Source of the DNA: Pirellulales bacterium
Lineage (GTDB): Bacteria; Planctomycetota; Planctomycetia; Pirellulales; JADZDJ01
DNA length: 64,000 nt
Reading direction: 5' to 3'
Assembly (NCBI GenBank): GCA_020851115.1
Contig: JADZDJ010000177.1
Location: 1,214-65,213, forward strand
A program made the translations under genes and the position numbers. The notes beneath the pieces were generated by a model. The model was not told where the DNA came from, made no database searches, and was given only the letters and a program-made list of their open reading frames with translations. The first letter of the stretch is position 1. The number at the start of each line of letters is the position of its first letter. Positions 1 through 64,000 of this stretch are shown in pieces.

Positions 1-1
1 G

Positions 2-2701
2 TCGGGCGAGATTCCCATCAAGCCCGGCGATGCGGAGCATTCGGAATTGATGCGCCGCGTGACGGCCGACGAAGACGAACGGATGCCGCCGTCCGACCAT
101 GGCAAGCCGCTCACCGCGGCCGAGATCGACATCTTGCGGCGGTGGATCGACCAGGGCGCCCAATGGGACGAGCATTGGGCCTACGTTGCACCGGTCAAGC
201 AAGATCCGCCCGCCGTGAAACGCGACGATTGGTGCATTAAGCCGCTCGACCATTTCATTTTGTCGCGATTGGAGCAAGAAGGGCTGCAACCGTCGCCGCC
301 GGCCGATCGACGCGCATTGCTGCGGCGGGTGACGTTCGACTTGATCGGCCTGCCGCCGACGCCGCAAGAACTGAACGATTTCTTGCATGACGAATCGCCG
401 CAGGCATACGAAAAAGTGGTCGATCGATTGCTTTCGTCGCCGGCCTATGGCGAGCGCTGGACTTCGATGTGGCTGGACTTGGCGCGCTATGCCGACACGA
501 TGGGCTTCGAAAAAGATCCGCACCGCAATATCTGGCCGTACAAGGATTGGCTGATCCGCGCGTTCAACGCCGATATGCCGTACGATCAATTCACGATCAA
601 GCAATTGGCCGGCGACCTGCTGGACGATCCGAGCATCGACGATCTTGTGGCCACGGCGTTTCACCGCAACACGCAGACGAACACCGAAGGGGGCACCGAC
701 GATGAAGAATTCCGCGTGCAAGCGCTGATCGACCGCGTGAACACGACGTGGCAGGTCTGGGAGGGTACCACGTTTGGCTGCACGCAGTGCCACTCGCACC
801 CGTATGCGCCCTTCGATCACGACGAGTACTACAAGTTTCTGGCGATTTTGAATAACACCCGCGATTGCGACGTTGCCGAAGAATATCCGCTGCTTGCCGT
901 GCCACTAAAGGACGATGATCGCCCGCAAGCGCACGAGTTGGATGGCCGCATCAGCCAGTTGCGGCAATCGCTGTTCAAGCAATTTCAAGCCGTCGGCGAC
1001 GAGGTGAAGTGGACCCATTTGGCGCTCGACCAGGCGACGATGGCGAACCAGAACACCGCCCATCTGCGGATTGCCAAGGCCGACGACGGCGTCGCCGAAG
1101 TACTCGCCGAAGGCACGATCGCCAACAATCCGGTTTACACGCTCGAAGCGCCGGCGCCGGCCGGCGTCGATCGACTGACGGCGCTGCAGATTGAAGTGCT
1201 GCCGACCGACCCGGAAGCCGCGCAGCGCACGCCGGAAGCGGGCTTTGTGCTGTCGCAGCTTCAAGGCTTTGTGCTGACGCCCGGCGAGAAAGAGCCTCGC
1301 AAGATCGACTTCCAAGTCGTGTATTCCGACGAGGCGGAACCGACACTCGATCCTGCCGAAAGCCTCAAGGAAGGGGGCTTCGGGTGGAGCGCCTATACTC
1401 GCTTCGCTCGGCTGCGCAGCGCCGTGTTCATTCCGTCGAAGCCGGTCGAGTTGAAGCCCGGCGATCGCCTGCGGCTGACGTTGCACCAGGATATCGTCGT
1501 CGATGGCTCGCTGGCGATGTTCATCCGGCGTTCGCGGTATGCGATCTCCGGCAGCGATGGTTGGCCGAAATGGATCGACAGCGCCCAGTTCAAGTCGCAG
1601 CGCGAAGCGTTGGCCGCCGCGAACGAAAAGCGCAACCAAATCGCCAGCATCAATCTGCCGATCGCTGAGGAAAACCCCGAGATTTCCTGCCGTCACACCT
1701 ACCTATTCGAGCGCGGCAACTGGCTGAACAAAGGCGACGAAGTGCAGCCCGGCACGCCGGCAATTTTTCCGCCGCTGCAAAAGGATGCGCCGCACGATCG
1801 GTTGGCGATGGCCCGCTGGCTGGTGTCGAACGACAATCCACTGACGGCCCGCGTGATGGTGAATCGGCTGTGGGCCGAGTTGTTTGGCGTCGGCATCGTG
1901 GAGACGCTTGAAGACTTTGGCAGTTCGGGACAATCGCCGTCGCATCCGGAGCTGCTCGATTCCCTGGCCGTGCGGTTCCGCGACGACATGCATTGGAGCG
2001 TCAAGCAACTGCTGCGCGAGATTGTGCTGTCGGCCACGTATCGGCAAGATTCAAAAGCATCGCCGGAACTGCACGAGCGCGACGCGTCGAACCGTTTGCT
2101 GGCTCGCGGGCCGCGCGAGCGATTGACGGCGGAAATGGTTCGCGACCAGGCGCTCGATGTGTCCGGGCTATTGTCGCGCAAGATGTATGGCTCGCCGGTG
2201 ATGCCGCCGCAGCCGGAGGGCGTTTGGAGGAGCGTCTACAACGGCGCTAGCTGGAAAACGTCGGCAGGGGAAGATCGCTACCGCCGAGCGCTGTATACCT
2301 ATTGGAAACGGACCAGCGGCTATCCCAGCATGATGGCCTTCGACACTCCCAGCCGCGAAGTTTGCACGGCCCGGCGAATTGTCACCAACACGCCGCTGCA
2401 AGCGCTGGCGACGTTGAACGACGAAGCGCAAATGGAATTTGCCGAGGCGCTCGCCCGGCGGATGGAGCGCGAAGGGGGTCCGTCGATCGACGAACAGGCG
2501 AAGTGGGCCTACGAGTTGGCAACGAATCAGCCTCCTTCGCCGGCCACGGTGGCCGACTTGGCGGAGTTGTATCGGGAAGCGGTGGAAGCCTACAAGCAGC
2601 AGCCCACGGAAATGGAAAAGATGGCCGATTCGGCGGAATCCGCCGCCCGAGCGCTGGTGGCGAATGCGATTTTGAATTTGGATGCGGCGCTGACGAAATG
2701 A
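2..2701 (+). CDS. Planctomycete cytochrome c / DUF1549 (PSCyt2) + DUF1553 (PSD1) protein, 5'-truncated by the window edge
   Basis: Frame is open from base 2. Motifs: RMPP..WIDQGA, HWAY, LLRRVTFDLIGLPPT, YGERW..WLDLARYADT, CTQCH, NPLTARVMVNRLW, HPELLD, TPLQAL. Confidence 0.93.
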   Translation, partial: SGEIPIKPGDAEHSELMRRVTADEDERMPPSDHGKPLTAAEIDILRRWIDQGAQWDEHWAYVAPVKQDPPAVKRDDWCIKPLDHFILSRLEQEGLQPSPPADRRALLRRVTFDLIGLPPTPQELNDFLHDESPQAYEKVVDRLLSSPAYGERWTSMWLDLARYADTMGFEKDPHRNIWPYKDWLIRAFNADMPYDQFTIKQLAGDLLDDPSIDDLVATAFHRNTQTNTEGGTDDEEFRVQALIDRVNTTWQVWEGTTFGCTQCHSHPYAPFDHDEYYKFLAILNNTRDCDVAEEYPLLAVPLKDDDRPQAHELDGRISQLRQSLFKQFQAVGDEVKWTHLALDQATMANQNTAHLRIAKADDGVAEVLAEGTIANNPVYTLEAPAPAGVDRLTALQIEVLPTDPEAAQRTPEAGFVLSQLQGFVLTPGEKEPRKIDFQVVYSDEAEPTLDPAESLKEGGFGWSAYTRFARLRSAVFIPSKPVELKPGDRLRLTLHQDIVVDGSLAMFIRRSRYAISGSDGWPKWIDSAQFKSQREALAAANEKRNQIASINLPIAEENPEISCRHTYLFERGNWLNKGDEVQPGTPAIFPPLQKDAPHDRLAMARWLVSNDNPLTARVMVNRLWAELFGVGIVETLEDFGSSGQSPSHPELLDSLAVRFRDDMHWSVKQLLREIVLSATYRQDSKASPELHERDASNRLLARGPRERLTAEMVRDQALDVSGLLSRKMYGSPVMPPQPEGVWRSVYNGASWKTSAGEDRYRRALYTYWKRTSGYPSMMAFDTPSREVCTARRIVTNTPLQALATLNDEAQMEFAEALARRMEREGGPSIDEQAKWAYELATNQPPSPATVADLAELYREAVEAYKQQPTEMEKMADSAESAARALVANAILNLDAALTK

Positions 2702-2810
2702 GTTGAACCGTTCAAACCATTGAACCGCTAATTGACGCTTGTGAATGCGACGGAAGCTTTGCCCTTCAGGCGGCTGGCGTGGCTGAGCAATCCTTCGCGG
2801 AAAACGAACC

Positions 2811-4310
2811 ATGAACCACTTGCAGGAACTCCACCGCAATCGATTGCAACTGGAAACGCGCCGGCTGTTTTTGCACGGCTGCGGCGCCGGGTTGGGAGCA
2901 ATTTGGCTGGGTGCCCATGCGCAGACGGCGCGGGCGAACACCAGCAGCGCCAGCGCAGATCCGCAAGGAGCGCGCGATCCCGACAGGCCGCTCGCGGCTC
3001 GAGCGCCGCATTTCCCGGCCCGAGCGAAGCGGATCATTTTCATGCACATGGCCGGCGCGCCGAGTCAGCTCGAACTGTTCGACTATAAGCCGCAGCTCAA
3101 GAAACACGATGGGCAAGATTGCCCTGCCGAGTTTCTCGAAGGCAAGCGGTTCGCCTTCATTCGTGGCGTGCCGCAACTGATGGGGAGCATTTTTCCGTTC
3201 CATCAGGCCGGCCAATGCGGCGCGTGGATTTCGGATCGGCTGCCCCATTTTGAAAGCGTGATCGACAAGGTGTGCTTCATCAAGACGCTGCAGACCGATC
3301 AGTTCAATCATGCGCCGGCGCAGTTGCTGCTGCACACTGGCAATCAAAACTTCGGCTATGCTTCCGACGGTGCTTGGGTGACTTACGGCCTGGGGTCCGA
3401 AAACCAAAACATGCCGGGCTATGTGGTCCTGCTTTCCGGCGGCCACTTTCCCGACGCGGGCAAGGCGGCTTGGGGATCGGGCTTTTTGCCGGGAGTCTAT
3501 CAAGGCGTGCAGTGCCGCTCGGCGGGCGATCCGGTGCTGTTCCTGTCGAACCCTCCGGGAATCGACGGGCATTTGCGCCGCCAGGTGGTGTCGGCGATCA
3601 ACAAGATCAACCGGCGCGAGTTTGAGGAAATCGGCGATCCCGAAACCGTCACGCGCATTTCGCAGTACGAAATGGCCTACCGGATGCAAATGGCCGCCAG
3701 CGACGCGATGGACCTCAAACAGGAATCGCAAGCAACGCTCGACGCCTACAACGCGAAGCCGGGCGAAGAGAGCTTTGGCAACAATTGTCTGCTGGCCCGG
3801 CGATTGACCGAGCGCGGCGTGCGGTATATCCAGCTTTTCGACTGGGGCTGGGATTCGCACGGCTCGGGCGAAGATCAAGCGCTCAACGGCGGCTTTGTGC
3901 GAAAGTGCGAAGGGCTGGACAAGCCGGTCACGGCCTTGCTGAAAGACCTCGACCAGCGCGGCCTGCTCGACGAAACGCTGGTCGTCTGGAGCGGCGAATT
4001 CGGTCGCACGCCGATGCGCGAAAACCGCGGTGGCGTCGTGCAGACCAAATTTTACGGCCGCGACCACCATCCTTCGGCTTTCACCGTCTGGCTGGCCGGC
4101 GGCGGCGCCAAGCCGGGCTATTCCCATGGCGAGACCGACCCCATCGGCTACAGCCCCGCAACCACTCCGGTGCAACTGCGCGACTTGCAAGCGACGCTGT
4201 TGCACTTAATGGGTCTCGACTTCCAGCGGCTTACCTATTCGTTTCAGGGCCTCAACCAGAAGCTGACCGGCGTCAAGCCAACCAGCGTCATCAAAGAAGT
4301 GGTGGCCTAG
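2811..4310 (+). CDS. DUF1501 (sulfatase-like) protein
   Basis: Tat-like TRRLFL N-terminus; PHFPARAKRIIF.HMAGAPSQLELFDYKP, CLLARRL.ERGVR, WDSH, GEFGRTP, GRDHHP; typical partner of DUF1553 genes. Confidence 0.93.
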   Translation: MNHLQELHRNRLQLETRRLFLHGCGAGLGAIWLGAHAQTARANTSSASADPQGARDPDRPLAARAPHFPARAKRIIFMHMAGAPSQLELFDYKPQLKKHDGQDCPAEFLEGKRFAFIRGVPQLMGSIFPFHQAGQCGAWISDRLPHFESVIDKVCFIKTLQTDQFNHAPAQLLLHTGNQNFGYASDGAWVTYGLGSENQNMPGYVVLLSGGHFPDAGKAAWGSGFLPGVYQGVQCRSAGDPVLFLSNPPGIDGHLRRQVVSAINKINRREFEEIGDPETVTRISQYEMAYRMQMAASDAMDLKQESQATLDAYNAKPGEESFGNNCLLARRLTERGVRYIQLFDWGWDSHGSGEDQALNGGFVRKCEGLDKPVTALLKDLDQRGLLDETLVVWSGEFGRTPMRENRGGVVQTKFYGRDHHPSAFTVWLAGGGAKPGYSHGETDPIGYSPATTPVQLRDLQATLLHLMGLDFQRLTYSFQGLNQKLTGVKPTSVIKEVVA

Positions 4311-4471
4311 AGTCGCGACACGCGAGGGGGCGGCAATTCTCAGTTCATCCCAGGCCGCTGCGCCGAGGCCGGTGCATGGTCGAGCCGCGAATGCAGGGAG
4401 CTTCGCTCGCGGAGTGAAGCCGCGGCACTTTCCGCCACCGCTGAAAATTGTCGAGCACAGGCCGGGTGAAT

Positions 4472-5605
4472 TTACCCGCGCCGGTTCGCGGCGGTAGCAG
4501 GTTTGGCGGCGCGGTTGGATTCGGGTTGAGCGCGGCGAGAGGCGGGGTGCGGCTGGTCGATACGCAGCGATTGACCGCGGGCTGCGGAGGGTTTTTGCTT
4601 CGCTTCGTCGGCTTGCCACTGCCACTCGGCGGCGGCCTGTTCGGCGGCAGCGGTGGCGGCGGCAAGCGTTTGGCGGTAGGCGCAGGTGGAACCGAACTGA
4701 CAGAGGCCGACGAAGCGGCCCAGCGCGGCCAGCGGCGCGTTGACGCCGCTGCCGATGATGCTTCTGATCGCCGTCAACGGATGAATCAGCAAACTTGCAA
4801 CGCGGCTGGTTTCCGACCAGTGACGCCAGAACAGTCGCTCGGCGTGTAGCGCGGCCGTCAGCCCGGAGTGTTTCGGCGCATCGATGCGCTGCGCGAACAC
4901 CTGGCATTGGGAATCGAAGCGCATTCGCCAGCCGGCGCGGCGGAGCGTGAGCGCGAGATCGAGATCGGCCAGTTCGTCGCCGACCGCGGTGGGCAAACCG
5001 CCGCCGAAGGCGTCGAGCGCTGCGCGGCGGATGAACGCCGCCGTCAACCATGGGCCGACCGCAGTTCGGTGGGAGGCGAATCCGCTGGCAGGCTGCCGCT
5101 CCATGTCGTCCGCCGGCCCGGACAGGGATTCCGCTCCGGCGGTAATGGTTTTCGATCCTCCGCGGGTATATCCCACGCCGGCCGCAATTCGTTGTTGGCG
5201 ATCGGCGGCGGAATGAATCGCGGGCGCAACGGCGGCGACGCGCGGGTCGTCGAAGTGTGCATATGCCCGGTCGATCCAGCCGTCGGAGACTTCGTAGCCG
5301 CTGGCCAGAGTGTGGATGATGGGAGCGCGCGTCGCGCCGATTCCGAGGTTCAGGCACTGCACCAATCCGGCTCGTCGCGGCGCGGCGAGCAGCTTCACTT
5401 CGCCGCTGAGTTGATAGGGGTCGTCGTAGGGAACGTTGAGCACGACGATCAGTTCGCAATCGTCGGGGCGGCGTTCCAAGACCGAGACCAGCGTGGTCTC
5501 GAGACCATCGGTTGTTCCCAACACGGGAATGATGCAAGCCAGGCGAGCCACGGAAACCTTCCCTGGTGTTCTGTCGCCGAAAGGAGGATGTGTTCTCGTT
5601 CCCAC
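4472..5605 (-). CDS. Glycosyltransferase family 2-like protein
   Basis: LACIIPV..LETTLVSVL N-terminal strand, CLNLGIGATRAPIIH, DLDLALTLRRAGW. Start codon uncertain. Confidence 0.65.
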   Translation of the reverse strand: MGTRTHPPFGDRTPGKVSVARLACIIPVLGTTDGLETTLVSVLERRPDDCELIVVLNVPYDDPYQLSGEVKLLAAPRRAGLVQCLNLGIGATRAPIIHTLASGYEVSDGWIDRAYAHFDDPRVAAVAPAIHSAADRQQRIAAGVGYTRGGSKTITAGAESLSGPADDMERQPASGFASHRTAVGPWLTAAFIRRAALDAFGGGLPTAVGDELADLDLALTLRRAGWRMRFDSQCQVFAQRIDAPKHSGLTAALHAERLFWRHWSETSRVASLLIHPLTAIRSIIGSGVNAPLAALGRFVGLCQFGSTCAYRQTLAAATAAAEQAAAEWQWQADEAKQKPSAARGQSLRIDQPHPASRRAQPESNRAAKPATAANRRG

Positions 5606-5882
5606 ACCAAATGCAGGGACGAGGGCGGGGCTTGGTCGCCGTTCGTTCGACCATTACCACCCGTCCGTTAATTTCGGCCGATCTTTGGCTGCATGTTTAC
5701 CCAAAACCCCACGAATGCGGGCAGAGCGGCGGCACAGCTTGCCCAGGCGGAAAAGTTGAGTGCTGGCATGGGGGCGGCGCGTAAGAATGGCTGGAGTTTG
5801 CGGGTGTCGAGGCAAAAGGAACGGCGGTTTGTTTGGCCTTCGCGGAGCGACTACTGCGCTGCCAGAAACCGGTAACAGATAG

Positions 5883-7130
5883 TTACTTTTCGTTTTCCGC
5901 TCCCCAAAGTTGCACCAGTTCGATGAGCGTGCGGACGGCTTGTTCCATTTCCTCAAGGCAGGTCCATTCGAGCGGCGAGTGGGGATTGTGTTCGCCAGTG
6001 GAAAGGTTGGGCGTGGGGAGGCCAAGTTCGGTGAAGCGGGAGCCGTCGGTGCCGCCGCGGATGATGGTGAGTTTGGGAGCGTAGCCGGTTTTGGCGACGG
6101 CTCGTTTGGCAAGCTCAACAGCCCGCGGCTCGGTGGCGAGACCTTCGGCGAGGTTGCGATATTGCTCGACGATTTTCACTTCGATCGAGGAGCCGGGGAA
6201 CGCGGCCATTGAGGCGACGGCGGCCTGGCGGAGGTGGTCGGCATGGTCTTTGAGCTTCGGCGTGTCGAAATCGCGCAGCAGGATGCGAAGCGTCGTCTCG
6301 GCGACGCCCCCGTTGACCACGTAGGGATGGAGAAAGCCTTCGCGGCCAGCGGTGGTTTCAGGAGACATTCGCTCGCGTGGTAGCCGCGCGACGAAATCGG
6401 CCGCGACACGCACGGCGTTCACGAGCCGGCCTTTGCCGATGGAAGGGTGGATATTGACGCCGCGGACTGTGACGATCGCCAAGTCGGCGGAGAAAGTTTC
6501 GATGTCGATCTCGCCGGCGCCGAAGCCGTCGAGCGTGTAGCAGACCGTGGCACCGAGCTTCTTGAGATCGACGTGATCGACGCCGTGGCCAACTTCCTCG
6601 TCGCAAGTGAACAGGACGCGCACCGGACCGTGGAGAATGGACGGATCTTCCATCAAATGCGTCGCCAGTTCCATGATGACGGCGATGCCGGCTTTGTCGT
6701 CGGCCCCCAGCAGCGTCGTGCCGTCGGTAGTGATGATCGTTTTGCCAATGAGATTCTTGAGTTCCGGGTTGTTCTCGACACGAATGACACGGCTGGCATC
6801 GGCCGGCAAGGGAATATCGCCGCCGGCGTAGTTTCGGACGATTTGCGGCTGGACGTTCTTGCCTGTCGTTTCCGGTGATGTATCGACGTGCGAATTCAGC
6901 GCGATCGTGGGCGCGGCGTGTTTCACGGTCGGGGGAACCGTGGCCATCACAATGCCGTGCTCATTCTGCTCGACATCGGCCAGGCCGATCGCTGATAGTT
7001 CCTCGACGAGCATTCGCCCCAGTTCCAACTGTCCTGGAGAGGACGGATAGCAAGGGGCATCTTCGCGGGCGGTGGAATCGACCTGCACGTAGCGGAGGAA
7101 ACGGGCGAGCAGGCGCTGGGAGTTGAGCAT
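5883..7130 (-). CDS. pepT: Peptidase T (M20B tripeptide aminopeptidase)
   Basis: RFLRYVQVDS, SHVDTS, TDGTTLLGADDKAG, FTCDEEVG, IRGGTDGSR, GLPTPNL. Confidence 0.95.
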   Translation of the reverse strand: MLNSQRLLARFLRYVQVDSTAREDAPCYPSSPGQLELGRMLVEELSAIGLADVEQNEHGIVMATVPPTVKHAAPTIALNSHVDTSPETTGKNVQPQIVRNYAGGDIPLPADASRVIRVENNPELKNLIGKTIITTDGTTLLGADDKAGIAVIMELATHLMEDPSILHGPVRVLFTCDEEVGHGVDHVDLKKLGATVCYTLDGFGAGEIDIETFSADLAIVTVRGVNIHPSIGKGRLVNAVRVAADFVARLPRERMSPETTAGREGFLHPYVVNGGVAETTLRILLRDFDTPKLKDHADHLRQAAVASMAAFPGSSIEVKIVEQYRNLAEGLATEPRAVELAKRAVAKTGYAPKLTIIRGGTDGSRFTELGLPTPNLSTGEHNPHSPLEWTCLEEMEQAVRTLIELVQLWGAENEK

Positions 7131-7274
7131 TTTTCCGATGGGTCCAATTCAAGGGTTCATGAACCGCCGTGGCATCTTCGTGCCTTTGCGGTCGATTTAC
7201 GCTCCTAGGCGCTCAATAGGATACCAAAATCGCGATCGGTCGTCGTCTGGAGGGAAATCTGCTACGTTATCGGC

Positions 7275-8090
7275 ATGGCATCTTCCCAAATCGCGTATCT
7301 GGTTTTCGATATTGAATCGGTTGCCGACGGCGAACTTGTCGCGCGGCTGCGTTATCCGGGAGAAAAGCTGACGCCGGCGGCGGCGGTGCGGAAGTATCGG
7401 GATGAGTTGCTCGCCAAGCACGAGAGCGACTTTATTCCTTACACGTTTCAGATTCCGATCTCGGTGGCCGTGGCCAAGGTGGCGGCCGATTTCAAGGTGA
7501 TCGATCTGGTGCTGCTCGACGAGCCGCAGTTTCGGCCGCACATGATCGCGGACAAATTCTGGCGCGGCTGGGAGCAATATCGGCGTCCGACGCTGGTGAG
7601 CTTCAATGGCCGCGGGTTCGACTTGCCGCTGTTGGAACTGGCGGCGTTTCGTTACGGCATTGCCGTGCCATCGTGGTTCAACAGCGTCGCCAAGAGTTTC
7701 GAGCAGCCGCGGAATCGGTTCAACACGTCGGCCCATCTCGACTTGCACGAGTTGCTCACAAATTTCGGTTCGTCGCGGTTTGTCGGCGGCTTGAACCTGG
7801 CGGCCAACTTGCTCGGCAAACCGGGAAAGATGGATGTGCAAGGACACATGGTGCAAGACATGTACGAGGCGGGCAAGCTGGCCGAGATCAACGACTACTG
7901 CCGCTGCGACGTGCTCGATACGTACTTTGTGTTTTTACGCAGCCGCGTAATGGCCGGGCAACTGGAATTGCCGGAAGAACAAGAGTTGATCATGCGGGCG
8001 AAGCATTGGATCGCCGAGCGGTGCGACAAGATACAGGCGTATCGCAGCTATCTCGACAAGTGGGGCGATTGGAAGAATCCGTGGACGTAG
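7275..8090 (+). CDS. PolB-like 3'-5' exonuclease (DNA_pol_B_exo2-type, DEDD)
   Basis: ExoI LVFDIES, ExoII LVSFNGRGFDLP, HLDL, GKPGKMDV.G, ExoIII YCRCDVLDTY. Confidence 0.88.
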   Translation: MASSQIAYLVFDIESVADGELVARLRYPGEKLTPAAAVRKYRDELLAKHESDFIPYTFQIPISVAVAKVAADFKVIDLVLLDEPQFRPHMIADKFWRGWEQYRRPTLVSFNGRGFDLPLLELAAFRYGIAVPSWFNSVAKSFEQPRNRFNTSAHLDLHELLTNFGSSRFVGGLNLAANLLGKPGKMDVQGHMVQDMYEAGKLAEINDYCRCDVLDTYFVFLRSRVMAGQLELPEEQELIMRAKHWIAERCDKIQAYRSYLDKWGDWKNPWT

Positions 8091-8269
8091 TCCGGGCATC
8101 GAGCGTGCGTATCGCGGTGAGAGGCGATCGTGACGCGACAGGCTCGCGGGTGCCAAGCCGGCGCGCAATCTACCGCGAAGATGGCGGCGGCGCTGCTTTT
8201 CAGATCGCTTTTTGACGACGGAGTTCGAAGAATACGTCGCACCGGCCCGCGATTCGCTTTACGGGACAC

Positions 8270-8304
8270 TTGACATGGCCATGCGTTCTAGTGTACCGTA
8301 GTAT
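8270..8304 (+). promoter_or_regulatory. Putative sigma70 promoter of the XRE gene, overlapping a GTAC-N4-GTAT box
   Basis: TTGACA at 8270-8275, 18-bp spacer, TACCGT at 8294-8299; GTACCGTAGTAT at 8293-8304. Confidence 0.45.
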
Positions 8305-8320
8305 AAAGTTTGTCTCCCGG

Positions 8321-8866
8321 ATGCAACCGATGGCCGTTCTTTCCAAGCCTCTCGATTATGCCGCCAATCTGCGCCGGCTGATGGCGCGCGAGGGGTTGAC
8401 GCTGGCGGCCTTGGTCGCCCGGAGCGGGTTGAATCATCAGACCGTGAAAGGGCTTCTCAGCGGCACGAAGCGGTCGCATCCGCGGACGCTGCATCGGCTG
8501 GCCGGGGCGCTCGCAGTGCCCGTCGAGGAGTTGTTTCAAGACCCGGCGCTGCTGCGTCATCGGCTGTTCGATCGGCAGACGAATCCGGTGGTTGAAGAAA
8601 TCGTGGCTCGCGAGCCGCAATTGTTTCACGGGTGGACGTCGGCGGAGTTCGACGAATTGTACAGCCGCTTCGGGGTCGGCGGAGCGCTAACGTCCGAGGG
8701 CGCGCGCGAAGCCGCCAAGCAGATGAACCGCCGTCGCGAGCTACTCAACAAAGCGGCGGTGTTGTTGGAGTCGAACGAAGCGGAGTTACTGGAAGGGATG
8801 ATTGAAATGCTTTTCCGGCGGGCGACGGTGGATCTTCGGCCGATGGAATCGCAAAGAGGCAAGTGA
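8321..8866 (+). CDS. XRE-family HTH transcriptional regulator with a C-terminal domain
   Basis: NLRRLMAREGLTLAALVARSGLNHQTVKGLLSG..HPRTLHRLAGALAVPVEELF is a classic Cro/C1 HTH. ATG at 8321 or 8330. Confidence 0.85.
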   Translation: MQPMAVLSKPLDYAANLRRLMAREGLTLAALVARSGLNHQTVKGLLSGTKRSHPRTLHRLAGALAVPVEELFQDPALLRHRLFDRQTNPVVEEIVAREPQLFHGWTSAEFDELYSRFGVGGALTSEGAREAAKQMNRRRELLNKAAVLLESNEAELLEGMIEMLFRRATVDLRPMESQRGK

Positions 8867-8988
8867 CGAATGACGAAATGCGAATGATGAAAGAAATTCC
8901 AAATTCCAAGCGGCAAGCGTTTCGGGCAATCCAACTTTGACGATTGGAACTTCAGCGGTCATTGGTCAATCGATTTGGCCCATTCTGG

Positions 8989-9309
8989 CTAGACCTTCCT
9001 AGCCGCGCAGCGCCAGCGGGTGTTTTGGGCTTTGATTTGCACGTCGAGGATCGCCCACTCGGTGCTGTCGGGTTCGACGATTCGTTGGCCGACGGATGGC
9101 GCGAACGCGAAGTCGGCACGGGCGAGGTGCCAGAATACGTCGTTCTCGGTGTACGCGCCGGCGCTGTTCGCGACATCGCCCCAAAACATTTGACGCCGGA
9201 AGCCGCGAACGTCGGCGGCGAGCGACGTGCCGCCGCTAGTTTTGAGCACGATGAGAACGAGCGGATCGGCAACTTGAGGAATATCGTCGGGAGTGAAGCT
9301 TAGGGACAT
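8989..9309 (-). CDS. Phage head-closure / head-tail joining-like protein (gpFII-like), 106 aa
   Basis: Last gene of the head operon; beta-rich C-terminus PSVGQRIVEPDSTEWAILDV..RW resembles head-closure proteins. Confidence 0.55.
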   Translation of the reverse strand: MSLSFTPDDIPQVADPLVLIVLKTSGGTSLAADVRGFRRQMFWGDVANSAGAYTENDVFWHLARADFAFAPSVGQRIVEPDSTEWAILDVQIKAQNTRWRCAARKV

Positions 9310-9472
9310 GGCTTGGAGAATTGGAAGGAGCAATTGAACTGCCCAGATGCGAAATCGCGGATTGGACGAGCGCCAACGACCAGTCTTCACCGATCCGAAA
9401 GCGCATGGTTGGTGCATGCGTTGTCGTCGAGATGTCCTTTCGGCGTCTGGGCGTTTGGGCGATTCGATCTCA

Positions 9473-9685
9473 TTACGTTACGGCGCGCGATAGCACTTCG
9501 AACGGTTCGATACCGATGATTTTCGCATCGCACCAGTCGATCGTGCGCTGGAGCGAAGCAGCGTAGTCAGTCCACGAGATCATTTGGCCATTGATCGAGT
9601 AGGTGGGTTTTGGTTTTTCACGTAGATCGATCAATTGAGTGAGCGTTTGTTGGCGGATGAGTTGGAGTTGTTCGAGGTCGGACAT
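9473..9685 (-). CDS. gpW-like head completion (adaptor) protein, 70 aa
   Basis: Helix / beta-hairpin (PTYSINGQMISW) / helix layout and size of lambda gpW; located downstream of the capsid gene. Confidence 0.65.
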   Translation of the reverse strand: MSDLEQLQLIRQQTLTQLIDLREKPKPTYSINGQMISWTDYAASLQRTIDWCDAKIIGIEPFEVLSRAVT

Positions 9686-9788
9686 GGGAAGGTTCAGGGT
9701 TCAGGGTTTTGGAATTGGTGAAAGATGAAAGTGAGCCGAGGCAAGTTGATTCCTCGCTCGGCAAGCATCATTCGTCGATTTAAAGAGC

Positions 9789-9837
9789 CGCGGCCCGGTG
9801 GTGCTTGAAGAAGGCCGGCCACACCCACCGGGCCGCG
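9789..9837 (-). terminator. 13-bp perfect inverted repeat downstream of the major capsid gene (terminator or mRNA stabiliser)
   Basis: CGCGGCCCGGTGG (9789-9801) pairs with CCACCGGGCCGCG (9825-9837); 23-nt loop. Confidence 0.55.
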
Positions 9838-9888
9838 CGGGGAAAAGTTTGTTGAATGTTGTAGGAAACAGTTTGGTCGATGCATTGC

Positions 9889-11046
9889 TTAGCCGGTGTT
9901 CTTCACCACGTAGCGTGGGTTGATCACGGCGGCGGCGCCGCGCTCGCTGGCTTTGAAGCGAACGACGATGTCGCTGTTGAAATCGGCTTCACTGCCGACG
10001 GGAGATTGCGCGACGGTGATCGGCCAGTTTTCCATGTAAGCGAATGCTTTTTGAAAATCACCGATGAACCACCACTTTTTCGCGTCGGCCGCCGCCACGC
10101 CAGAGGCCATCACGCGGCGATAGGCCAGGCGGCTTTCGACGACGCGATAGTTGCCCAGCGGATTGGCAGCAATGGTGTTGGTCGCCGCGCCGGAAGGCGT
10201 GTAATGGATTTCGGCCGCGTTGAACACGCGATGGGCCGCGTGTCGATAAGCGGGCATCACCAGCACGGAATTGGTGCTCACCAGCACCGGTTCGCCGGTG
10301 TTCGGGTCGAGAATGTCGGCGAACATCTGTTCGGCGGCATCGACATCGGTCCAATCGACCAATTCGTTGCCGGTTTTCAGATTGATCCAAGGCGTGGCGG
10401 CTTGATAGGTGTTGTAGCTGGCGCCGCGCCACTTATAGTTGTTCGTGACGCCAATCAACAAATCGAGCAGCCGCTTTTCTTTGTTCAATCCGAGGATTTC
10501 GCCGACCTCCGCGGCACGGCTGAGCACCAGATGTGTGCGATCGAAAAAAATCGCCTCTTTCGTCACGGGAACGATGAACCCGCGTTTGGTCGTTGAGGGC
10601 GTTTCGATGTAATCCTCGCCGAAGCCCAGATGTGGATAGGGCATGCCGGGCGCGACTTCGTCGATCTGATCGGCGATGCGCGAGACGCCCGGAATTTTTT
10701 CGCCGTCGAGCCGCGTGGGAATCGTATCAACCAGCCGCGACATCACGAACGCTTCTTGGGTGTAGGCTTGCATGATCCGCGAGTAGATGACTTGACCCGT
10801 AATGTTGAGAAACGCGGTGACATCGACGCCGTCGGCTTCGAGCACCTGTACGCTGCCCGCGCTGCGAGGGTCGAGTTGCCGGACCCACGCGTGTCCGTCG
10901 GGAATCAGCGATTCGGCCAGATCGCGAATGCTGAAATCGTCGGGGCGCAAGTGCCGCTCGCGGAGAGCTTCGTTGAGATGCTCGACGGTTTTTCGCGGAC
11001 CTTCGAGCTGGTAGCGACGTTTGAGTTCTCGGTATTTGATGGACAT
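9889..11046 (-). CDS. Major capsid protein (HK97 fold, Mu gpT-like)
   Basis: 385 aa; EVAPGMPYP.LGFGEDYIE..TTKRGFIVPVTKEAIFFD, LVMPAY and a C-terminal VRFKASERGAAAVINPRYVVKN pattern; RBS GGAG; follows protease and cement genes. Confidence 0.88.
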   Translation of the reverse strand: MSIKYRELKRRYQLEGPRKTVEHLNEALRERHLRPDDFSIRDLAESLIPDGHAWVRQLDPRSAGSVQVLEADGVDVTAFLNITGQVIYSRIMQAYTQEAFVMSRLVDTIPTRLDGEKIPGVSRIADQIDEVAPGMPYPHLGFGEDYIETPSTTKRGFIVPVTKEAIFFDRTHLVLSRAAEVGEILGLNKEKRLLDLLIGVTNNYKWRGASYNTYQAATPWINLKTGNELVDWTDVDAAEQMFADILDPNTGEPVLVSTNSVLVMPAYRHAAHRVFNAAEIHYTPSGAATNTIAANPLGNYRVVESRLAYRRVMASGVAAADAKKWWFIGDFQKAFAYMENWPITVAQSPVGSEADFNSDIVVRFKASERGAAAVINPRYVVKNTG

Positions 11047-11124
11047 GGAATGATTCTCCGTTGAATAATGGAATCGATGGGCTGTCGTTCCCGCGCACGG
11101 CGCGAGAGCGAGGAGCGACGGGGT

Positions 11125-11595
11125 TTAGGCAGGCATCGGGCCGCCTTTCATCACGGTGCTGACGATATCGACGAGCACGCGCGTGGCGGCGGTGGTTGCT
11201 CGCTTGGCGCAGCGACCAATGGCCTGCGCGGTGCCGGCGACTTTGACGACGACTTGATCTTCCAGTTGGGTTCCGCTGGCGGCTTCATCGACGCCAATCA
11301 GGTTGCCGACTTCGAACGTGTCGGCCAGACAAGCGAATTCGAAGACGCCGCTGGTTGCCACGCGAATCGGCGCGATGTCGCCGGCGCGAGAACGCTGCAT
11401 GGCAACGCCGACAAAGAAGTCGTGAAAACCGGCTTGGTTGACCGATTCACTGCCGCCATCGGCGAGCATGCTCGCTGGCCGTGCGTCGTCGGTGTTGAGA
11501 TAGATGAGATCGCCAATTTCAATGACGGTTGCGGAATCGACCGCGAGCATGACGGGGTTGGTGTCGCCGTAACGCCAGCGTAGAACGTCGGACAT
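11125..11595 (-). CDS. Capsid cement / decoration protein
   Basis: IEIGDLIY, FVGVAM, IRVATSGVFEF, FEVGNLIG, AIGR: a DUF2190-like beta-tulip pattern; lies between protease and capsid genes. Confidence 0.75.
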   Translation of the reverse strand: MSDVLRWRYGDTNPVMLAVDSATVIEIGDLIYLNTDDARPASMLADGGSESVNQAGFHDFFVGVAMQRSRAGDIAPIRVATSGVFEFACLADTFEVGNLIGVDEAASGTQLEDQVVVKVAGTAQAIGRCAKRATTAATRVLVDIVSTVMKGGPMPA

Positions 11596-11680
11596 GGGAG
11601 GCTCCTTGGGAAGCAGGGTTGAGGGGTTGGGTTAGGGGTGACCAAGGTTTGGACAATTCGGAGGAAAAGCGGTTTGGGGT

Positions 11681-12487
11681 TCAGCGGGTGATTGCTGTTG
11701 CGAACGAGCGGGCGTCGTCGCATGGATGCGGCTGGACGGCGTGTTGATCGCGCGAGGTTGGGCGCGGGAATTGTTTGGCTTCGACGAGCGACATCTTGAG
11801 TTCGGCGAGTTCGGCGCGCAGGTCGGCAAGTTCGGCGGCTTCGGATCGCCGGGAAGCGGTTTGCCCGGCGGCGCTTTCCTGCAGATCATCGCCTGCATCG
11901 GAGCTCTCTCCGTGCGAAGGAGAGGAAGCGAACGACGGCGAGGGTGTCGCGGAAAAGGATGCAATGGCTGGCGGCAGTTCGTCGGATTGAATCGCGGCGC
12001 TGGCCGATTCGAATAGACCGCGGGTGGTGGCCGGGTCGGCGACCAGATCGACGCTATGGACGCGGACGATTTCCTCGACGTGAGTGGTGTCGTCTTCGCG
12101 ACGAAGCCGAGCTTGGACATTGTGCGAGAAGCCGACGTTTTCCGGGGCATGTTCGGCATCCCAAGCGAGTTGTTCGGCAAGCGGATGTTTCGGATTGAAG
12201 TGGAAATCGCCGAACAGCCCCTCGCCAGTGCGATGTTGAACGTTGCGAATGACGCCGATGCGTTCTTGATAATCGCGTGGCGTCAGCGGATGGCCTTTCG
12301 GATGGTTCACGTTCACTTTCGCCCCTTCGTACAAACCAAGGGCGCGGGCGAGCGCATCGGCCGAATACTCACGGCCATTTCGCGAGCGCAAGCCGAGGAT
12401 TTTGATGCCGCGGATGACGCCGAGTGTGCGATCGACGCGCAGCGAAATTCCGCGAGAGTCGGTGAATTCTTGGAGCAGATCGGACAT
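11681..12487 (-). CDS. Prohead maturation protease with a short scaffold-like C-terminus
   Basis: SRNGREY, NVNHP (His), VGFSHN (Ser), SVDLVADPAT (Asp), then FES and a short coil ELADLRAELAELK. Confidence 0.82.
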   Translation of the reverse strand: MSDLLQEFTDSRGISLRVDRTLGVIRGIKILGLRSRNGREYSADALARALGLYEGAKVNVNHPKGHPLTPRDYQERIGVIRNVQHRTGEGLFGDFHFNPKHPLAEQLAWDAEHAPENVGFSHNVQARLRREDDTTHVEEIVRVHSVDLVADPATTRGLFESASAAIQSDELPPAIASFSATPSPSFASSPSHGESSDAGDDLQESAAGQTASRRSEAAELADLRAELAELKMSLVEAKQFPRPTSRDQHAVQPHPCDDARSFATAITR

Positions 12488-12569
12488 GGGAATTCCTGAG
12501 GGGCTTGAGGCTGGGGTCTGGAGCTAGAGAAATGAGTTGGTGAAGTCATTACGAGGTGAAGGGGCAACG

Positions 12570-12635
12570 GCAACGAAAAAAGCCTGCGGTGGAACGCGTT
12601 GGTTCCACGGCAGGCTCGATGTTTTCGATGCCCTC
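12570..12635 (-). terminator. Intra-operon intrinsic terminator / attenuator (leader element copy 1)
   Basis: Minus strand: GAGGGCATCGAAAACATCG-AGCCTGC-C-GTGGAAC-CAACGC-GTTCCAC-C-GCAGGCT-TTTTTCGTTGC. Confidence 0.75.
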
Positions 12636-12638
12636 GTT

Positions 12639-12675
12639 GTCAGTGGTCAGTGGTCAGTTGTGAGTGGTCAGTAGG
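12639..12675. repeat. Heptamer tandem repeat (GTCAGTG)n
   Basis: gtcagtg gtcagtg gtcagtt gtgagtg gtcagta. Confidence 0.75.
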
Positions 12676-12755
12676 CGATCGGTGGTAGGCCGTTGTGTAC
12701 GTTTGTGGCAACCGACAACGGAAAATGGCCCACAGACCGTACTCTTCGATCGATG

Positions 12756-12941
12756 CTATTTCTCCGTTTTTTCGACGACGCGACGGATGTGTTGGAGCAC
12801 GCCGTCTTGGATGGTGATTTCGAGCGCCACTTTGCCATAGAAGCCGCTGCGAAGCGATTCGGTCAGTAGTGCCGCCAATGCGATCTTGATTTGTTTCAGT
12901 TTCACTTCATTGCCGGGAGTGGTGATGGTGGGTGTTTTCAT
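12756..12941 (-). CDS. Small DUF2292/YezD-like protein, 61 aa
   Basis: GFYGKVALEITIQDGVLQHIRRVVEKTEK matches the 'yG.v.i.vqdG.i..i...ek' pattern. Confidence 0.6.
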   Translation of the reverse strand: MKTPTITTPGNEVKLKQIKIALAALLTESLRSGFYGKVALEITIQDGVLQHIRRVVEKTEK

Positions 12942-13122
12942 GGCCGTGATGTTGATTGGAAGACGAAGAATGAGTCGGAACTTGTATTTTCGACAACATT
13001 TTTGAACCGGAGGAAGCCGGGGCGGCAAGGGAGAACTGTCTCTCGAACACCCTTGCTATTTCTGCTGCTTGCAGTTGTTTTGGTTGCGGCCATACAGCCG
13101 CGCCGTGCCGAAGTGGTTTCAT

Positions 13123-14490
13123 CTACGTTCGATGGGTCGCGAAATTGGCTTGCTCTTGGTCGTAGTCCAGCCCGGCAAGTTGGCTCCATGTCTGCGGCGA
13201 CAAGATGCCGGCGATGTGTTCGATCTTGCGCCGTTGGGCATCTTTCAGTTGATCGCGCATGCACGGCGATGGTGGAGCGGCTTGAATGTCGATCGTACGG
13301 CGCACGTCGGCCGGCAACAAACCGGCTTCGATCGCCGCGCCGACGGCCCGCCACATCACCGGCAAATCGTCGCGCACTTGTTCGGCTTGCAGTCGCTCGA
13401 ACATCCGCATGGCTGGTCCTTCGGCCACCATCGTCGATGCATAATTGGAATTCGAGGCGTCGGAGGTGAGCATGAATTCCGGCATCACCAACCGGCTGGC
13501 GATGGCCCGCAGTTCGGCTTGCAAGACGGTGACAAAGTTGGAGGCGTCGATGCCGGAGGCGGGAAAGTCGTACTCGATGCCGGCGTGGGCGTCTAGAATC
13601 GTGCCGGGGCCGTAGCGTCGAATCGGAGCCGTGGAACCGCCCGCGTTGGCCGTCGGCGGTACACAGTCGGTGCCGTTGAGCACGAATTGCTGCACGCCGG
13701 CGGCAGTTCCCTGGCGGTGCTTGCGAATCAGGGCAATCGCCGATTGAATTTCGGCCACCACGCTCATATTCCGCAGCAGTTTTTCGGCGCGACGCAAGTT
13801 CTTTCGCACCGGATAGAACAGCGGCAGTCCACGCCGAACATTGGCATCGACATTCGCCTTGCGATGCTGAATCTCGGCGGCATCGATCAAACGGCCGTCC
13901 ACAAAATAGCCGCGGACGGTTTCCACATCGTCGCGATCGGTAAGAATTCCTAGCCGGGCCATCGAGTCGGAAGCCCGATCGGAGGGAGTGATGATTTGAT
14001 CGGGTTCGATGAATCGCACTCGCAACGTGCCGTCGCGACTGGAAAAGAATCGCAAGAAGGCTTCGCCATCACGATCGCGCCTGCGGACGATTTCCTGCTG
14101 GCGGCGATGCCAACCGTTCAGTTCGATAAACTCGTCGATCGTCCGTTGCACCTCGGCGACCAATTCCGACCGCGCCCGTTGGCCCTTGCGAACCGTGGCG
14201 CGATAGGTGTGTCCGGGGCCAACAATGTAACTGACGCGGTTTTCGTGGCCGTTGATGGCAAATTCGTTTTCCAAGGCAAGCAAGCGGCATTGGCCGCGAA
14301 TTTCGGCAAGCTGTGCGTCGCTGTTGGGGCAGCCGTGCGCGATGGCGGCCGAATCGCCCGCGGCCAGCGGCAGCCACGTCTGGCTGTCGTCCCAATAAGG
14401 TTCGCGGGGATCGACAACGCTGTCCCACCACTGGCTATAGGATTCGCGAAGCTGGTCGGCCAGGCGGTCGAGGGGAGAAAGGCGGTTCAT
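13123..14490 (-). CDS. Phage portal protein
   Basis: 455 aa; R.L..ENEFAING..NRVSYIVG.G, RDGEAFLR, RFIEPDQI, EIQHRK...RRGLP, LRAIASRLVMPEFMLTSDASNSNYAST, GILSPQT; first gene of the head operon. Confidence 0.88.
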   Translation of the reverse strand: MNRLSPLDRLADQLRESYSQWWDSVVDPREPYWDDSQTWLPLAAGDSAAIAHGCPNSDAQLAEIRGQCRLLALENEFAINGHENRVSYIVGPGHTYRATVRKGQRARSELVAEVQRTIDEFIELNGWHRRQQEIVRRRDRDGEAFLRFFSSRDGTLRVRFIEPDQIITPSDRASDSMARLGILTDRDDVETVRGYFVDGRLIDAAEIQHRKANVDANVRRGLPLFYPVRKNLRRAEKLLRNMSVVAEIQSAIALIRKHRQGTAAGVQQFVLNGTDCVPPTANAGGSTAPIRRYGPGTILDAHAGIEYDFPASGIDASNFVTVLQAELRAIASRLVMPEFMLTSDASNSNYASTMVAEGPAMRMFERLQAEQVRDDLPVMWRAVGAAIEAGLLPADVRRTIDIQAAPPSPCMRDQLKDAQRRKIEHIAGILSPQTWSQLAGLDYDQEQANFATHRT

Positions 14491-14540
14491 CAGATTGATT
14501 GGTCGAGAGTGGATAGAAGCATACGATCAGTTTACGTTAG

Positions 14541-14577
14541 GTACATTGTTATATACTGAACTAATGTACTAAATCAA
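14541..14577 (-). promoter_or_regulatory. Putative promoter of the head operon with a LexA-like operator
   Basis: AT-rich patch; minus strand reads TTGATT-16-TATATA with AGTACATTAGTTCA in the spacer. Inverted repeat GTACATT (14541-14547) / AATGTAC (14563-14569). Confidence 0.55.
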
Positions 14578-14946
14578 GACCCGATTGCAAAAATTTTCAT
14601 GGTCGCCGCGCAAGTGGTGGACGGGCAAACAGTTACGGCGAGAAACTTTTTTACCTCGAAGAACGGCGGGGCGGCATCGCGCGTGTCGTCGTTGCAAAGA
14701 CTCATCCTTGCGATGCTCAAGACTGCGGCCAGGCGACACCGGCATGAAATCGCCTTCGAAATCGCCGCAAATCCGCCAGGTGTCAATGGTACGATTGAAG
14801 CACCGATTCGATCCTGCCCGTCAGAATAGCCGTAGCTCAGGTCGATTTCGTGGATCTATGGGGCAAACGCAAGCCCGGCGATGAGATCAGGCGTCGAGAC
14901 GGTGGTCCGCGACAACGGTTTTCAGCGCGGCACCTTTGTGGAAACG

Positions 14947-17900
14947 CTACTGCGACATTGGGGGCGATGGCTGCGGCGCTGGACTAGTGCGCGGCGCAGG
15001 TTGCGGCGTCAGCATCGAGCCGTCGATGTGTTGTAGTTGGCCGCTGAAATTATTGAATCTGCCGGACTTGCGCGAGCCGACCAGCGTTGTGCCGCTGACG
15101 TGCGTTCGTTCGGCGCCGATGCGTTCTTGGCGAAACGCCTGCGCGGGCGTGCGGCCGTCGCCGACGAGCCGGACTTGGTCTTTGGCCTGGTCGTACTTGA
15201 GCGAGTATCCGTCGGCGCTGAACAATTCGCCTCGTTCGCCGGTTCCTTCGATGTGCGTATTGCCGACGGCGACAACATTTGTCGACGGAGCTTCGTTGGA
15301 AATTCGCGGTGGTTGCGCGACGGTCAGTTGATCGCAGTGCAACACCATCTTGCCAGGCTGCGACGATTCGTCGGCCAATTCCGTTTGCCAATCGGGCACG
15401 GGGCCAACCATGGCGCGGACGCGGTCGTTGAAGGTGATGCTGCGCTGATTTTCGAGGACGTTTCCACCGACGCCATTTTGGAATTCGACCTGAGAGTAGT
15501 TGATTTGATTTTCGTCGGGTTTAGCGACGGCGTCGGGTTTTGTGGGATCGACAGGGCCGCGAGAAGCAGGCAGGGTCGCCGAGAGATCTTGTCGCGGGCC
15601 ATAGCGCCAGCTTTTCGCGATGCCAGGGCCGGCCGAGCGGACCTCGCCGGTGATTTGGTTCACCACCAGATCGGTCAGCCACATGCGATCGACGGTCAGG
15701 GGTTGGCCGTTGTGATACGAGAGGTGTTCGAGCAGCGCATGGCCAGGGGCTTCGACGAGTTCCACTTCGAGCTGTTGCTGGCGCTGGCGGGTGTCGCTGA
15801 AATCGACTTGGCCGCGGAGCGTGACCTTGAGCAGTTCGTTGCGGATCGATTGTTCGGCGTCGGCGGTGACTTGCTTGGCCACAACGCTGCCGCGGAGCGC
15901 GATCGTGTGGCCATCGAAATTCATTCCATCCTTCCACTGGACGGTCAGTGGGCCGCGGTTGGACATGGCGAGCGCATCGCGCGGTTGGCTCGAAGCCGAG
16001 ACGGGTTGAAACTGCCCCGCGGCCTGCTGGCGGGGCGGCAGCAGCATCTCGCCGGGGCCATCGATCCAGAGCCGCCGGCTACCGCGATCGAGCTGGACGG
16101 TGGCGCCGCGCATGGTCATGTCTTGCGCCTTGATGTTGGCCAGTTGGCCGGCGACCGTGACGTGTTCTTGCGAAGTGTTGGCGTCGCTCAAGCTGAGCCA
16201 ATCGCCGTGGATGCTCAGCGGGGGTGGATCTCCCATTTTTTCCGGTGTTTGATGGAACGACACGCTGTCGACAAGCTTTGCCCATTGAATCTCGGAACGC
16301 GAGCCATCGAGCGCAATTCCCGCCTCAATCGCGCGGCACGAAACCTGGTAGTGATCTTTGTCGCGTTCGACGGCGCGCTGGCGCGGTTCATTGGGCGATC
16401 GGCGACGATTGGGGTCGCGCGGCGGCCGGTTGGCAAGCGCGTTGGGATTGGAGCCGGTGGCGCGAAACCAGGCGCGCAGCTCGTCCATGTCACCGTCGAG
16501 CTGACGAGATTCGAAATGGACGAGCCGCTTGTCTGGATCGGCGCTCTTTTTTTCAGCATCGCCGATCGCCAGCAGCCGCGCCGGGCGCACACGGGCTCGA
16601 ATTTGGTCGGATGTCGCTGCCGAGCGAATCGCGCCGGGCGACACGACATCGGCACTTAATTCGTTGAGCCACAGGCAAATTTCGGGGGCATCGATCAGCC
16701 CAGTATCCGTGTATTCGACATGCGCATGGCCGACGATCCAAAGCAAGTGCTCGTTCTGGTCCGGTCGCAGAACGACCTTTTTTTCCCAGCGCGCGATGAT
16801 TTCGTCGTCGGATTTTTCGTCGGGTCGCGCCCGCAGCCATCCTGGGCCGTCCGAGTAGAGCTGGCCGATCAAGCGGCCTGTTGGCGCTTGCTGATAGTGC
16901 AGCGTTCGAGCTTCGGCTTCGTTTTCATCGCGGATTTTCAAGTAGACTGGCTTGGCGCCTTCTGCGGCCTTCAGCGAAATGCGACCGGTCGATCGATCGT
17001 ATTCCATTTCATCGCCGACCGCATACACTTGGTTCGACGGCGCATCGAGCACGACTGGAGCGCCGCGAGCTTTGAATTTTTGCGGCACCAGTCGCGGCAT
17101 CTTCTGGCCGTCGGGAATTGGTTCCCCCGCGGCCGGATCAGGGCTTTTGGCCGCGTTTTTTCTGGCCCTTTCGGTCGGCGTGAGTTCGCGTTCGGCAAAA
17201 AAAACGCTGACGAGGGCGGCAGTCAAGCGATCGTCGCGTCCCGGCGGGTTGGGGCGCAGCATGACCACGTTGTCGTGAAATTCGGCGATGTAAGCGACCA
17301 AGTCGAAGGTGAACGGTCCGGTGCAGCGAATATCGATGGGCAAGTTGCGATCGGCCTTTTTCTGCGCGGCTCGATCGTCGCCGGGAATGAAGCCCGCTTC
17401 GCCTGGCTGTAGGTGCATTTGCACTTCGCGATCGAGCGTGAAATCTTGAATGCCGCCGATGCCAGGCCCCAGAGGTCCGCCGGAGTTTTTCCCGGGCAAC
17501 AGGGTGATCGTCAAATCGTCGCCAGTGCCGTGGCTTTCGCCGAATCGAAAGTTGACGGGATGGGCCGAAGTAATTTTGTTTCCCGCCAATTCGAGGTCGC
17601 GGGCAACGATCCGCAGGTCGTCGCCGCCGTCGGGCCGGGTGGGAGGGCTAAAGATCGTGACTTCGCCGGGAATATTTCCTCCGGTAAGATTGCTGAGTTG
17701 CATTTTGCTAATGTCGATGTCCTCGGCAAATTTAAGCGTCGCTTGCTTGGCTTGCAGGATGACTATGCGCCGTCGAGCGTCGGGACGATCGACGTCAAAT
17801 TCGCCATCGGGCAACAAGATGAGCGTGCAGGGCTGAAAGCGGACGCAATTTTGAGGAAAATCGCGGCCATTGCCGACTTTGTAATCGCCGATGACCACCT

Positions 17901-18144
17901 TCGTCGTGTCGCTTTCCATGACCATCGGATTCTGTCGTTCCCACGAGCCTGCGGGAAAAAACCGCAAATAGGGGCCGAGACGATTTTGCTCCGTCAGCGG
18001 CGTGAGATCGGCGGAATCCGTCTTGGCGACGCGCGATTCTTCGAGCGGCGGATCGATCAACGGCACTACCACCAGACGATAGGTTCCAAACGCCGCCAGC
18101 ACGGCCAAGAAAGCGAGCGCGGTGCGTTTGAGGCGGGAGAACAT
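14947..18144 (-). CDS. Large OstA/LptA/LptC-like beta-jellyroll envelope protein
   Basis: N-terminal TM segment; repeated beta-rich motifs (FHDNVV, AVGN.HIEG, LKYDQAKDQVRLVG); downstream of kdsD-kdsC as in kdsD-kdsC-lptC/A operons. Confidence 0.6.
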   Translation of the reverse strand: MFSRLKRTALAFLAVLAAFGTYRLVVVPLIDPPLEESRVAKTDSADLTPLTEQNRLGPYLRFFPAGSWERQNPMVMESDTTKVVIGDYKVGNGRDFPQNCVRFQPCTLILLPDGEFDVDRPDARRRIVILQAKQATLKFAEDIDISKMQLSNLTGGNIPGEVTIFSPPTRPDGGDDLRIVARDLELAGNKITSAHPVNFRFGESHGTGDDLTITLLPGKNSGGPLGPGIGGIQDFTLDREVQMHLQPGEAGFIPGDDRAAQKKADRNLPIDIRCTGPFTFDLVAYIAEFHDNVVMLRPNPPGRDDRLTAALVSVFFAERELTPTERARKNAAKSPDPAAGEPIPDGQKMPRLVPQKFKARGAPVVLDAPSNQVYAVGDEMEYDRSTGRISLKAAEGAKPVYLKIRDENEAEARTLHYQQAPTGRLIGQLYSDGPGWLRARPDEKSDDEIIARWEKKVVLRPDQNEHLLWIVGHAHVEYTDTGLIDAPEICLWLNELSADVVSPGAIRSAATSDQIRARVRPARLLAIGDAEKKSADPDKRLVHFESRQLDGDMDELRAWFRATGSNPNALANRPPRDPNRRRSPNEPRQRAVERDKDHYQVSCRAIEAGIALDGSRSEIQWAKLVDSVSFHQTPEKMGDPPPLSIHGDWLSLSDANTSQEHVTVAGQLANIKAQDMTMRGATVQLDRGSRRLWIDGPGEMLLPPRQQAAGQFQPVSASSQPRDALAMSNRGPLTVQWKDGMNFDGHTIALRGSVVAKQVTADAEQSIRNELLKVTLRGQVDFSDTRQRQQQLEVELVEAPGHALLEHLSYHNGQPLTVDRMWLTDLVVNQITGEVRSAGPGIAKSWRYGPRQDLSATLPASRGPVDPTKPDAVAKPDENQINYSQVEFQNGVGGNVLENQRSITFNDRVRAMVGPVPDWQTELADESSQPGKMVLHCDQLTVAQPPRISNEAPSTNVVAVGNTHIEGTGERGELFSADGYSLKYDQAKDQVRLVGDGRTPAQAFRQERIGAERTHVSGTTLVGSRKSGRFNNFSGQLQHIDGSMLTPQPAPRTSPAPQPSPPMSQ

Positions 18145-18268
18145 GGGAAATGATTATGCGATTTGCAAAATATGAAACGTAGACGTCAAGATCGCTGGCT
18201 TGCGTCGTCCTGTGACGGGACGGTCTTTATTTTTGAGGTATCATAATTTGCATTCTTCATTTTTCATT

Positions 18269-18790
18269 TCACGCGCCGAACTTTCGCAGCACATCTTGCC
18301 AGCGGTTTTGCGCCTTGAGCAATAGTTCGATCACTTCGCGCAGCGCGCCGTGCCCGCCGTTGGCTTTGGTCACATAGTGGGCCGACTGGCGCAGATCGTC
18401 GCTGCCATCGCCGATCGTCACGGCCAGTCCGACGTGTTTGAGCACCGGCAAATCGGGCAGGTCGTCGCCAACATAGCAAACTTGTTCGGGCTTCAAGTGG
18501 CGCTCGGCGATGATTTGCTTTACCGCCGGCAACTTGTCGTCGACCCCTTGTCGCACCAGATCGACGCCTAGCTCGACCGCGCGAAGCTGCACAATATGCG
18601 AGGCGCGACCGGTGATGATGCCGAAGTGATGCCCCGCGCGCTGCCAAAGCCGAATACCTAGCCCGTCGCGAATGTGGAAACGCTTGATTTCGATTCCTTG
18701 GTTATTGAAAATCACGCCGCCGTCGGTGAGTACACCGTCGACGTCGGAGAGCAACAATTCGATCGGTTGGCAACGGGTGGAGAGGTTCAT
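18269..18790 (-). CDS. kdsC: KDO 8-phosphate phosphatase (HAD family)
   Basis: LLSDVDGVLTDG, FHIRDGLGI, IITGR, YVGDDLPD, GGHGALRE. Confidence 0.93.
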   Translation of the reverse strand: MNLSTRCQPIELLLSDVDGVLTDGGVIFNNQGIEIKRFHIRDGLGIRLWQRAGHHFGIITGRASHIVQLRAVELGVDLVRQGVDDKLPAVKQIIAERHLKPEQVCYVGDDLPDLPVLKHVGLAVTIGDGSDDLRQSAHYVTKANGGHGALREVIELLLKAQNRWQDVLRKFGA

Positions 18791-18855
18791 GATTGATCGA
18801 TGCAAAATGCAAAGTGAAAATTAAAGATGACTCAAGATTGGCTTCAGCGCCTTCG

Positions 18856-18895
18856 CATTTGCAATTTGCAGTCTGCAATTTGCAATTTGCATTTC
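18856..18895. repeat. Heptamer tandem repeat (TTTGCAA)n
   Basis: catttgcaatttgcagtctgcaatttgcaatttgcattt between kdsD and kdsC. Confidence 0.7.
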
Positions 18896-18918
18896 GTCCT
18901 CAACCTAGTTCAAGCAAC

Positions 18919-20124
18919 TCACGTGCCTTCGTCATCCCGAGAATGTAATTTTAGCAATGCGGGGTTCTTGGGTCGCGAGATGTGGGAAGAGTTTGACGGC
19001 TGCGTAGAGCCAATCGGCGAATGGGAAGCATGAGCCGCGCCCATCGCGAAGCGGCCGGAATTCTCCGCGCCGTTCCACGACTGGGCTTCCTCGCGAGCAC
19101 GGCTCTCAGGATACATCGCCACAATGTCGGTGATATCCAAGATTCCGACTGGTTTGCCAACGGTATCGACGACGGGCAATTCGCTGAAGCCGCGTTCGGC
19201 CATGATGGCGACCGCGTCGGGCATCATCGAGCCTTGCGGCACGTGGGTCGGGTTTTTCGTCATGACGCCGCGAATCGGGCCGTCGAGCCGTTCGTCGCGT
19301 CGTTGTTCGAACAGCCGCGCCAGGTCGCTGTCGGTGAAGAGACCTCGCAGGCGGCCGTCGCGATCGACGACCATGATCGCACCCGTGCGCCGCGCTGGCA
19401 GTTTTGCTTCGGCCAGCACTTCGCGCAGCGTGTGGTGGCAATCGGCCAGGCGGCATTCGGCGAGAGGTCGCATGTAGTCGTCCACGCGCGCAAGCTGGCG
19501 TCCGAGGCTGCCGCCGGGGTGGAATTTGGCAAAATCTTCGCGGCTGAAATCTCTCATTCGGCTAACGACCAGCGCGAGTGCATCGCCGACGGCGAGCATC
19601 GCGGTCGTGCTGGTGCTGGGGGCCAGCCCCAGCGAGCAGGCTTCTTGCAGCGGGCCGAGGTCGATGACCGCGGTGGCCGCCACGGCGAGCCTGCTTTTCG
19701 GCCGGCCCGTGACCGCCACGAGGGCTGAGCCGATTCGGTTGATCGACGGGAGTAATCGCACGACTTCTTCGGTTTCGCCACTTTGCGAGAGCATTAGCAC
19801 CACGTCGTCGCGATGGATGCGCCCCAGGTCGCCGTGAATGGCTTCCGCCGGATGCAAAAAGTGGCTGCGCGAGCCGGTTGAAGCCATAGTCGCTGCCAGC
19901 TTTTGACCAATTAAGCCTGCTTTGCCGATGCCGCTGACGATGACGCTGCCGGTGCAACGATAAATGAGATCGACCGCGCGGCAGAACGCCTCGTCGAGCC
20001 GAGAGGCGACGGAATCGAGCGCGCGAGCCTCCATCGAAATGATTTGCCGGGCGTAGCTGAGCTGCTCCGAAGGGGAAGCGCTTGAAGCCGGCGTGGGCGA
20101 CGAAATCGAGATTGCAGAACTCAT
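18919..20124 (-). CDS. kdsD: Arabinose-5-phosphate isomerase KpsF/GutQ (SIS + CBS domains)
   Basis: GIGKAGLIG.K.AAT.ASTG, HPAEAIHGDLG, SQSGETEE, LAPSTSTT, FHPGGSLG, CBS pair. Confidence 0.93.
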   Translation of the reverse strand: MSSAISISSPTPASSASPSEQLSYARQIISMEARALDSVASRLDEAFCRAVDLIYRCTGSVIVSGIGKAGLIGQKLAATMASTGSRSHFLHPAEAIHGDLGRIHRDDVVLMLSQSGETEEVVRLLPSINRIGSALVAVTGRPKSRLAVAATAVIDLGPLQEACSLGLAPSTSTTAMLAVGDALALVVSRMRDFSREDFAKFHPGGSLGRQLARVDDYMRPLAECRLADCHHTLREVLAEAKLPARRTGAIMVVDRDGRLRGLFTDSDLARLFEQRRDERLDGPIRGVMTKNPTHVPQGSMMPDAVAIMAERGFSELPVVDTVGKPVGILDITDIVAMYPESRAREEAQSWNGAENSGRFAMGAAHASHSPIGSTQPSNSSHISRPKNPALLKLHSRDDEGT

Positions 20125-20462
20125 ACCATCTTCCTTGATGAAACATGCGAGCGCGCAATCCATGCGCAGGTTGCAGATTCTAACCGCATCGCACGATTGC
20201 CACAACGGAAGACGGCGGTGCTAGCACGGCAATTCCTGAGCCGCCGAGTCGCTCGGTGGAGATAGGCTCGGCTTCGAAAATATGTCAGTGGCGGCAGTGC
20301 AGAGTCGATGAATCTTCAGCCCAAGGGCAGGATTTTCAAGGAGGGAATCCATACCCGGAAAAATGATCATCGACAGACGAAGTCTCCGAATCGTGATGAG
20401 CGGCCGATGTGCGATTCTCGTCAAGCATACGCCGCGAGGCGCCCGACAATGAGAATTGCGGA

Positions 20463-21659
20463 TTACGCCGAGCGAGAGATTAGCGAGATACTCGGCACGA
20501 GCGGCTTTTCGCCACAGGCTCCGGAGCGGCAGCCGGCGGGATGCGCCGTGACTACGGGCAGTGAAGGCAGCACTGGATGCCGATCGAGAATATCCTTGCT
20601 GCCCGCGGCGGAGTTGTCGTCGTGCGAGATGGAATCTTGCGGCTTCTTGGAACCAAAAATCAGCGCTCGTGCTGCGCCCCACATGCCGCGGAGTGAGCCG
20701 AACGTGGCGTTCACGGCCGAGGGTTCGTAGCCGCAGTGAACCATGCAATCTTGGCAGCGGCGATTGCCGCTCGCGCGACCGTAGGAGTTCCAATCGGTCG
20801 TGTCGAGCAGTTCCTGGAACGATTGCACATAGCCATCGTCGAGCAGGTAGCAAGGCTTCTGCCAGCCGAAGATGTTGTAGGTGGGATTGCCCCACGGAGT
20901 GCATTCGAGATCCCAATTGCCTTGTAAAAATTCCAAGAACAACGGCGAATGGTTGAATCGCCAGCCGCGATTGCGTTTGCCGAGCAACTGCCGGAACAAC
21001 CGAATCGTTTTCTGGCGATGCAAGAAATTGTCTTGATCGGGCGCTTTCGCGTAGCTGTAGCCCGGCGAGAGCATCATACCTTCGACGCCAAGCCGCATCA
21101 TCGCATCGAAGAACGCTCGCAACCGCTTTGGATTGGCGTCGTTGTACAGGGTCGTATTCGTCGTCACACGAAACTCGGCGTCAATTGCGGCTTTCGTCGC
21201 GCGGACGGCGACGTCGTAAACACCATCGCGACAGACGGCCAAATCGTGCTCGTCGCGCGGGCCGTCGAGGTGGATCGAGAACGAAAAGTATTTCGACGGC
21301 TTGAATCGCGGCAAAGCTTCTTCGAGCTTGATGGCGTTCGTACACAGATAGACGTACTTCTTCCGCGCGACGAGGCCCGCGACGATTTCGTCGATTTGCG
21401 GATGGAGCAGCGGCTCGCCGCCGGGAATCGAGACCACCGGCGCGCCGCATTCTTCGGCAGCCCGAATGCATTGCTCTGGCGTAAGCTGCTTGCGCAGAAT
21501 TTCGGGCGGATGCTGAATCTTGCCGCAGCCAGCGCAGGCCAAATTGCACCGCATCAGCGGTTCGAGCATCAGCACCAGCGGATACCGCTTCACCCCGCGC
21601 AGCCGTTTGGCCAACACATAGCTGGCGACGGTCCACATTTGTGAGAGCGGAACGGACAT
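20463..21659 (-). CDS. hpnH: Adenosyl-hopene transferase (hopanoid radical SAM enzyme)
   Basis: YPLVLMLEPL.RCNLACAGCGKI, IPGGEPLLH, CTPWGNPT, GWQKPCYLL, CMVHCGYE. Confidence 0.95.
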   Translation of the reverse strand: MSVPLSQMWTVASYVLAKRLRGVKRYPLVLMLEPLMRCNLACAGCGKIQHPPEILRKQLTPEQCIRAAEECGAPVVSIPGGEPLLHPQIDEIVAGLVARKKYVYLCTNAIKLEEALPRFKPSKYFSFSIHLDGPRDEHDLAVCRDGVYDVAVRATKAAIDAEFRVTTNTTLYNDANPKRLRAFFDAMMRLGVEGMMLSPGYSYAKAPDQDNFLHRQKTIRLFRQLLGKRNRGWRFNHSPLFLEFLQGNWDLECTPWGNPTYNIFGWQKPCYLLDDGYVQSFQELLDTTDWNSYGRASGNRRCQDCMVHCGYEPSAVNATFGSLRGMWGAARALIFGSKKPQDSISHDDNSAAGSKDILDRHPVLPSLPVVTAHPAGCRSGACGEKPLVPSISLISRSA

Positions 21660-21690
21660 GAGAGAGGATTCGGGGGTCAGGATTTAGGGT

Positions 21691-23820
21691 TCAGGAATGC
21701 AAATTGCAATTTTCCACTTGCATTTTCCAATCTGCCGCTTTGGTCCAGCGCGAAAGGGCGATCAGTGGAAAGTAGATGCGGTAGTAGTGGTAGCGCAAGT
21801 AAAACACGCGCGGGAAGCCGGTGCCGGTGAATTCGGTTTCGTCCCAGGTGCCGTCGAGATTTTGGCGATTGACCAGATAATCGACGGCGCGGAGAGCGGC
21901 AGGGTGGTTATGCATGCCTGCGGACACCAAGCCGAGTAGCGCCCACGCGGTTTGCGAAGGCGTTTCGCGCCCTTGGCCGCGGAGCGTCGGATCGGCGTAG
22001 CTGTCGGGGGATTCGCCCCAGCCGCCAGATGGTTGCTGGTGGGCGATCAGCCAATTCGCGGCGGCCACAATCATCGGATCGTGCGACGATATGCCGACCG
22101 CCGTCAAGCCGACGATGGCTTGCCACGTGCCGTAGATGTAATTCACGCCCCAGCGGCCAAACCAACTGCCGTCGGGTTCTTGGGTGCGTCGGAGGTAATC
22201 GACGGCGCGATCGATCGCCCCATCGCCAAGCCGCTTGCCCATGTTCGCTAGCGATTCGATCACGCGGGCCGCCAGATCGGGCGAACTGGGGTCGATCATC
22301 GCGTTGTGATCGGCGAATGGCACATGGCAGAGAAACTCGGCGGTGTTGTCGCAGTCGAAAGCGCCCCAACCGCCGTCTTTATTTTGCATCGCGAGCAACC
22401 ACTGCAAGCCGCGTTGCGTGGCCCCGTTGATGTCGTCGAGCATCATCGCTTTGCGCCTGGCATCGGGCAGAGTTGCGGCCGTCGTTTCGGCAACCAATCG
22501 CAGCGGCGGCGGCAGTGAAGGCGAGCGCGCGTGTGGCTCGGCGAACGATTCACGCAGTGCGAGCATGACCATTGCCGTATCGTCGCAATCGGGGTAGTAC
22601 GGATTCCCAAATTCAAAGCACCAGCCGCCGGCTTGGGCTTTCACCGTCGTGGCCCAATCGCCGCGAGTGCGAATTTCCTGGGCGAGCAGCCATTGCACGC
22701 CCCGTTCGGCCGCCGGATGATCGGCGTCGACGCCGCTGTCGGCCAGCGCACGCAGGGTGATGGCAGTATCCCAGACGGGCGACTTGCACGGCTGCAACCG
22801 GGCGGAATGCTCGGCTTCAATCACGAGGCCCCACAGGCGCTCGCGGCAGTATTTCATTTCAGGCGATTCATCGCCGTGGCCAAGACAGCGCAGCGCAACA
22901 ATACTCCAAATCATTGGCGGAAAGATCGCTCCCAGGCCGTCGCTGCCGACAAAGCGATCGACCATCCACCGCTTGGCGACGTTGACCGCCTTCTTTCGCA
23001 GCGGCATCAGCCGATGCTGTTGCAAGAACTTGAAGGTTCGGTCGGTCCAGTGGAAAAAATGTTCCCAGCTAATCAGCCGCTTGCTGTGTTTGAGGCCGGG
23101 GCAGCGCGGATACGGCCACTGGAGCGGATCACTGAGGAACAGTTCGCGAATGCCGCGATCCGGTTCGATCTTGCGCACCGGCTGAAACGCCGACATGATC
23201 GACAGTGGCACGAGAATCGTCCGCGACCAGGCGCTAATCGAATAGAGGTTTACGGGGAACCACTTCGGCAGCAGCAAGAACTCTGGCGGCACGTTCGGGC
23301 AGGCATCGTAGGGGATTTGGCCCAGGAATGCCAAGTAAAATCGAGTAAAGCTATTAACCGCGTCGGCGCCGCCGTTGGCTAAAATTGCCGCGCGGGCGCG
23401 CTGCATGTATTCGGCCGATGGATCGTGGCCAGTGAGCTTGAGCGAGAAATAGGCCTTCACGCTCGCGCTGATGTCGATTTCCCCGCCAGGGTATTGAGTC
23501 CAATAGCCTTCGGAAGTCTGCTTTTCGAGCAAATACTGTACGCACTTCTTCGCCAACGGCGTACGCTCTTCACCCAGAAACGCCAACAACAACAAGAACT
23601 CACTTTCGAGGATGGTGTCGCCTTCCAGTTCCGCAACCCAGTAGCCCTCAGGGTGCTGCTGCGAGATCAGCCATTGCTGGGTGCGAAAAATCGCTTGTCG
23701 CAGCGAGCCGCCAAAATTTTCGGGGGTCGCTTGCGGGTGCGGAAGATGGAGAGCGGAAACAGGCAAATCGCCTGGAAGACTCGTGCTGGAGGTGCTCGCG
23801 GCGAGTGATTCTTGCAACAT
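21691..23820 (-). CDS. shc: Squalene-hopene cyclase
   Basis: QW repeats, SPVWDTA, catalytic YPDCDDTA, GSWFGRWGVNYIYGT, FTGTGFPRVFYLRYH. Confidence 0.96.
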   Translation of the reverse strand: MLQESLAASTSSTSLPGDLPVSALHLPHPQATPENFGGSLRQAIFRTQQWLISQQHPEGYWVAELEGDTILESEFLLLLAFLGEERTPLAKKCVQYLLEKQTSEGYWTQYPGGEIDISASVKAYFSLKLTGHDPSAEYMQRARAAILANGGADAVNSFTRFYLAFLGQIPYDACPNVPPEFLLLPKWFPVNLYSISAWSRTILVPLSIMSAFQPVRKIEPDRGIRELFLSDPLQWPYPRCPGLKHSKRLISWEHFFHWTDRTFKFLQQHRLMPLRKKAVNVAKRWMVDRFVGSDGLGAIFPPMIWSIVALRCLGHGDESPEMKYCRERLWGLVIEAEHSARLQPCKSPVWDTAITLRALADSGVDADHPAAERGVQWLLAQEIRTRGDWATTVKAQAGGWCFEFGNPYYPDCDDTAMVMLALRESFAEPHARSPSLPPPLRLVAETTAATLPDARRKAMMLDDINGATQRGLQWLLAMQNKDGGWGAFDCDNTAEFLCHVPFADHNAMIDPSSPDLAARVIESLANMGKRLGDGAIDRAVDYLRRTQEPDGSWFGRWGVNYIYGTWQAIVGLTAVGISSHDPMIVAAANWLIAHQQPSGGWGESPDSYADPTLRGQGRETPSQTAWALLGLVSAGMHNHPAALRAVDYLVNRQNLDGTWDETEFTGTGFPRVFYLRYHYYRIYFPLIALSRWTKAADWKMQVENCNLHS

Positions 23821-24279
23821 ACGGTGTCTTCCCTGACACGCGGTGGGTGAGTGCGGGCAAGTAAATGTGCGCTTCACGCTGGGCCGTAAAGGCAAAAGCG
23901 GGAAAGCTGGACTGCAGAGGAGTGCGCTTTCCAACGCCTTGGAGACGAGAAGCTTAAGTCAATGCGCGCGGCCAGACAATACCAGTGAAACGGCGCAACT
24001 TAGGAAATCGTCATCAAATGCTAGCAACGGGCGTAAGCTGGCGAAGCCGCGTAAAGTTTAACGCGCGGCCTCGCATAATTTTTGCACGCAGTCGAGTCGC
24101 GATAGGTTATCCATTACGAGAATTCAAACCCAAGCAAGCCGCATGTAGTAACTACGATCAACCCATATTCGCTGCGCAACGAAGCCAAGTGGATCGGAAG
24201 ACCAAAAAGATTTTTTCATCGACCGACGAAAATTCCAACGCTCACCCGAGCATCCGGCAGCCTCGATCGGACACGCGTA

Positions 24280-24759
24280 TTAACTCAGTGCCGTTTCGAT
24301 GTCGCACTCAATCGCTTTGGGAGAGGTCGTTGGGGCATAGCGATGAACGACCTTGCCTTGGCGATCGACGAGGAACTTGGTGAAGTTCCATTTGATGGCT
24401 TCGGTGCCGAGAATGCCGGCCTGCCGCGATTTCAGGAACACGTAGAGCGGATGCGCGCCGTCGCCGTTGACCTCGATCTTGGCAAACATCGGAAAGGTCA
24501 CGTCGTAGGTCGTCGAGCAAAACTCGCGAATCGCTGCTTCGTCCCCCGGCTCTTGATGGCCAAACTGGTCGCAGGGAAAGCCAAGCACGCAAAAACCCCG
24601 ATTTTGGTACTTGCGATAGAGTGCCTCCAGCCCCGCATACTGCGACGTAAACCCGCATTGGCTGGCGACGTTCACGATCAGCAGCACTTGGCCGCGGAAA
24701 TCGGCCAGCGATTGTTGGCGACGGTCAATCGTGGCAACGGCGATGTCGTAGAGCGGCAT
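24280..24759 (-). CDS. Glutathione peroxidase (Cys-type)
   Basis: LIVNVASQCGFT, GFPCDQFG.QEPG, IKWNFTKFLVDR. Confidence 0.95.
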   Translation of the reverse strand: MPLYDIAVATIDRRQQSLADFRGQVLLIVNVASQCGFTSQYAGLEALYRKYQNRGFCVLGFPCDQFGHQEPGDEAAIREFCSTTYDVTFPMFAKIEVNGDGAHPLYVFLKSRQAGILGTEAIKWNFTKFLVDRQGKVVHRYAPTTSPKAIECDIETALS

Positions 24760-24908
24760 GGAGCAAGTTTACCCTGATGGAAGATTCTCGACAAAGCCCT
24801 GGTCAAGTCTCGAACGCTGGTGGAAACCTGCCGCAAGAATCGTTATCTTGACACTGATTTTCGAGGTCGATTCGCCAGCCATCATTACCCCGCCATTGTG
24901 AGAGATTC

Positions 24909-26174
24909 ATGCAACTACGACGAACGTTCGCTCTAGCTCTGATTTCTGTCGTGCTGGTCGTCGCTCTGGGCATCGCGATCGCGCAAACGGTCGATCTTCG
25001 TTCCGCCGCCGCGGAGGATCTGCCGAAGACGTCGCCTGTCTCGATCAGCAGCGACCCAGCGCCGGTGAAGATCGAACGGGCATTTCCCAACCTGACGTTC
25101 GAGCGGCCGATTTTTCTGACCTATCCGCCCGACGGCACCAATCGCATTGCCGTCGTATCGCAATACGGCAAGCTGTTTCTGTTTGCCAACGATCAACGCG
25201 TCGAGCAGCCGGCGCTGTTGCTCGATATCGTCGAGCGTGTCGAATACAAGGACCGAGAGAACGAAGAGGGGCTGCTCGGTTTGGCGTTTCACCCCAGGTT
25301 CAAACAAAACGGCGAGTTGTTCGTTTATTACACTGCCAAGGGGGGCCTGAAGTCGGTCATCTCGCGATTTCGTCTGTCGAAAGACAATCCACAAATCGTC
25401 GATCCGCAGTCGGAAGAGATCCTGCTGGAAATCAAGCAGCCGTTTTGGAATCACAACGGCGGCACGATCGTCTTCGGACCCGACGGCTATCTTTACATTG
25501 GCCTGGGAGACGGCGGCGCGGCCAACGATCCGCACGGCAACGCGCAGAATATCGGCACGCTGCTTGGAAAAATCTTGCGCATCGACGTCGATCACCACGA
25601 CCTCGGCCAAAAGTACGCCAGTCCGAAGGATAACCCGTTCGTTGATGTGCCCGACGCGCGCCCGGAAATTTGGGCGCTGGGCATCCGCAACGTCTGGCGA
25701 ATCGCCTTCGATCGCGTCACCGGCAAACTATGGGCCGGCGAAGTCGGTCAGAACACTTGGGAAGAAATCGACATCATCGAGCGCGGCGGCAACTACGGCT
25801 GGAACCTCCGCGAAAGTTTCCACAAATTCACCGAGTTCAATCTGCCGCCCAAGCCAGGTCCGGTCCCCGCGAAGATCGTCGGCAAACCGATCGATCCAAT
25901 CTTCGAATATCACCATGACCTGGGCAAATCGATCACCGGCGGCAACATTTATCGCGGGAAACATGTGCCGGCACTGGTGGGCAAGTATCTATTTGCCGAC
26001 TACGTTTCCGGCGAAGTTTACGTGCTGACCTACGACGAAACGATCGGCAAAGCGACGGCCGTCCACAGGATCGACCCCAAGCAAATGCCGGTGTTCTCGT
26101 TCGGCGAAGATGAAACGGGCGAGACCTACTTTTTGACCACGCAGGGGACGATTCACTGGTTTCGACCCGAGTAG
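24909..26174 (+). CDS. PQQ-dependent sugar dehydrogenase (GSDH beta-propeller), secreted
   Basis: Signal peptide; EEGLLGLAFHP, NHNGG..FGPDGYLY.G.GDGG, GKILRIDVD, EIWA.GIRN.WR, GGNYGW. Confidence 0.9.
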   Translation: MQLRRTFALALISVVLVVALGIAIAQTVDLRSAAAEDLPKTSPVSISSDPAPVKIERAFPNLTFERPIFLTYPPDGTNRIAVVSQYGKLFLFANDQRVEQPALLLDIVERVEYKDRENEEGLLGLAFHPRFKQNGELFVYYTAKGGLKSVISRFRLSKDNPQIVDPQSEEILLEIKQPFWNHNGGTIVFGPDGYLYIGLGDGGAANDPHGNAQNIGTLLGKILRIDVDHHDLGQKYASPKDNPFVDVPDARPEIWALGIRNVWRIAFDRVTGKLWAGEVGQNTWEEIDIIERGGNYGWNLRESFHKFTEFNLPPKPGPVPAKIVGKPIDPIFEYHHDLGKSITGGNIYRGKHVPALVGKYLFADYVSGEVYVLTYDETIGKATAVHRIDPKQMPVFSFGEDETGETYFLTTQGTIHWFRPE

Positions 26175-26227
26175 TTGCCCCGCGTGAGACAAAGGCCGCG
26201 ATGGTCCGCAACGAATCCACGATTCGA

Positions 26228-29158
26228 TCAGAACGGTCGTGGAGCAATTCCGGGAGCCAATGCCGGCTCGATTGGCGACCGTTCCACCGGCCGGCCGTTG
26301 CCGTGTCGGATCAGGCGGATCGACACGTTGTCGATTGCGGCTTCGCCGATGCCGGTCAAGGCAAAGGTGACGGCGAGCGGGCCGTGCTGTGTGGCGGCTC
26401 GATAAAGGACAAATTCTCGCCACTCCTTGGTGTCGTCGATGCGTTCCGCCAGGGCATCGCCGCCCAGCGAGTCGATAATCATCAGCCCGTCGACGCTGCC
26501 GCTGATTTTCGTTGGCACCCGCGCTTGGCCGCGGATGCACACGACGTCTCCCGCTTCTAGTTGCACCGGCGCACTCGTCACCCACAGCGGCGGCGATTCG
26601 ACCAGCGCCGGTGGAGCGTCGGCCTTTTCAGGCAGCGCTTGCAGGCGCAAGCAGAAGCGACCCGACGACGGCGCTAGCGGCGAAAGCTCGACCGAGGTTG
26701 TCAGTTGCGGCTGGGGATGTTCGAAATTCCGCCAGCCGGCCGTAAGCATGACTTGTAGATCTTCGAACTCGCCACCCACGAGCAAATTTTCTCCGCCGAC
26801 AGCGCTGGCGAGCAACGCCGCGAAGTTTAGTTGATCGGGAAGCGTCGCAAAGCATGTCGCCAGCGGGCTGGCGATCGGCGAACTAAGCTCCGAAGTCGCT
26901 CGGTTCCAAACTTCTCGCCGCCAGCGCGCCGGAGCGACCGCCGCATTGCGGGCCGCGAAATATGCGTTTTCCCAATTCTTGGCGGCTCGCCATTGGTCCG
27001 ACGCTGCAAGAGCCGTGCGGGCCGCGTTGAAGGTTACGGCCGCCGGGGGCAATTGAGAGTTTGCCGCCATCCGGGATTGAACTTGTTCCGTATCGGCGAG
27101 CATCGCCATGGCCAATTCACGTTGCAGCACTACCGCCCGTGGAGTGAGAGCCTTCACGCGCTCCGTCATCGACTTCACGGCGATTGGATCGGAGGTAATC
27201 ATGGCCAGCGCCGTGAGTGGAAAATCTTCGATCAACACCGATGTGCCACCGACGATCCGTTCGCGCCGAATTTCCCGCACACCGGCGAGCGTCACTTCGT
27301 ACACGGCATGCGATTCTGGCACGCCCGCCACCGTGAACGATGCGCCAGCCGCCTGCATCGGTGCCGGCTGAGGAACATACTGCGAGCCTTTTGGGCAGCG
27401 CATCGCGACGACCATTTTGGTTCCATCGGCTCCGATCATCACGCCGCGCAAGTTCGGATCGCGCGAGGAAATGGGTGTCGGCGTACTGCCGGCGGCACCC
27501 CACGGTTCGAGTAGCTCCAGCTCCAAGTTGAGCAGCGCCAGCGAAAATCCACGAATTCGCGTCGCGTTATCGGCGGCGTCTAGTCGCGACGATGAGGCAA
27601 ATTCCACTGCCCGCACGCCGGCCGAAAAAACTTGATAGGTAAGCAGGCGCAGCGCATCGGCATCGATCGTCGGGTGGGGCGTGCCGGGTCCGCCGAGCGA
27701 CTTTACTTGCGCGACAATGGTCGGCGATGGCTCGGTTTGAATGACGGTCCACAGCGGTTTGCCGGGCCTGGCCAAACGCGGGCGCTCTTTCAACCACGAA
27801 CCGTAGTCGAACAACTCCAAATCGCTCCCCAGCGGAAAACGATGAACCGACAAGATCGGCACGTGCGACGTGTAGTTGAACAGCTCTTCCTCGGCATCGC
27901 AAACGATCGGCCGATTCATGGACCGGTCGGCCGTGGCAAGTTGCTTCGCCATTGCGGCGACTCGGGGCACATCCTGCGCAGCCAAACCCGAGCCCAAATG
28001 CCACGCCAAGACGCGATCGTACTGCGGCCCGATCTCCTGGGCGTCGCGGGCAATCGCAGCCTGCCCGTACGAGGCGTTCTGCCCGTGCGAATTGACAAGT
28101 GGATTTTGACTTGCCGCTCGAGGCGCCCTGCGCACCGGCAGCCCCGACATGCCTGGACCACCCGATGGTTCATCCGTATTTTGCCAAATGTCTTGAGGCG
28201 GGGGCGCGATCAGCCACATTCCCGTTTGGCGGGCTTCATCGAGCAACTCTGGCGTTGGCGGAGAAGGGATTCGAACCGCATTGAACCCCAATTCCTTCAA
28301 CCAAGTAAGCGGCTCGCCTTGCGATTGGATGATTCGCGGAAAAAATGGTCGCCCGTCAACGTAGAGAACCGTGCCGCGTAGCGCAATTTGCCCCACGGCG
28401 TTCGTGTCGCCGGTCGGAGACTTGGTCGTGATGTTGGCCGCTTCGGTTGGGCCGGACGATTGTGCCGATGGCATTCGTGGCACCAGCCCCGCCACTTCCA
28501 AATCGTCGATCAGCGTGGACGTCACGTCGCGACCGCCGTAGGCATTGAGCCACACCTGGTCGATGTATGCCTCGCGTACATCGACCTGCGAACCGTGCTC
28601 CGCTCGCAGCACGACTAATTTGCGATTTAGTTGCAATGGTAAATCGGTGATCCGCAGTTGCTGCCAACGGCCAGTCTGCGAATAGGTACTCTCGCGCTCC
28701 GTGCCGTGAACAATGGCCGTCAATGGTTGACCCGTGCGAGTGTCGATGGTATGCGGCAAAACAAGACGAGCGGCAAGGCGTATCCCCGGCCGGTCGGCAT
28801 TCACCCAAATACTTGGCACCAGTTCGGCAATGATTCGCGCCGGCGGAATGTCGTGAGAGAAATAGACATAGGTGCCGTCGGCGGCTTCAATCTTTATGTA
28901 TTCGGCCACCTTTCCGCCGTGCGGCGATCCGGTCACCCGTCGGTGATCGACCACGCGGTGGGCAACATCGGCTTTTGCCTCGGCCCAACTAATGTTTGGC
29001 GACTCAAATCCCTCTTGCCAGGCGGCAAGTGCATTCGTCGATCGATAAAATATGCAGATCGCGCAGACGAATAGAGTCACAGCGACCTGAACTGTGCGAC
29101 AGCCAAGAAATTGGCCGGGGCCAAATCGGTGCCGGAGAATATCGAGTTGGCGCTCCAT
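26228..29158 (-). CDS. Large hypothetical exported protein (GH/CBM-like segments)
   Basis: Long ORF (1039 aa maximum); LYVDGRPFFP, LKELGFNAVRI, VLAWHLG, KPLWTVIQ; C-terminal NLLVGGEFE CBM-like segment. Start uncertain. Confidence 0.6.
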   Translation of the reverse strand: MERQLDILRHRFGPGQFLGCRTVQVAVTLFVCAICIFYRSTNALAAWQEGFESPNISWAEAKADVAHRVVDHRRVTGSPHGGKVAEYIKIEAADGTYVYFSHDIPPARIIAELVPSIWVNADRPGIRLAARLVLPHTIDTRTGQPLTAIVHGTERESTYSQTGRWQQLRITDLPLQLNRKLVVLRAEHGSQVDVREAYIDQVWLNAYGGRDVTSTLIDDLEVAGLVPRMPSAQSSGPTEAANITTKSPTGDTNAVGQIALRGTVLYVDGRPFFPRIIQSQGEPLTWLKELGFNAVRIPSPPTPELLDEARQTGMWLIAPPPQDIWQNTDEPSGGPGMSGLPVRRAPRAASQNPLVNSHGQNASYGQAAIARDAQEIGPQYDRVLAWHLGSGLAAQDVPRVAAMAKQLATADRSMNRPIVCDAEEELFNYTSHVPILSVHRFPLGSDLELFDYGSWLKERPRLARPGKPLWTVIQTEPSPTIVAQVKSLGGPGTPHPTIDADALRLLTYQVFSAGVRAVEFASSSRLDAADNATRIRGFSLALLNLELELLEPWGAAGSTPTPISSRDPNLRGVMIGADGTKMVVAMRCPKGSQYVPQPAPMQAAGASFTVAGVPESHAVYEVTLAGVREIRRERIVGGTSVLIEDFPLTALAMITSDPIAVKSMTERVKALTPRAVVLQRELAMAMLADTEQVQSRMAANSQLPPAAVTFNAARTALAASDQWRAAKNWENAYFAARNAAVAPARWRREVWNRATSELSSPIASPLATCFATLPDQLNFAALLASAVGGENLLVGGEFEDLQVMLTAGWRNFEHPQPQLTTSVELSPLAPSSGRFCLRLQALPEKADAPPALVESPPLWVTSAPVQLEAGDVVCIRGQARVPTKISGSVDGLMIIDSLGGDALAERIDDTKEWREFVLYRAATQHGPLAVTFALTGIGEAAIDNVSIRLIRHGNGRPVERSPIEPALAPGIAPRPF

Positions 29159-29485
29159 CGCGCAACTTCCAATGGGAAGTTTTCCTGAGGCTGTGTAGAC
29201 GAACTTTTCGCGTAAGGCCATGAAGCAATTCTGCATCGTACAGTCGCATCGGCCGGAATTGATGCAACTTGGCCTTGTATCAAGATTTACAACTCGACGC
29301 CAGATCGGCCGTTGCATCGTGGCAGCATTGAACCAAATTTGCGTCAAAGCATGGAAAATTGCGTAACTTTTGATTATTTATAAACTTAGAGCAATCGATT
29401 GCAGTCCGCGGAACGATCGGCACAGCCCCTGCTCTAAGAACCACTGCTTATCTGCAATTCCTCACTTCTAAGGCTTGAACCATCG

Positions 29486-29767
29486 ATGAATCCCACCAGC
29501 CGCTTCGACCAACTTCCGGCCGATGAACTTCCGGCCGATGTCATCGCCCTTTGCAAAGGCATCGACTTACTACCATCGCAGCATCGCGGCCAGCTTGGCC
29601 CGGCCATTGAACGAGTGATTGAAAGCACCAAACGTCGCCGTCGCATTCTAAACCTGGTGCAAGACGCGCTCAGCCAATTGCGACTGGACATGAAATACCT
29701 GATGTTCGACTTAGAGGCCACCCGCCGAGAACGCGATGAATTTCGCAAGCAATTGGACGGAATTTGA
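29486..29767 (+). CDS. Small conserved planctomycete coiled-coil protein
   Basis: RRRRILNLVQDALSQLRLDMKYLMFDLEATRRERD. Confidence 0.75.
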   Translation: MNPTSRFDQLPADELPADVIALCKGIDLLPSQHRGQLGPAIERVIESTKRRRRILNLVQDALSQLRLDMKYLMFDLEATRRERDEFRKQLDGI

Positions 29768-30022
29768 GCGTGAGCGGGGGGCATTTCAGCGACGCAAAAC
29801 AGCATCGAGAGCCGCCGCGGAATCGCGATTCGGCCCAATGGCCGTCGAATTCACCGCTCATTGCAGCCATCCTTCCAGCGGGATACGATATTTAAAGCAG
29901 TCCGCCGGGTCCATCGGACCGCAGTTTGCCGTCGACCAACCTTTCCAGGCTAACCCGTTGCGAAAACACGTCAGGCGTATTCGCTCGACCTACTGAATTG
30001 GGGAAAACCAGCCTTGCCAGCC

Positions 30023-31453
30023 ATGTCGGAATGGACCTCGGAACAAATCGCTCAAGCCGCGCTCGACCGCGACCTTGTCACCCAGCGCCAACTCAGCGAC
30101 GTCTGGAATGAATTGGGAACAGGTCACGACGTCGATCCCGAGCAATTCAAGCAGTGTCTGCTGCGCCGCGAACTGCTCACCAATTACCAACTCGAAAAGC
30201 TGCTCAAAGGGGACCGCGGGGGATACTACTACGGCGATTATAAAGTGCTGTATCTCGTCGGCCGCGGCACGTTTGCTCGGGTCTATCGCGCCACCCATCG
30301 CCACACGGGCCAGATGCGGGCGATTAAGGTGTTGCGTAGCCAGTTCTTCAAGGAAAAAAAGGATCGCGACAATTTCATGCGTGAAGGCGAAATGGGCAAG
30401 GCCCTCCGCCATCCAAACATCGTCAGTCTGCTGGAAGCGGTCGAGTTGCCGCACTGCTGTTATCTGGTGATGGAATTCATCGAAGGCCAGAACCTGCGCG
30501 AATTTCTCAAGCGCCGCGGGCACTTCGATCCGATCGAGGCCACGCGGATCGCGATCGATATTTGTCGCGGTCTCGATTACGCCTTTCAGCGCGGCGTGAC
30601 TCACCGCGACTTGAAGTCCTCCAACGTGCTCGTCTCCAGCCTCGGCCAAGCGAAACTGGTGGATTTCGGCCTGGCGGGCTTCGACGAAGACGAAAAATCG
30701 GAAAACGCGCGAACCATCGACTATGCCGCGCTCGAACGCGCCACTGGTGTGCGCAAAGACGACACCCGCAGCGACATTTTCTTCCTCGGCTGCATTTATT
30801 ACCAAATGCTCTGCGGCCGAACCGCGCTCGAGGAAACTCGCGACCGATCGGTCCGCTTGAGCCGCACGCGACTGGAATCGATCGTTCCCATTACGGAGCT
30901 GAAGCCCTATTTGCCTGCCGAGATTGTCGCGGTCGTCAATAAGGCGATCAAGCTCGATCCGGAATCGCGCCATCAAACTCCTTCCGAAATGCTGGGAGAA
31001 TTGCTGGCCATCGCTTCCCATGCGCCGGCGCCAGGCCGCAACGGCGAGGACCAGAAAGCATCGGCAGCGCCCGCCAAGCAGCGGACGCTGCTAATTATCG
31101 AGCAAAATCCGCAATTGCTCGAAAACCTTCGCAGTCAATTTAAGCACAAGGGCTATCGTGTGCTGGCAAGCGCCGATCCCCAACGTCCGGCCGGACTGTT
31201 TACGGACACGAACCGTCCGGCCGATTGCGTGCTGTTCAGTGCATCCAGCCTCGGCGAAGAGTCGCTGGAAGCCTTTAACGCGTTCGCGGAACTGCCGCAA
31301 ACCAAGTCGGTGCCAGCCGTGTTGTTGCTCGGTCCAAAGCAGCAAGGCTGGACCAGTCGCGCGAAAACCGACGACATTCGCGCCATCGCCACAGCGCCGA
31401 TCAAGATGAAAGAACTTCTCGCGCTGTTTGATAAGCTCTCCGGCAGTACGTAG
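30023..31453 (+). CDS. Ser/Thr protein kinase with a C-terminal receiver-like domain
   Basis: GRGTFARVY, AIKVL, HPNIV, HRDLKSSN, DFGLA, SDIFFLG; C-terminal TLLIIEQN..GYRVL..VPAVLL. Confidence 0.9.
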   Translation: MSEWTSEQIAQAALDRDLVTQRQLSDVWNELGTGHDVDPEQFKQCLLRRELLTNYQLEKLLKGDRGGYYYGDYKVLYLVGRGTFARVYRATHRHTGQMRAIKVLRSQFFKEKKDRDNFMREGEMGKALRHPNIVSLLEAVELPHCCYLVMEFIEGQNLREFLKRRGHFDPIEATRIAIDICRGLDYAFQRGVTHRDLKSSNVLVSSLGQAKLVDFGLAGFDEDEKSENARTIDYAALERATGVRKDDTRSDIFFLGCIYYQMLCGRTALEETRDRSVRLSRTRLESIVPITELKPYLPAEIVAVVNKAIKLDPESRHQTPSEMLGELLAIASHAPAPGRNGEDQKASAAPAKQRTLLIIEQNPQLLENLRSQFKHKGYRVLASADPQRPAGLFTDTNRPADCVLFSASSLGEESLEAFNAFAELPQTKSVPAVLLLGPKQQGWTSRAKTDDIRAIATAPIKMKELLALFDKLSGST

Positions 31454-31612
31454 TCGAGCTTCACGCGCAATTGCTTGGCCGATCGGTTCGGCGAGGTTTC
31501 GTCTGGCGACAAAACACGCTCGCGTCGATGCCATCGTCTCGGCGCAACCTCTGTTGGTACAGATGTTTACATCACTAACTGAAAATATTCTCTCCTGATC
31601 TGAATTTTCTGG

Positions 31613-31640
31613 TTGACTTGCGTCTCGATCTTTGTATGAT
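31613..31640 (+). promoter_or_regulatory. Putative sigma70 promoter of island 2
   Basis: TTGACT (31613-31618), 16-bp spacer, TATGAT (31635-31640) in an AT-rich patch; GTAC-AGAT-GTTT at 31557-31568. Confidence 0.6.
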
Positions 31641-31688
31641 CGCTAGTACAGTAAACAACTGAATGGTATTTGTGAGAGCCGCTGAGTC

Positions 31689-31748
31689 GAGCGGTATCAG
31701 ATCGAAGCCCGTCACCGGACGCATCCGGCGACGGGCTTTTTTCGTTGC
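31689..31748 (+). terminator. 5'-leader intrinsic terminator / attenuator (leader element copy 2)
   Basis: GAGCGGTATCAGATCG-AAGCCCGTC-A-CCGGA-CGCA-TCCGG-C-GACGGGCTT-TTTTCGTTGC, located between the promoter and the first ORF. Confidence 0.78.
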
Positions 31749-31804
31749 TGCTCCCGCGAAATATCCCGTTTCCGCCACCAACCCTCCTCAACAGGAAATT
31801 CTCC

Positions 31805-32209
31805 ATGTCCGTCCAAATCTCACCCCTCGTTCATGTTCCGTCGTTGCGCGAACTGCTCGAACTGGTTGCCATGTTGCGCGACTTTCGCCAGCCGCTCGGT
31901 TCGTCCGAAGGACTGCGTAGCGCGATCGACATGCTGCTCAAGCTCGGCCAGGCGCTCGGCGTCGATCCGACCTTACTCGCCAGGCTGCGTTCGCTGTCTG
32001 AAGATCCGCATCTCTTCGAACTTGCGCTCGCCGTGCTGCGCTATGCGTTGAGCTTCAGGAATCCAACGTCGCAATCGACCATTTCGCTCGAGTCGTCAAG
32101 CGATACGAATCAGGCGGAATTTTCCTCGCAATCACTTGGCTTCGCGGAATGGTTCACATTGCTCATGCAACTCTTCGAACTGTTGCGACGTTTGCGAAAG
32201 GACGCGTAG
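31805..32209 (+). CDS. Hypothetical helical protein with an amphipathic/hydrophobic C-terminal helix and basic tail
   Basis: RBS AGGA; ends GFAEWFTLLMQLFELLRRLRKDA. Confidence 0.65.
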   Translation: MSVQISPLVHVPSLRELLELVAMLRDFRQPLGSSEGLRSAIDMLLKLGQALGVDPTLLARLRSLSEDPHLFELALAVLRYALSFRNPTSQSTISLESSSDTNQAEFSSQSLGFAEWFTLLMQLFELLRRLRKDA

Positions 32210-32306
32210 TTCGCACTCTCCTCGCCGATCTACCCCGCGGCAATGGATCTGTTTGACTGTCGATCGCCGTTTCCTGGCTCCTGAACCCTGAACCCTCATC
32301 TCTCCC

Positions 32307-33305
32307 ATGCCACACCTCCCACCGTTTCGTATTGAATCTACCTTCACCACGCTGGCCGAAACCATCGACTGGGGGCTGCTTGCCTACCACATTCCCGATC
32401 ACTGGAAGCAAACTCGCGGCAGCGGGGTGAAGGTCGCCGTGCTCGACACCGGCATCGACGAAGCCCATCCTGATCTCGTCGAAGCTCTGGACGATGCCCG
32501 CGATTTTACTCGTAGCCGCTTCGGCCCGATCGATCGCCACGGCCACGGCACGCATACCGCCGGCACGATTGGCGCGCGTCAGAATACTGTCGGCGTGGTC
32601 GGCGTTGCTCCCGATTGTCGCCTGCTCGTGGGCAAAGTGCTGGGCGATTCTGGCGCAGGGCCGACGTCGGCCGTTGCCGCCGGCATCGACTGGGCTTGCG
32701 ACGCAGGGGCCAACATCCTCAGTCTGTCGCTCGGCTCGGCGCAGCCCGAACGCGAACTGCTGGCGGTCGTTGAACGCGCCGCCTCGAAGGGCAAATTCAT
32801 CATCGCCGCCGCCGGCAACGACGGCCGCGACAATAGCGTGAACTATCCCGCGCGATGGCGCGACACTATCGCAGTAGCCGCCGTGAATCGCGACGGCCAA
32901 GTGACACGTTTCTCCTCGCGTGGCCCGGAGGTTGATATCGCCGCCCCGGGTGAAGACATCCTCTCCACTTGGCTGCACGGCGGCTACGCAAAACTCTCCG
33001 GCACCAGCATGGCGACGCCGTTTGTCTCTGGCGTGGTGGCGCTCGCAGTCTCTTTGCATCGCAATTTGCAGCGCCCCGAAACGCCGCTTCGCAACGTCGC
33101 CGACCTGCGCGAGCAGCTTCGACGCACCGCCACCGATGCCGGCGCCACCGGTCAAGATCCAAGCTACGGCTGGGGCCTAATCAACCCCGATGCGCTGCTG
33201 CAAGCCGAAGAGGCGACTGCACCGCCAGCGCCGCCAGCCGATGCGCCGGAAATCTCGGTGCCGGGAGTCTGGATCTGGATCCCCGGAGGCAAAGTTCGCT
33301 CTTAA
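32307..33305 (+). CDS. S8 subtilisin-like serine protease with no signal peptide (ISP-like)
   Basis: VAVLDTGID, HGHGTHTAGTI, AAAGN, SGTSMATP; short N-terminal extension HLPPF. Confidence 0.93.
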   Translation: MPHLPPFRIESTFTTLAETIDWGLLAYHIPDHWKQTRGSGVKVAVLDTGIDEAHPDLVEALDDARDFTRSRFGPIDRHGHGTHTAGTIGARQNTVGVVGVAPDCRLLVGKVLGDSGAGPTSAVAAGIDWACDAGANILSLSLGSAQPERELLAVVERAASKGKFIIAAAGNDGRDNSVNYPARWRDTIAVAAVNRDGQVTRFSSRGPEVDIAAPGEDILSTWLHGGYAKLSGTSMATPFVSGVVALAVSLHRNLQRPETPLRNVADLREQLRRTATDAGATGQDPSYGWGLINPDALLQAEEATAPPAPPADAPEISVPGVWIWIPGGKVRS

Positions 33306-33494
33306 AAAGCTACAACGAGAATCTAGATGGATACCACTAGGGAACGTGGTTGAAAGAGATGGCTACCGAAAGGAAATGCGCGAAAAAGACGCTCTAGCAG
33401 CATCGCGATGCAATCTCGTTCCGATTTGATCGATCCGGCTTTCAGCCCCGTTCATCGGTTTTCTCACGATTTCACAGTTCGAACAGAACTTAAC

Positions 33495-35033
33495 ATGATC
33501 ATGCCGCCAATTTTTCTTATCGCCGTTGTCGCGATCGCACCGGCCGACGAAGTTCGCGCGGCGGCAGCCGACGTCGAGCGTTTGCCGCACGAAGCACAAG
33601 CCGGCGTGCGCTATCTTACGCTCTACAACATCGAACCTTCGCGGCGGATGCAAGCCTTGCGGGTTGTCAACTACACACTCAACGCGCTCAGTCGAACGCG
33701 AACCATCAGTCACGTCACGTCGATTTCGCCAACGCTTGTGCGATTCAGCGTCGCGCAATTTGCCCCGCGGCCCGACGAATTCACGGCTTGGTTCAATGCC
33801 TGGGAAAAGCTCGCGGAGAGCGACCCGTATCTTCACCTTCGGACTGAAGTTGTCGAGCAGGGGCGCGGATCGAGGGGTGAAGGGCAAGATACCGTCAACA
33901 TCCATCGTTCATTCCTCGACTCACGATCCTCGCACCTCATTGTATCCACCGACGGCGGTTGGACCGATCTGGCTGCCGCCGCACGACTGCGCAGCGCCAC
34001 TCACTCGATTGGCGCACTGCTGCGGGCCGATTATTTTGTCGCTACTGTCACCGCTGCGCCGCAATACTACGAATTGGCCGGCATTCCCGATAACGAAACC
34101 GACTTCGTAAAATCTCTCGGCCTGGATCGCAACGTCGTCGATCGCCTGCGAGCCAATGCCGGCGCCAATGTCATCGTCAGCGGCGTTACCAGCAAACCGC
34201 GACGCATTATTTGGTCGCAAGGTCCGCTGGGTGGCGTCTATGTCACGCTCGACGTGCAGCAAGTCGACGCCGAGCGCGATCCGCTGCGGCGACCGGTTAG
34301 CGTGGAGGGGCGAAGTTGGACGGCTGAGGAGCGAGAGAATCCAAAGACAACTCTCTCTTCCCACTCTCGTCGATCTTCGACGCTTGCCTTCCGCTTCGAC
34401 GCCAGCGAGTGGTTCGCCGTCGCGCCCAACGGCCTGTGGCGAACCGCGCTATTCAACTCGGCTGGCAAACGCCAAGACGCCGTCCCCGATCGAGTCGCCA
34501 AAGACACTTCCGATCCGCACGGCGACGGGATCGTCGTGCCGATGATCTCGTGCATTCGTTGCCACCGAGAATCTGGCCTGCGTCCGTTCGCCGACGATCA
34601 AACGCGCCTGCTTGCCGGCCGGGTCGATCTATTCAGCGACGATCCGAAAATCGTCCAGCGGGCCGCCGAGTTCTACGACGAGCCGCGATTGCAACGACAG
34701 ATGAATTTCGACCGCGAAACGTATGCGGCTGCCCTCGATCGAATCGCCGGTGGATTGAAACCTGACGAACTTGCCGACGATCTCGCGGCCGTCGTTCGTA
34801 ACTACGCCTATTTACCCATCACGCCCGACGTTGCCGCCCGCGAAGTCGGCTTGTCGCACGAAGCCTTTCGCGCGGCGCTTGCCACGACGCAAGACCCCAT
34901 CATCCTCACGCTGCTCGAAGGACGCCCCGTGCTGCGCGGCCAATGGGATTCCAGCTTCGCCGAGGCGGCGCTGGTCGCGTCAGAATACTTACCATCGAGG
35001 CACAGAGGCGCCGAGAAGACACTCCCAGAATAA
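33495..35033 (+). CDS. Exported protein with a single CxxCH (putative c-type cytochrome)
   Basis: Hydrophobic N-terminus; FDASEW...PNGLW..LFN..GKRQD..P..VA.D motif followed by SCIRCH. Confidence 0.7.
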   Translation: MIMPPIFLIAVVAIAPADEVRAAAADVERLPHEAQAGVRYLTLYNIEPSRRMQALRVVNYTLNALSRTRTISHVTSISPTLVRFSVAQFAPRPDEFTAWFNAWEKLAESDPYLHLRTEVVEQGRGSRGEGQDTVNIHRSFLDSRSSHLIVSTDGGWTDLAAAARLRSATHSIGALLRADYFVATVTAAPQYYELAGIPDNETDFVKSLGLDRNVVDRLRANAGANVIVSGVTSKPRRIIWSQGPLGGVYVTLDVQQVDAERDPLRRPVSVEGRSWTAEERENPKTTLSSHSRRSSTLAFRFDASEWFAVAPNGLWRTALFNSAGKRQDAVPDRVAKDTSDPHGDGIVVPMISCIRCHRESGLRPFADDQTRLLAGRVDLFSDDPKIVQRAAEFYDEPRLQRQMNFDRETYAAALDRIAGGLKPDELADDLAAVVRNYAYLPITPDVAAREVGLSHEAFRAALATTQDPIILTLLEGRPVLRGQWDSSFAEAALVASEYLPSRHRGAEKTLPE

Positions 35034-35172
35034 TTCGGCACGAGTGCCAAGGTCGACCAACCATCGATCATTCCCATCAAGAGTTCTGTTCGGCTCCGCG
35101 CCTCTGTGTCTCGGTGGTGAGAAACATGTCGTAACGTCATTTCGATTTCCTCTTATCCCAGGAGCAGTTCCC

Positions 35173-35655
35173 ATGAAACGCAAATTGATTGTCTCGCTTG
35201 TCGCTGTTGTCTCGATTGTTTCAAACTCCACGGTTCGTGCCGCCTGCCATGGGGTGCGCGTGCGACACGTGCAACATCATCACGCGACAACAACAAAAGT
35301 CGTCGTACCGTTTGCCGTACCCGTTGCCGTCCCCGTGGCAGTTGCGTCGCCGTATTTCTACGGCTATTCGCAGTTTGCCGTTGATCCGTCCACAGCAGTG
35401 ATCGATCCGCGCGCCCATGACGCCGCGGTTTCTTCGGCGTCCAGAGCGCAATCGCCGATCGCCCAACACTGCGCCACTTGCCACAGCAGCGTCTCGCCCG
35501 CCGGAGAATTGTCGCTTCAGCACGTCGAAAAGCTATCGCTCGCCGACCGCCTGGCCGCCATTCGCGCCGTGCTCAGTCGCCGCATGCCGAAAGGTGCAAA
35601 ACTCGACGACGACCAACTGCGCGGCGTCGTTGAGGAATTAGCGAATTACGACTGA
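35173..35655 (+). CDS. Small exported mono-heme cytochrome c-like protein
   Basis: RBS GGAG; signal peptide MKRKLIVSLVAVVSIV..VRA; HCATCH ... RMPK (distal Met). Confidence 0.72.
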   Translation: MKRKLIVSLVAVVSIVSNSTVRAACHGVRVRHVQHHHATTTKVVVPFAVPVAVPVAVASPYFYGYSQFAVDPSTAVIDPRAHDAAVSSASRAQSPIAQHCATCHSSVSPAGELSLQHVEKLSLADRLAAIRAVLSRRMPKGAKLDDDQLRGVVEELANYD

Positions 35656-35794
35656 CCTGTCGTCGCGCGCAGAGGTGCAAAGTTCGCAGAGATATTGACT
35701 GGAACCGGACATTATCGCTGCGCTCATTGCGCCTCTGCGCAAAACTTTCCTTTCACCCTCCGCGGGTTTTCATCCGCGGCAATCGACCATACCG

Positions 35795-35977
35795 ATGAAC
35801 GATCAAGCTTCAAATCCGACGAATCGCAGTGGCATGAACCCATCACGCCCCCTGCGTAAAATCACGATCCCCGCTCTCTTCCAACTCGTCGTCGAGTGCC
35901 GCGACGAGGATCAGCAGCGCAAGCTGTACGAACAATTCATTGCCGCCGGCCATAAGTGCAAAGTAATGACGCTGTGA
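35795..35977 (+). CDS. 60-aa protein resembling the C-terminal domain of phage ParB-like proteins
   Basis: FQLVVECRDEDQQRKLYEQFIAAGHKCKVMTL, directly upstream of the ABC-GNAT gene. Confidence 0.55.
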   Translation: MNDQASNPTNRSGMNPSRPLRKITIPALFQLVVECRDEDQQRKLYEQFIAAGHKCKVMTL

Positions 35978-36074
35978 AGGCAAATGAAGAACGATGAACA
36001 AAGCTGTCGTCGTTCGACGTTGATTGTAACCCCCAACCACTTCCTCCCGACCACTGCCCCCGGACACCTGGCCC

Positions 36075-37436
36075 ATGCTCCACCAGATCCAACTCGCCTG
36101 CCCGCTCTGCGACTCCTTTCGCGTACAGCAAATCGCCGGCATGTTCGATGTGCCACTCGACGAAAAGCTGACCGAAGAATTTACGGTCGAAATCCCGGCG
36201 CTCGATTCATTTCCCTGGCAAATCGGCCTCATCGTTGGCCCTTCGGGCAGCGGTAAAACGACGCTCGCCAGATCATTGTTTGGCAAGCGATTCATCGAAC
36301 ACATTCGGTGGCCAAACGATCGTGCCGTCATCGATTGCATCGACCAAGGAATCCAGGTTTCGGGGTACAGAATTCAAGAAAACCAGCACGCGAAATCCAC
36401 AGGGGATTCCAAGATGTCGATTCGCGACACGATCAACCTACTGACAGCCGTCGGCTTCAGCTCGCCACCGTCGTGGATCAAACCCTATCACGTCCTTAGT
36501 CGCGGCGAGCGCTTCCGATGCGATCTGGCGAGAGCACTGGCAGCAGCCGCGACAACTTCTCAATTCTTACCGAACACCGAACCTCGACCCCTGAACCCGC
36601 TCGTGGCCTTCGACGAATTTACCAGCCTCGTCGATCGTCGCGTCGCCCGTTTTGGATCGGCCGCAATCGCCAAAGCCATCCACTCTGGCCGTGTTCGGAC
36701 GCAGTTTGTCGCCGTCACTTGTCACTACGACGTCCTCGATTGGCTTGCGCCCGATTGGGTGATCGATATGGCAACGCGCGAATTCGTGCGGAGGTCGCTT
36801 CGTCGACGACCCATTCCACTCGAAGTCCAACGCTGCCACCGCTCTGAATGGCGACGTTTTGCGCGTCATCACTATCTGAACGGCGCGTTGAATCCGTCGG
36901 CGCAATGCTACGTGGCGCTGTGGCGCGACAGGTCAGTGGTCAATGACCACTTGCCATTCGCAACTGACGAGAGGCCGTTGGCAATGGCCTCTGAAACAGA
37001 TCTCCATCCAGTGGCGCTGTGCGCAACTCTGCCGATCATGGGTCGCAAAAATCACCGGCGCATTACGCGCCTCGTCACGCTTCCCGACTTTCAAGGCTTG
37101 GGCATTGGCATGCGACTAGCCGAAACGGTGGCCGAGTTCCATCGCGCCCAAGGTCAGCGTGTGAACATCACCGGCAGCCATCCAAGCCTCATCGCCCATT
37201 GCCGGCGCTCGCCGAAGTGGCGCGTTGTGCAAGTCCGAAAAACCGGCGCTGGCCGACATTCCGATTTCGGCGCTCACTGCCGCACCAGCATCGGCCGGGC
37301 CGTCGTTTCATTTGAGTATGAGGGTTCAGGGTTCGGGGTCCAGCAGAGATGGAAAGAATTCTTTGCGAGGATTAATTCTTCCCCAAACGACCCGACATTG
37401 GAAATCACGTACACAAAGCCAGCTTTGGTCAGTTGA
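36075..37436 (+). CDS. ABC-type ATPase / GNAT (Mom-like) acetyltransferase fusion
   Basis: Walker A GPSGSGKT, LSRGE signature, Walker B VAFDEFTS, VTCHYD; then FARHHYL and RITRLVTLPDFQGLGIG (acetyl-CoA motif). No TM segments. Confidence 0.85.
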   Translation: MLHQIQLACPLCDSFRVQQIAGMFDVPLDEKLTEEFTVEIPALDSFPWQIGLIVGPSGSGKTTLARSLFGKRFIEHIRWPNDRAVIDCIDQGIQVSGYRIQENQHAKSTGDSKMSIRDTINLLTAVGFSSPPSWIKPYHVLSRGERFRCDLARALAAAATTSQFLPNTEPRPLNPLVAFDEFTSLVDRRVARFGSAAIAKAIHSGRVRTQFVAVTCHYDVLDWLAPDWVIDMATREFVRRSLRRRPIPLEVQRCHRSEWRRFARHHYLNGALNPSAQCYVALWRDRSVVNDHLPFATDERPLAMASETDLHPVALCATLPIMGRKNHRRITRLVTLPDFQGLGIGMRLAETVAEFHRAQGQRVNITGSHPSLIAHCRRSPKWRVVQVRKTGAGRHSDFGAHCRTSIGRAVVSFEYEGSGFGVQQRWKEFFARINSSPNDPTLEITYTKPALVS

Positions 37437-37705
37437 GCTTGTGAGATCGCCCACGGCTTGGCTTCGGCTTCGGCCATCCGCGCTTTCATACTTTCTATTT
37501 CGGCGCTGGTCACTCGCCATGTGTCAACTAAGAGCGACAGCGGCCACTCCATTTGCCTAGATAATTCGATCTTGATTCTCGGCCGTTAACCGCGGCAAAA
37601 TAGTCGTTGCTGCGGCGCGAGGCATTTAGTTTTCATCGCGGTTCGCTGGTTTGGATAAGATGCGGCTGGGTCTGCCGCGATGCCACTTTACATGGAGGTT
37701 CATGC

Positions 37706-38554
37706 ATGAACGAGTTTGGGTATTTTCCTCCGGTTGCACAACTGCTGAATCTCGGCGAAACAAATGGCTGCGACCCTGACTGCTGGCCCGACTATTTGGC
37801 GATGGGGTTTGCCGCGGAGCATGTATCTGAGCTGACGCGGATGGCGACCGATGCGCGGCTCGACCATTGTTATTCCGATCGGCCGGAAGTATGGGCCCCG
37901 ATTCATGCCCGGCGAACGCTGGGGCAATTGCGGGCCGCGTCGTCGGCTGAGAGGCTCTTGGCCCACCTGGCCTCCCGATTGGAGGACGACATCGACGATT
38001 CGACGATGGAGGAATTGCCGGTCGTGCTTGGCATGTTCGGCGAGCCGATCATTCCGCAATTGGTGAAGTTTATCAAGCGGCGAGATTTGGGCTGCGACAT
38101 TCGAGCCGCCGGCGCTCGGGCTTTGGTGGAAGTAGGACAGCGCTCGCCCGATAGTTGGCCGCAGTGCGTTGCCGCCCTGGCCGAGCTATTGGAAAACTTC
38201 ACGCAGCACAATCCCACGCTTAACAGCTATGTGATCAACGATCTTGTCGAACTGAAGGCCATCGAAACATTGTCGTTGATCGAGCGAGCGTATCAGGCCG
38301 ACGCCGTCGACGTATCGATCATCGGCGATTTCGAGGAAGTCGAGGTGACCATGGGCGTCAAGGCGCGGCGAGTCAATCTGTGGCCGGTCGGTCACTTTTG
38401 GGGCATCAGCGACGATCGACCCTCCAACACGATGGTCGACGGGGGCTACCTATATGCCCAGCATCGCAAGAATCAGCGCACCGCCAAAGCGAAAGCAAAA
38501 GCCAGGCGAAAGCAGCAAGCGAAGCAAAGCCAACAAAGTCGCCGACGACGTTGA
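37706..38554 (+). CDS. DUF1186-like / HEAT-repeat protein with a basic tail
   Basis: WAPIHA.R.LGQLRA, LVELKA.E...IERAY..DAVD.SIIGD; C-terminus KAKARRKQQAKQSQQSRRRR; RBS GGAGG. Confidence 0.65.
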   Translation: MNEFGYFPPVAQLLNLGETNGCDPDCWPDYLAMGFAAEHVSELTRMATDARLDHCYSDRPEVWAPIHARRTLGQLRAASSAERLLAHLASRLEDDIDDSTMEELPVVLGMFGEPIIPQLVKFIKRRDLGCDIRAAGARALVEVGQRSPDSWPQCVAALAELLENFTQHNPTLNSYVINDLVELKAIETLSLIERAYQADAVDVSIIGDFEEVEVTMGVKARRVNLWPVGHFWGISDDRPSNTMVDGGYLYAQHRKNQRTAKAKAKARRKQQAKQSQQSRRRR

Positions 38555-38708
38555 TTCGGGCGGTCGCTGCGTGCCGATTCTTGCCGACTCGGTGGGCGAC
38601 CATTGAACCAGCGATTCGCTCCGCCTTCGCCGAGATTTCGCTTGCCCAAAGTTTGCCCATTGAATTATGCTAAGAGAATGGGTACGACCTGCGTATAAGG
38701 TGGTGTTT

Positions 38709-40556
38709 ATGGTCTCTCGACGAAGCGGTGACGGATGGAGTTTTCAGCGAATGCTCGCGGTAGTCGCCCTTGGGTGGCTGGCGTCGATCTGGCTGGCTGT
38801 CGACTCGTCGATCGCGGGGCCTACCGCGTCCGCGCCAACTCCTTCAGACGCATCGGAATCGGAGCAATTCAACGACCGTCTCGCGGCTCTGATTAAAGAC
38901 CTCGGCAGCCAAGAATATCTCGCCCGTCAATTTGCTCAAGAAGAATTGCGCCGGCTCGGCCCAGCGGCGTTCGACGCCTTGGCGGCGTCCGAAGATGATG
39001 GCGACATTGAAATCGCTTCGCGCGTCCGCTACTTGTTGCAAACGATCCGCGTTGAATGGGTTCGCGACGGCGATTCACCGATCGTCAAGCAAATCTTGCA
39101 CGACTACGAATTCGAGAGCGAAGCGCAGCGGGCCGAGCATCTCGGGCAATTGGCCGGTTTGCCGCAGGAGGTCGGATTGCAGCCGCTGTGCCGGCTCGTT
39201 CGTTTCGAGCAGTCGCCGCTGGTTTCCAAGCAAGGTGCCCTGCTCGTGCTGCGGCAAAAAGTGCAGCCCGATCCGGCCTGGCAAGCAGCGCGGCAGAAAA
39301 TCATCCAAACATCGCTTGCCGGCAGCCTGCGGCCCGGCGCCCGCTGGGTGTTGGCCGCGAGAATGTTTGAAAGCGACCTACCAAGCGCACTCGATCATTG
39401 GCAGCGACTCGTCGATGCCGAACTGGCCGCCTTGAACGATTTGCCTACGCCCAGCGAGTTGGAAGTCGTGCAGGGCTTGCAGCAGTACTATGCCGAAATG
39501 CTCTATCGGCAATCGCTTCCGGATCGCGCCAAGCAAGTCGTCGCGCAAATGATCGAGCGATCCGCCGACGATGCCGAATCGCTCGGCAAGCTGGTCGATT
39601 GGCTGGTCGAGCAGCGAGCGCTCGACATGATCGACCTGCTCGCCCACCGCTTTGAGCACCGGCTGAAATCAAGCCCCGACCTGCTATTGGCGATTGCTCA
39701 AGCGCGGCGCAGCCAGGGCCAGGAACAAGCCGCCGAGGAGTTGGTCGCGCGGGCGAGCAAGTTGTTTGGCGACGATGCCCAACAACATTTGCGCGCGGCC
39801 TATTTGTTGCAAACCCGCGGAATGTTTGACTGGAGCGAGAGCGAATATCGCGGCGCCATCGCGGTGGCGTCGAGATCGAAAGAATCGATGTGGACGATCC
39901 GCGCGCGCATCTTCCTCGCCGAATTGCTGTTTGATCTGGAGCGCGAATACGACGCCGCCGAAGAGCTGCGCAAGCTGAATGACTTGATGGCGAGCGACAG
40001 GGAAGTGATGGACGCTGTCCAAGAACTGGGTCGAGAAAAGCATGTGCCCGCCCACATGCATTACTACTATGCCTGCCACGATCGGAAGCGGAACGAATTG
40101 ACAAAAATGCGGGAGCATTTGGACCGAGCGATCGAACATGATCCTGGCGACGCCGATATTTTAATCGCGCTGTATCGCGATTCAACCGCCAACTCGAAGC
40201 GACGAAACGATGTGAAGGCAAGAATCATCCGGCTGGCCGAGGAGTCTCGCAACGAAATCGCGCAATTCTCGACCGAAGAGCCGCGCTTCCAAGCGAACCC
40301 CTACAATCAATATGCCTGGCTGATTGGCAACACCGAGGGCAATCTCGATCTGGCGTTGCAGTATTCCCACAAGTCGCTTGAAATCATGCCCGATACTGCC
40401 GGATTCCTCGACACGTTGGCGCATTGCTATGCGGCCAAGAAAGACTTCAAGAACGCCGTGCATTACCAATCGCGCGCCGCGGAACTGGAGCCGCACGCGA
40501 TGGTCATTCAACGCGCGCTTGCGCGATTCAAGGCAGAGCTGGAAAAACCCCAATGA
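38709..40556 (+). CDS. Exported TPR-repeat protein
   Basis: Signal peptide; LIKDLGSQEYLAR; YNQYAWLI..ALQYSHKSLE..FLDTLAHCY TPR. Start uncertain. Confidence 0.75.
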   Translation: MVSRRSGDGWSFQRMLAVVALGWLASIWLAVDSSIAGPTASAPTPSDASESEQFNDRLAALIKDLGSQEYLARQFAQEELRRLGPAAFDALAASEDDGDIEIASRVRYLLQTIRVEWVRDGDSPIVKQILHDYEFESEAQRAEHLGQLAGLPQEVGLQPLCRLVRFEQSPLVSKQGALLVLRQKVQPDPAWQAARQKIIQTSLAGSLRPGARWVLAARMFESDLPSALDHWQRLVDAELAALNDLPTPSELEVVQGLQQYYAEMLYRQSLPDRAKQVVAQMIERSADDAESLGKLVDWLVEQRALDMIDLLAHRFEHRLKSSPDLLLAIAQARRSQGQEQAAEELVARASKLFGDDAQQHLRAAYLLQTRGMFDWSESEYRGAIAVASRSKESMWTIRARIFLAELLFDLEREYDAAEELRKLNDLMASDREVMDAVQELGREKHVPAHMHYYYACHDRKRNELTKMREHLDRAIEHDPGDADILIALYRDSTANSKRRNDVKARIIRLAEESRNEIAQFSTEEPRFQANPYNQYAWLIGNTEGNLDLALQYSHKSLEIMPDTAGFLDTLAHCYAAKKDFKNAVHYQSRAAELEPHAMVIQRALARFKAELEKPQ

Positions 40557-40633
40557 GATTGGGGAATGGGGAATGCCGGCGGCTTCGGCTCATTCCTCAA
40601 TCCACAGCCCCCATTTCACATCCCCCATTTGCA

Positions 40634-41431
40634 ATGAAGCACCTCCGCATTGCCGATTTTTCGATGGCAGTCGTGGATCGCGGCAAAGGAGCGACGTTGC
40701 TCTTGGTCCATGGCTTTCCGCTGACGCATGCCATGTGGCAGCCGCAGATCGAATATTTTGCCGAGCATTTCCGGGTCATCGCGCCCGATTTGCCCGGCTT
40801 CGGCGAATCGGATGCTTTTGTCGGCGTCGCGACCATGGAACACATGGCCGACCGATTGGCAGCATTGCTCGATGCACTGGAAATTCGAGATCGCGTGATA
40901 TTTTGCGGCTTGTCGATGGGGGGCTATATCGGTTGGGAGTTCTGGAGGAAACATCGGCAGCGTCTGGCGGGGCTGATTCAGTGCGACACCCGCGTCATTG
41001 CCGACATGCCGGAGGTCGCCAAAGGGAGACGAATTCTGGCAGCCAGGGTTCTGGCCGAGGGCTCGAAAGTATCGGCCGATGCGATGCTGCCGAAGCTATT
41101 CGGCCCACAGACTCCGCAGCAGCAAGCCCACCTGCTCGACTCGGTTCGACGGATGATCGAGAGCAATTCCCCCGCCGGCATTGCCGCCAGTTTGGAAGGC
41201 CTGGCGGTGCGGCGAGATGCTCGCGAATTGCTGTCGCAAATCGACCTGCCGACGCTCGTTCTTGTGGGCGAATACGATGCGATTTCGACCCCGGACGAAA
41301 TGCGAGGAATTGTCGCGGCGATTCCGAACGCGGAATTCGTCGAAATTCCCGATGCCGGGCACCTTTCAACGTTGGAGAATCCGCTGGCCGCAAATACGGC
41401 GATCGAGAAATTTCTTACCAGTCATTTGTAG
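40634..41431 (+). CDS. Alpha/beta hydrolase
   Basis: LLVHGFP, APDLPGFGES, GLSMGG, VGEYD, AGHL. Confidence 0.92.
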   Translation: MKHLRIADFSMAVVDRGKGATLLLVHGFPLTHAMWQPQIEYFAEHFRVIAPDLPGFGESDAFVGVATMEHMADRLAALLDALEIRDRVIFCGLSMGGYIGWEFWRKHRQRLAGLIQCDTRVIADMPEVAKGRRILAARVLAEGSKVSADAMLPKLFGPQTPQQQAHLLDSVRRMIESNSPAGIAASLEGLAVRRDARELLSQIDLPTLVLVGEYDAISTPDEMRGIVAAIPNAEFVEIPDAGHLSTLENPLAANTAIEKFLTSHL

Positions 41432-41519
41432 TCGGCGAAGCATTTCGCCGACGGCTCTTGAGCGGCGTCAACCCGGCGCATCAAAGCTCGACAGGAAGAT
41501 TTGCCTCCGACAAACGCAG

Positions 41520-42677
41520 CTACTTGCGGCGCAGCGCTTCGGTCGGCAATAGATTCGCGCTCCACAGCGCAGGATAAATGGCACCGAACAATCCGACCAG
41601 CACGGCGAAGGCAAAGCCCTGGGCAATGACCGGCGGCGGCACGCTGCCTGTTATGATTCCGGCCCCGTTTGGCAATTCGCTGAGAAACTTCGTGAGTGCG
41701 ATTCCCGCCAGGCTCCCGGCGATCGCTCCGCCGATGCTCAACAACAGCGACTCGCCGATCACCATCCGCGCGATTCGCGATCGCTTCCAACCGATGGCCC
41801 GCAGCGTGCCGATCTCGCGGGTTCGCTCAAAGACGGACATGACCATCGTGTTGAGCATGCCGATCGCGCCGATGAACAGCGCAATCGCGGAAGTGATCCA
41901 CGCCACCGCCCGCGCGGTGCGAATTTCATCGATGCTTTCGACGAAGTCCGTGGGGGCTTTGGCCACGATCTTTCCCGGCATCAGTGCTTCGATGTCCTTG
42001 CGAATTTTCTCCAATCCTTGTTCGTCGATGGGCTTTTTCACCTGGATGGTAAAACCGGTGATTTTTCCTTGGCTGCCATTGCCCTTTTGAAGCTCGCTCA
42101 GTGGGATAATGACGGCGCCGTTTTCAAACACCGCGTCACTTTCAAAGATGCCTGCGACTTCGTAGGCGGCGCCATAGACCGGAACTTTGTCGCCGACCTT
42201 TTTCTGTAGATTGGCGGCCAACTCGCGCCCGAGCATGACCTTTCCCGTATCTCCCGGTTGCAGCTTACTGCCCGCGATGACGCGCAGGCGATTGTACAGA
42301 GCGCTGCCCAGCGGCCAACCATTGATCGGTACACTGATCAGGTCGGTCGGTAGATTTTCCAGATGCTGGTCTCCGGCGGTGAACGAGATCAGATCGACCG
42401 AACCGCCGAGTACCTGCTTCACGCCATCCACCCGCACAAGCTTTCCCAACAGAGATTCGGGAAGCAAATTGTTTAAATTCGTCCTGCCACCCGCGCTTTG
42501 TACCACCAAGTCGATTTCGCGCTGGTTGTACATGCCGATAAACGATCGCTCGAAGCCAGTGGCGACCCCCACTAACGACACTACGGCGGCCACGGCCACG
42601 GCCAGGCCGATAATAGTCAGTACGCTGCGCGTGCGACGGCGGAGCAGATTCTTGGTGATGAAAGTGAAGAAGTTCAT
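41520..42677 (-). CDS. ABC transporter permease (MacB/FtsX family)
   Basis: KNLLRRRTRSVLT, NTMVMSVFERTREIGTLRAIGW, YPA...P.EALR. Confidence 0.92.
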   Translation of the reverse strand: MNFFTFITKNLLRRRTRSVLTIIGLAVAVAAVVSLVGVATGFERSFIGMYNQREIDLVVQSAGGRTNLNNLLPESLLGKLVRVDGVKQVLGGSVDLISFTAGDQHLENLPTDLISVPINGWPLGSALYNRLRVIAGSKLQPGDTGKVMLGRELAANLQKKVGDKVPVYGAAYEVAGIFESDAVFENGAVIIPLSELQKGNGSQGKITGFTIQVKKPIDEQGLEKIRKDIEALMPGKIVAKAPTDFVESIDEIRTARAVAWITSAIALFIGAIGMLNTMVMSVFERTREIGTLRAIGWKRSRIARMVIGESLLLSIGGAIAGSLAGIALTKFLSELPNGAGIITGSVPPPVIAQGFAFAVLVGLFGAIYPALWSANLLPTEALRRK

Positions 42678-42692
42678 GGCAATGGCGCCTTA

Positions 42693-43430
42693 TCACGCGT
42701 GCGCTCGCTGGTGCAGGGCTTCTTCCCGGCCGGCAGCGATCCGCCCATCGCGGATCCAAATGATGCGCTCGGCTCGCTCCGCCACTTCTTCGCTGTGGGT
42801 GATGACAATGAGAGTCTTGCCGTGCTCGCGATGAAGTTGATCGAACAGATCGAGCACATCGTTGCCCGACTTTGAATCCAGGTTTCCGGTCGGCTCGTCG
42901 GCCATCAGCAGCGGCGGATCGTTGGCAAGCGAGCGGGCAATTGCCACGCGCTGGCGCTCGCCGACCGAAAGCTGCGAAGGCAAATGGTTGGCGCGGTGCC
43001 CCATGCTGACCGCATCGAGCAGCGTTTTGGCCTTCTTCGCCCGCTCGGCAACCGGCAGTCGCGTCTCGAACATTGGAATTTGGACGTTTTCGAGCGCCGT
43101 CAGGGTCGGCAGCAAATAGAACGACTGAAACACGAAACCGATTTTTAGCGCACGAAAGCCGTCCAAATCGCGTAGTCGCGAGAGTGGTTGACCTTCAAAA
43201 TACAGCTCTCCGCTGGTGGGGCGGTCGAGCGTACCCAGCAAATTCAGCAAGGTCGATTTTCCGCTGCCGCTGGGGCCCATAATGGCGACATACTCTCCCT
43301 GTCGAATTTCGACGCTCACGCCCGCCAGCGCCGTCACTTCGCCATCGGCATAAGTGCGTCCGACGTTTTCCGCCCGCAGCAGCACGGGAGCGCCGCGGTC
43401 GGCATCACCATCACCGTTATATTTACTCAT
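42693..43430 (-). CDS. ABC transporter ATP-binding protein (LolD/MacB-like)
   Basis: GPSGSGKST, IGFVFQSFYL, LSVGERQRVAIAR, ADEPTGNLDS. Confidence 0.94.
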   Translation of the reverse strand: MSKYNGDGDADRGAPVLLRAENVGRTYADGEVTALAGVSVEIRQGEYVAIMGPSGSGKSTLLNLLGTLDRPTSGELYFEGQPLSRLRDLDGFRALKIGFVFQSFYLLPTLTALENVQIPMFETRLPVAERAKKAKTLLDAVSMGHRANHLPSQLSVGERQRVAIARSLANDPPLLMADEPTGNLDSKSGNDVLDLFDQLHREHGKTLIVITHSEEVAERAERIIWIRDGRIAAGREEALHQRAHA

Positions 43431-44571
43431 ATCGCAATGCTTCCGTCGGAGGTAAACTCGCTCCGCGCAGCGCCGGATAGGCGCCGCCGACCAGGCCCAC
43501 AAGCAATGACATCCCAAAACCGATCGCGACGATGTCCAGGGTCATCTGGCCGCTGCCAAAACGCTGCGCCACAGGAAACCTGGTCAACACGCTAATCAGC
43601 GCGAAGGCCAGCAACGTGCCGGCCGCCGCTCCAAAAATGCTGAGCGAAAACGCCTCCACCATGATCATTCGAATAATGCGAGTCTTGCGCCAGCCGATGG
43701 CTCGCAAGATGCCAATTTCTTGAGTTCTCTCCAAAACGGACACGATCATCGTATTGAGCATGCCGATGGCACCCACGATCAGGGCAATCGCCGAAGTGAT
43801 CCAGGCCATCGCACCGGCGATGCGGACCTGATTATCCCCTTCGACAAAATCCTTGGTTTGTTGCGCCAACAAGCCCAGTGGCTTGCTCTCCTCGTCGGTT
43901 AAGCCTTCGACCGCCTTGCGAACTTGGAGCATCGAGGCTTCGCGATTTGGGATATTCTTATCAAGGGCAATTTCGAACCGGTTGACATGGCCGGGCTGAT
44001 CCATCATCTCCTGCAAATCGCTGAGCTTAATCAGCGCTTTGCGATCTTCCAGCATGTTGTTGCTTTCAAAAATTCCCACCACCTTGTATGGTTTTCGTTC
44101 AATTTCGACCTCGTCCCCGATCCGCTTGCCCAGTTGTTCGGCAAGCGTTGTTCCCAGCATCACCACTTGGACATCATCACGTTGGAGGCCGCGTCCACCG
44201 ACCACTTTGAGGGAGTTGAAGGCAAAGCTATCGACCGGCCATCCCATGATTTGCACGCCGCCTTCGATGCCTTCGATCGAGACGCTGTTCAAGAGCGACA
44301 TCGCCACGCGTTCAACACCGGGAATTTGTTCGATTTTCTTGACAATGCCCTCGTCGAGAGAACTCGTCGCGTGGTTGGCTAGCTGCGCTCGGGTGACCAC
44401 CATATCGACCCCACGCAGCGAATATGCTGCCTTACTCGATCGTTCGTAACCGCGCGTAATGCTAAGCAGGGCCACGACCGCGGCAATTGCAACCGCCACG
44501 CCGACAGTCGTCAGCACCGTACGGAACTTGCGCCGTAAGACGTTTTTCAGCACAAATTCGGGAAAGACCAT
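43423..44571 (-). CDS. ABC transporter permease (MacB/FtsX family)
   Basis: KNVLRRKFRTVLT, NTMIVSVLERTQEIGILRAIGW, YPALRGASLPPTEALRYE. Confidence 0.92.
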   Translation of the reverse strand: MVFPEFVLKNVLRRKFRTVLTTVGVAVAIAAVVALLSITRGYERSSKAAYSLRGVDMVVTRAQLANHATSSLDEGIVKKIEQIPGVERVAMSLLNSVSIEGIEGGVQIMGWPVDSFAFNSLKVVGGRGLQRDDVQVVMLGTTLAEQLGKRIGDEVEIERKPYKVVGIFESNNMLEDRKALIKLSDLQEMMDQPGHVNRFEIALDKNIPNREASMLQVRKAVEGLTDEESKPLGLLAQQTKDFVEGDNQVRIAGAMAWITSAIALIVGAIGMLNTMIVSVLERTQEIGILRAIGWRKTRIIRMIMVEAFSLSIFGAAAGTLLAFALISVLTRFPVAQRFGSGQMTLDIVAIGFGMSLLVGLVGGAYPALRGASLPPTEALRYE

Positions 44572-45255
44572 CGGCAGAATGGTCAGGCGTTTGCGCCCGA
44601 CCACTAAAATTCGTCAGCCAGCAGCGGCAAATCTAAGAATGAATGCTTGTGATTGTCCGAGGCGACCTGTTCGACTTGAAATTCAACGCGATTTGACTTG
44701 CGAAGCAGTAAGTGGTTGTATGCCATAAACTTAGCGATTTTCGGCGAATTGTCTAGGCGAAAATCGTTTGTCGAACGCTCGTCGCCGGGCTGATTCGACG
44801 CTGCTCTACATAGAGCAGTGTATACCTCAAGGCAGGTCCACGGAAGAAGCGGTCGATTGCAGAAGCACCCTCGCCCCATTCCCTGAATGTGTTCAGCGGG
44901 TTCCGAACCCTCCGTCGTTAAAAACGGAAAAATGAAAGGCACCCAAGTCCCGATTTAACTCCTTGAACCTCAGGTGGCCTGTTCTATAATGGAAACTGTT
45001 GCCGGTTCAAGGTTTAGGCGCGAAAAACGCGTTTCAGAGCCGAACGGCAAACAAAGGGTTTGCGCGGTGCACTCGGAACACGCCGCGCTGTGTGCCGATG
45101 GCGAACGCGGGCGTTCACAATGGGAAGGCGAGCCTATCGGGTCGTTTCGCCGTGACCTGCCGTTTGGTATTTTTTTCTCCGGCACTCGGCGTCTGGCCGC
45201 TGCACCGATGCGGACGGTCCCTTGGACGAATCGAACCTATATGATCGAGATGTCG

Positions 45256-48200
45256 ATGATGGCACGATTTTCGCTTGCTCCGATCTTCGTCGCTATTTGC
45301 TGGATATTTTTTTCGTCGGTTATGGCGGCGACCGCTTCGGCGGCCGACGACGTGCAAAAATTTGTCGCAGCACTGCGCGAAAGCCATTACCACGATACGG
45401 CGACCGATTACCTTGCATCGCTCGAACACGACAACCAAATCTCCGCGACGATCCAACAATGGATCCCCTACGAACAAGGGGTAGTGTTTGTCGAGTCGGC
45501 GCTGGCGACCCACGATCCTGGGATTCGCGATCGGCAGCTCGTCTTGGCCCAAAACAAACTAAGAACGTTTCTGGAGGCCAATGCGACGCATGATTTGGCA
45601 TTGCAAGCGCAGCAGCAACTGGCTGGGGTACTGCGAAGCCGTGCCGAAGGTCTGCTACTAACTAGCGCCAAGGGTTCCGCCAGTGCGCCTCAGGCGCGGA
45701 ACGATGCCGGCAAGCTATTTGACGAAGCCCGCGGATTATATGCAGATGTCGCCAAGCGCCTGCGAGCGCAGCTCGACGACTTGCCCAAAGAAGACAGTCG
45801 TCACGAAGACTTGGGCGAATTGTGGCTTGCGGCCCGATATTACGCCGCCCAATCAATGTTCGATCTTGCCGGCACGCGCGACGCCGCCGAAGAGCGAAAA
45901 AAAATGCTGCTCGAGGCGGCCAGCCAATGCGACGACATCTACGCGCGATTTTCGAAGCGAAAAGTCGGCGTCTTATCGAAGTTGCTCGAAGGCCAATGCT
46001 TCCAAAAGGCTGGCGACGCGACGCAAGCTTTAGCCGCCTTTGGCGATTTGATCGCCGATTTGCCGGACATCGAACCCGATGCACGCCAACTCAAGACCGT
46101 GGCGATGAAGCATGCGCTCGCATGCTGGCTGCAAACCAAAGACTATGAGCAAGCGATCGAAAAAGCCGTTCCGTGGGCGAAATCCGCTCGCGGCGCCGAG
46201 TTGCGCGATCCAGATTGGCTGGAAGTCAAGTTTTCGACCGCTACTGCGCTCAAAGAACTCGCGACCAAGGAGAGGCAGAAAAGCAAAGACAATCCAAACG
46301 TGGAAAAGTACCTCAACCTGGCCCGCGAATTGGCCACCGAAGTTGCGAAGGCCAGAAACCGCGATTTGCAATCCCGCGGCCGACAGTTGCTGGCCCAAAT
46401 TGGTCTTGGCAAGGGAATCAGCATTGCGAAGACCGTCGCGTTTGCCGGCGCTGAGATCAAGACATTTGACGACGCCTTCGAGAAGGCCAAAGAAGCCGCC
46501 GACGAAATCTCGACGGCGCAGATGGAGCTTGAATACGTCGAGAAAGATCCTAACGCGACGAAAAAAGAAATCGACGATCTCAAGAAGTCCATTGAAACCA
46601 ACGAGCAGCATTCGTTCGAACTGCTAAAGCGAGCCGTTGAGCTAGCCGACCAAAACACCGACGCCGAAAAGCTGCGGACTACGTTCTATCTGCTTGGCTA
46701 CTTCCACTACCAGCGCGGCGAGTATCTGGACGCGGCGGTCTTCGGCGAGCACGTCGCTCGAAGATATCCCGATGCGGCGAACGCGCGAGCCTGCGCCAAG
46801 GTTGCCATGGCAGCCTTCGACGCCTCGTTTCGCAAAGGTCAACAAGCCGGCGAAGATGTCTCCTTCGAGGCCGGCAAACTCGCCGAAATGGCCGACTACG
46901 TGGCCCGCAAGTGGCCCGACCAACCCGAAGCGGCAGCGGCCTTTTCCGCGCTCGTGGCGCTTTATATCAATCAGGGGGAATACGACAAGGCGAAACAGAC
47001 GCTCGATCGCATCTCGCCCGATTCCCCCGGCCGTGCCGAAGCGGAGGCCTCGCTCGGCAATATGCTGTGGCGGAAATATCTATTGAGCATGGCCGAGCGG
47101 CGGCGAACTCAGGCGAGCGGCGAATCGACGAATGCCGCGGACGACGCCGACGCCAGTTCAAAACTCGACTCGCTGCTGCAAGAAGGCCAAGCCGCGTTGG
47201 AGCGGAGCGTAGAGGCGTTTCGCAAACAAAAAGACGTTGACCCCAAGGCGCTGCTTGCGGCGCTCTCGCTCGCGCAGATTTACGTTCACGTATCGCAGCC
47301 CGACAAGGCCCTGAAGCTGCTCGACGACGGCAAACTCGGCCCCGTCACGTTGCTGGACCAACAAAACGCCGCCGCGCAGGCGACCGGCATCCCGGCGGAA
47401 ATCTATAAGACCGCGATGAAAGCGTATGTCAGCGTCGATCCCCCACAAATCGACAAAGCGACGGCGGCGATGGATGCGCTCGAAAAAATTTATGCCGGGG
47501 ATGACGAAGGGGAAGCCAAGTTCACGCAACTGCTGATCGCCGTCGCCGTCGATTTGCAACAACAACTGGACGAATTGAAGCGCACCGGAAAAAGCGCCAA
47601 ACAATCGCAACTCAGCGCTGGGTTTGAGCAGTTCTTGCGCCGCATTGCTCAGCGGAAATCGGGCACCGACTACAAAACCCTCAAGTGGATTGCCTATACC
47701 TATGCCAATATGGCCGAAAGCCTCGCCGCCGGCGGCCAGCCGTCGAAGCAAGCAGTGGGGTATTTTCAGCAGGCCGCGAAGAGCTATGGCGAGATTTTGC
47801 AGCGTGCCACCGTTCAGCCCAATTTCGCTCCCAAGGCGGAATTGTCGGGCGTGCAGTTTGAATTGGCCAAAGCCCAGCGCGGGGCGGGCCAATATGATGA
47901 GGCGATCGATCATTTTGCCAGTATGCTGAAAGAAAATCCAAACTGGGTTAGCGTCCAAGAAGAGGCCGCAGCAACCTACCAGCAGCGCGGCGCCAGCGAC
48001 CCCAAATACTACGTGCTGGCCGTTCGCGGAGGACGCAAGGGAGATGCGGCAAACATCTGGGGATGGGGGGTATTAGCGAAGAAAACGCTGCCCAATCCCA
48101 AATTTCAAGATACGTTTCTTAAATCGCGTTATAACCTCGCGCTGTGCGTGCGGCTTGATGCCGCCGCGCACCCAAAGGCGGAAGACAAGACCAAGGGACT

Positions 48201-48369
48201 GAAGAACGCGAAAGAAAACATTCGCATTACTCAAAAATTCGTGCCGTCCCTGGGGGGAGATACCTGGAAGCCAAAATACGAAAAGTTACTCCGTGACATT
48301 CAACAAGCACTCGGCGAGCCGGAGATCGGCTTGAAGGAGTTTGAGGGAAACGAAGGAACGAAAGGCTGA
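45256..48369 (+). CDS. Large exported TPR-like protein
   Basis: Signal peptide ending TASA-A; all-helical repeats. Start uncertain (45241-45259). Confidence 0.75.
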   Translation: MMARFSLAPIFVAICWIFFSSVMAATASAADDVQKFVAALRESHYHDTATDYLASLEHDNQISATIQQWIPYEQGVVFVESALATHDPGIRDRQLVLAQNKLRTFLEANATHDLALQAQQQLAGVLRSRAEGLLLTSAKGSASAPQARNDAGKLFDEARGLYADVAKRLRAQLDDLPKEDSRHEDLGELWLAARYYAAQSMFDLAGTRDAAEERKKMLLEAASQCDDIYARFSKRKVGVLSKLLEGQCFQKAGDATQALAAFGDLIADLPDIEPDARQLKTVAMKHALACWLQTKDYEQAIEKAVPWAKSARGAELRDPDWLEVKFSTATALKELATKERQKSKDNPNVEKYLNLARELATEVAKARNRDLQSRGRQLLAQIGLGKGISIAKTVAFAGAEIKTFDDAFEKAKEAADEISTAQMELEYVEKDPNATKKEIDDLKKSIETNEQHSFELLKRAVELADQNTDAEKLRTTFYLLGYFHYQRGEYLDAAVFGEHVARRYPDAANARACAKVAMAAFDASFRKGQQAGEDVSFEAGKLAEMADYVARKWPDQPEAAAAFSALVALYINQGEYDKAKQTLDRISPDSPGRAEAEASLGNMLWRKYLLSMAERRRTQASGESTNAADDADASSKLDSLLQEGQAALERSVEAFRKQKDVDPKALLAALSLAQIYVHVSQPDKALKLLDDGKLGPVTLLDQQNAAAQATGIPAEIYKTAMKAYVSVDPPQIDKATAAMDALEKIYAGDDEGEAKFTQLLIAVAVDLQQQLDELKRTGKSAKQSQLSAGFEQFLRRIAQRKSGTDYKTLKWIAYTYANMAESLAAGGQPSKQAVGYFQQAAKSYGEILQRATVQPNFAPKAELSGVQFELAKAQRGAGQYDEAIDHFASMLKENPNWVSVQEEAAATYQQRGASDPKYYVLAVRGGRKGDAANIWGWGVLAKKTLPNPKFQDTFLKSRYNLALCVRLDAAAHPKAEDKTKGLKNAKENIRITQKFVPSLGGDTWKPKYEKLLRDIQQALGEPEIGLKEFEGNEGTKG

Positions 48370-48391
48370 GCGGGGAAAGGGGTGACCTGAG

Positions 48392-49543
48392 ATGAAACGA
48401 AGCGAGCATCGACGAATCCAAATGCCAGTTCGCGCTGTTGCCGTTCAAGCGATTTTCCACGGCAAAGTCTTCGTGCATGCGCCGCTTCACTGGTCCACCC
48501 GCGCAACCAGGCGTTCGATATTTTGCCTTGTGGTACTGACCACTTTATGGTCCCCGGCGGCCTCCTTCGGACAGACGGAGCACGGCAAAGTCCACCTATT
48601 CAGCGGCCAAACTCTCACGGGCCGGTTCAACGAATTGACGCGCGATAAGATTGTCATTGCCCAGCCGCCGGGCAGTCCCAAGCAGTTCGCCATCAATGAA
48701 GTGAAGTTTATCCAGTTTCCCGGTGAACCCAAGGAGTTGATGGATGCACGCCAAGCCGCGCTTCGCAGTCAATGGGACCATGTCCTGGAAATCGTCAATA
48801 AAATCGCCCCGGTCGAACTCAAGAACGAACAGGTGCGGCAAGAAGTCGAATTCTATCGAGTTTTGGCGGCAGCTCGCCTGGCGGAAGCCGGCGGCAGCGA
48901 CCCTGCGGCAGCGGGCCGGGCACTGTTGGCTTACATCAACGCCAACAAAGACAGCCATCACTATTACGATGCCAACGAAGCGGCGGGCGATCTATTGGTG
49001 TCCATGCAGCGGTTTGAGCAGGCTTCACCCTATTACCTCGAACTAGCCGCCGCCCCTTGGCCCGACGCGAAAATGCGGGCGGCCATCGCGATCGGCCGCT
49101 CCCTGGAGGCTCAAGGTAAGTATGAAGAGGCCACCCAATCATTCGATGAAGCCGGCAAGATCGACGCCAAGGGCAAAACGGCAGAAATGCTGGTTCTCGC
49201 GGCACGTATCGGCAAAGCCAGATGCATTGTCGCGTTGGGGCGAGCGGAGGAAGGGATTAAGATGCTGAAAGATCTCGTCGAGGAGATTCCGCTCGAAAAC
49301 GTTACGGCCTTGGCGATGGCGAATAATTCCTTAGGCGGGGCATATCAAAAAATCGGCAAAACCAAAGACGCACTGTATGCTTACTTGCACACCGATAAAT
49401 TGTACAATCAGTCGGCCGAATTGCATGCCGAAGCGCTGTATAATCTCAAGCAACTGTGGGAAAAGGACAATCACCCAGACCGCGCGAAAGACGCCGCCGA
49501 CATGCTGAAAACGCGGTACGCGTCCAGCCGCTGGAATAAATAG
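48392..49543 (+). CDS. Exported TPR protein
   Basis: TPR helices; AYLHTD.LY....HAEALY.L motif. Start uncertain. Confidence 0.75.
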   Translation: MKRSEHRRIQMPVRAVAVQAIFHGKVFVHAPLHWSTRATRRSIFCLVVLTTLWSPAASFGQTEHGKVHLFSGQTLTGRFNELTRDKIVIAQPPGSPKQFAINEVKFIQFPGEPKELMDARQAALRSQWDHVLEIVNKIAPVELKNEQVRQEVEFYRVLAAARLAEAGGSDPAAAGRALLAYINANKDSHHYYDANEAAGDLLVSMQRFEQASPYYLELAAAPWPDAKMRAAIAIGRSLEAQGKYEEATQSFDEAGKIDAKGKTAEMLVLAARIGKARCIVALGRAEEGIKMLKDLVEEIPLENVTALAMANNSLGGAYQKIGKTKDALYAYLHTDKLYNQSAELHAEALYNLKQLWEKDNHPDRAKDAADMLKTRYASSRWNK

Positions 49544-49642
49544 AAAATACGTCGGCCACCAATAGCCCGTTTCTCTTACTTGCGAACCGCACCGCCCGGT
49601 GACTCGGCAGCAAATCCATTGAACTCTTCAAGGAACATTTCC

Positions 49643-50500
49643 GTGACCAATCACGCTCGTTTTTTCACAAGTTCCAGCAGCACACGTCGTCGTCGAGCTT
49701 TTTTTCTGCTCGCAGCCATCATTTGGATGGCGTTTGCTTCCCTCACGCCTCCCGGGGAAATCTTCGCGCAAGATGTCGATCCCACTGCGCCCGAGCCTGC
49801 GGCAACGCCGGCGGCCCCCGCCAAGACCGACTCCGCGACGAAAGATGAAGGTGGCCAAAGCGTGCTGATGTTCATCTTCGAGTCGCTCGGCTGGCGATAC
49901 ACCATTGCCTTTCTGGCCATTTCCTTCACGCTGGTGGCACTATGCGTGATGAACATCCTGGGAGCTAAACGCGACAACATTATCCCTGTTGGCTTGGTGC
50001 AAAACTTTGAGCAGTACCTCAACGAAAAGCGTTACCAAGAAGCCTACGAGTTGACAAAGGCCGACGAATCGTTCCTCGGCCAGATGCTCTCGGCGGGCTT
50101 GGCGAAATTGTCGGCCGGTTATGCGCAGGCCATCGAAGCGATGCAGGAAGTGGGCGAAGATGAAACGATGAAAATCGAGCATCGTCTGAGCTATGTCGCG
50201 CTGTTGGCCTCGGTGGCTCCAATGGTCGGCTTGCTCGGCACGGTGGACGGCATGACGCTAGCCTTCATGAAAATCGCCCAATCGGGCGGCGGGTCGCCCG
50301 ACCCTGTGGCACTGGCCAAAGACATTTCCACGGCGCTTGTAACCACCGTCTTCGGACTGGTGCTTGCGATTCCTGCGCTTATTCTTTACGGCATTCTCAA
50401 GAATCGCTTTCAGCGTTTGACGCTCGAAGTCGGCATCATCGCCGAACAACTGATGAGTCGTTTCCAGAACGTCGGGCAAAAAAAACAAGCGGAATCGTAA
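49643..50500 (+). CDS. MotA/TolQ/ExbB proton-channel family protein
   Basis: APMVGLLGTVDGM..AF, ISTALVTT.FGL..AIPA; GTG start after AGGA. Confidence 0.9.
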   Translation: MTNHARFFTSSSSTRRRRAFFLLAAIIWMAFASLTPPGEIFAQDVDPTAPEPAATPAAPAKTDSATKDEGGQSVLMFIFESLGWRYTIAFLAISFTLVALCVMNILGAKRDNIIPVGLVQNFEQYLNEKRYQEAYELTKADESFLGQMLSAGLAKLSAGYAQAIEAMQEVGEDETMKIEHRLSYVALLASVAPMVGLLGTVDGMTLAFMKIAQSGGGSPDPVALAKDISTALVTTVFGLVLAIPALILYGILKNRFQRLTLEVGIIAEQLMSRFQNVGQKKQAES

Positions 50501-50656
50501 ACCCATCGGCGCAAAACGAATCGCAGGCAGCGCCGACTATATTCAGCCATCACTGTCCCCGTCCCTTGTTCAAAAGTGGAATTTGTCTATCGACCATTGT
50601 CGGGCCTTGCAACTCGTTTCCGCGGCGCGCATGCCTGCCGCGTTTCAATTCAAAAT

Positions 50657-51394
50657 ATGAAGAATCTGCTGGTTCAGTCGTCGGCAATGGGCATTCTGGG
50701 AGTGCTCATCATAACAGCGCCGCTCGTGGCCAACGATTCGTTGGCGCAGCCTACGCTTCGTGTACCCGCCTGCAACGATTTTGACATTACCGGCCGCGGC
50801 GATGCGGCCGCTTGGAAACAGGCCAACTGGACTGTGCTCAACCGTCGGTCGCCGAGCGCGCACGACTACGCAACCCGCTTCAAGATGCTGTACTCTCCGA
50901 CGGGTCTCTATGTGCTGTTCGACGGCACGGACCAGAAGCTGACCGCTGCGAAGTCGGCCGACTTCGACGAGCTGTGGAAAGAGGACGTCTTCGAATGCTT
51001 CTTTTGGCCCGATGAACGGCACACGGTCTACTTCGAGTACGAAATCTCCCCTTTGGGCTACGAGTTGCCGATCCTCGTGCCGAACCTCGACAAGAAATTT
51101 CGCGGATGGCGGCCTTGGCAATATGAAGGGAATCGCAAGATCAAGAAAGCCATCCACATCGACGGTGGCGAGCAGAAATCGGGCGCCGCGATTCAAGGCT
51201 GGTCCGCCGAAGTGTTCATCCCTTACGAGTTGCTGGCGCCTCTTTCAAGCGTGCCGCCAAAACCGGGATCGAAGTGGAGAGCCAACTTCTACCGCTGCGA
51301 CTACGACGGTGGCAAGCAATCGAGTTGGGATTGGTCTCGCGTGGGGGACAGATTTCACGAATTCGAGAAATTTGGCACTTTGATTTTTGAATAG
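50657..51394 (+). CDS. Carbohydrate-binding family 9-like protein
   Basis: LYVLFD, LWKEDVFECF, YFEYEISP.G, WSAEVFIP, WRANFYRCD, FHE..KFG. Confidence 0.8.
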   Translation: MKNLLVQSSAMGILGVLIITAPLVANDSLAQPTLRVPACNDFDITGRGDAAAWKQANWTVLNRRSPSAHDYATRFKMLYSPTGLYVLFDGTDQKLTAAKSADFDELWKEDVFECFFWPDERHTVYFEYEISPLGYELPILVPNLDKKFRGWRPWQYEGNRKIKKAIHIDGGEQKSGAAIQGWSAEVFIPYELLAPLSSVPPKPGSKWRANFYRCDYDGGKQSSWDWSRVGDRFHEFEKFGTLIFE

Positions 51395-51597
51395 TTTCAA
51401 GAAATGAACCGCGAATTGACGTTGATCAACGCCTGCGACGCATTCGACGCCTCATTCGCGTCATCGTGCGAACATCCGCGGTCAAAGCCCGATTTGCTTC
51501 TCCTTGCAACGCAGGCCCCGATCCGCGAAAATCGGTATCCTCCGCAGTTCCTTGTGACATTACTATCCCCGTGTTATTTCACTTTGTCGAGCCTCTG

Positions 51598-52710
51598 ATG
51601 AATCTGAATCGCCTCCGACTGTCCGTTGCTGTCATCGTTTGTTCGCTGTGCGCCTTGCCGCTCTCTGCTGAAGACGACATCAAAGACCTCAAGCTGAAGG
51701 ATTGGAAGCCCACATCGATGCTCAAGGCCAAGGTCTCGCGCATTCACCGGCCCGCCTTTCCGGTAATCGATGTCCATAATCATCTGGGGGGCGGGAAGAA
51801 AAAGTTAACTCCCGAACAGGTACAGAAGTATCTCAACGCCCTCGACGAAGCCGGCGTGCAAACCGTCGTCGATCTTGACGGCATGTGGGACGACACGCTC
51901 AAAGAGACGCTGGCGGCACTCGATGAGGCTCATCCTGGCCGGTTCCTCACCTTTGCACAAATCAATTTCAACGGCATCGACAACGACGATTGGTCGCAGC
52001 GCGAAACCAAGCGGCTCAAGGCCAGCTTTGCCGCTGGCGCCAAAGGTCTGAAATTTCACAAGAGTCTTGGGTTAACGATTCGCTATCAGGACGGCCGCCT
52101 GATGCCGGTCGACGACCCCAAACTCGACCCCATTTGGAAACTGTGCGGCGAAATGCATAAGCCGATTATGATCCATGTGGCCGACCCGGCCGCGTTTTTC
52201 ACGCCTCTCGACCAATACAATGAGCGTTGGCACGAACTCAATTCACATCCCGATTGGCTGTTTTACGGCGACAAATTTCCTTCGCGCGACGAGATTCTGG
52301 CCCAACGCAACCGCGCGATCGCCAAGCACCCAGAAACCACGTTCATCGGCGCCCACGTCGGCAATAATTCCGAGGACTTGGCCACGGTCGGCAAGTGGCT
52401 CGATATGTATCCGAATTTTTACGTCGATATCGACGCAAGAATTTCCGAACTCGGCCGCCAGCCTTATACGGCCCGCAAATTCCTGATTAAGTACCAAGAC
52501 CGCGTGATGTTCGGAACCGACACGTCGCCGAATGTCGAAGCCTACCGCATTTATTACCGTTTTCTGGAGACCGACGACGAATACTTCGACTGTGCAGCCT
52601 CACACCACCTCCAAGGCTTTTGGATGATTTACGGCGTCGATTTGCCCAAAGAAGTGCTGGAGAAAATCTATCGCACGAACGCGATCAAAGTGCTGGGGCT
52701 TAAATCGTAG
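51598..52710 (+). CDS. Amidohydrolase_2 family protein, exported
   Basis: VIDVHNH, GAKGLK, IHVADP, IGAHVG, YQDRVMFGTD. Confidence 0.88.
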   Translation: MNLNRLRLSVAVIVCSLCALPLSAEDDIKDLKLKDWKPTSMLKAKVSRIHRPAFPVIDVHNHLGGGKKKLTPEQVQKYLNALDEAGVQTVVDLDGMWDDTLKETLAALDEAHPGRFLTFAQINFNGIDNDDWSQRETKRLKASFAAGAKGLKFHKSLGLTIRYQDGRLMPVDDPKLDPIWKLCGEMHKPIMIHVADPAAFFTPLDQYNERWHELNSHPDWLFYGDKFPSRDEILAQRNRAIAKHPETTFIGAHVGNNSEDLATVGKWLDMYPNFYVDIDARISELGRQPYTARKFLIKYQDRVMFGTDTSPNVEAYRIYYRFLETDDEYFDCAASHHLQGFWMIYGVDLPKEVLEKIYRTNAIKVLGLKS

Positions 52711-52758
52711 CGATCGGTCGCCGCGCCGTCGACTTTCGCGCCGGCCGCCAGCGAGTTC

Positions 52759-53709
52759 TCATTGCTTCACCTGCGCCGGCGTTGGGTCGACATTTTTCTT
52801 CTCGAATTCCTTCAAATCGACCCGGAACTGGCGGACGTCTTCTTCATACTTCGTCGGCAGCTTTGAACTCAGCGTCGCAGCGCCGTTAAACCAACCGTAC
52901 GGCTCGTCAAAGATAAAGTGATATTCGATGAACACGCGCGGCATTTTTTGGTCTTTCAGCTCGGTCACTTTCATATAGCCTCCAGCGCCTTCGTAGGGTT
53001 CAGCGCTGCCTCGCACGACGCCGCCGGCGTCATTTCGGCTGAGCGATCGCCATTGATTGGGATACTTCGGATCGTTGGCGAATTTTGGATCGAGCTTAAA
53101 CGCCACAAGCACGCTTTCTTTTTCGGTGGTTTGCATGCCGTAACCGCTGCCCGAAACCTCAACCATCCCGAACAGATCGGGCATGACAAAGTGGGCATAA
53201 CGCGCTTTCCGGTCTTTGTCGTTGACGACTTTCAAGCCGCGTTGAGTTAACTCATCCTCGCTGTAGAATTCCGCTTTGCCGCGCTTGGGGTCTTGGTCTT
53301 CCTTGTTGACTTGCTGCTTGGTGAATTTTTCGCTAGCCACGGTGCTGAGTTTTCCTTGGGCGACAAAATAGAGATCGACGTGCCTGCCGATCGACGCTTT
53401 CGGATCACTGTTGGCTTTGCGGATGTCGGTAAGCCGATATTGAAACGGATCGGTCTTGCTGCCGCCCATAAAGCCCAATTTGATCTTTCCTGGCACGACG
53501 ACCTTCGCGATGGCGGCTTGCTGCTCCTCGGCGGATAGGCCGTCGGCGAGCGCCGGTTCGGGCAAGGTGGGCGATTCGCCATTGGTCAGTGGCACTCCCT
53601 TGTCGCGCAGTTCCTTGAACACGGTGTTCTCGGCTGCCTGCGTCGAACACGCCATCAGCGCGACAAGCAACAGAAAATCAGCCTGTTTTGCGACGATCCG
53701 CACGTCCAT
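52759..53709 (-). CDS. Hypothetical exported planctomycete protein
   Basis: Signal peptide; PNQWR, GGYMKVT, EP.GWFNG...SKL motifs. Confidence 0.7.
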   Translation of the reverse strand: MDVRIVAKQADFLLLVALMACSTQAAENTVFKELRDKGVPLTNGESPTLPEPALADGLSAEEQQAAIAKVVVPGKIKLGFMGGSKTDPFQYRLTDIRKANSDPKASIGRHVDLYFVAQGKLSTVASEKFTKQQVNKEDQDPKRGKAEFYSEDELTQRGLKVVNDKDRKARYAHFVMPDLFGMVEVSGSGYGMQTTEKESVLVAFKLDPKFANDPKYPNQWRSLSRNDAGGVVRGSAEPYEGAGGYMKVTELKDQKMPRVFIEYHFIFDEPYGWFNGAATLSSKLPTKYEEDVRQFRVDLKEFEKKNVDPTPAQVKQ

Positions 53710-54046
53710 CGCTATGCTCCAATCGGTCACAAGGGTAATGTCGAAAATACACCCATAATAGCAGATGAATTTGGATGATTCCGATCAAAGTCGATCGTGG
53801 GCATCGTTAATTTGACGGCTGAGCTATCTCGGCAGGCTTCCGCTTCGTTCGTCTGAGCGAATCTAGATTCATCTGCGTTTCCTGGGTTCTCTCGTGAAAG
53901 CGTATACAATCAGTTTACGGACCTGGAAGTCCCGCGAAAAGGCGAAAAAGGTGTCAGGCCAATGATGCATTCGCGCGTGAATATCCGTTGATCCACAAAA
54001 TCCGGAGATCTTTTTTCTGATGTGGCTGACGGTGGGAATAGATCGC

Positions 54047-56593
54047 CTACCGGCGGTTCATATCGCGCTTCAACCCCGACCTCGTCGCTTCGACCGCCAG
54101 AGGATCCTCGGGCCAAGCGTGCTTCGGATACCGCCGCCGCAACTCCTTTTTTACTTCTGGGTAGGTGTGCCGCCAAAAGCTCTCCAAGTCGGCCGTCACC
54201 TGCTGCGGGCGATAATTCGGCCCCAACAAATGCAGCAGCACCGCGATGCGCCCGCCAGCCAGCCGCGGCGTTTCTTTCATGCCGAATAGCTCCTGAATCC
54301 GCACCGCCAGCGCTGGCGGCTTGCCAACGTCGTAGGTAAGCGCATGCCGATTGCCGTTGGGCAGAACCAGCGCTGCGGGGGCCAATCGATCGATCTCCGC
54401 GAGTCGCTGATAGCCGATGTGCGATTGCAACAGCGACAGCCAATCGGCCGCGCGAACTTCATCGAGCGACCGCAATCCACGACACAGCTCTGGTAACATC
54501 TGCTCGATCTGCGCTCGATCGAGCGCCGGCAAGCCCAAGTCCGGCATTGCCTCGGCCAACCAACGGACGCGCGAGAGAAATGATCCTGCGGCGCTCTCTG
54601 CATTCGGCAGCAGCCCTTCGAGCCGCTGCTTTACCTGCCCGGCCAATATTTCGGCCGCCGCATGGGCGTCGCCGATCGGCACCGGCGTTTCTTCGATGAG
54701 CAGGTCGGCCCAGTAGGTTCGCAATCGCGATTCGACCTGTCCGCGACTCGGATTGAAAAACTGCTCCTCACGTTGTTCGAGCATCGCTTCCGGCAGCCAC
54801 GCGCGCTCGACGGTAGAAGCCAACCTCACACGCGCCTCGCCGCCGGCGTCATTCAAGTCAATCGCCAGAAATAGCGGCTCGCCGCGCACGCGCGAATCGC
54901 GATCGAGCCGCACGCCGCGGCCGCCGACCATCAGCGCCCGATCTTGCGAACCGTCGCGCAGCTTCGCCAGTCGATCGGGAAACGCGTCGAGCAGCGCCCG
55001 CCGCAGAGCAATCTCCAAATCCTCGGCCCGCTGGGCACGAGGAAATTCGGCCAAATGAAACAATTGCTCGGCCGCGCGGAGCACATTTTTTGCGCCACTC
55101 GGATGAAGTTCCAAATCGGCGATTGGACGAGATGTGCCGGTATGAAATGCCTGCAAGGCAATAATCCGATCGACCACATCCGAACGCGTTCGCACGGCGC
55201 CATAATCCTTCGGCCCGCGCTGTTGAAACTGGGCTGACCGAAAGGGATCGCGTTCCGATAGCAATGCCGCCGCGATCGACGTTTCCCGCAGCACGCCGTG
55301 TTCCGCTCCGGCGAACAATAATCGGCCGAGGCGTGGATGCGCGGGTAGACGCGACAATTCTTTTCCTAGCGGCGTCACTTGGGCGCGCTCGTCGATCGCC
55401 GCCAGCAGCCGCAACAATTGCCGCGCGTTGGCCAGCGCCTCGGCCGGCGGCGGATCGAGCCAGGGAAAATCGTCGCGCTCCCCCAGCGTTAGCAGTTGCA
55501 ACAGCGCCTCAGCTAAATCGCCTCGCAAGGCTTCCGGCGTTTCCGCTGCCGGTCGTCCTTGGTGCGACGACTCATCCCACAGCCGCCAACAGATGCCCGG
55601 CTCCGTGCGTCCGGCACGTCCTGCTCGCTGCTCGGCGGAAGCTCGCGAAATTGGCACGAGTTCCAACCGTGGCAAACCGGTTGCCGACGATACGCGAAGC
55701 TGACGTGACTGCCCCGAATCGATGACCGCCGTAATGCCCTCGATCGTCAGCGAAGTCTCCGCCACATTCGTCGAGAGAATAATCTTCCGCCGACCAAGAT
55801 CGCGGAGCACTCGATCCTGCTGCTCCGGCGGCAGGTCGCCAAACAGCGGCAGCAACGCGCAATCCTCGCGCTCCGCCAGCGGCGAAAGCGCTTCCTGGCA
55901 TCGCAAAATCTCACCGACTCCCGGCAAGAAAACCAGCACATGCCCCGCTGTCGCGCGCAGCGCCTCGGCGACCGTCGCCGGCGTCAATTCATTCAATCCC
56001 CGCCGCTCGCCGCGACGTGTGTAGCGAACCTGTACGGGAAATACTTTTCCTTCGGCATGAATCACCGGGCAGTGGCCAAGCAATTTGGCCACGGGCTCAC
56101 TGGCTAGCGTGGCGCTCATCACCACCATTCGCAAATCGGGCCGTAGCGTTTGTCGAATTCGCAACAACAGGCCCAGCGCGAGATCCATCTCGATGGTCCG
56201 CTCGTGAAACTCATCGAGTACGACGCAACCAACGCCTTCCATCTCCACGTCGTCGAGCAACCGGCGTAGCAGAATGCCGGTCGTCACCACGAACATCCGG
56301 GTGTCAGGCCCAACGCACGAATCGAACCGCACCCGATACCCCACCTCGCCCCCGACAGCTCCGCCGCGCAGCTCCGCAATTCTTCGCGCCACCGCCCGCG
56401 CTGCGATCCGCCGCGGTTGCACCAATATCAAGTTCTGCTCGCGCGGCAAATCATCGAGCACCGCCGCAGGCACGAGCATCGTTTTTCCCGACCCCGGCGG
56501 CGCAGTGACAACGACGGCCCCGCCGCGCGATGCCACGACAACCTCCGGCAGCACGCTTGCGACGGGCAAGTTCGATAACTGGGGGTTGATCAT
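54047..56593 (-). CDS. hrpB: ATP-dependent RNA helicase HrpB
   Basis: APPGSGKT, QPRRIAAR, DEFHER, MSATL, TNVAETSLTI, QRAGRAGR; C-terminal QVT.DL.SFW..TYPEV.KEL..RYPKH.WP. Confidence 0.96.
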   Translation of the reverse strand: MINPQLSNLPVASVLPEVVVASRGGAVVVTAPPGSGKTMLVPAAVLDDLPREQNLILVQPRRIAARAVARRIAELRGGAVGGEVGYRVRFDSCVGPDTRMFVVTTGILLRRLLDDVEMEGVGCVVLDEFHERTIEMDLALGLLLRIRQTLRPDLRMVVMSATLASEPVAKLLGHCPVIHAEGKVFPVQVRYTRRGERRGLNELTPATVAEALRATAGHVLVFLPGVGEILRCQEALSPLAEREDCALLPLFGDLPPEQQDRVLRDLGRRKIILSTNVAETSLTIEGITAVIDSGQSRQLRVSSATGLPRLELVPISRASAEQRAGRAGRTEPGICWRLWDESSHQGRPAAETPEALRGDLAEALLQLLTLGERDDFPWLDPPPAEALANARQLLRLLAAIDERAQVTPLGKELSRLPAHPRLGRLLFAGAEHGVLRETSIAAALLSERDPFRSAQFQQRGPKDYGAVRTRSDVVDRIIALQAFHTGTSRPIADLELHPSGAKNVLRAAEQLFHLAEFPRAQRAEDLEIALRRALLDAFPDRLAKLRDGSQDRALMVGGRGVRLDRDSRVRGEPLFLAIDLNDAGGEARVRLASTVERAWLPEAMLEQREEQFFNPSRGQVESRLRTYWADLLIEETPVPIGDAHAAAEILAGQVKQRLEGLLPNAESAAGSFLSRVRWLAEAMPDLGLPALDRAQIEQMLPELCRGLRSLDEVRAADWLSLLQSHIGYQRLAEIDRLAPAALVLPNGNRHALTYDVGKPPALAVRIQELFGMKETPRLAGGRIAVLLHLLGPNYRPQQVTADLESFWRHTYPEVKKELRRRYPKHAWPEDPLAVEATRSGLKRDMNRR

Positions 56594-56771
56594 ATGTCCC
56601 ACAGTCTACAGCGCATGGGATGATCGCGAAGAGATGACCGCGATCAGGGGGCGAAACCGCACACGGTCCAGCAACGCCTGACGCATTTCCGAGCCGCGCC
56701 ACTTGAGATCGTGTGGAGCCTATCTCAGCAGATTTGTCTTCGCCATCAATTCAGCGATTCGCAAGGCGATG

Positions 56772-58871
56772 CTATTTCGCCCCTACGAGTTGCTTCTTTT
56801 TCTCTTCGATGATTTCCTGTTGAATGCTGTTCGGCACTCGGCGATATTTGGCGAACTCCATCGTGAACGTTCCCTGGCCTTGCGTCATGCTCCGCAGGTC
56901 GGTCGAGTAGCCGAACGTCTCGGCCAGCGGCACTTCGCCCTCGATCACGGCCGTGTTGCCTTGAATTTCTGAAGACATAATCATGCCGCGGCGACTGGTG
57001 AGTTCGCCGGCCACAGCGCCTTGGAACGTGACGGGGACTTCGATTTCGACCTTCATCACCGGTTCGAGCAGCACGGGCTTGGTTTTTAGGAAGGTTTCGC
57101 GGAAGCAGTTTTGAGCGCAAATTTGGAACGCCATGTCGGAGCTATCGACTTCATGGTACGAGCCGTCCGACAGGGTTGCCTTGATGCCGACGATGGGGAA
57201 TCCAGCGATCGGGCCTTTGTTCAGCGAAGCGCGAAAGCCTTTTTCGACTGAGGGAATGTATTCCTTTGGAATGCGGCCTTGCACGACTTCGCTCACGAAC
57301 TCGAACGGCTCAGGAGCGTCTTCCGGCAGTGGTTCCAGCTTGCCCACAATATGGGCAAATTGGCCAGAGCCGCCGGTTTGCTTCTTGTGTTTGAAGTTGT
57401 ACTCGGCCACTTGCATGGGAGCTTCGCGATAGCTGACCTTCGGCGCGCCGACTTCCAATTCCACCTTGTATTCGCGGCGAATCCGCTCGACATAAATATC
57501 GAGATGCAACTCTCCCATGCCGGCGATGAGCGTTTCACCGGTCTCTTCGTCGCTCGTCACACGGAACGTGGGATCTTCACGGCCAAATCGCTGCAGCGCC
57601 TTCGACAGCTTATCTCCCGATTCGCGGTTCAACGATGTGACGGCCATCTTGATGACCGGCTCGGGCACGAACATACTTTCGAGCGTGCAAAATTTGTGCT
57701 CGGCCGCATAGGTATCGCCGCTGGCGGCGTCGACGCCGATGATGGCGACAATATCTCCCGCGCCGGCGCTATCGACTTCCTCGCGTTTGTCGGCGTGCAT
57801 CCGCACAATCCGGCTGAAACGCTGCTTTTGGCTGGTGCGCTGGTTGATCATTTGATCCCCCTTGTTCACCGTGCCTTGATAGATCCGCATGAAGGTCAAC
57901 TGGCCATAGGGATCGTCAACCAACTTGAATGCCATGCCGACGAACGGCTTGGTTGGATCGGCCTCCAGCGGAATTTTTTCTTCCGGGTTGTCCCACTTCT
58001 TCGACGAAATCTTTCGATCCAGCGGTGAAGACAAATATCGCACGACGGCATCGAGCAGCGGCTGCACACCCTTGTTCTTATAGGCCGAACCCATGAACAC
58101 AGGCGTCATGTCTTGATTCTGTACTGCGTCTTTCACGACGTAGTGGATCAGCTCCTCCGGCACCTCTGCCTCGCCGAGCAGCAGTTCCATCAGTTCGTCG
58201 TTGTACATCGCCAGCGCTTCGAGCATTAAATGGCGAAATTTCTGGGCCTCTTCGAGCATGTCGGCCGGAATTGCCTCGCGGCGGATTTTCTCGCCGTTGT
58301 TGCCGTCGAAATAGACCGCCTGCATCGCGATCAGGTCGATGATGCCTTGGAAATTATCTTCTTTGCCGATGGGCAGTTGCATCAAAACGGCATCGCACTC
58401 CATCTTCTCGCGCACTTGCTGCACAACGCGGTGCGGGTTCGATCCCGTACGGTCCATCTTGTTGATGAACGCCAATCGTGGCACATGATATCGCTTCATT
58501 TGCCGATCGACCGTCATCGACTGGCTTTGTACGCCGCCCACGGCGCATAGTACCAGCACCGCCCCGTCGAGCACGCGCAAGCTGCGTTCCACTTCGACCG
58601 TGAAATCGACGTGCCCCGGCGTATCGATGAGATTAATCTGATAGTCGTTGCCCTGGGCATCGTCCCAATGAACCGTCGTGGCGGCGCTGGTAATGGTGAT
58701 GCCGCGCTCGCGCTCCAGGTCCATATAGTCCATGGTCGCGCCCCCTTCGCCCTTCACTTCTTGAATGCGATGGATGCGCCCCGCATAGAATAAGATGCGC
58801 TCGCTGAGGGTGGTTTTCCCCGAGTCGATGTGGGCCGAGATGCCGATGTTTCGCAGATTCTTTAGTTCCAT
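56772..58871 (-). CDS. fusA: Elongation factor G (spdEFG1 / mtEFG1-like)
   Basis: [58 protein letters not shown]. Confidence 0.96.
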
Positions 58872-59273
58872 AAAACGACCTCAGTTCAAGCCACTGTGCC
58901 AAGGGACAACCCTAGCACGCGGCGTACCAAAACCATACGCAGCCAAACAAATAACTTGTAAAATGGCAAGCGCCGGGAAAGTTGGGGCTTAGGCGCCGCC
59001 GGTCGCCAAGACCGCGATCGACATTGCGCCTTGTGCGAACGAGCAATGCGGCGAAGGCCGATCGACGAGAACCCCAAACTGCCACAGAGCATTCCGCCGC
59101 GGCTTGGCGCGTGGGGAGGGGACCGCTAATCCTTTATGGTACTCAGTTTTGGCCGCAGGGAAAGGGCAATTTAGCCCCCCCAAGTGCGATTTTGTATGAT
59201 TTTTTGTTTAGAAATTGGATAAATCGGGCTGGCTGCAGTAGCACCTACCGCAATCGGCCTTCGTAGAAAACGG

Positions 59274-60584
59274 TCAAGCGACGGATAATAATCGAACCAG
59301 CCGATCAAATTCTTCGCCGCGGCGGGTGTAATCACGGAATTGGTCGGTGCTGGCACAAGCGGGCGAAAGCAGGATGGCTTCGCCGGTTTGCGATTGTTGC
59401 CAGCACCAATCGAGGGCACCGGCAAGCGTTTGCAGGCGGAGACATCGGAAACCTTCGCTGCGTTTGAATAGGGCACATAGCCGATCGGCGACCGCGCCGA
59501 AAATCGCGACCCCTTGAACGCGCGAGGCGACTTCTCGTGCCAACGGCGCCAGGTCGATCTGCTTATCTGCTCCGCCAAGCAGGAGCCATGTGGGGCGGTC
59601 CATGGAATTGAGAGCGGCGATCGTTGAAGCGGGGGTCGTGGATTTCGAGTCATTGTAGAAATAGCGACCGGCGATTTCGGCGACGAAGGCCAGGCGATGT
59701 GGAAGGCCGGCGAACTTCGCTAGGACTGCGTCGGTCGACGCTTCGTTTGCGCCCCACTGCATCGCCATTTGAGCAGCCAAAGCAGCATTGATGCGATTAT
59801 GTTCTCCGGGTATCAACAGCGCTGGAATGCTCTCCAGCCGTCGCGGCACATGACCATCTGGAAAAATCTTGTGCCATGTGGCGACTTCGTTGTCGTGCGT
59901 ATTGAGCACGGAACAACCTTCGGATCGCAAATGGGTCAATAGCCGCTGCTTGGATGCGACATAATGTTCCCAAGTAGCGTGCCAATCCAAGTGATTTGGC
60001 GAGCAGTTGGTAATAACGGCGGCCAGCGGCCAATTCGCCGCTTCGCTGAGCCAGTGGAGCTGAAAGCTACTGATTTCTAGAACGACGATGTGCCCGGGTT
60101 GCATCATGTCGAGGTCGGACAGCAAGCTGTTGCCGATGTTGCCGCCAAGCCACACTTGATGTCCGGCACTCCGCAACATGGCGGCTAACATCGAGGAGGT
60201 CGTCGATTTGCCGACCGTGCCGGTGACGGCAATCACCGGGGCGGGGCAAGCGTCGAGGAATAATTCTGTTTCAGAAGTGATGGTCGCACCATGGCGTCGA
60301 GCCAGTGCCACCCATGGGCAGCCAGGCCGCACCGCAGGATTGACGACAACGGTATCGGCGGCACGAAAATCGTGTTCGTCGTGCCGGCCGAGCGTATATC
60401 GCTCGATTGCGACGTTGCGCAGTGAAGCCAGCGAATCGGCCAACCGCTCGGAATCGGCCAAATCGGTGACGGTCACAATTGCTCCTTGTCCGGCGCAATA
60501 TCGTGCCGCAGCCACGCCGCCACCGTGATGGCCGAGGCCGAGAATGGTCACTTTGCGTCCACGAAAGTTGACGTTGTTTTTCAT
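59274..60584 (-). CDS. murD: UDP-MurNAc-L-Ala:D-Glu ligase
   Basis: ILGLG..G, AVTGTVGKSTT, GGNIG, LEISSFQL, NHLDWH, GLPHRL, NDSKSTT, LLSPACAS.DQF. Confidence 0.93.
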   Translation of the reverse strand: MKNNVNFRGRKVTILGLGHHGGGVAAARYCAGQGAIVTVTDLADSERLADSLASLRNVAIERYTLGRHDEHDFRAADTVVVNPAVRPGCPWVALARRHGATITSETELFLDACPAPVIAVTGTVGKSTTSSMLAAMLRSAGHQVWLGGNIGNSLLSDLDMMQPGHIVVLEISSFQLHWLSEAANWPLAAVITNCSPNHLDWHATWEHYVASKQRLLTHLRSEGCSVLNTHDNEVATWHKIFPDGHVPRRLESIPALLIPGEHNRINAALAAQMAMQWGANEASTDAVLAKFAGLPHRLAFVAEIAGRYFYNDSKSTTPASTIAALNSMDRPTWLLLGGADKQIDLAPLAREVASRVQGVAIFGAVADRLCALFKRSEGFRCLRLQTLAGALDWCWQQSQTGEAILLSPACASTDQFRDYTRRGEEFDRLVRLLSVA

Positions 60585-60759
60585 GGCCATTCGAAAGTCA
60601 TCATGAGGCCTTGTCGGAGCAGACGATCGCTTTGAGAGGTTTCTCGGCGGCGGCTCGGCGGCTCGCAACTCCTGATATTCCCCATTCCGCATTCCCGATT
60701 GCCGTGAGTATCATAACAATTTGGTACATTCTGTCCGGAGCCGCCCAAGGGCGACTGCT

Positions 60760-63627
60760 GTGAACAACGGCTTCATTTCACTGCGCGGGGTCGAGGTGCA
60801 TAACCTCAAGGGGATCGATCTCGACATCCCCCATCGCAAGCTCGTCGTGTTTTGCGGGCTGAGTGGTAGTGGGAAGACAAGCCTGGCGCTCGATACGCTC
60901 TACGCCGAGGGGCAACGGCGGTATATCGAAACGTTTTCGGCCTACACGCGGCAATTTCTCGACCGGCTCGAGCGGCCGGCCGCGGAAAGGATCACCGGAA
61001 TTCCGCCAGCCGTAGCCGTAACGCATCAATCGCCGAGCAAGTCGAGTCGCAGCACGGTCGGGACGACGACCGAGACGACCGATTATTTGCGGTTGTTGTT
61101 TGCCAAAATTGGGCGAGTGATTTGCCAGACTTGCGGACAAGAGGTGCGGCAGGAAACGCCGCAATCGGCGGCGGAGATTCTGCTCAAGTTGCCGGAAGGA
61201 ATGCGTTTTATCGTCGCGTTTCCGGCAAGCTGGCAACAGCAGCAATCTCATCCAGACACGTCCTCTCCTAGAGAAGCAGAAAAATGGGTCGCGGATTTGA
61301 AGGAACAGGGGTTTGTGCGAGTGATCGCTGGTGAGCGGTCGATCAATCTGGCGGATGAATCACTCCGGGTGACGGATGCGGCTTTTGTCGTCGTCGATCG
61401 GCTGACGACCGGTGCGGCAGTGCAACGGGTTCGCGAATCGCTGGAGACGGCGTTTGCCAAAGGAAGCGGTCGGGCGGTTGTGTTCGTCGATTCGACGGAG
61501 CCGTTGCAAATCGATGAAAAGCCGCGTGGTACGGCGTCGATTCTGGATGGCCGTGTCTGGCAGCGAATCGCGCTGAGCGACCAGATGACCTGCGATCAGT
61601 GCGGCCAGCAGTACCCGCCGCCAGAGCCGCGGCTTTACAGTTTTAACAGCCCGCTCGGAGCCTGCCCTCAGTGCGAAGGCTTCGGCAACGTCATCGACAT
61701 CGACATGGATCTCGTCGTGCCCGATCCGCGCAAGTCGCTGCGCGAGGGCGCCGTCGCCCCGTGGAATACGCCCGCCTACGCGCATGAGCTGGAGGAATTG
61801 CTGGCGCTGGCGGATGATTACAAGCTGCCGGTCGATGTGCCGTTCAAGAATTTGACCGAAACTCAGATTCAAATCGTGCGCGAGGGCGTACCTGAGCGGA
61901 ATTTTGGCGGCCTGCGGGGGTTTTTCGCGTGGCTCGAAAAACGCAAGTATAAAATGCACTTGCGGGTGTTCTTGGCGCGGTGGCGGAGTTATCGCGAGTG
62001 CCCCACATGCCGTGGTGCGCGGTTGCGACCGGAAGCGCTTGCCACACAAGTCGGCGGGCGGAACATTGCGGAGCTGTCGGCGCTTAAGATTCGCGACGCG
62101 GTGGAGTTCTTCCGCAAACTTGAGCTGCCGGACTGGCAGCGCGCAGTCGGCCGAACGATGCTGGAGCAAGTGGCGGCGCGGTTGGGTTTTTTGGAGGCGG
62201 TTGGCTTGGGTTATTTGACGCTCGATCGCACGCTGCGCACGCTGAGCGGCGGCGAGGTGCAGCGAGTGTCGTTAACGACCGCGCTGGGGTCGAGCCTGGT
62301 CAACATGCTGTACGTGCTCGACGAGCCATCGATCGGACTGCATCCGGCCGACGTCGAACGGCTGGTTCGGGCGGTGATTTCGCTGCGCGACCGCGGCAAT
62401 ACGGTTTGTGTCGTCGAACATGAAGAATCGTTGATCCGCGCGGCCGACCAAGTCATTGAAATCGGTCCAGGCGCCGGCGAGCGCGGCGGAACCGTTGTGT
62501 TTCAAGGGACGCCGGCCGAGATCGAGCGGAATCCACGGAGCGTCACGGGAGACTATCTTGCCGGACGACGCGGCGTGAGCGTGCCGAACAAACGGCGGCG
62601 GGCCGATCACGGTTGGCTCAAGGTGACCAACGCCTGCGGCAACAATTTGAAAGGCATTAGCGTCGAGTTTCCGCTGGGCGTACTCTGCCTGGTGACAGGG
62701 GTCAGCGGCGCAGGGAAAAGCACGCTGGTGGAAGACACGCTCTATCCAGCGCTGCGGCGGCGGATGCGGCTGGAAGCGCCCAAACCCGCGCCGCACGGCG
62801 ATGTGTTTGGCGACGGACAATTGAATGAAGTGATTTTGGTCGATCAAAATCCGATCGGCCGCTCGCCGCGCTCCAATCCGGTGACGTACATCAAAGCGTT
62901 CGATGAAATTCGCCATGTGTTTGCCGAAACGCTCGAGGCGCGCACGCGAAACTATTCGGCCAGCTACTTCAGTTTTAACGTCGATGGAGGCCGCTGCTCG
63001 GCGTGCAACGGAGACGGGTACCTGGAAATCGACATGCAGTTTCTGGCCGACGTATTCATGAAATGCAGCCAATGTCAAGGGAAACGATACCGGCCGGAAA
63101 TTTTGAAAGTCAAATACCGCGGGCGCAGCATCGCGGAAGTGCTGGAGATGACGGTTCGCGAAGCGTTTACGTTCTTTCGCGGCTGCCCCAAGGTGCAGAC
63201 GAAATTGAAGTTGCTGATCGACGTGGGGCTTGATTATTTGCGGCTTGGCCAAGGGGCGAATACGCTTTCGGGCGGCGAGGCGCAGCGACTGAAATTGGCA
63301 GGTTACATGTCGGCGGCGAAGCGAAATCGGTCGCTGTTTATTTTGGATGAGCCGACCACTGGGCTGCACTTCGCCGACGTGGTGCAACTCATCGATTGCT
63401 TCGATGCGTTGTTGGCCGTGGGGCATTCGCTGATTGTCGTTGAACACAACATGCAGATGATGAAAGCGGCGGATTGGATCATCGACCTGGGACCAGGGGC
63501 GGCCGATGAAGGAGGCAGAATTGTCGCGCAGGGATCGCCGGAGTTGATTGCAAATAGCAAAGCGTCGGTGACGGGTAGATTGTTGGCAAAGGCGCTGGCC
63601 CAGGGGGCCCAGGAAGCGTCGGCGTAA
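60760..63627 (+). CDS. uvrA: Excinuclease ABC subunit A
   Basis: HNLK, GLSGSGKTSLALDTLYAEGQRRY, Zn fingers, two LSGGE motifs, GVSGAGKSTL, LDEPTTGLH. Confidence 0.94.
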   Translation: MNNGFISLRGVEVHNLKGIDLDIPHRKLVVFCGLSGSGKTSLALDTLYAEGQRRYIETFSAYTRQFLDRLERPAAERITGIPPAVAVTHQSPSKSSRSTVGTTTETTDYLRLLFAKIGRVICQTCGQEVRQETPQSAAEILLKLPEGMRFIVAFPASWQQQQSHPDTSSPREAEKWVADLKEQGFVRVIAGERSINLADESLRVTDAAFVVVDRLTTGAAVQRVRESLETAFAKGSGRAVVFVDSTEPLQIDEKPRGTASILDGRVWQRIALSDQMTCDQCGQQYPPPEPRLYSFNSPLGACPQCEGFGNVIDIDMDLVVPDPRKSLREGAVAPWNTPAYAHELEELLALADDYKLPVDVPFKNLTETQIQIVREGVPERNFGGLRGFFAWLEKRKYKMHLRVFLARWRSYRECPTCRGARLRPEALATQVGGRNIAELSALKIRDAVEFFRKLELPDWQRAVGRTMLEQVAARLGFLEAVGLGYLTLDRTLRTLSGGEVQRVSLTTALGSSLVNMLYVLDEPSIGLHPADVERLVRAVISLRDRGNTVCVVEHEESLIRAADQVIEIGPGAGERGGTVVFQGTPAEIERNPRSVTGDYLAGRRGVSVPNKRRRADHGWLKVTNACGNNLKGISVEFPLGVLCLVTGVSGAGKSTLVEDTLYPALRRRMRLEAPKPAPHGDVFGDGQLNEVILVDQNPIGRSPRSNPVTYIKAFDEIRHVFAETLEARTRNYSASYFSFNVDGGRCSACNGDGYLEIDMQFLADVFMKCSQCQGKRYRPEILKVKYRGRSIAEVLEMTVREAFTFFRGCPKVQTKLKLLIDVGLDYLRLGQGANTLSGGEAQRLKLAGYMSAAKRNRSLFILDEPTTGLHFADVVQLIDCFDALLAVGHSLIVVEHNMQMMKAADWIIDLGPGAADEGGRIVAQGSPELIANSKASVTGRLLAKALAQGAQEASA

Positions 63628-64000
63628 TGGGGAACGGGAGATCGTGATTACCGTACTGGTCACAAACATCCTCCTGCTTTCGTCCGCATGCCCTGCGCAG
63701 AGTCGGGAGCCTTGCGGAGCGCAACTTTGGATGATGAATGGTGTGTGGCGGAAGCGGTGTTTTTCGTTCTCCTGTCGGTGTTTCGCGGAGAATTTGCGTT
63801 TGGCGTCATCGTGCGATTTCGAAAAAAATTTTTGCAGTGGAATTGAAGGAGTGGGAAAAGTGTAGTTTTTCCCGAGCGCCATGCAGTTTCCGGGAGGGCA
63901 AATGTCCGGTTCATTTCCGGGGGGGTTCGCAAAAAAACGGGAAGCGACCGCGAAATGGATCGGGAATTTACGATTGTTTTTGACGTTCGAGGCGTGGCGA

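Follow-up and report, generated by a model that had tools for sequence, protein, structure and literature searches.

Phage-derived head genes spread across Pirellulales: a candidate GTA-like particle system

The head operon of a Pirellulales bacterium (GCA_020851115.1, contig JADZDJ010000177.1, positions 1,214-65,213 of the forward strand, a stretch of 64,000 nt called here the window) is, on balance, probably the capsid core of an old phage-derived chromosomal gene set, present in most sampled Pirellulales, which would form particles packaging host DNA and is thus a GTA-like candidate. Functional GTAs have been listed in alphaproteobacteria, a sulfate reducer, a methanogen and a spirochete (PMC9662315), and an order-wide candidate in Planctomycetota would, if true, represent an additional independent GTA domestication. 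A search of literature listings and the opening lines of abstracts returned no description of this element.

The head operon and its flanks

The operon (8989-14577) comprises, as the first-pass annotation had described, seven co-oriented ORFs in 5.5 kb, all stop-free and on the minus strand. Its features and the adjoining regulator are as follows.

13123..14490, minus strand: portal protein, 455 aa (PF05136, E 5.5e-22; phrog_21, E 5e-36)
12756..12941, minus strand: conserved basic protein of 61 aa, directly upstream of the internal leader
12576..12632, minus strand: internal leader before the protease gene, a GG(T/C)ATC-N-GAGCC box overlapping an intrinsic-terminator-like hairpin with a U tail
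11681..12487, minus strand: prohead protease by predicted fold, N-terminal ~160 aa plus a variable C-terminal tail
11125..11595, minus strand: head decoration/cement protein, 156 aa (PF09956, E 3e-6; phrog_122, E 4e-6)
9889..11046, minus strand: major capsid protein, HK97-type, 385 aa (PF25209, E 9e-16)
9473..9685, minus strand: conserved 70-aa gene, which follows that of the capsid in most loci
8989..9306, minus strand: gpFII-like head-closure protein, shortened to 105 aa (PF05354, E 0.003, below cut-off)
8270..8866, plus strand: convergent XRE regulator (HTH families)

The portal, protease, cement and capsid labels given earlier to these genes were upheld by family or fold matches. The gpW-like label was not, as the 70-aa gene gave no match in family profile scans and can be called a putative head-completion or adaptor gene by position only. 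The gpFII-like label stands at a sub-threshold match, the 105 aa aligning to the first half of 212-221-aa proteins in relatives, so that the gene corresponds to their N-terminal half only.

The portal gene was found in 32 of the 41 genomes searched. A model of the N-terminal 166 aa of the protease (pLDDT 81) had T4 gp21 as its best match (Foldseek E 1e-4, TM 0.58), and residues H62 and S121 are invariant across 15 homologues; the C-terminal tail is scaffold-like and may act as a scaffold. For the capsid protein, the model was of low confidence (pLDDT 50.6); its best PDB matches were HK97-fold shells without exception, with no E-value of 0.001 or lower, and PDB sequence searches gave nothing useful. 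The 61-aa protein is 50% identical to the small gene of relatives, has three more homologues at 71-79%, all annotated as hypothetical, and gave no match in a Pfam scan; we propose it as a candidate regulator. A possible likeness to DUF2292 found no support, the lowest E-value among seven relatives being 1.6 in a single one.

As claimed earlier, the operon is flanked by XRE, exonuclease and pepT genes on one side and by LptA/D-like, kdsC and kdsD genes on the other, and the annotation bears out that none of the adjoining genes is for a terminase, tail, integrase, replication or lysis function. The XRE gene occupies the same downstream place in G002, G003, G004, G007 and G010 and in 8 of 61 IMG/VR loci, and this recurrent neighbour is possibly part of the system. 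Elsewhere, the source genome contains an unrelated lambda-type prophage fragment.

The displaced front module and the leaders

The system had been taken as head-only. The operon is instead a reduced local form, the core of an order-wide cluster rather than a separate entity, in which the gene order is ParB-like, ABC-GNAT, terS, terL, portal, 61-aa gene, protease, cement, capsid, head completion and, often, a short tail. The front part of this cluster, missed by the first-pass annotation, occupies 31.6-37.4 kb of the window in inverted orientation, on the opposite strand.

31613..31740, plus strand: 5' leader of the front half, predicted from sequence, with a sigma-70-like promoter (TTGACT-16-TATGAT), two boxes and a terminator-like hairpin
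within 31745..35655, plus strand: 154-aa protein
32307-33305, plus strand: S8 peptidase (Pfam)
33408-35033, plus strand: 541-aa CxxCH protein (Pfam)
35173-35655, plus strand: 160-aa cytochrome-c-like protein (Pfam)
35837..35976, plus strand: ParB-like gene stub, C-terminal ~46 aa only (tblastn with the 166-182-aa proteins of relatives, in which the family was identified)
36075..37436, plus strand: ABC-ATPase-GNAT fusion (phrog_11143, E 2e-86)

Homologues of the 154-aa protein, the S8 peptidase and the 541-aa CxxCH protein are located upstream of terS-terL in relatives, and the ABC-ATPase-GNAT fusion is 53% identical to the copy of G002, its counterpart preceding terS in relatives.

Both cluster halves are headed by a conserved repeat-plus-terminator leader, which in some relatives also precedes toxin/immunity-like loci. 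The internal leader is the only match of its pattern in the 5.2-Mb assembly, has a folding z of -5.4 and is conserved with compensatory changes; it gave no Rfam match. The leader of the front half is likewise a single pattern match in the assembly (folding z -5.5), with the same layout in G037 and G020, and 16 genomes have leader copies upstream of terL at a distance of 5-8.5 kb. The hairpin was missed by a generic terminator scan. Folding gave no support to the idea that each box forms a small bulged hairpin excluding the terminator. These leaders offer a direct handle for switching the system on and for finding its other loci.

Spread, selection and dispersal across the order

Searching Pirellulales for this gene order, as the first-pass annotation had advised, revealed the cluster order-wide. 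Among 151 genomes of the order, at least 93% complete, the capsid gene was found in 105, almost invariably in a single copy and with no stop inside any match; in 97 of these the identity is 46-90%. It is fixed in several families (20/20, 18/19, 10/10, 8/8 and 8/8) and was not found in any of the 19 surveyed genomes of one other family. TerL was found in 91 of the 97 genomes with the close capsid lineage, its Walker A/B and nuclease motifs being intact in the aligned copies.

Purifying selection on capsid and portal is supported by substitution patterns counted by hand. Between the capsid gene and its closest relative, 211 differences over 1158 nt fall as 164, 35 and 12 at codon positions 3, 1 and 2, respectively, and the portal gene compared with that of G001 (nt 202-810) gave 90, 28 and 13.

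The two halves of the cluster lie apart on one contig in several genomes, by 12 kb (G010), 32 kb (G007), 39 kb (G003 and G006), 43 kb (G250) and 870 kb (G291), and in the closed genome G035 the cluster is distributed over three loci. Judged by distance, the halves in split genomes, as opposed to compact copies, would be too far from each other for full packaging of the element's own genes. The 73 ORFs of at least 170 aa around three near-closed copies included no match to an integrase, transposase, replication or lysin family, and in the annotation of window positions 1-31 kb the structural genes are not accompanied by integrase, transposase or replication genes, as they would be in an active prophage or capsid-forming satellite. 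No lysis gene was identified.

Congeners have identities, losses and split points in common, and host flanks are shared within a family. At a higher level, a capsid query from family f11 ranked its congener first (84%), then two genomes of one other family (79% and 78%), ahead of the remaining 18 f11 members, under a cut-off too strict for ranking all members; family-level co-divergence is thus not shown by these ranks. The observations on inheritance are a clade-structured presence, genus-level likeness and, for the f11 query, family-level ranks that are not congruent. These ranks could also be expected of a selfish element, that is, a widespread defective prophage or capsid-forming satellite which is re-acquired or mobilised by helper phages, and the same explanation could accommodate the 61 IMG/VR 'viral' contigs carrying the cluster, the second, more phage-like copies of some genomes (such as G014:C10, with MuF and tape-measure genes), the divergent capsid lineage at 36-39% in family f24 and the lambda-type prophage fragment of the source genome. 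However, no integrase, primase or transposase was seen near the copies checked, the halves are up to 870 kb apart, the cluster is nearly fixed within families, and host flanks are shared within a family; we regard a selfish element as very improbable.

Collectively, order-wide single-copy spread, purifying selection, dispersal over loci and host flanks support the host-maintained, domesticated phage module proposed by the first-pass annotation. The definition of GTA viriforms includes caudoviricete-derived proteins, virion-like particles, mostly random host DNA, endogenisation, an inability to package the element's own genes in full, vertical inheritance with congruent phylogenies, and DNA delivery to other cells (PMC9662315). 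Among these, caudoviricete-derived proteins were found as portal, protease, cement and capsid, with terS and terL in relatives, and full endogenisation, often over several loci, as host flanks, no mobility genes among the 73 ORFs scanned and splits of 12-870 kb.

Concerning its origin, the capsid protein has no match in 50,697 phage records, and TerL matches phage proteins at ~35% over ~90% of its length (RcapMu, Curvibacter phage TJ1 and a transposase-bearing phage among them). These nearest phage TerLs are Mu-type, which points to an origin separate from the RcGTA clade.

Missing terminase and tail genes

It had been suggested that the terminase lies elsewhere in the genome. This holds for the lineage, given the TerL of most carriers and an orphan terS-terL pair in G001, a genome of the same genus, but not for the source assembly (5.2 Mb, 304 contigs). 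No terS or terL ortholog was found there with PF03237, PF05876, PF03354, phrog_38 or the TerL and terS of relatives, whether at the ancestral site, which is mid-contig, next to the M28 peptidase gene (the neighbour of terL in G001) or elsewhere in the assembly. A 28% match on contig C173 was rejected as TerL, since it belongs to a separate lambda-like fragment, whose terminase is gpA-type. The assembly yielded no tail genes either, so that neither of the orphan loci to be looked for, terL and tail, was recovered. Contigs of the sequencing run compared with the window and with the terS-terL of G001 gave short pieces only. Since even rpoB escaped detection in 3 of 41 genomes (1 of 33 high-quality ones), the 304-contig assembly may plausibly have a gap here; the missing terS, terL and tail genes reflect either loss or such a gap, and there is about an even chance that terS-terL is present in unassembled DNA.

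The tailless particle proposed earlier as an option fits the family of the source genome, in which a distal tail gene was found in none of 10 members, versus 16 of 33 high-quality genomes overall. The tail is patchy, and the main lineage showed no full tape measure, which weighs against the GTA reading for tail-less families, whose heads would have no evident means of delivering DNA.

The order-wide system could be GTA-like and the source copy a recently disabled remnant, in which terS-terL was lost after rearrangement and the rest has yet to decay. The ParB-like stub and the failure to detect terS-terL at any of the places searched agree with this idea, against which stands the plausible assembly gap; the selection seen in comparison with a congener is an average over older history and neither supports nor contradicts a recent loss. 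We regard such a remnant as quite unlikely.

A somewhat stronger, though still unlikely, alternative is a domesticated particle with another job, namely a portal-bearing shell for protein cargo (e.g., interbacterial toxins), a decoy or a compartment. Tail loss, and terminase loss here, would then follow from DNA packaging being dispensable. Head genes have been kept where tail genes were lost repeatedly, and selection acts on capsid and portal in a genome where no terminase was detected. In addition, among eight leader copies read outside the cluster, five precede what appear on reading to be toxin/immunity-like pairs, two of which are backed by Pfam (SMI1/SUKH-ankyrin; AHH nuclease plus RraB), and a W-x-HPR-x-PN-x-GWF stretch is common to two of these ORFs. 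Yet ordinary host genes follow two of the eight copies, a search with one toxin-like N-terminus found it in 2 of 41 genomes, the source genome not among them, and TerL with intact motifs is retained in nearly all carriers.

A bolder version, to which we attach a low probability, combines these elements: an independently domesticated system with a small-protein/terminator leader switch, whose heads function without a tail in a number of families and take up co-regulated toxin-like proteins in addition to DNA, the source genome representing a selected portal-bearing shell without terminase, en route from GTA to protein compartment.

Proposed mechanism

For the preferred GTA-like reading, the following sequence of events can be envisaged. 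Promoter-leader units would normally end transcription until, in some cells, a regulator allows read-through; the candidate is the 61-aa protein, which, being encoded before the internal leader, would exert positive feedback. Portal, protease/scaffold and capsid would then assemble into a prohead, which the terminase, with its Mu-type nearest phage relatives, would fill with chromosomal DNA, the cargo proposed because the element has no replicon for self-amplification. The ABC-GNAT protein might modify the packaged DNA, and head-completion proteins would close the head, a short tail being added only in lineages keeping those genes. In the source genus, the cluster was presumably split by rearrangement. 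The source copy would package DNA only if terS-terL resides in unassembled DNA; otherwise it would produce empty or protein-filled heads, or its decay may have just begun.

The repeated loss of the tail, with head and motor kept, raises the question of whether tail-less heads deliver DNA, and how. This is testable, as carriers exist in culture (Aeoliella records).

Comparison with known systems

Encapsulins resemble the present system as host-kept HK97-fold shells and appeared among the weak fold matches of the capsid model. To our knowledge, encapsulin loci lack portal, prohead protease, cement and terminase. The Pirellulales cluster, in contrast, retains the first three and usually also the terminase (portal in 32/41 genomes, TerL in 91/97 carriers).

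Capsid-forming phage satellites (cf-PICI) carry head and packaging genes without a tail, as does the Pirellulales cluster, which differs from them in that no integrase, AlpA or primase was seen and in being present order-wide as a single copy that can be split between distant loci. Mu fills its heads by the headful, host DNA included, and Mu-like transposable phages (RcapMu, Curvibacter phage TJ1) provide the nearest TerL matches, at ~35%; unlike in these phages, no transposase was found near the copies checked, the portal is of the lambda family and the capsid is unmatched in the phage collection.

As an analogy only, in conAn antitermination, too, a long operon opens with the gene of a small protein and then an RNA element (PMC8191782). 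However, ConAn1 domains are described there as PF17362, whereas the 61-aa protein is without a Pfam match and the leader is short.

In organization, the system resembles RcGTA-type (Rhodogtaviriformidae) and other GTA viriforms, in which head genes of caudoviricete origin are likewise fixed in host chromosomes throughout an order, in many cases at more than one locus, and are not accompanied by genes for replication or integration (PMC9662315). By description, the Pirellulales system is set apart from RcGTA, whose TerL groups with P22-like headful enzymes (PMC7947584), by its host phylum, its lambda-family portal, its protease of T4-gp21 fold and a phrog_38 TerL nearest to Mu-type enzymes. Further differences are the repeated loss of the tail in Pirellulales, the ParB-like and ABC-GNAT genes in front of the cluster and its terminator-type leaders.

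Organization of the capsid gene cluster

The first-pass annotation described the seven co-oriented, unbroken ORFs at window 8989..14577 as a head-only operon among host genes. All seven indeed lie on the minus strand without stops, the claimed flanking host genes are in place, and family matches support the portal, cement and major capsid labels. The prohead protease has no family match by sequence; its label is supported by a confident structure model of its first 166 residues, which resembles T4 gp21 (E 1e-4, TM 0.58), and H62 and S121 are invariant across 15 homologues. No family match supports a gpW-like assignment for the 70-aa gene. The last gene is weakly FII-like (E 0.003) and covers the N-terminal half of its 212-221-aa counterpart in relatives.

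The proposed search of Pirellulales and Planctomycetota for this gene order, run on 61 IMG/VR loci and, in related genomes, on 34 capsid loci and another 20 terminase/portal regions, revealed that the operon belongs to a larger cluster with a single order across mapped loci. The cluster opens with variable front genes, among them an S8 or trypsin-like protease, and continues with a ParB-like gene, an ABC-ATPase-GNAT gene, terS (phrog_4102), terL (phrog_38) and portal. Next come the 61-aa gene, protease, cement and capsid; a variable insert then precedes the 70-aa gene and the FII-like gene. Some genomes add a tail part: a tail-completion-like gene and one of unknown kind, then a weak match to a major tail protein, a chaperone-like gene, a very short ORF which we read as tape-measure-like, and finally a distal gene resembling phage proteins. 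Judging from its domains, the ABC-ATPase-GNAT gene would be of the same kind as the GNAT-ABC ATPase fusion predicted, in PMC7824862, to modify DNA bases.

In G007, G004, G027 and G039 (L093, L094, L116, L117), no cement gene was detected in the interval from protease to capsid; in the last two genomes another ORF occupies this place. Two genera of host family f24 (L266-L267 in G276; L119 in G033) have a second lineage of 36-39% capsid identity, with the same gene order plus a PF18906 tail tube. In G026 and several IMG/VR loci, a tube of this family comes after the close-lineage head, which suggests tail swaps.

Distribution and maintenance

Capsid and portal genes were each found in 32/41 close genomes, the capsid gene in 28/33 high-quality ones. 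Across the order, 105/151 genomes have the capsid gene (97 the close lineage, eight the 36-39% lineage only), no match containing an internal stop, and presence depends on the family (20/20, 18/19, 10/10, 8/8 and 8/8 versus 0/19). In a phylum sample (n=161), the matches other than G000, the window's genome, were one at 39% within the order, four at 30-32%, all in a single other family, and a marginal one. Named records that share this capsid come from Pirellulales and unclassified Planctomycetota; none of 50,697 phage records matched the capsid. TerL matched 298 phage records (best ~35%), including RcapMu and a transposase-bearing phage. A literature search returned no description of this element.

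Differences fall mostly at third codon positions. By hand count, capsid DNA differs from its closest relative at 211/1158 sites (164 third, 35 first, 12 second), and the portal from that of the congener G001, over 203 codons, at 90 third, 28 first and 13 second positions. Identity values are alike among congeners, as are split points and the genes lost. With a capsid query from host family f11, the query's congener ranked highest, two genomes of the window's family came next, and 18 other f11 members ranked below these; this argues against strict co-divergence, although rate differences could be the cause.

A selfish element, for which this ranking may be considered, is a very unlikely reading. 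Around the clusters of G250, G321 and G276, 129 ORFs of at least 170 aa were collected, and none of the 73 scanned after removal of overlaps and shadow frames matched a family of integrases, transposases, replication proteins or lysins; the surrounding genes include EF-G, EF-P and thyA. The cluster halves lie 12 to 870 kb apart on one contig in G010, G007, G003, G006, G250, G291 and G035. Window 20463-23934 has the hopanoid genes hpnH and squalene-hopene cyclase, which in G006 directly flank the capsid half.

Displaced front half and undetected terminase

The window also carries the front half of the cluster:

31745-37436, plus strand: 154-aa gene, S8 peptidase, CxxCH protein, ParB-like stub and ABC-GNAT gene

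A single inversion spanning ~14.6-37.5 kb would place the end of this half against the portal start, with terS-terL absent at the join. The Lpt-portal junction recurs in G001, whose terS-terL is an orphan pair among host genes. In the G000 assembly, neither family searches nor relatives' proteins retrieved terS, terL or tail genes, and none turned up beside the gene flanking terL in G001. Since rpoB was missed in 3/41 genomes, an assembly gap could explain the missing pair. A copy just disabled in G000 is an unlikely reading. TerL was detected at E<=1e-60 in 91/97 close-capsid-lineage genomes, the six others being G000, G025, G030, G244, G271 and G285 (partial matches in G025 and G030). Tail loss is a lineage trait: the distal tail gene was found in 0/10 members of the window's family, closed genome included, and in 16/33 high-quality genomes overall.

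Window 33408-35655, in the front module, encodes two CxxCH (heme-c-like) proteins under the cluster's leader, the larger recurring ahead of terS-terL in several families. Directly upstream of the portal, the AT-rich stretch at window 14520-14580, of TTGATT...TATAAC appearance and unflagged by the scan, is possibly a new promoter or operator; GTAC words occur there, near 8290 and at 31560-31650. Contig G000:C173 (L259:1-4272) is a separate 4.3-kb lambda-type prophage fragment with gpA-type terminase, small gene, portal and S49-like protease.

A conserved leader

A box GG(T/C)ATC-N-GAGCC, often in two copies, occurs in 17/19 aligned regions between the 61-aa gene and the protease; in G001 the copy lies outside the aligned slice, and in G022 none was found. 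The final copy serves as the 5' arm of a hairpin with a trailing U run, with both-side changes in 8/12 consensus pairs (14 sequences). Two leader patterns match once each in the 5.2-Mb G000 assembly, at window 12576-12632 and 31693-31740, the latter preceded by a sigma-70-like promoter and heading the displaced half; both have folding z near -5.4. An alternative hairpin was unsupported by folding, and Rfam gave no match. The leader may act by attenuation, with a putative role for the 61-aa protein.

A loose pattern matched in 71/151 genomes, against 10 control matches in 9. Some of the loose-pattern matches are due to chance, but in 16 genomes a copy lies 5-8.5 kb upstream of terL. Fourteen extra-cluster copies were fetched and eight read: two precede host genes, one precedes cluster front genes, and five (L273:1328-4513, G037:C31; L285:1468-6267, G241:C17; L277:1313-4502; L281:1420-3255; L282:7538-9617) precede what we read as toxin/immunity-like pairs, with Pfam support in two. 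Two of the latter ORFs have a W-x-HPR-x-PN-x-GWF stretch in common which, as a guess, may be a loading signal. The copy before front-module genes (L275:8292-10409, G230:C16), in a genome without capsid match, is possibly a remnant after head-gene loss. In several relatives, the first gene after the 5' leader encodes a small coiled-coil protein with a membrane anchor and a holin-like shape (L272:8200-8530, L092:110-370); one copy had no Pfam match, and none was seen after the leader in G000.

Comparison with gene transfer agents

Collectively, we lean towards a domesticated particle system packaging host DNA. A particle other than a gene transfer agent (GTA), which the tail-less members bring to mind and the widespread TerL less so, is fairly unlikely. 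Of the seven features in the GTA definition of PMC9662315, the cluster shows two, caudoviricete-derived proteins and full endogenisation over several loci; the Pirellulales cluster is thus a GTA candidate and not a member.

Follow-up and report, generated by a model that had tools for sequence, protein, structure and literature searches.

Proteins that open intrinsic terminators through leader RNA fall into a few described groups. According to PMC8934654, ANTAR proteins read hexaloops with A1 and G4, carried on stems that are independent of sequence and separated by a constrained linker. In the BglG/SacY/LicT systems, as described in PMC12591593, a RAT stem-loop of about 30 nt shares part of its length with an intrinsic terminator, and the protein stabilises it; the partner proteins carry CAT and PRD domains and act on sugar operons. 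BrrG and GafZ/GafA are presented, in bioRxiv 10.1101/2024.11.20.624540, as Q-like factors that are loaded at promoter DNA and act processively. In this study, a window (the whole analysed stretch of 64,000 nt from a Pirellulales contig) was found to carry a conserved hairpin overlapping a predicted terminator. This hairpin is probably an antitermination switch worked by an adjacent 61-aa DUF2292-like protein, a reading to which a probability of about two in three is assigned. The features concerned are as follows.

8291..8866, plus strand: HTH regulator, which flanks the cluster in several relatives
8989..9417, minus strand: head-tail attachment-like protein (weak Pfam match, below cut-off)
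9473..9685, minus strand: conserved 70-aa gene of the head cluster
9889..11046, minus strand: major capsid protein (PF25209)
11125..11595, minus strand: head decoration protein
11681..12487, minus strand: putative head protease/scaffold, first gene after copy 1 (label from the original prediction, and position; PHROG of unknown function)
12576..12616, minus strand: terminator-like stem of copy 1 (12581-12616) with its U-tract (12576-12581)
12613..12632, minus strand: box hairpin of copy 1 in its long form (GGCAUC-9 nt-GAGCC plus two extra pairs); predicted antiterminator
12756..12941, minus strand: 61-aa gene, remotely DUF2292-like; candidate RNA-binding antiterminator
13123..14490, minus strand: portal protein, lambda family
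14550..14577, minus strand: promoter-like site before the portal gene (read by eye; not called by the scanner)
31613..31640, plus strand: sigma-70-like promoter before copy 2 (10/12 match, 16-nt spacer)
31665..31680, plus strand: copy 2 distal box (box pattern)
31681..31692, plus strand: copy 2 spacer hairpin, between the two boxes
31693..31709, plus strand: proximal box of copy 2 (extra-A variant); predicted antiterminator
31707..31742, plus strand: copy 2 terminator-like stem and U-tract (folding, hairpin script)
31805..37436, plus strand: island 2, the part that forms the upstream half of this cluster in relatives (134-aa ORF, S8 peptidase, 541-aa and 203-aa genes, 60-aa ParB-like family piece, ABC/GNAT protein)

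The original prediction had placed one leader element in two phage-like islands. Both copies are present, at 12570-12635 (minus strand) and 31689-31748 (plus strand), and its 5' box pattern occurs just twice in the 5.2-Mb genome. The 15-mer that it regarded as part of the element is likewise found exactly twice in the genome, but it is not a conserved part: only 1 of 51 homologous elements has it exactly, and that one is copy 1 itself. The 15-mer was rejected as a signal and is an ordinary terminator tail; with one mismatch it has one further genome match, which lacks the box. The pattern ATCGAAGCC...GGCTTTTTTCGTTG is present in 20 genome stretches, 18 of them from non-planctomycete bacteria, and the terminators there are plain ones. 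The conserved unit is instead the box GGYATC-N-GAGCC (in RNA, GGYAUC-loop-GAGCC), which folds as a hairpin of its own and whose 3' arm doubles as the base of the terminator stem, the last bases being common to both (AGCC in copy 1). The first description of the element was also incomplete, in that copy 2 is a tandem whose second box, at 31665-31680, had been overlooked. The box is usually tandem among homologous elements; copy 1 is single.

The folding z-scores of the copies range from -4.3 to -6.5, with 0 of 200 shuffles equally stable. Among 214 terminator-like hairpins found in the genome by our own script, 62 begin with GCC and only these two copies have the box, so that within this genome the element is not a generic terminator. 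A simple terminator scanner called neither copy, because it needs a short loop and an unbroken stem and both stems are interrupted. No Rfam family was matched at the gathering score in the window, and 20 loci with related hits gave tRNAs only; a search of paper listings found no description of this RNA. Both full-length folds also contain an extended stem in which the 5' box pairs with bases beyond the U-tract. It was not adopted, since the bases past the U-tract are unconserved and are made only after read-through.

No partner protein figured in the original prediction. A candidate is encoded directly upstream of the element: the 61-aa protein, a helix followed by a beta-hairpin. The protein itself has no Pfam hit, DUF2292 (PF10055) is matched by 0 of 21 members at E values up to 1, and a PF10055 search of this genome matches only a different locus. 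A weak link to DUF2292 is given by hhalign (59%, E 9e-5 over 27 columns), by an atlas in which DUF2292 is the nearest named cluster (score 0.77), and by one phage relative that matches PF10055 at E 0.055. Fold searches with a model of the protein found no clear match (the highest Z was 4.9 among 48,161 chains, the lowest viral E 0.025), which excludes no family. At 7 of 10 canonical DUF2292 loci in this and related genomes, the gene is followed by a different but similarly built hairpin, and at none by the present box; a clear U-tract does not always come next. No RNA-binding function or antiterminator role for DUF2292/YezD was found in the literature. The copy 1 small gene lacks a promoter-like site directly before it, unlike several relatives.

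The gene is found in 51 of 101 genomes of the order vs 1 of 160 others in the phylum, and the element is likewise largely restricted to the order. Within it, 35 genomes have both, 16 the gene only, 12 the pattern only and 38 neither, counts that include kin and are thus not independent. The element searches used patterns instead of a covariance model, and patterns miss variants. Among the 16 gene-positive, pattern-negative genomes are G004, G007, G014, G032-type variants and G034, in which elements or near-variants are visible. Four genomes that are 91-99% complete (G202, G206, G232 and G263) have intact elements, with neither small gene nor capsid detected; two of them also lack a DUF2292 match. 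Of 91 distinct hits in viral contigs, 52 carry a strong terminator and 21 a small gene upstream, vs 2 of 30 and 0 for a reversed-box control; raw counts do not discriminate (122 real vs 104 control), and only distinct hits with terminator closure separate the two. No small gene was detected upstream of 32 of 52 viral and 29 of 39 metagenome elements with strong terminators, some with short flanks. In phage contigs that are not planctomycete-like, small genes with the same hairpin motif, G-x-V-x-I-x-x-x-G, lie 12-69 nt before the box, and in one case 380 nt before it; other box hits are followed by genes for a portal or head protease. For the hits behind Q genes or tRNAs in lambdoid-like contigs (L114, L124, L136, L140 and L157), and for one 14-member group of hits, no small gene was detected; these may be chance and were not counted as support.

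This distribution bears on an alternative in which the attenuator is the same, the box is bound by another factor of the host or the cluster, and the small gene is a co-travelling member of the regulon. The genomes with intact elements and no detected small gene, the many viral elements with none nearby, and the HTH regulator that also flanks the cluster would all suit such a factor. Against it, motif-bearing small genes adjoin the box in phage contigs that are otherwise unrelated, a different hairpin follows a second DUF2292 protein of the same genomes, and element and gene are both nearly absent from the phylum outside the order. The other-factor reading is unlikely, while keeping some real chance.

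The spacers next to the small genes also speak for the switch. Forty-eight spacers were picked solely by small-protein homology and then scanned by script. Of these, 47 have a terminator by that scan, 37 a proximal box and 34 a distal box; inspection by eye showed a box in 7 of the 10 script misses. Both boxes are present in 34 of the 48, forming dual hairpins of which the second overlaps the terminator, and in 37 the overlap between proximal box and terminator base keeps a fixed register. This register is the geometry of antitermination as described in PMC8934654 and PMC12591593, and it argues against a small protein that binds the hairpins and affects RNA stability, processing or feedback repression instead of read-through. 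The data are of co-location only and do not themselves give the direction of an effect, and the inconstant U-tract of the canonical DUF2292 hairpins would also suit such a role, to which we give a slim chance.

Core substitutions in the 48 spacers preserve a pair by G-U/G-C exchange in 19 cases and disrupt it in 9. The core box is almost invariant, and its own pairing is supported by one-sided changes only. Compensatory changes are seen in the upper and spacer stems. Among distinct metagenome hits, both pairs of the upper extension are Watson-Crick in 32 of the 39 that have a strong terminator vs 21 of the 67 that lack one, and the pairs used are AA/TT, GG/CC, GA/TC and AG/CT; in 39 of 76 tandem elements the spacer forms 3 or more closing pairs, where shuffles lead one to expect 4.1. 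The spacing of the half-sites varies from 4 to 10 nt, and the linker between boxes from 4 to 39 nt. A double-stranded DNA binding site that merely happens to precede ordinary terminators would explain the nearly invariant core, but the variable half-site spacing, the G-U rules obeyed by substitutions and the compensation in the upper stems make it scarcely credible.

The terminator is computed to be more stable than the box fold by 5.4 and 11.4 kcal/mol in the two copies, so that the predicted default state is off. In copy 1, the box hairpin (-6.8 kcal/mol) forms on folded transcript prefixes until the 3' arm of the terminator emerges. This order of folding could fit a leaky, protein-independent terminator that tunes gene stoichiometry while the box competes with it in folding. 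For a mere competitor, the conserved exact core, the bulged A and the second, non-overlapping box would all be superfluous, and the terminator wins by a wide energy difference; such a device has a very slight probability.

The claim that the two islands belong to one system is borne out: in 6 of 6 relatives (those whose long region was fetched) one strand carries the genes of both in co-linear order, and terminase genes lie between the two sets. In 5 of these 6, the element stands both at the cluster head and before the protease. Detached cluster fragments bear their own copy, as do some toxin-immunity cassettes in some genomes; the toxin N-terminal profile has no match in this genome. The protease gene is found in 31 of 41 genomes, and the flanking genes are common across families. 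The dN/dS is about 0.1-0.4, with high dS. A conserved chromosomal phage head/packaging cluster of this kind is one of the features expected of a gene transfer agent. No description of this planctomycete cluster was found in the literature.

An attenuator or antitermination role, as first proposed, fits the anatomy read from the sequence. The 61-aa protein would bind the hairpin and allow RNA polymerase to read into the phage-derived genes. The bound factor would keep the proximal box folded, removing the bottom 3-4 pairs of the terminator and parting its stem from the U-tract, and the distal box may recruit or anchor the factor as in ANTAR dual hairpins. Because the small gene precedes the terminator, its product could be made first, and a two-step early/late cascade across the cluster halves and the scattered cassettes may result. 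With an RNA site at every terminator, the action would be local and non-processive. A wider reading is possible, if doubtful. About half of the order would retain a domesticated phage head for use as a delivery particle, and one 61-residue protein, perhaps under SOS control, would turn on a dispersed regulon by means of a code of tandem hairpins. The same code would label the cargo, a new family of polymorphic toxin-immunity cassettes. DUF2292-like proteins would then form a superfamily of minimal antiterminators, with more than one orthogonal pair of protein and hairpin inside a single genome.

A protein-RNA switch of this kind would be undescribed. If it is real, a widespread family of tiny uncharacterised proteins would gain a function, and a very small RNA-binding antiterminator would join the CAT, ANTAR and HutP classes. 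The two putative protein-hairpin pairs in one genome would permit a direct specificity swap. The hairpin also provides a search tag for a conserved phage-derived planctomycete system, and ties it to toxin-immunity cassettes in some genomes.

Among known systems, the element resembles those of ANTAR proteins (EutV, AmiR and NasR) as described in PMC8934654: hairpins stand in tandem, of which the second overlaps the terminator stem, and several operons would be under one factor. It differs in that the loop varies in length and does not fit the A1/G4 hexaloop, the stem core is conserved in sequence with a bulged A, and the linker is itself a hairpin; no ANTAR domain was matched by Pfam in the 61-aa candidate or the 44 window proteins scanned. 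The RAT sites of BglG, SacY and LicT share the hairpin overlapping a terminator; neither CAT nor PRD domains occur among the window proteins or small-protein members. BrrG (BaGTA) and GafZ/GafA coordinate separate domesticated-phage loci by termination and antitermination, as is proposed here; they are promoter-loaded, whereas here an RNA site lies at every terminator. As for DUF2292/YezD/OscA (PF10055), the 61-aa protein falls below the Pfam cut-off and its hairpin differs in sequence, but both appear to share the helix-hairpin motif G-[FY]-G...QDG and are followed by a conserved, often tandem hairpin.

Both copies of the leader element were found where the original prediction placed them, copy 1 at 12570-12635 on the - strand and copy 2 at 31689-31748 on the + strand, and their folds are far more stable than those of shuffled sequences (z -4.3 to -6.5). 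The 5.2-Mb genome contains just two matches to the predicted 5' box pattern and likewise two exact occurrences of the 15-mer shared by the copies. A DUF1549/DUF1553 protein and the taxa of atlas clusters point to a planctomycete as host. The element is restricted, not a generic terminator: 62 of the 214 terminator-like hairpins detected by script in the genome start with GCC, and the box is present in just two, copies 1 and 2. Comparison with Rfam gave no match, neither at the gathering score nor at a relaxed E-value. The proposal that the 15-mer is the conserved part failed; as a signal it is ruled out by the DNA upstream of homologues, in related genomes, of the putative protease gene that follows copy 1. 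Only one of the 51 homologous elements contains it exactly; in unrelated bacteria, strings like it form the ends of ordinary terminators. The feature itself is real, specific and conserved.

The conserved unit is a box, GGYAUC-loop-GAGCC. It can fold with a bulged A separating three pairs from two, and the terminator stem starts with its last bases. Copy 1 has a single box, in a long form. Short CTGACCA-type tandem repeats lie directly 5' of it (12640-12671, - strand), and many relatives carry other short tandem repeats at the equivalent place. Copy 2 is a tandem element, ordered promoter, distal box, spacer hairpin, proximal box and terminator:

31613-31640, + strand, promoter before copy 2
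31665-31680, + strand, distal box of copy 2
31693-31709, + strand, proximal box of copy 2

Spacers were picked solely by homology to the small protein (61 aa) encoded upstream of copy 1; there were 48, some near-identical, of which 28 were viral and 20 genomic, this genome included. A script detected the terminator in 47, the proximal box in 37 and the distal box in 34; of the 10 misses, 7 had a box visible by eye. Core substitutions in these spacers kept the pair through G-U/G-C exchange in 19 cases and broke it in 9. None of these core substitutions was two-sided; two-sided changes were found above and between the boxes. In metagenome contigs, where the analysis covered 119 of 120 loci, 32 of 39 distinct matches with a strong terminator had Watson-Crick pairing at both extension pairs, versus 21 of 67 without one; the expectation from the pattern alone is about a quarter. 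Of 76 tandem elements, 39 had a spacer closed by at least three pairs, compared with 4.1 expected from shuffles; the pattern-constrained box columns of this analysis are left out of the evidence. The terminator fold is more stable by 5.4 and 11.4 kcal/mol than a fold in which the box is enforced; therefore, read-through would need a stabilising factor.

We put at about two in three the probability that the 61-aa protein operates the element as an antitermination switch. This protein is predicted to form a helix and a beta-hairpin (pLDDT 84). A search at E up to 0.001 gave 508 representatives; Pfam gave no match, and the canonical DUF2292 profile matched it weakly. Of 101 genomes from the order, 51 have its gene, nearly always as a single copy, as does 1 of 160 others sampled from the phylum; outside the order, the box pattern matched in 23 genomes, mostly without a closing terminator by eye. 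Within the order, 35 genomes have gene and pattern, 16 the gene only, 12 the pattern only and 38 neither, counts that include kin and are not independent. In 7 of 10 loci of these genomes a different hairpin, of the GCYGAC...GAGGC type and often in tandem, comes after the canonical DUF2292 gene; the box comes after it in none of the 10:

G000 (the genome carrying the window), contig C232, 3461-3568 (L360), and loci L358-L367, canonical DUF2292 gene with the different conserved hairpin

In several relatives (L023, L024, L027, L028 and others) just 8-9 nt separate the end of a promoter-like site from the start codon of the small gene, which suggests, from sequence, a leaderless mRNA.

Among 91 distinct box matches in viral contigs, 52 had a strong terminator and 21 a small gene of this kind upstream; for a reversed-box control the figures were 2 of 30 and 0. 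Several of these viral elements are unlike the planctomycete one and are located before portal or head genes. No small gene was detected within reach of most viral and metagenome elements. Genomes G202, G206, G232 and G263 keep intact elements, while searches for the small gene and capsid found no match, nor did a DUF2292 search in G202 and G206; in G225 and G246 the cluster was found only in part, on short contigs. Several intact elements of G202 and G240 (L390-L396) have no clear downstream gene, some lying amid repeated palindromic DNA; they are possibly remnants or spreading repeats.

That the two phage-like islands belong to one system, as originally predicted, is borne out by the co-linearity of their genes in all six relatives with long regions (G002, G010, G020, G026, G031 and G037); they are halves of one cluster. 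The order there is element, accessory genes (which vary among genomes), ParB-like, ABC/GNAT, small and large terminase and portal, followed by the 61-aa gene, element, protease, decoration, capsid and neck genes. The element stands at the cluster head and before the protease in 5 of the 6; a pattern search did not find it at the head of the G002 cluster. In both G016 and G018, an element of its own accompanies a small-terminase gene detached from the cluster. A homologue of the putative protease is present in 31 of 41 related genomes. Many cluster-head elements are preceded by a conserved TTGAAAT..GGCCA promoter motif. In G000 the halves are divergent and 19 kb apart, and all that remains of the large terminase is its final 39 codons, in identical form at the ends of two contigs, with different genes after each:

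G000, contig C151, 7818-7934, 3' end of large terminase gene
G000, contig C211, 23724-23840, identical 3' end

These identical ends suggest a duplicated or rearranged, unassembled locus. The terminase genes are probably unassembled, because the large one survives as contig ends only and the small one was not found in G000. A second, distant terminase lies on C173, and the ParB-like protein, about 190 aa in relatives, retains only its C-terminal 60 aa (35795-35977, + strand). The cluster fits a long-kept chromosomal element: flanking genes are shared across families, and dN/dS is about 0.1-0.4 at high dS.

A wider survey of the regulon covered 20 further regions and one earlier G037 region. Elements of G244, G254, G232 and G037 precede cassettes whose proteins have a common N-terminal region, without a Pfam match, and varying C-termini:

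L398, L399, L400, L401, L403, L406 and L095, polymorphic toxin-immunity cassettes, tandem element before each

One cassette protein ends in a CDI EC869-like nuclease domain, with immunity genes of the CdiI and SUKH types after it. In G244 (contig C17), G254 and G232 an additional ORF separates element and cassette protein gene. No cassette of this kind was found in G000. We speculate that the cassette proteins are cargo of phage heads.

A palindrome, TGTWC-N4-GWACA (9-10 of 10 matching), occurs twice 5' of lexA and about 550 nt 5' of one recA copy; in several relatives (L023, L024, L027, L028, L050) it also precedes the small gene. It resembles a LexA box of Verrucomicrobia. Sites of interest in G000 are:

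31637-31650, + strand, over the island-2 promoter
about 8292-8305, at an HTH gene
G000, contig C200, 25250 and 25278; contig C275, 1155, sites outside the window

Because the palindrome has 195 matches genome-wide and overlaps -10 hexamers, this is a lead only.

The paper listings from literature searches gave no description of the box RNA, nor of an antiterminator role for DUF2292. According to one study (10.1101/2024.11.20.624540), the antiterminators of GTAs are processive and Q-like. ANTAR dual hairpins (PMC8934654) and RAT elements (PMC12591593) have the same layout as the element here, but it departs from the defining loop rule, and the protein domains of those systems were not found in the 61-aa protein or among the window proteins scanned. 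The proposed switch would be a variant form of protein-dependent RNA antitermination.
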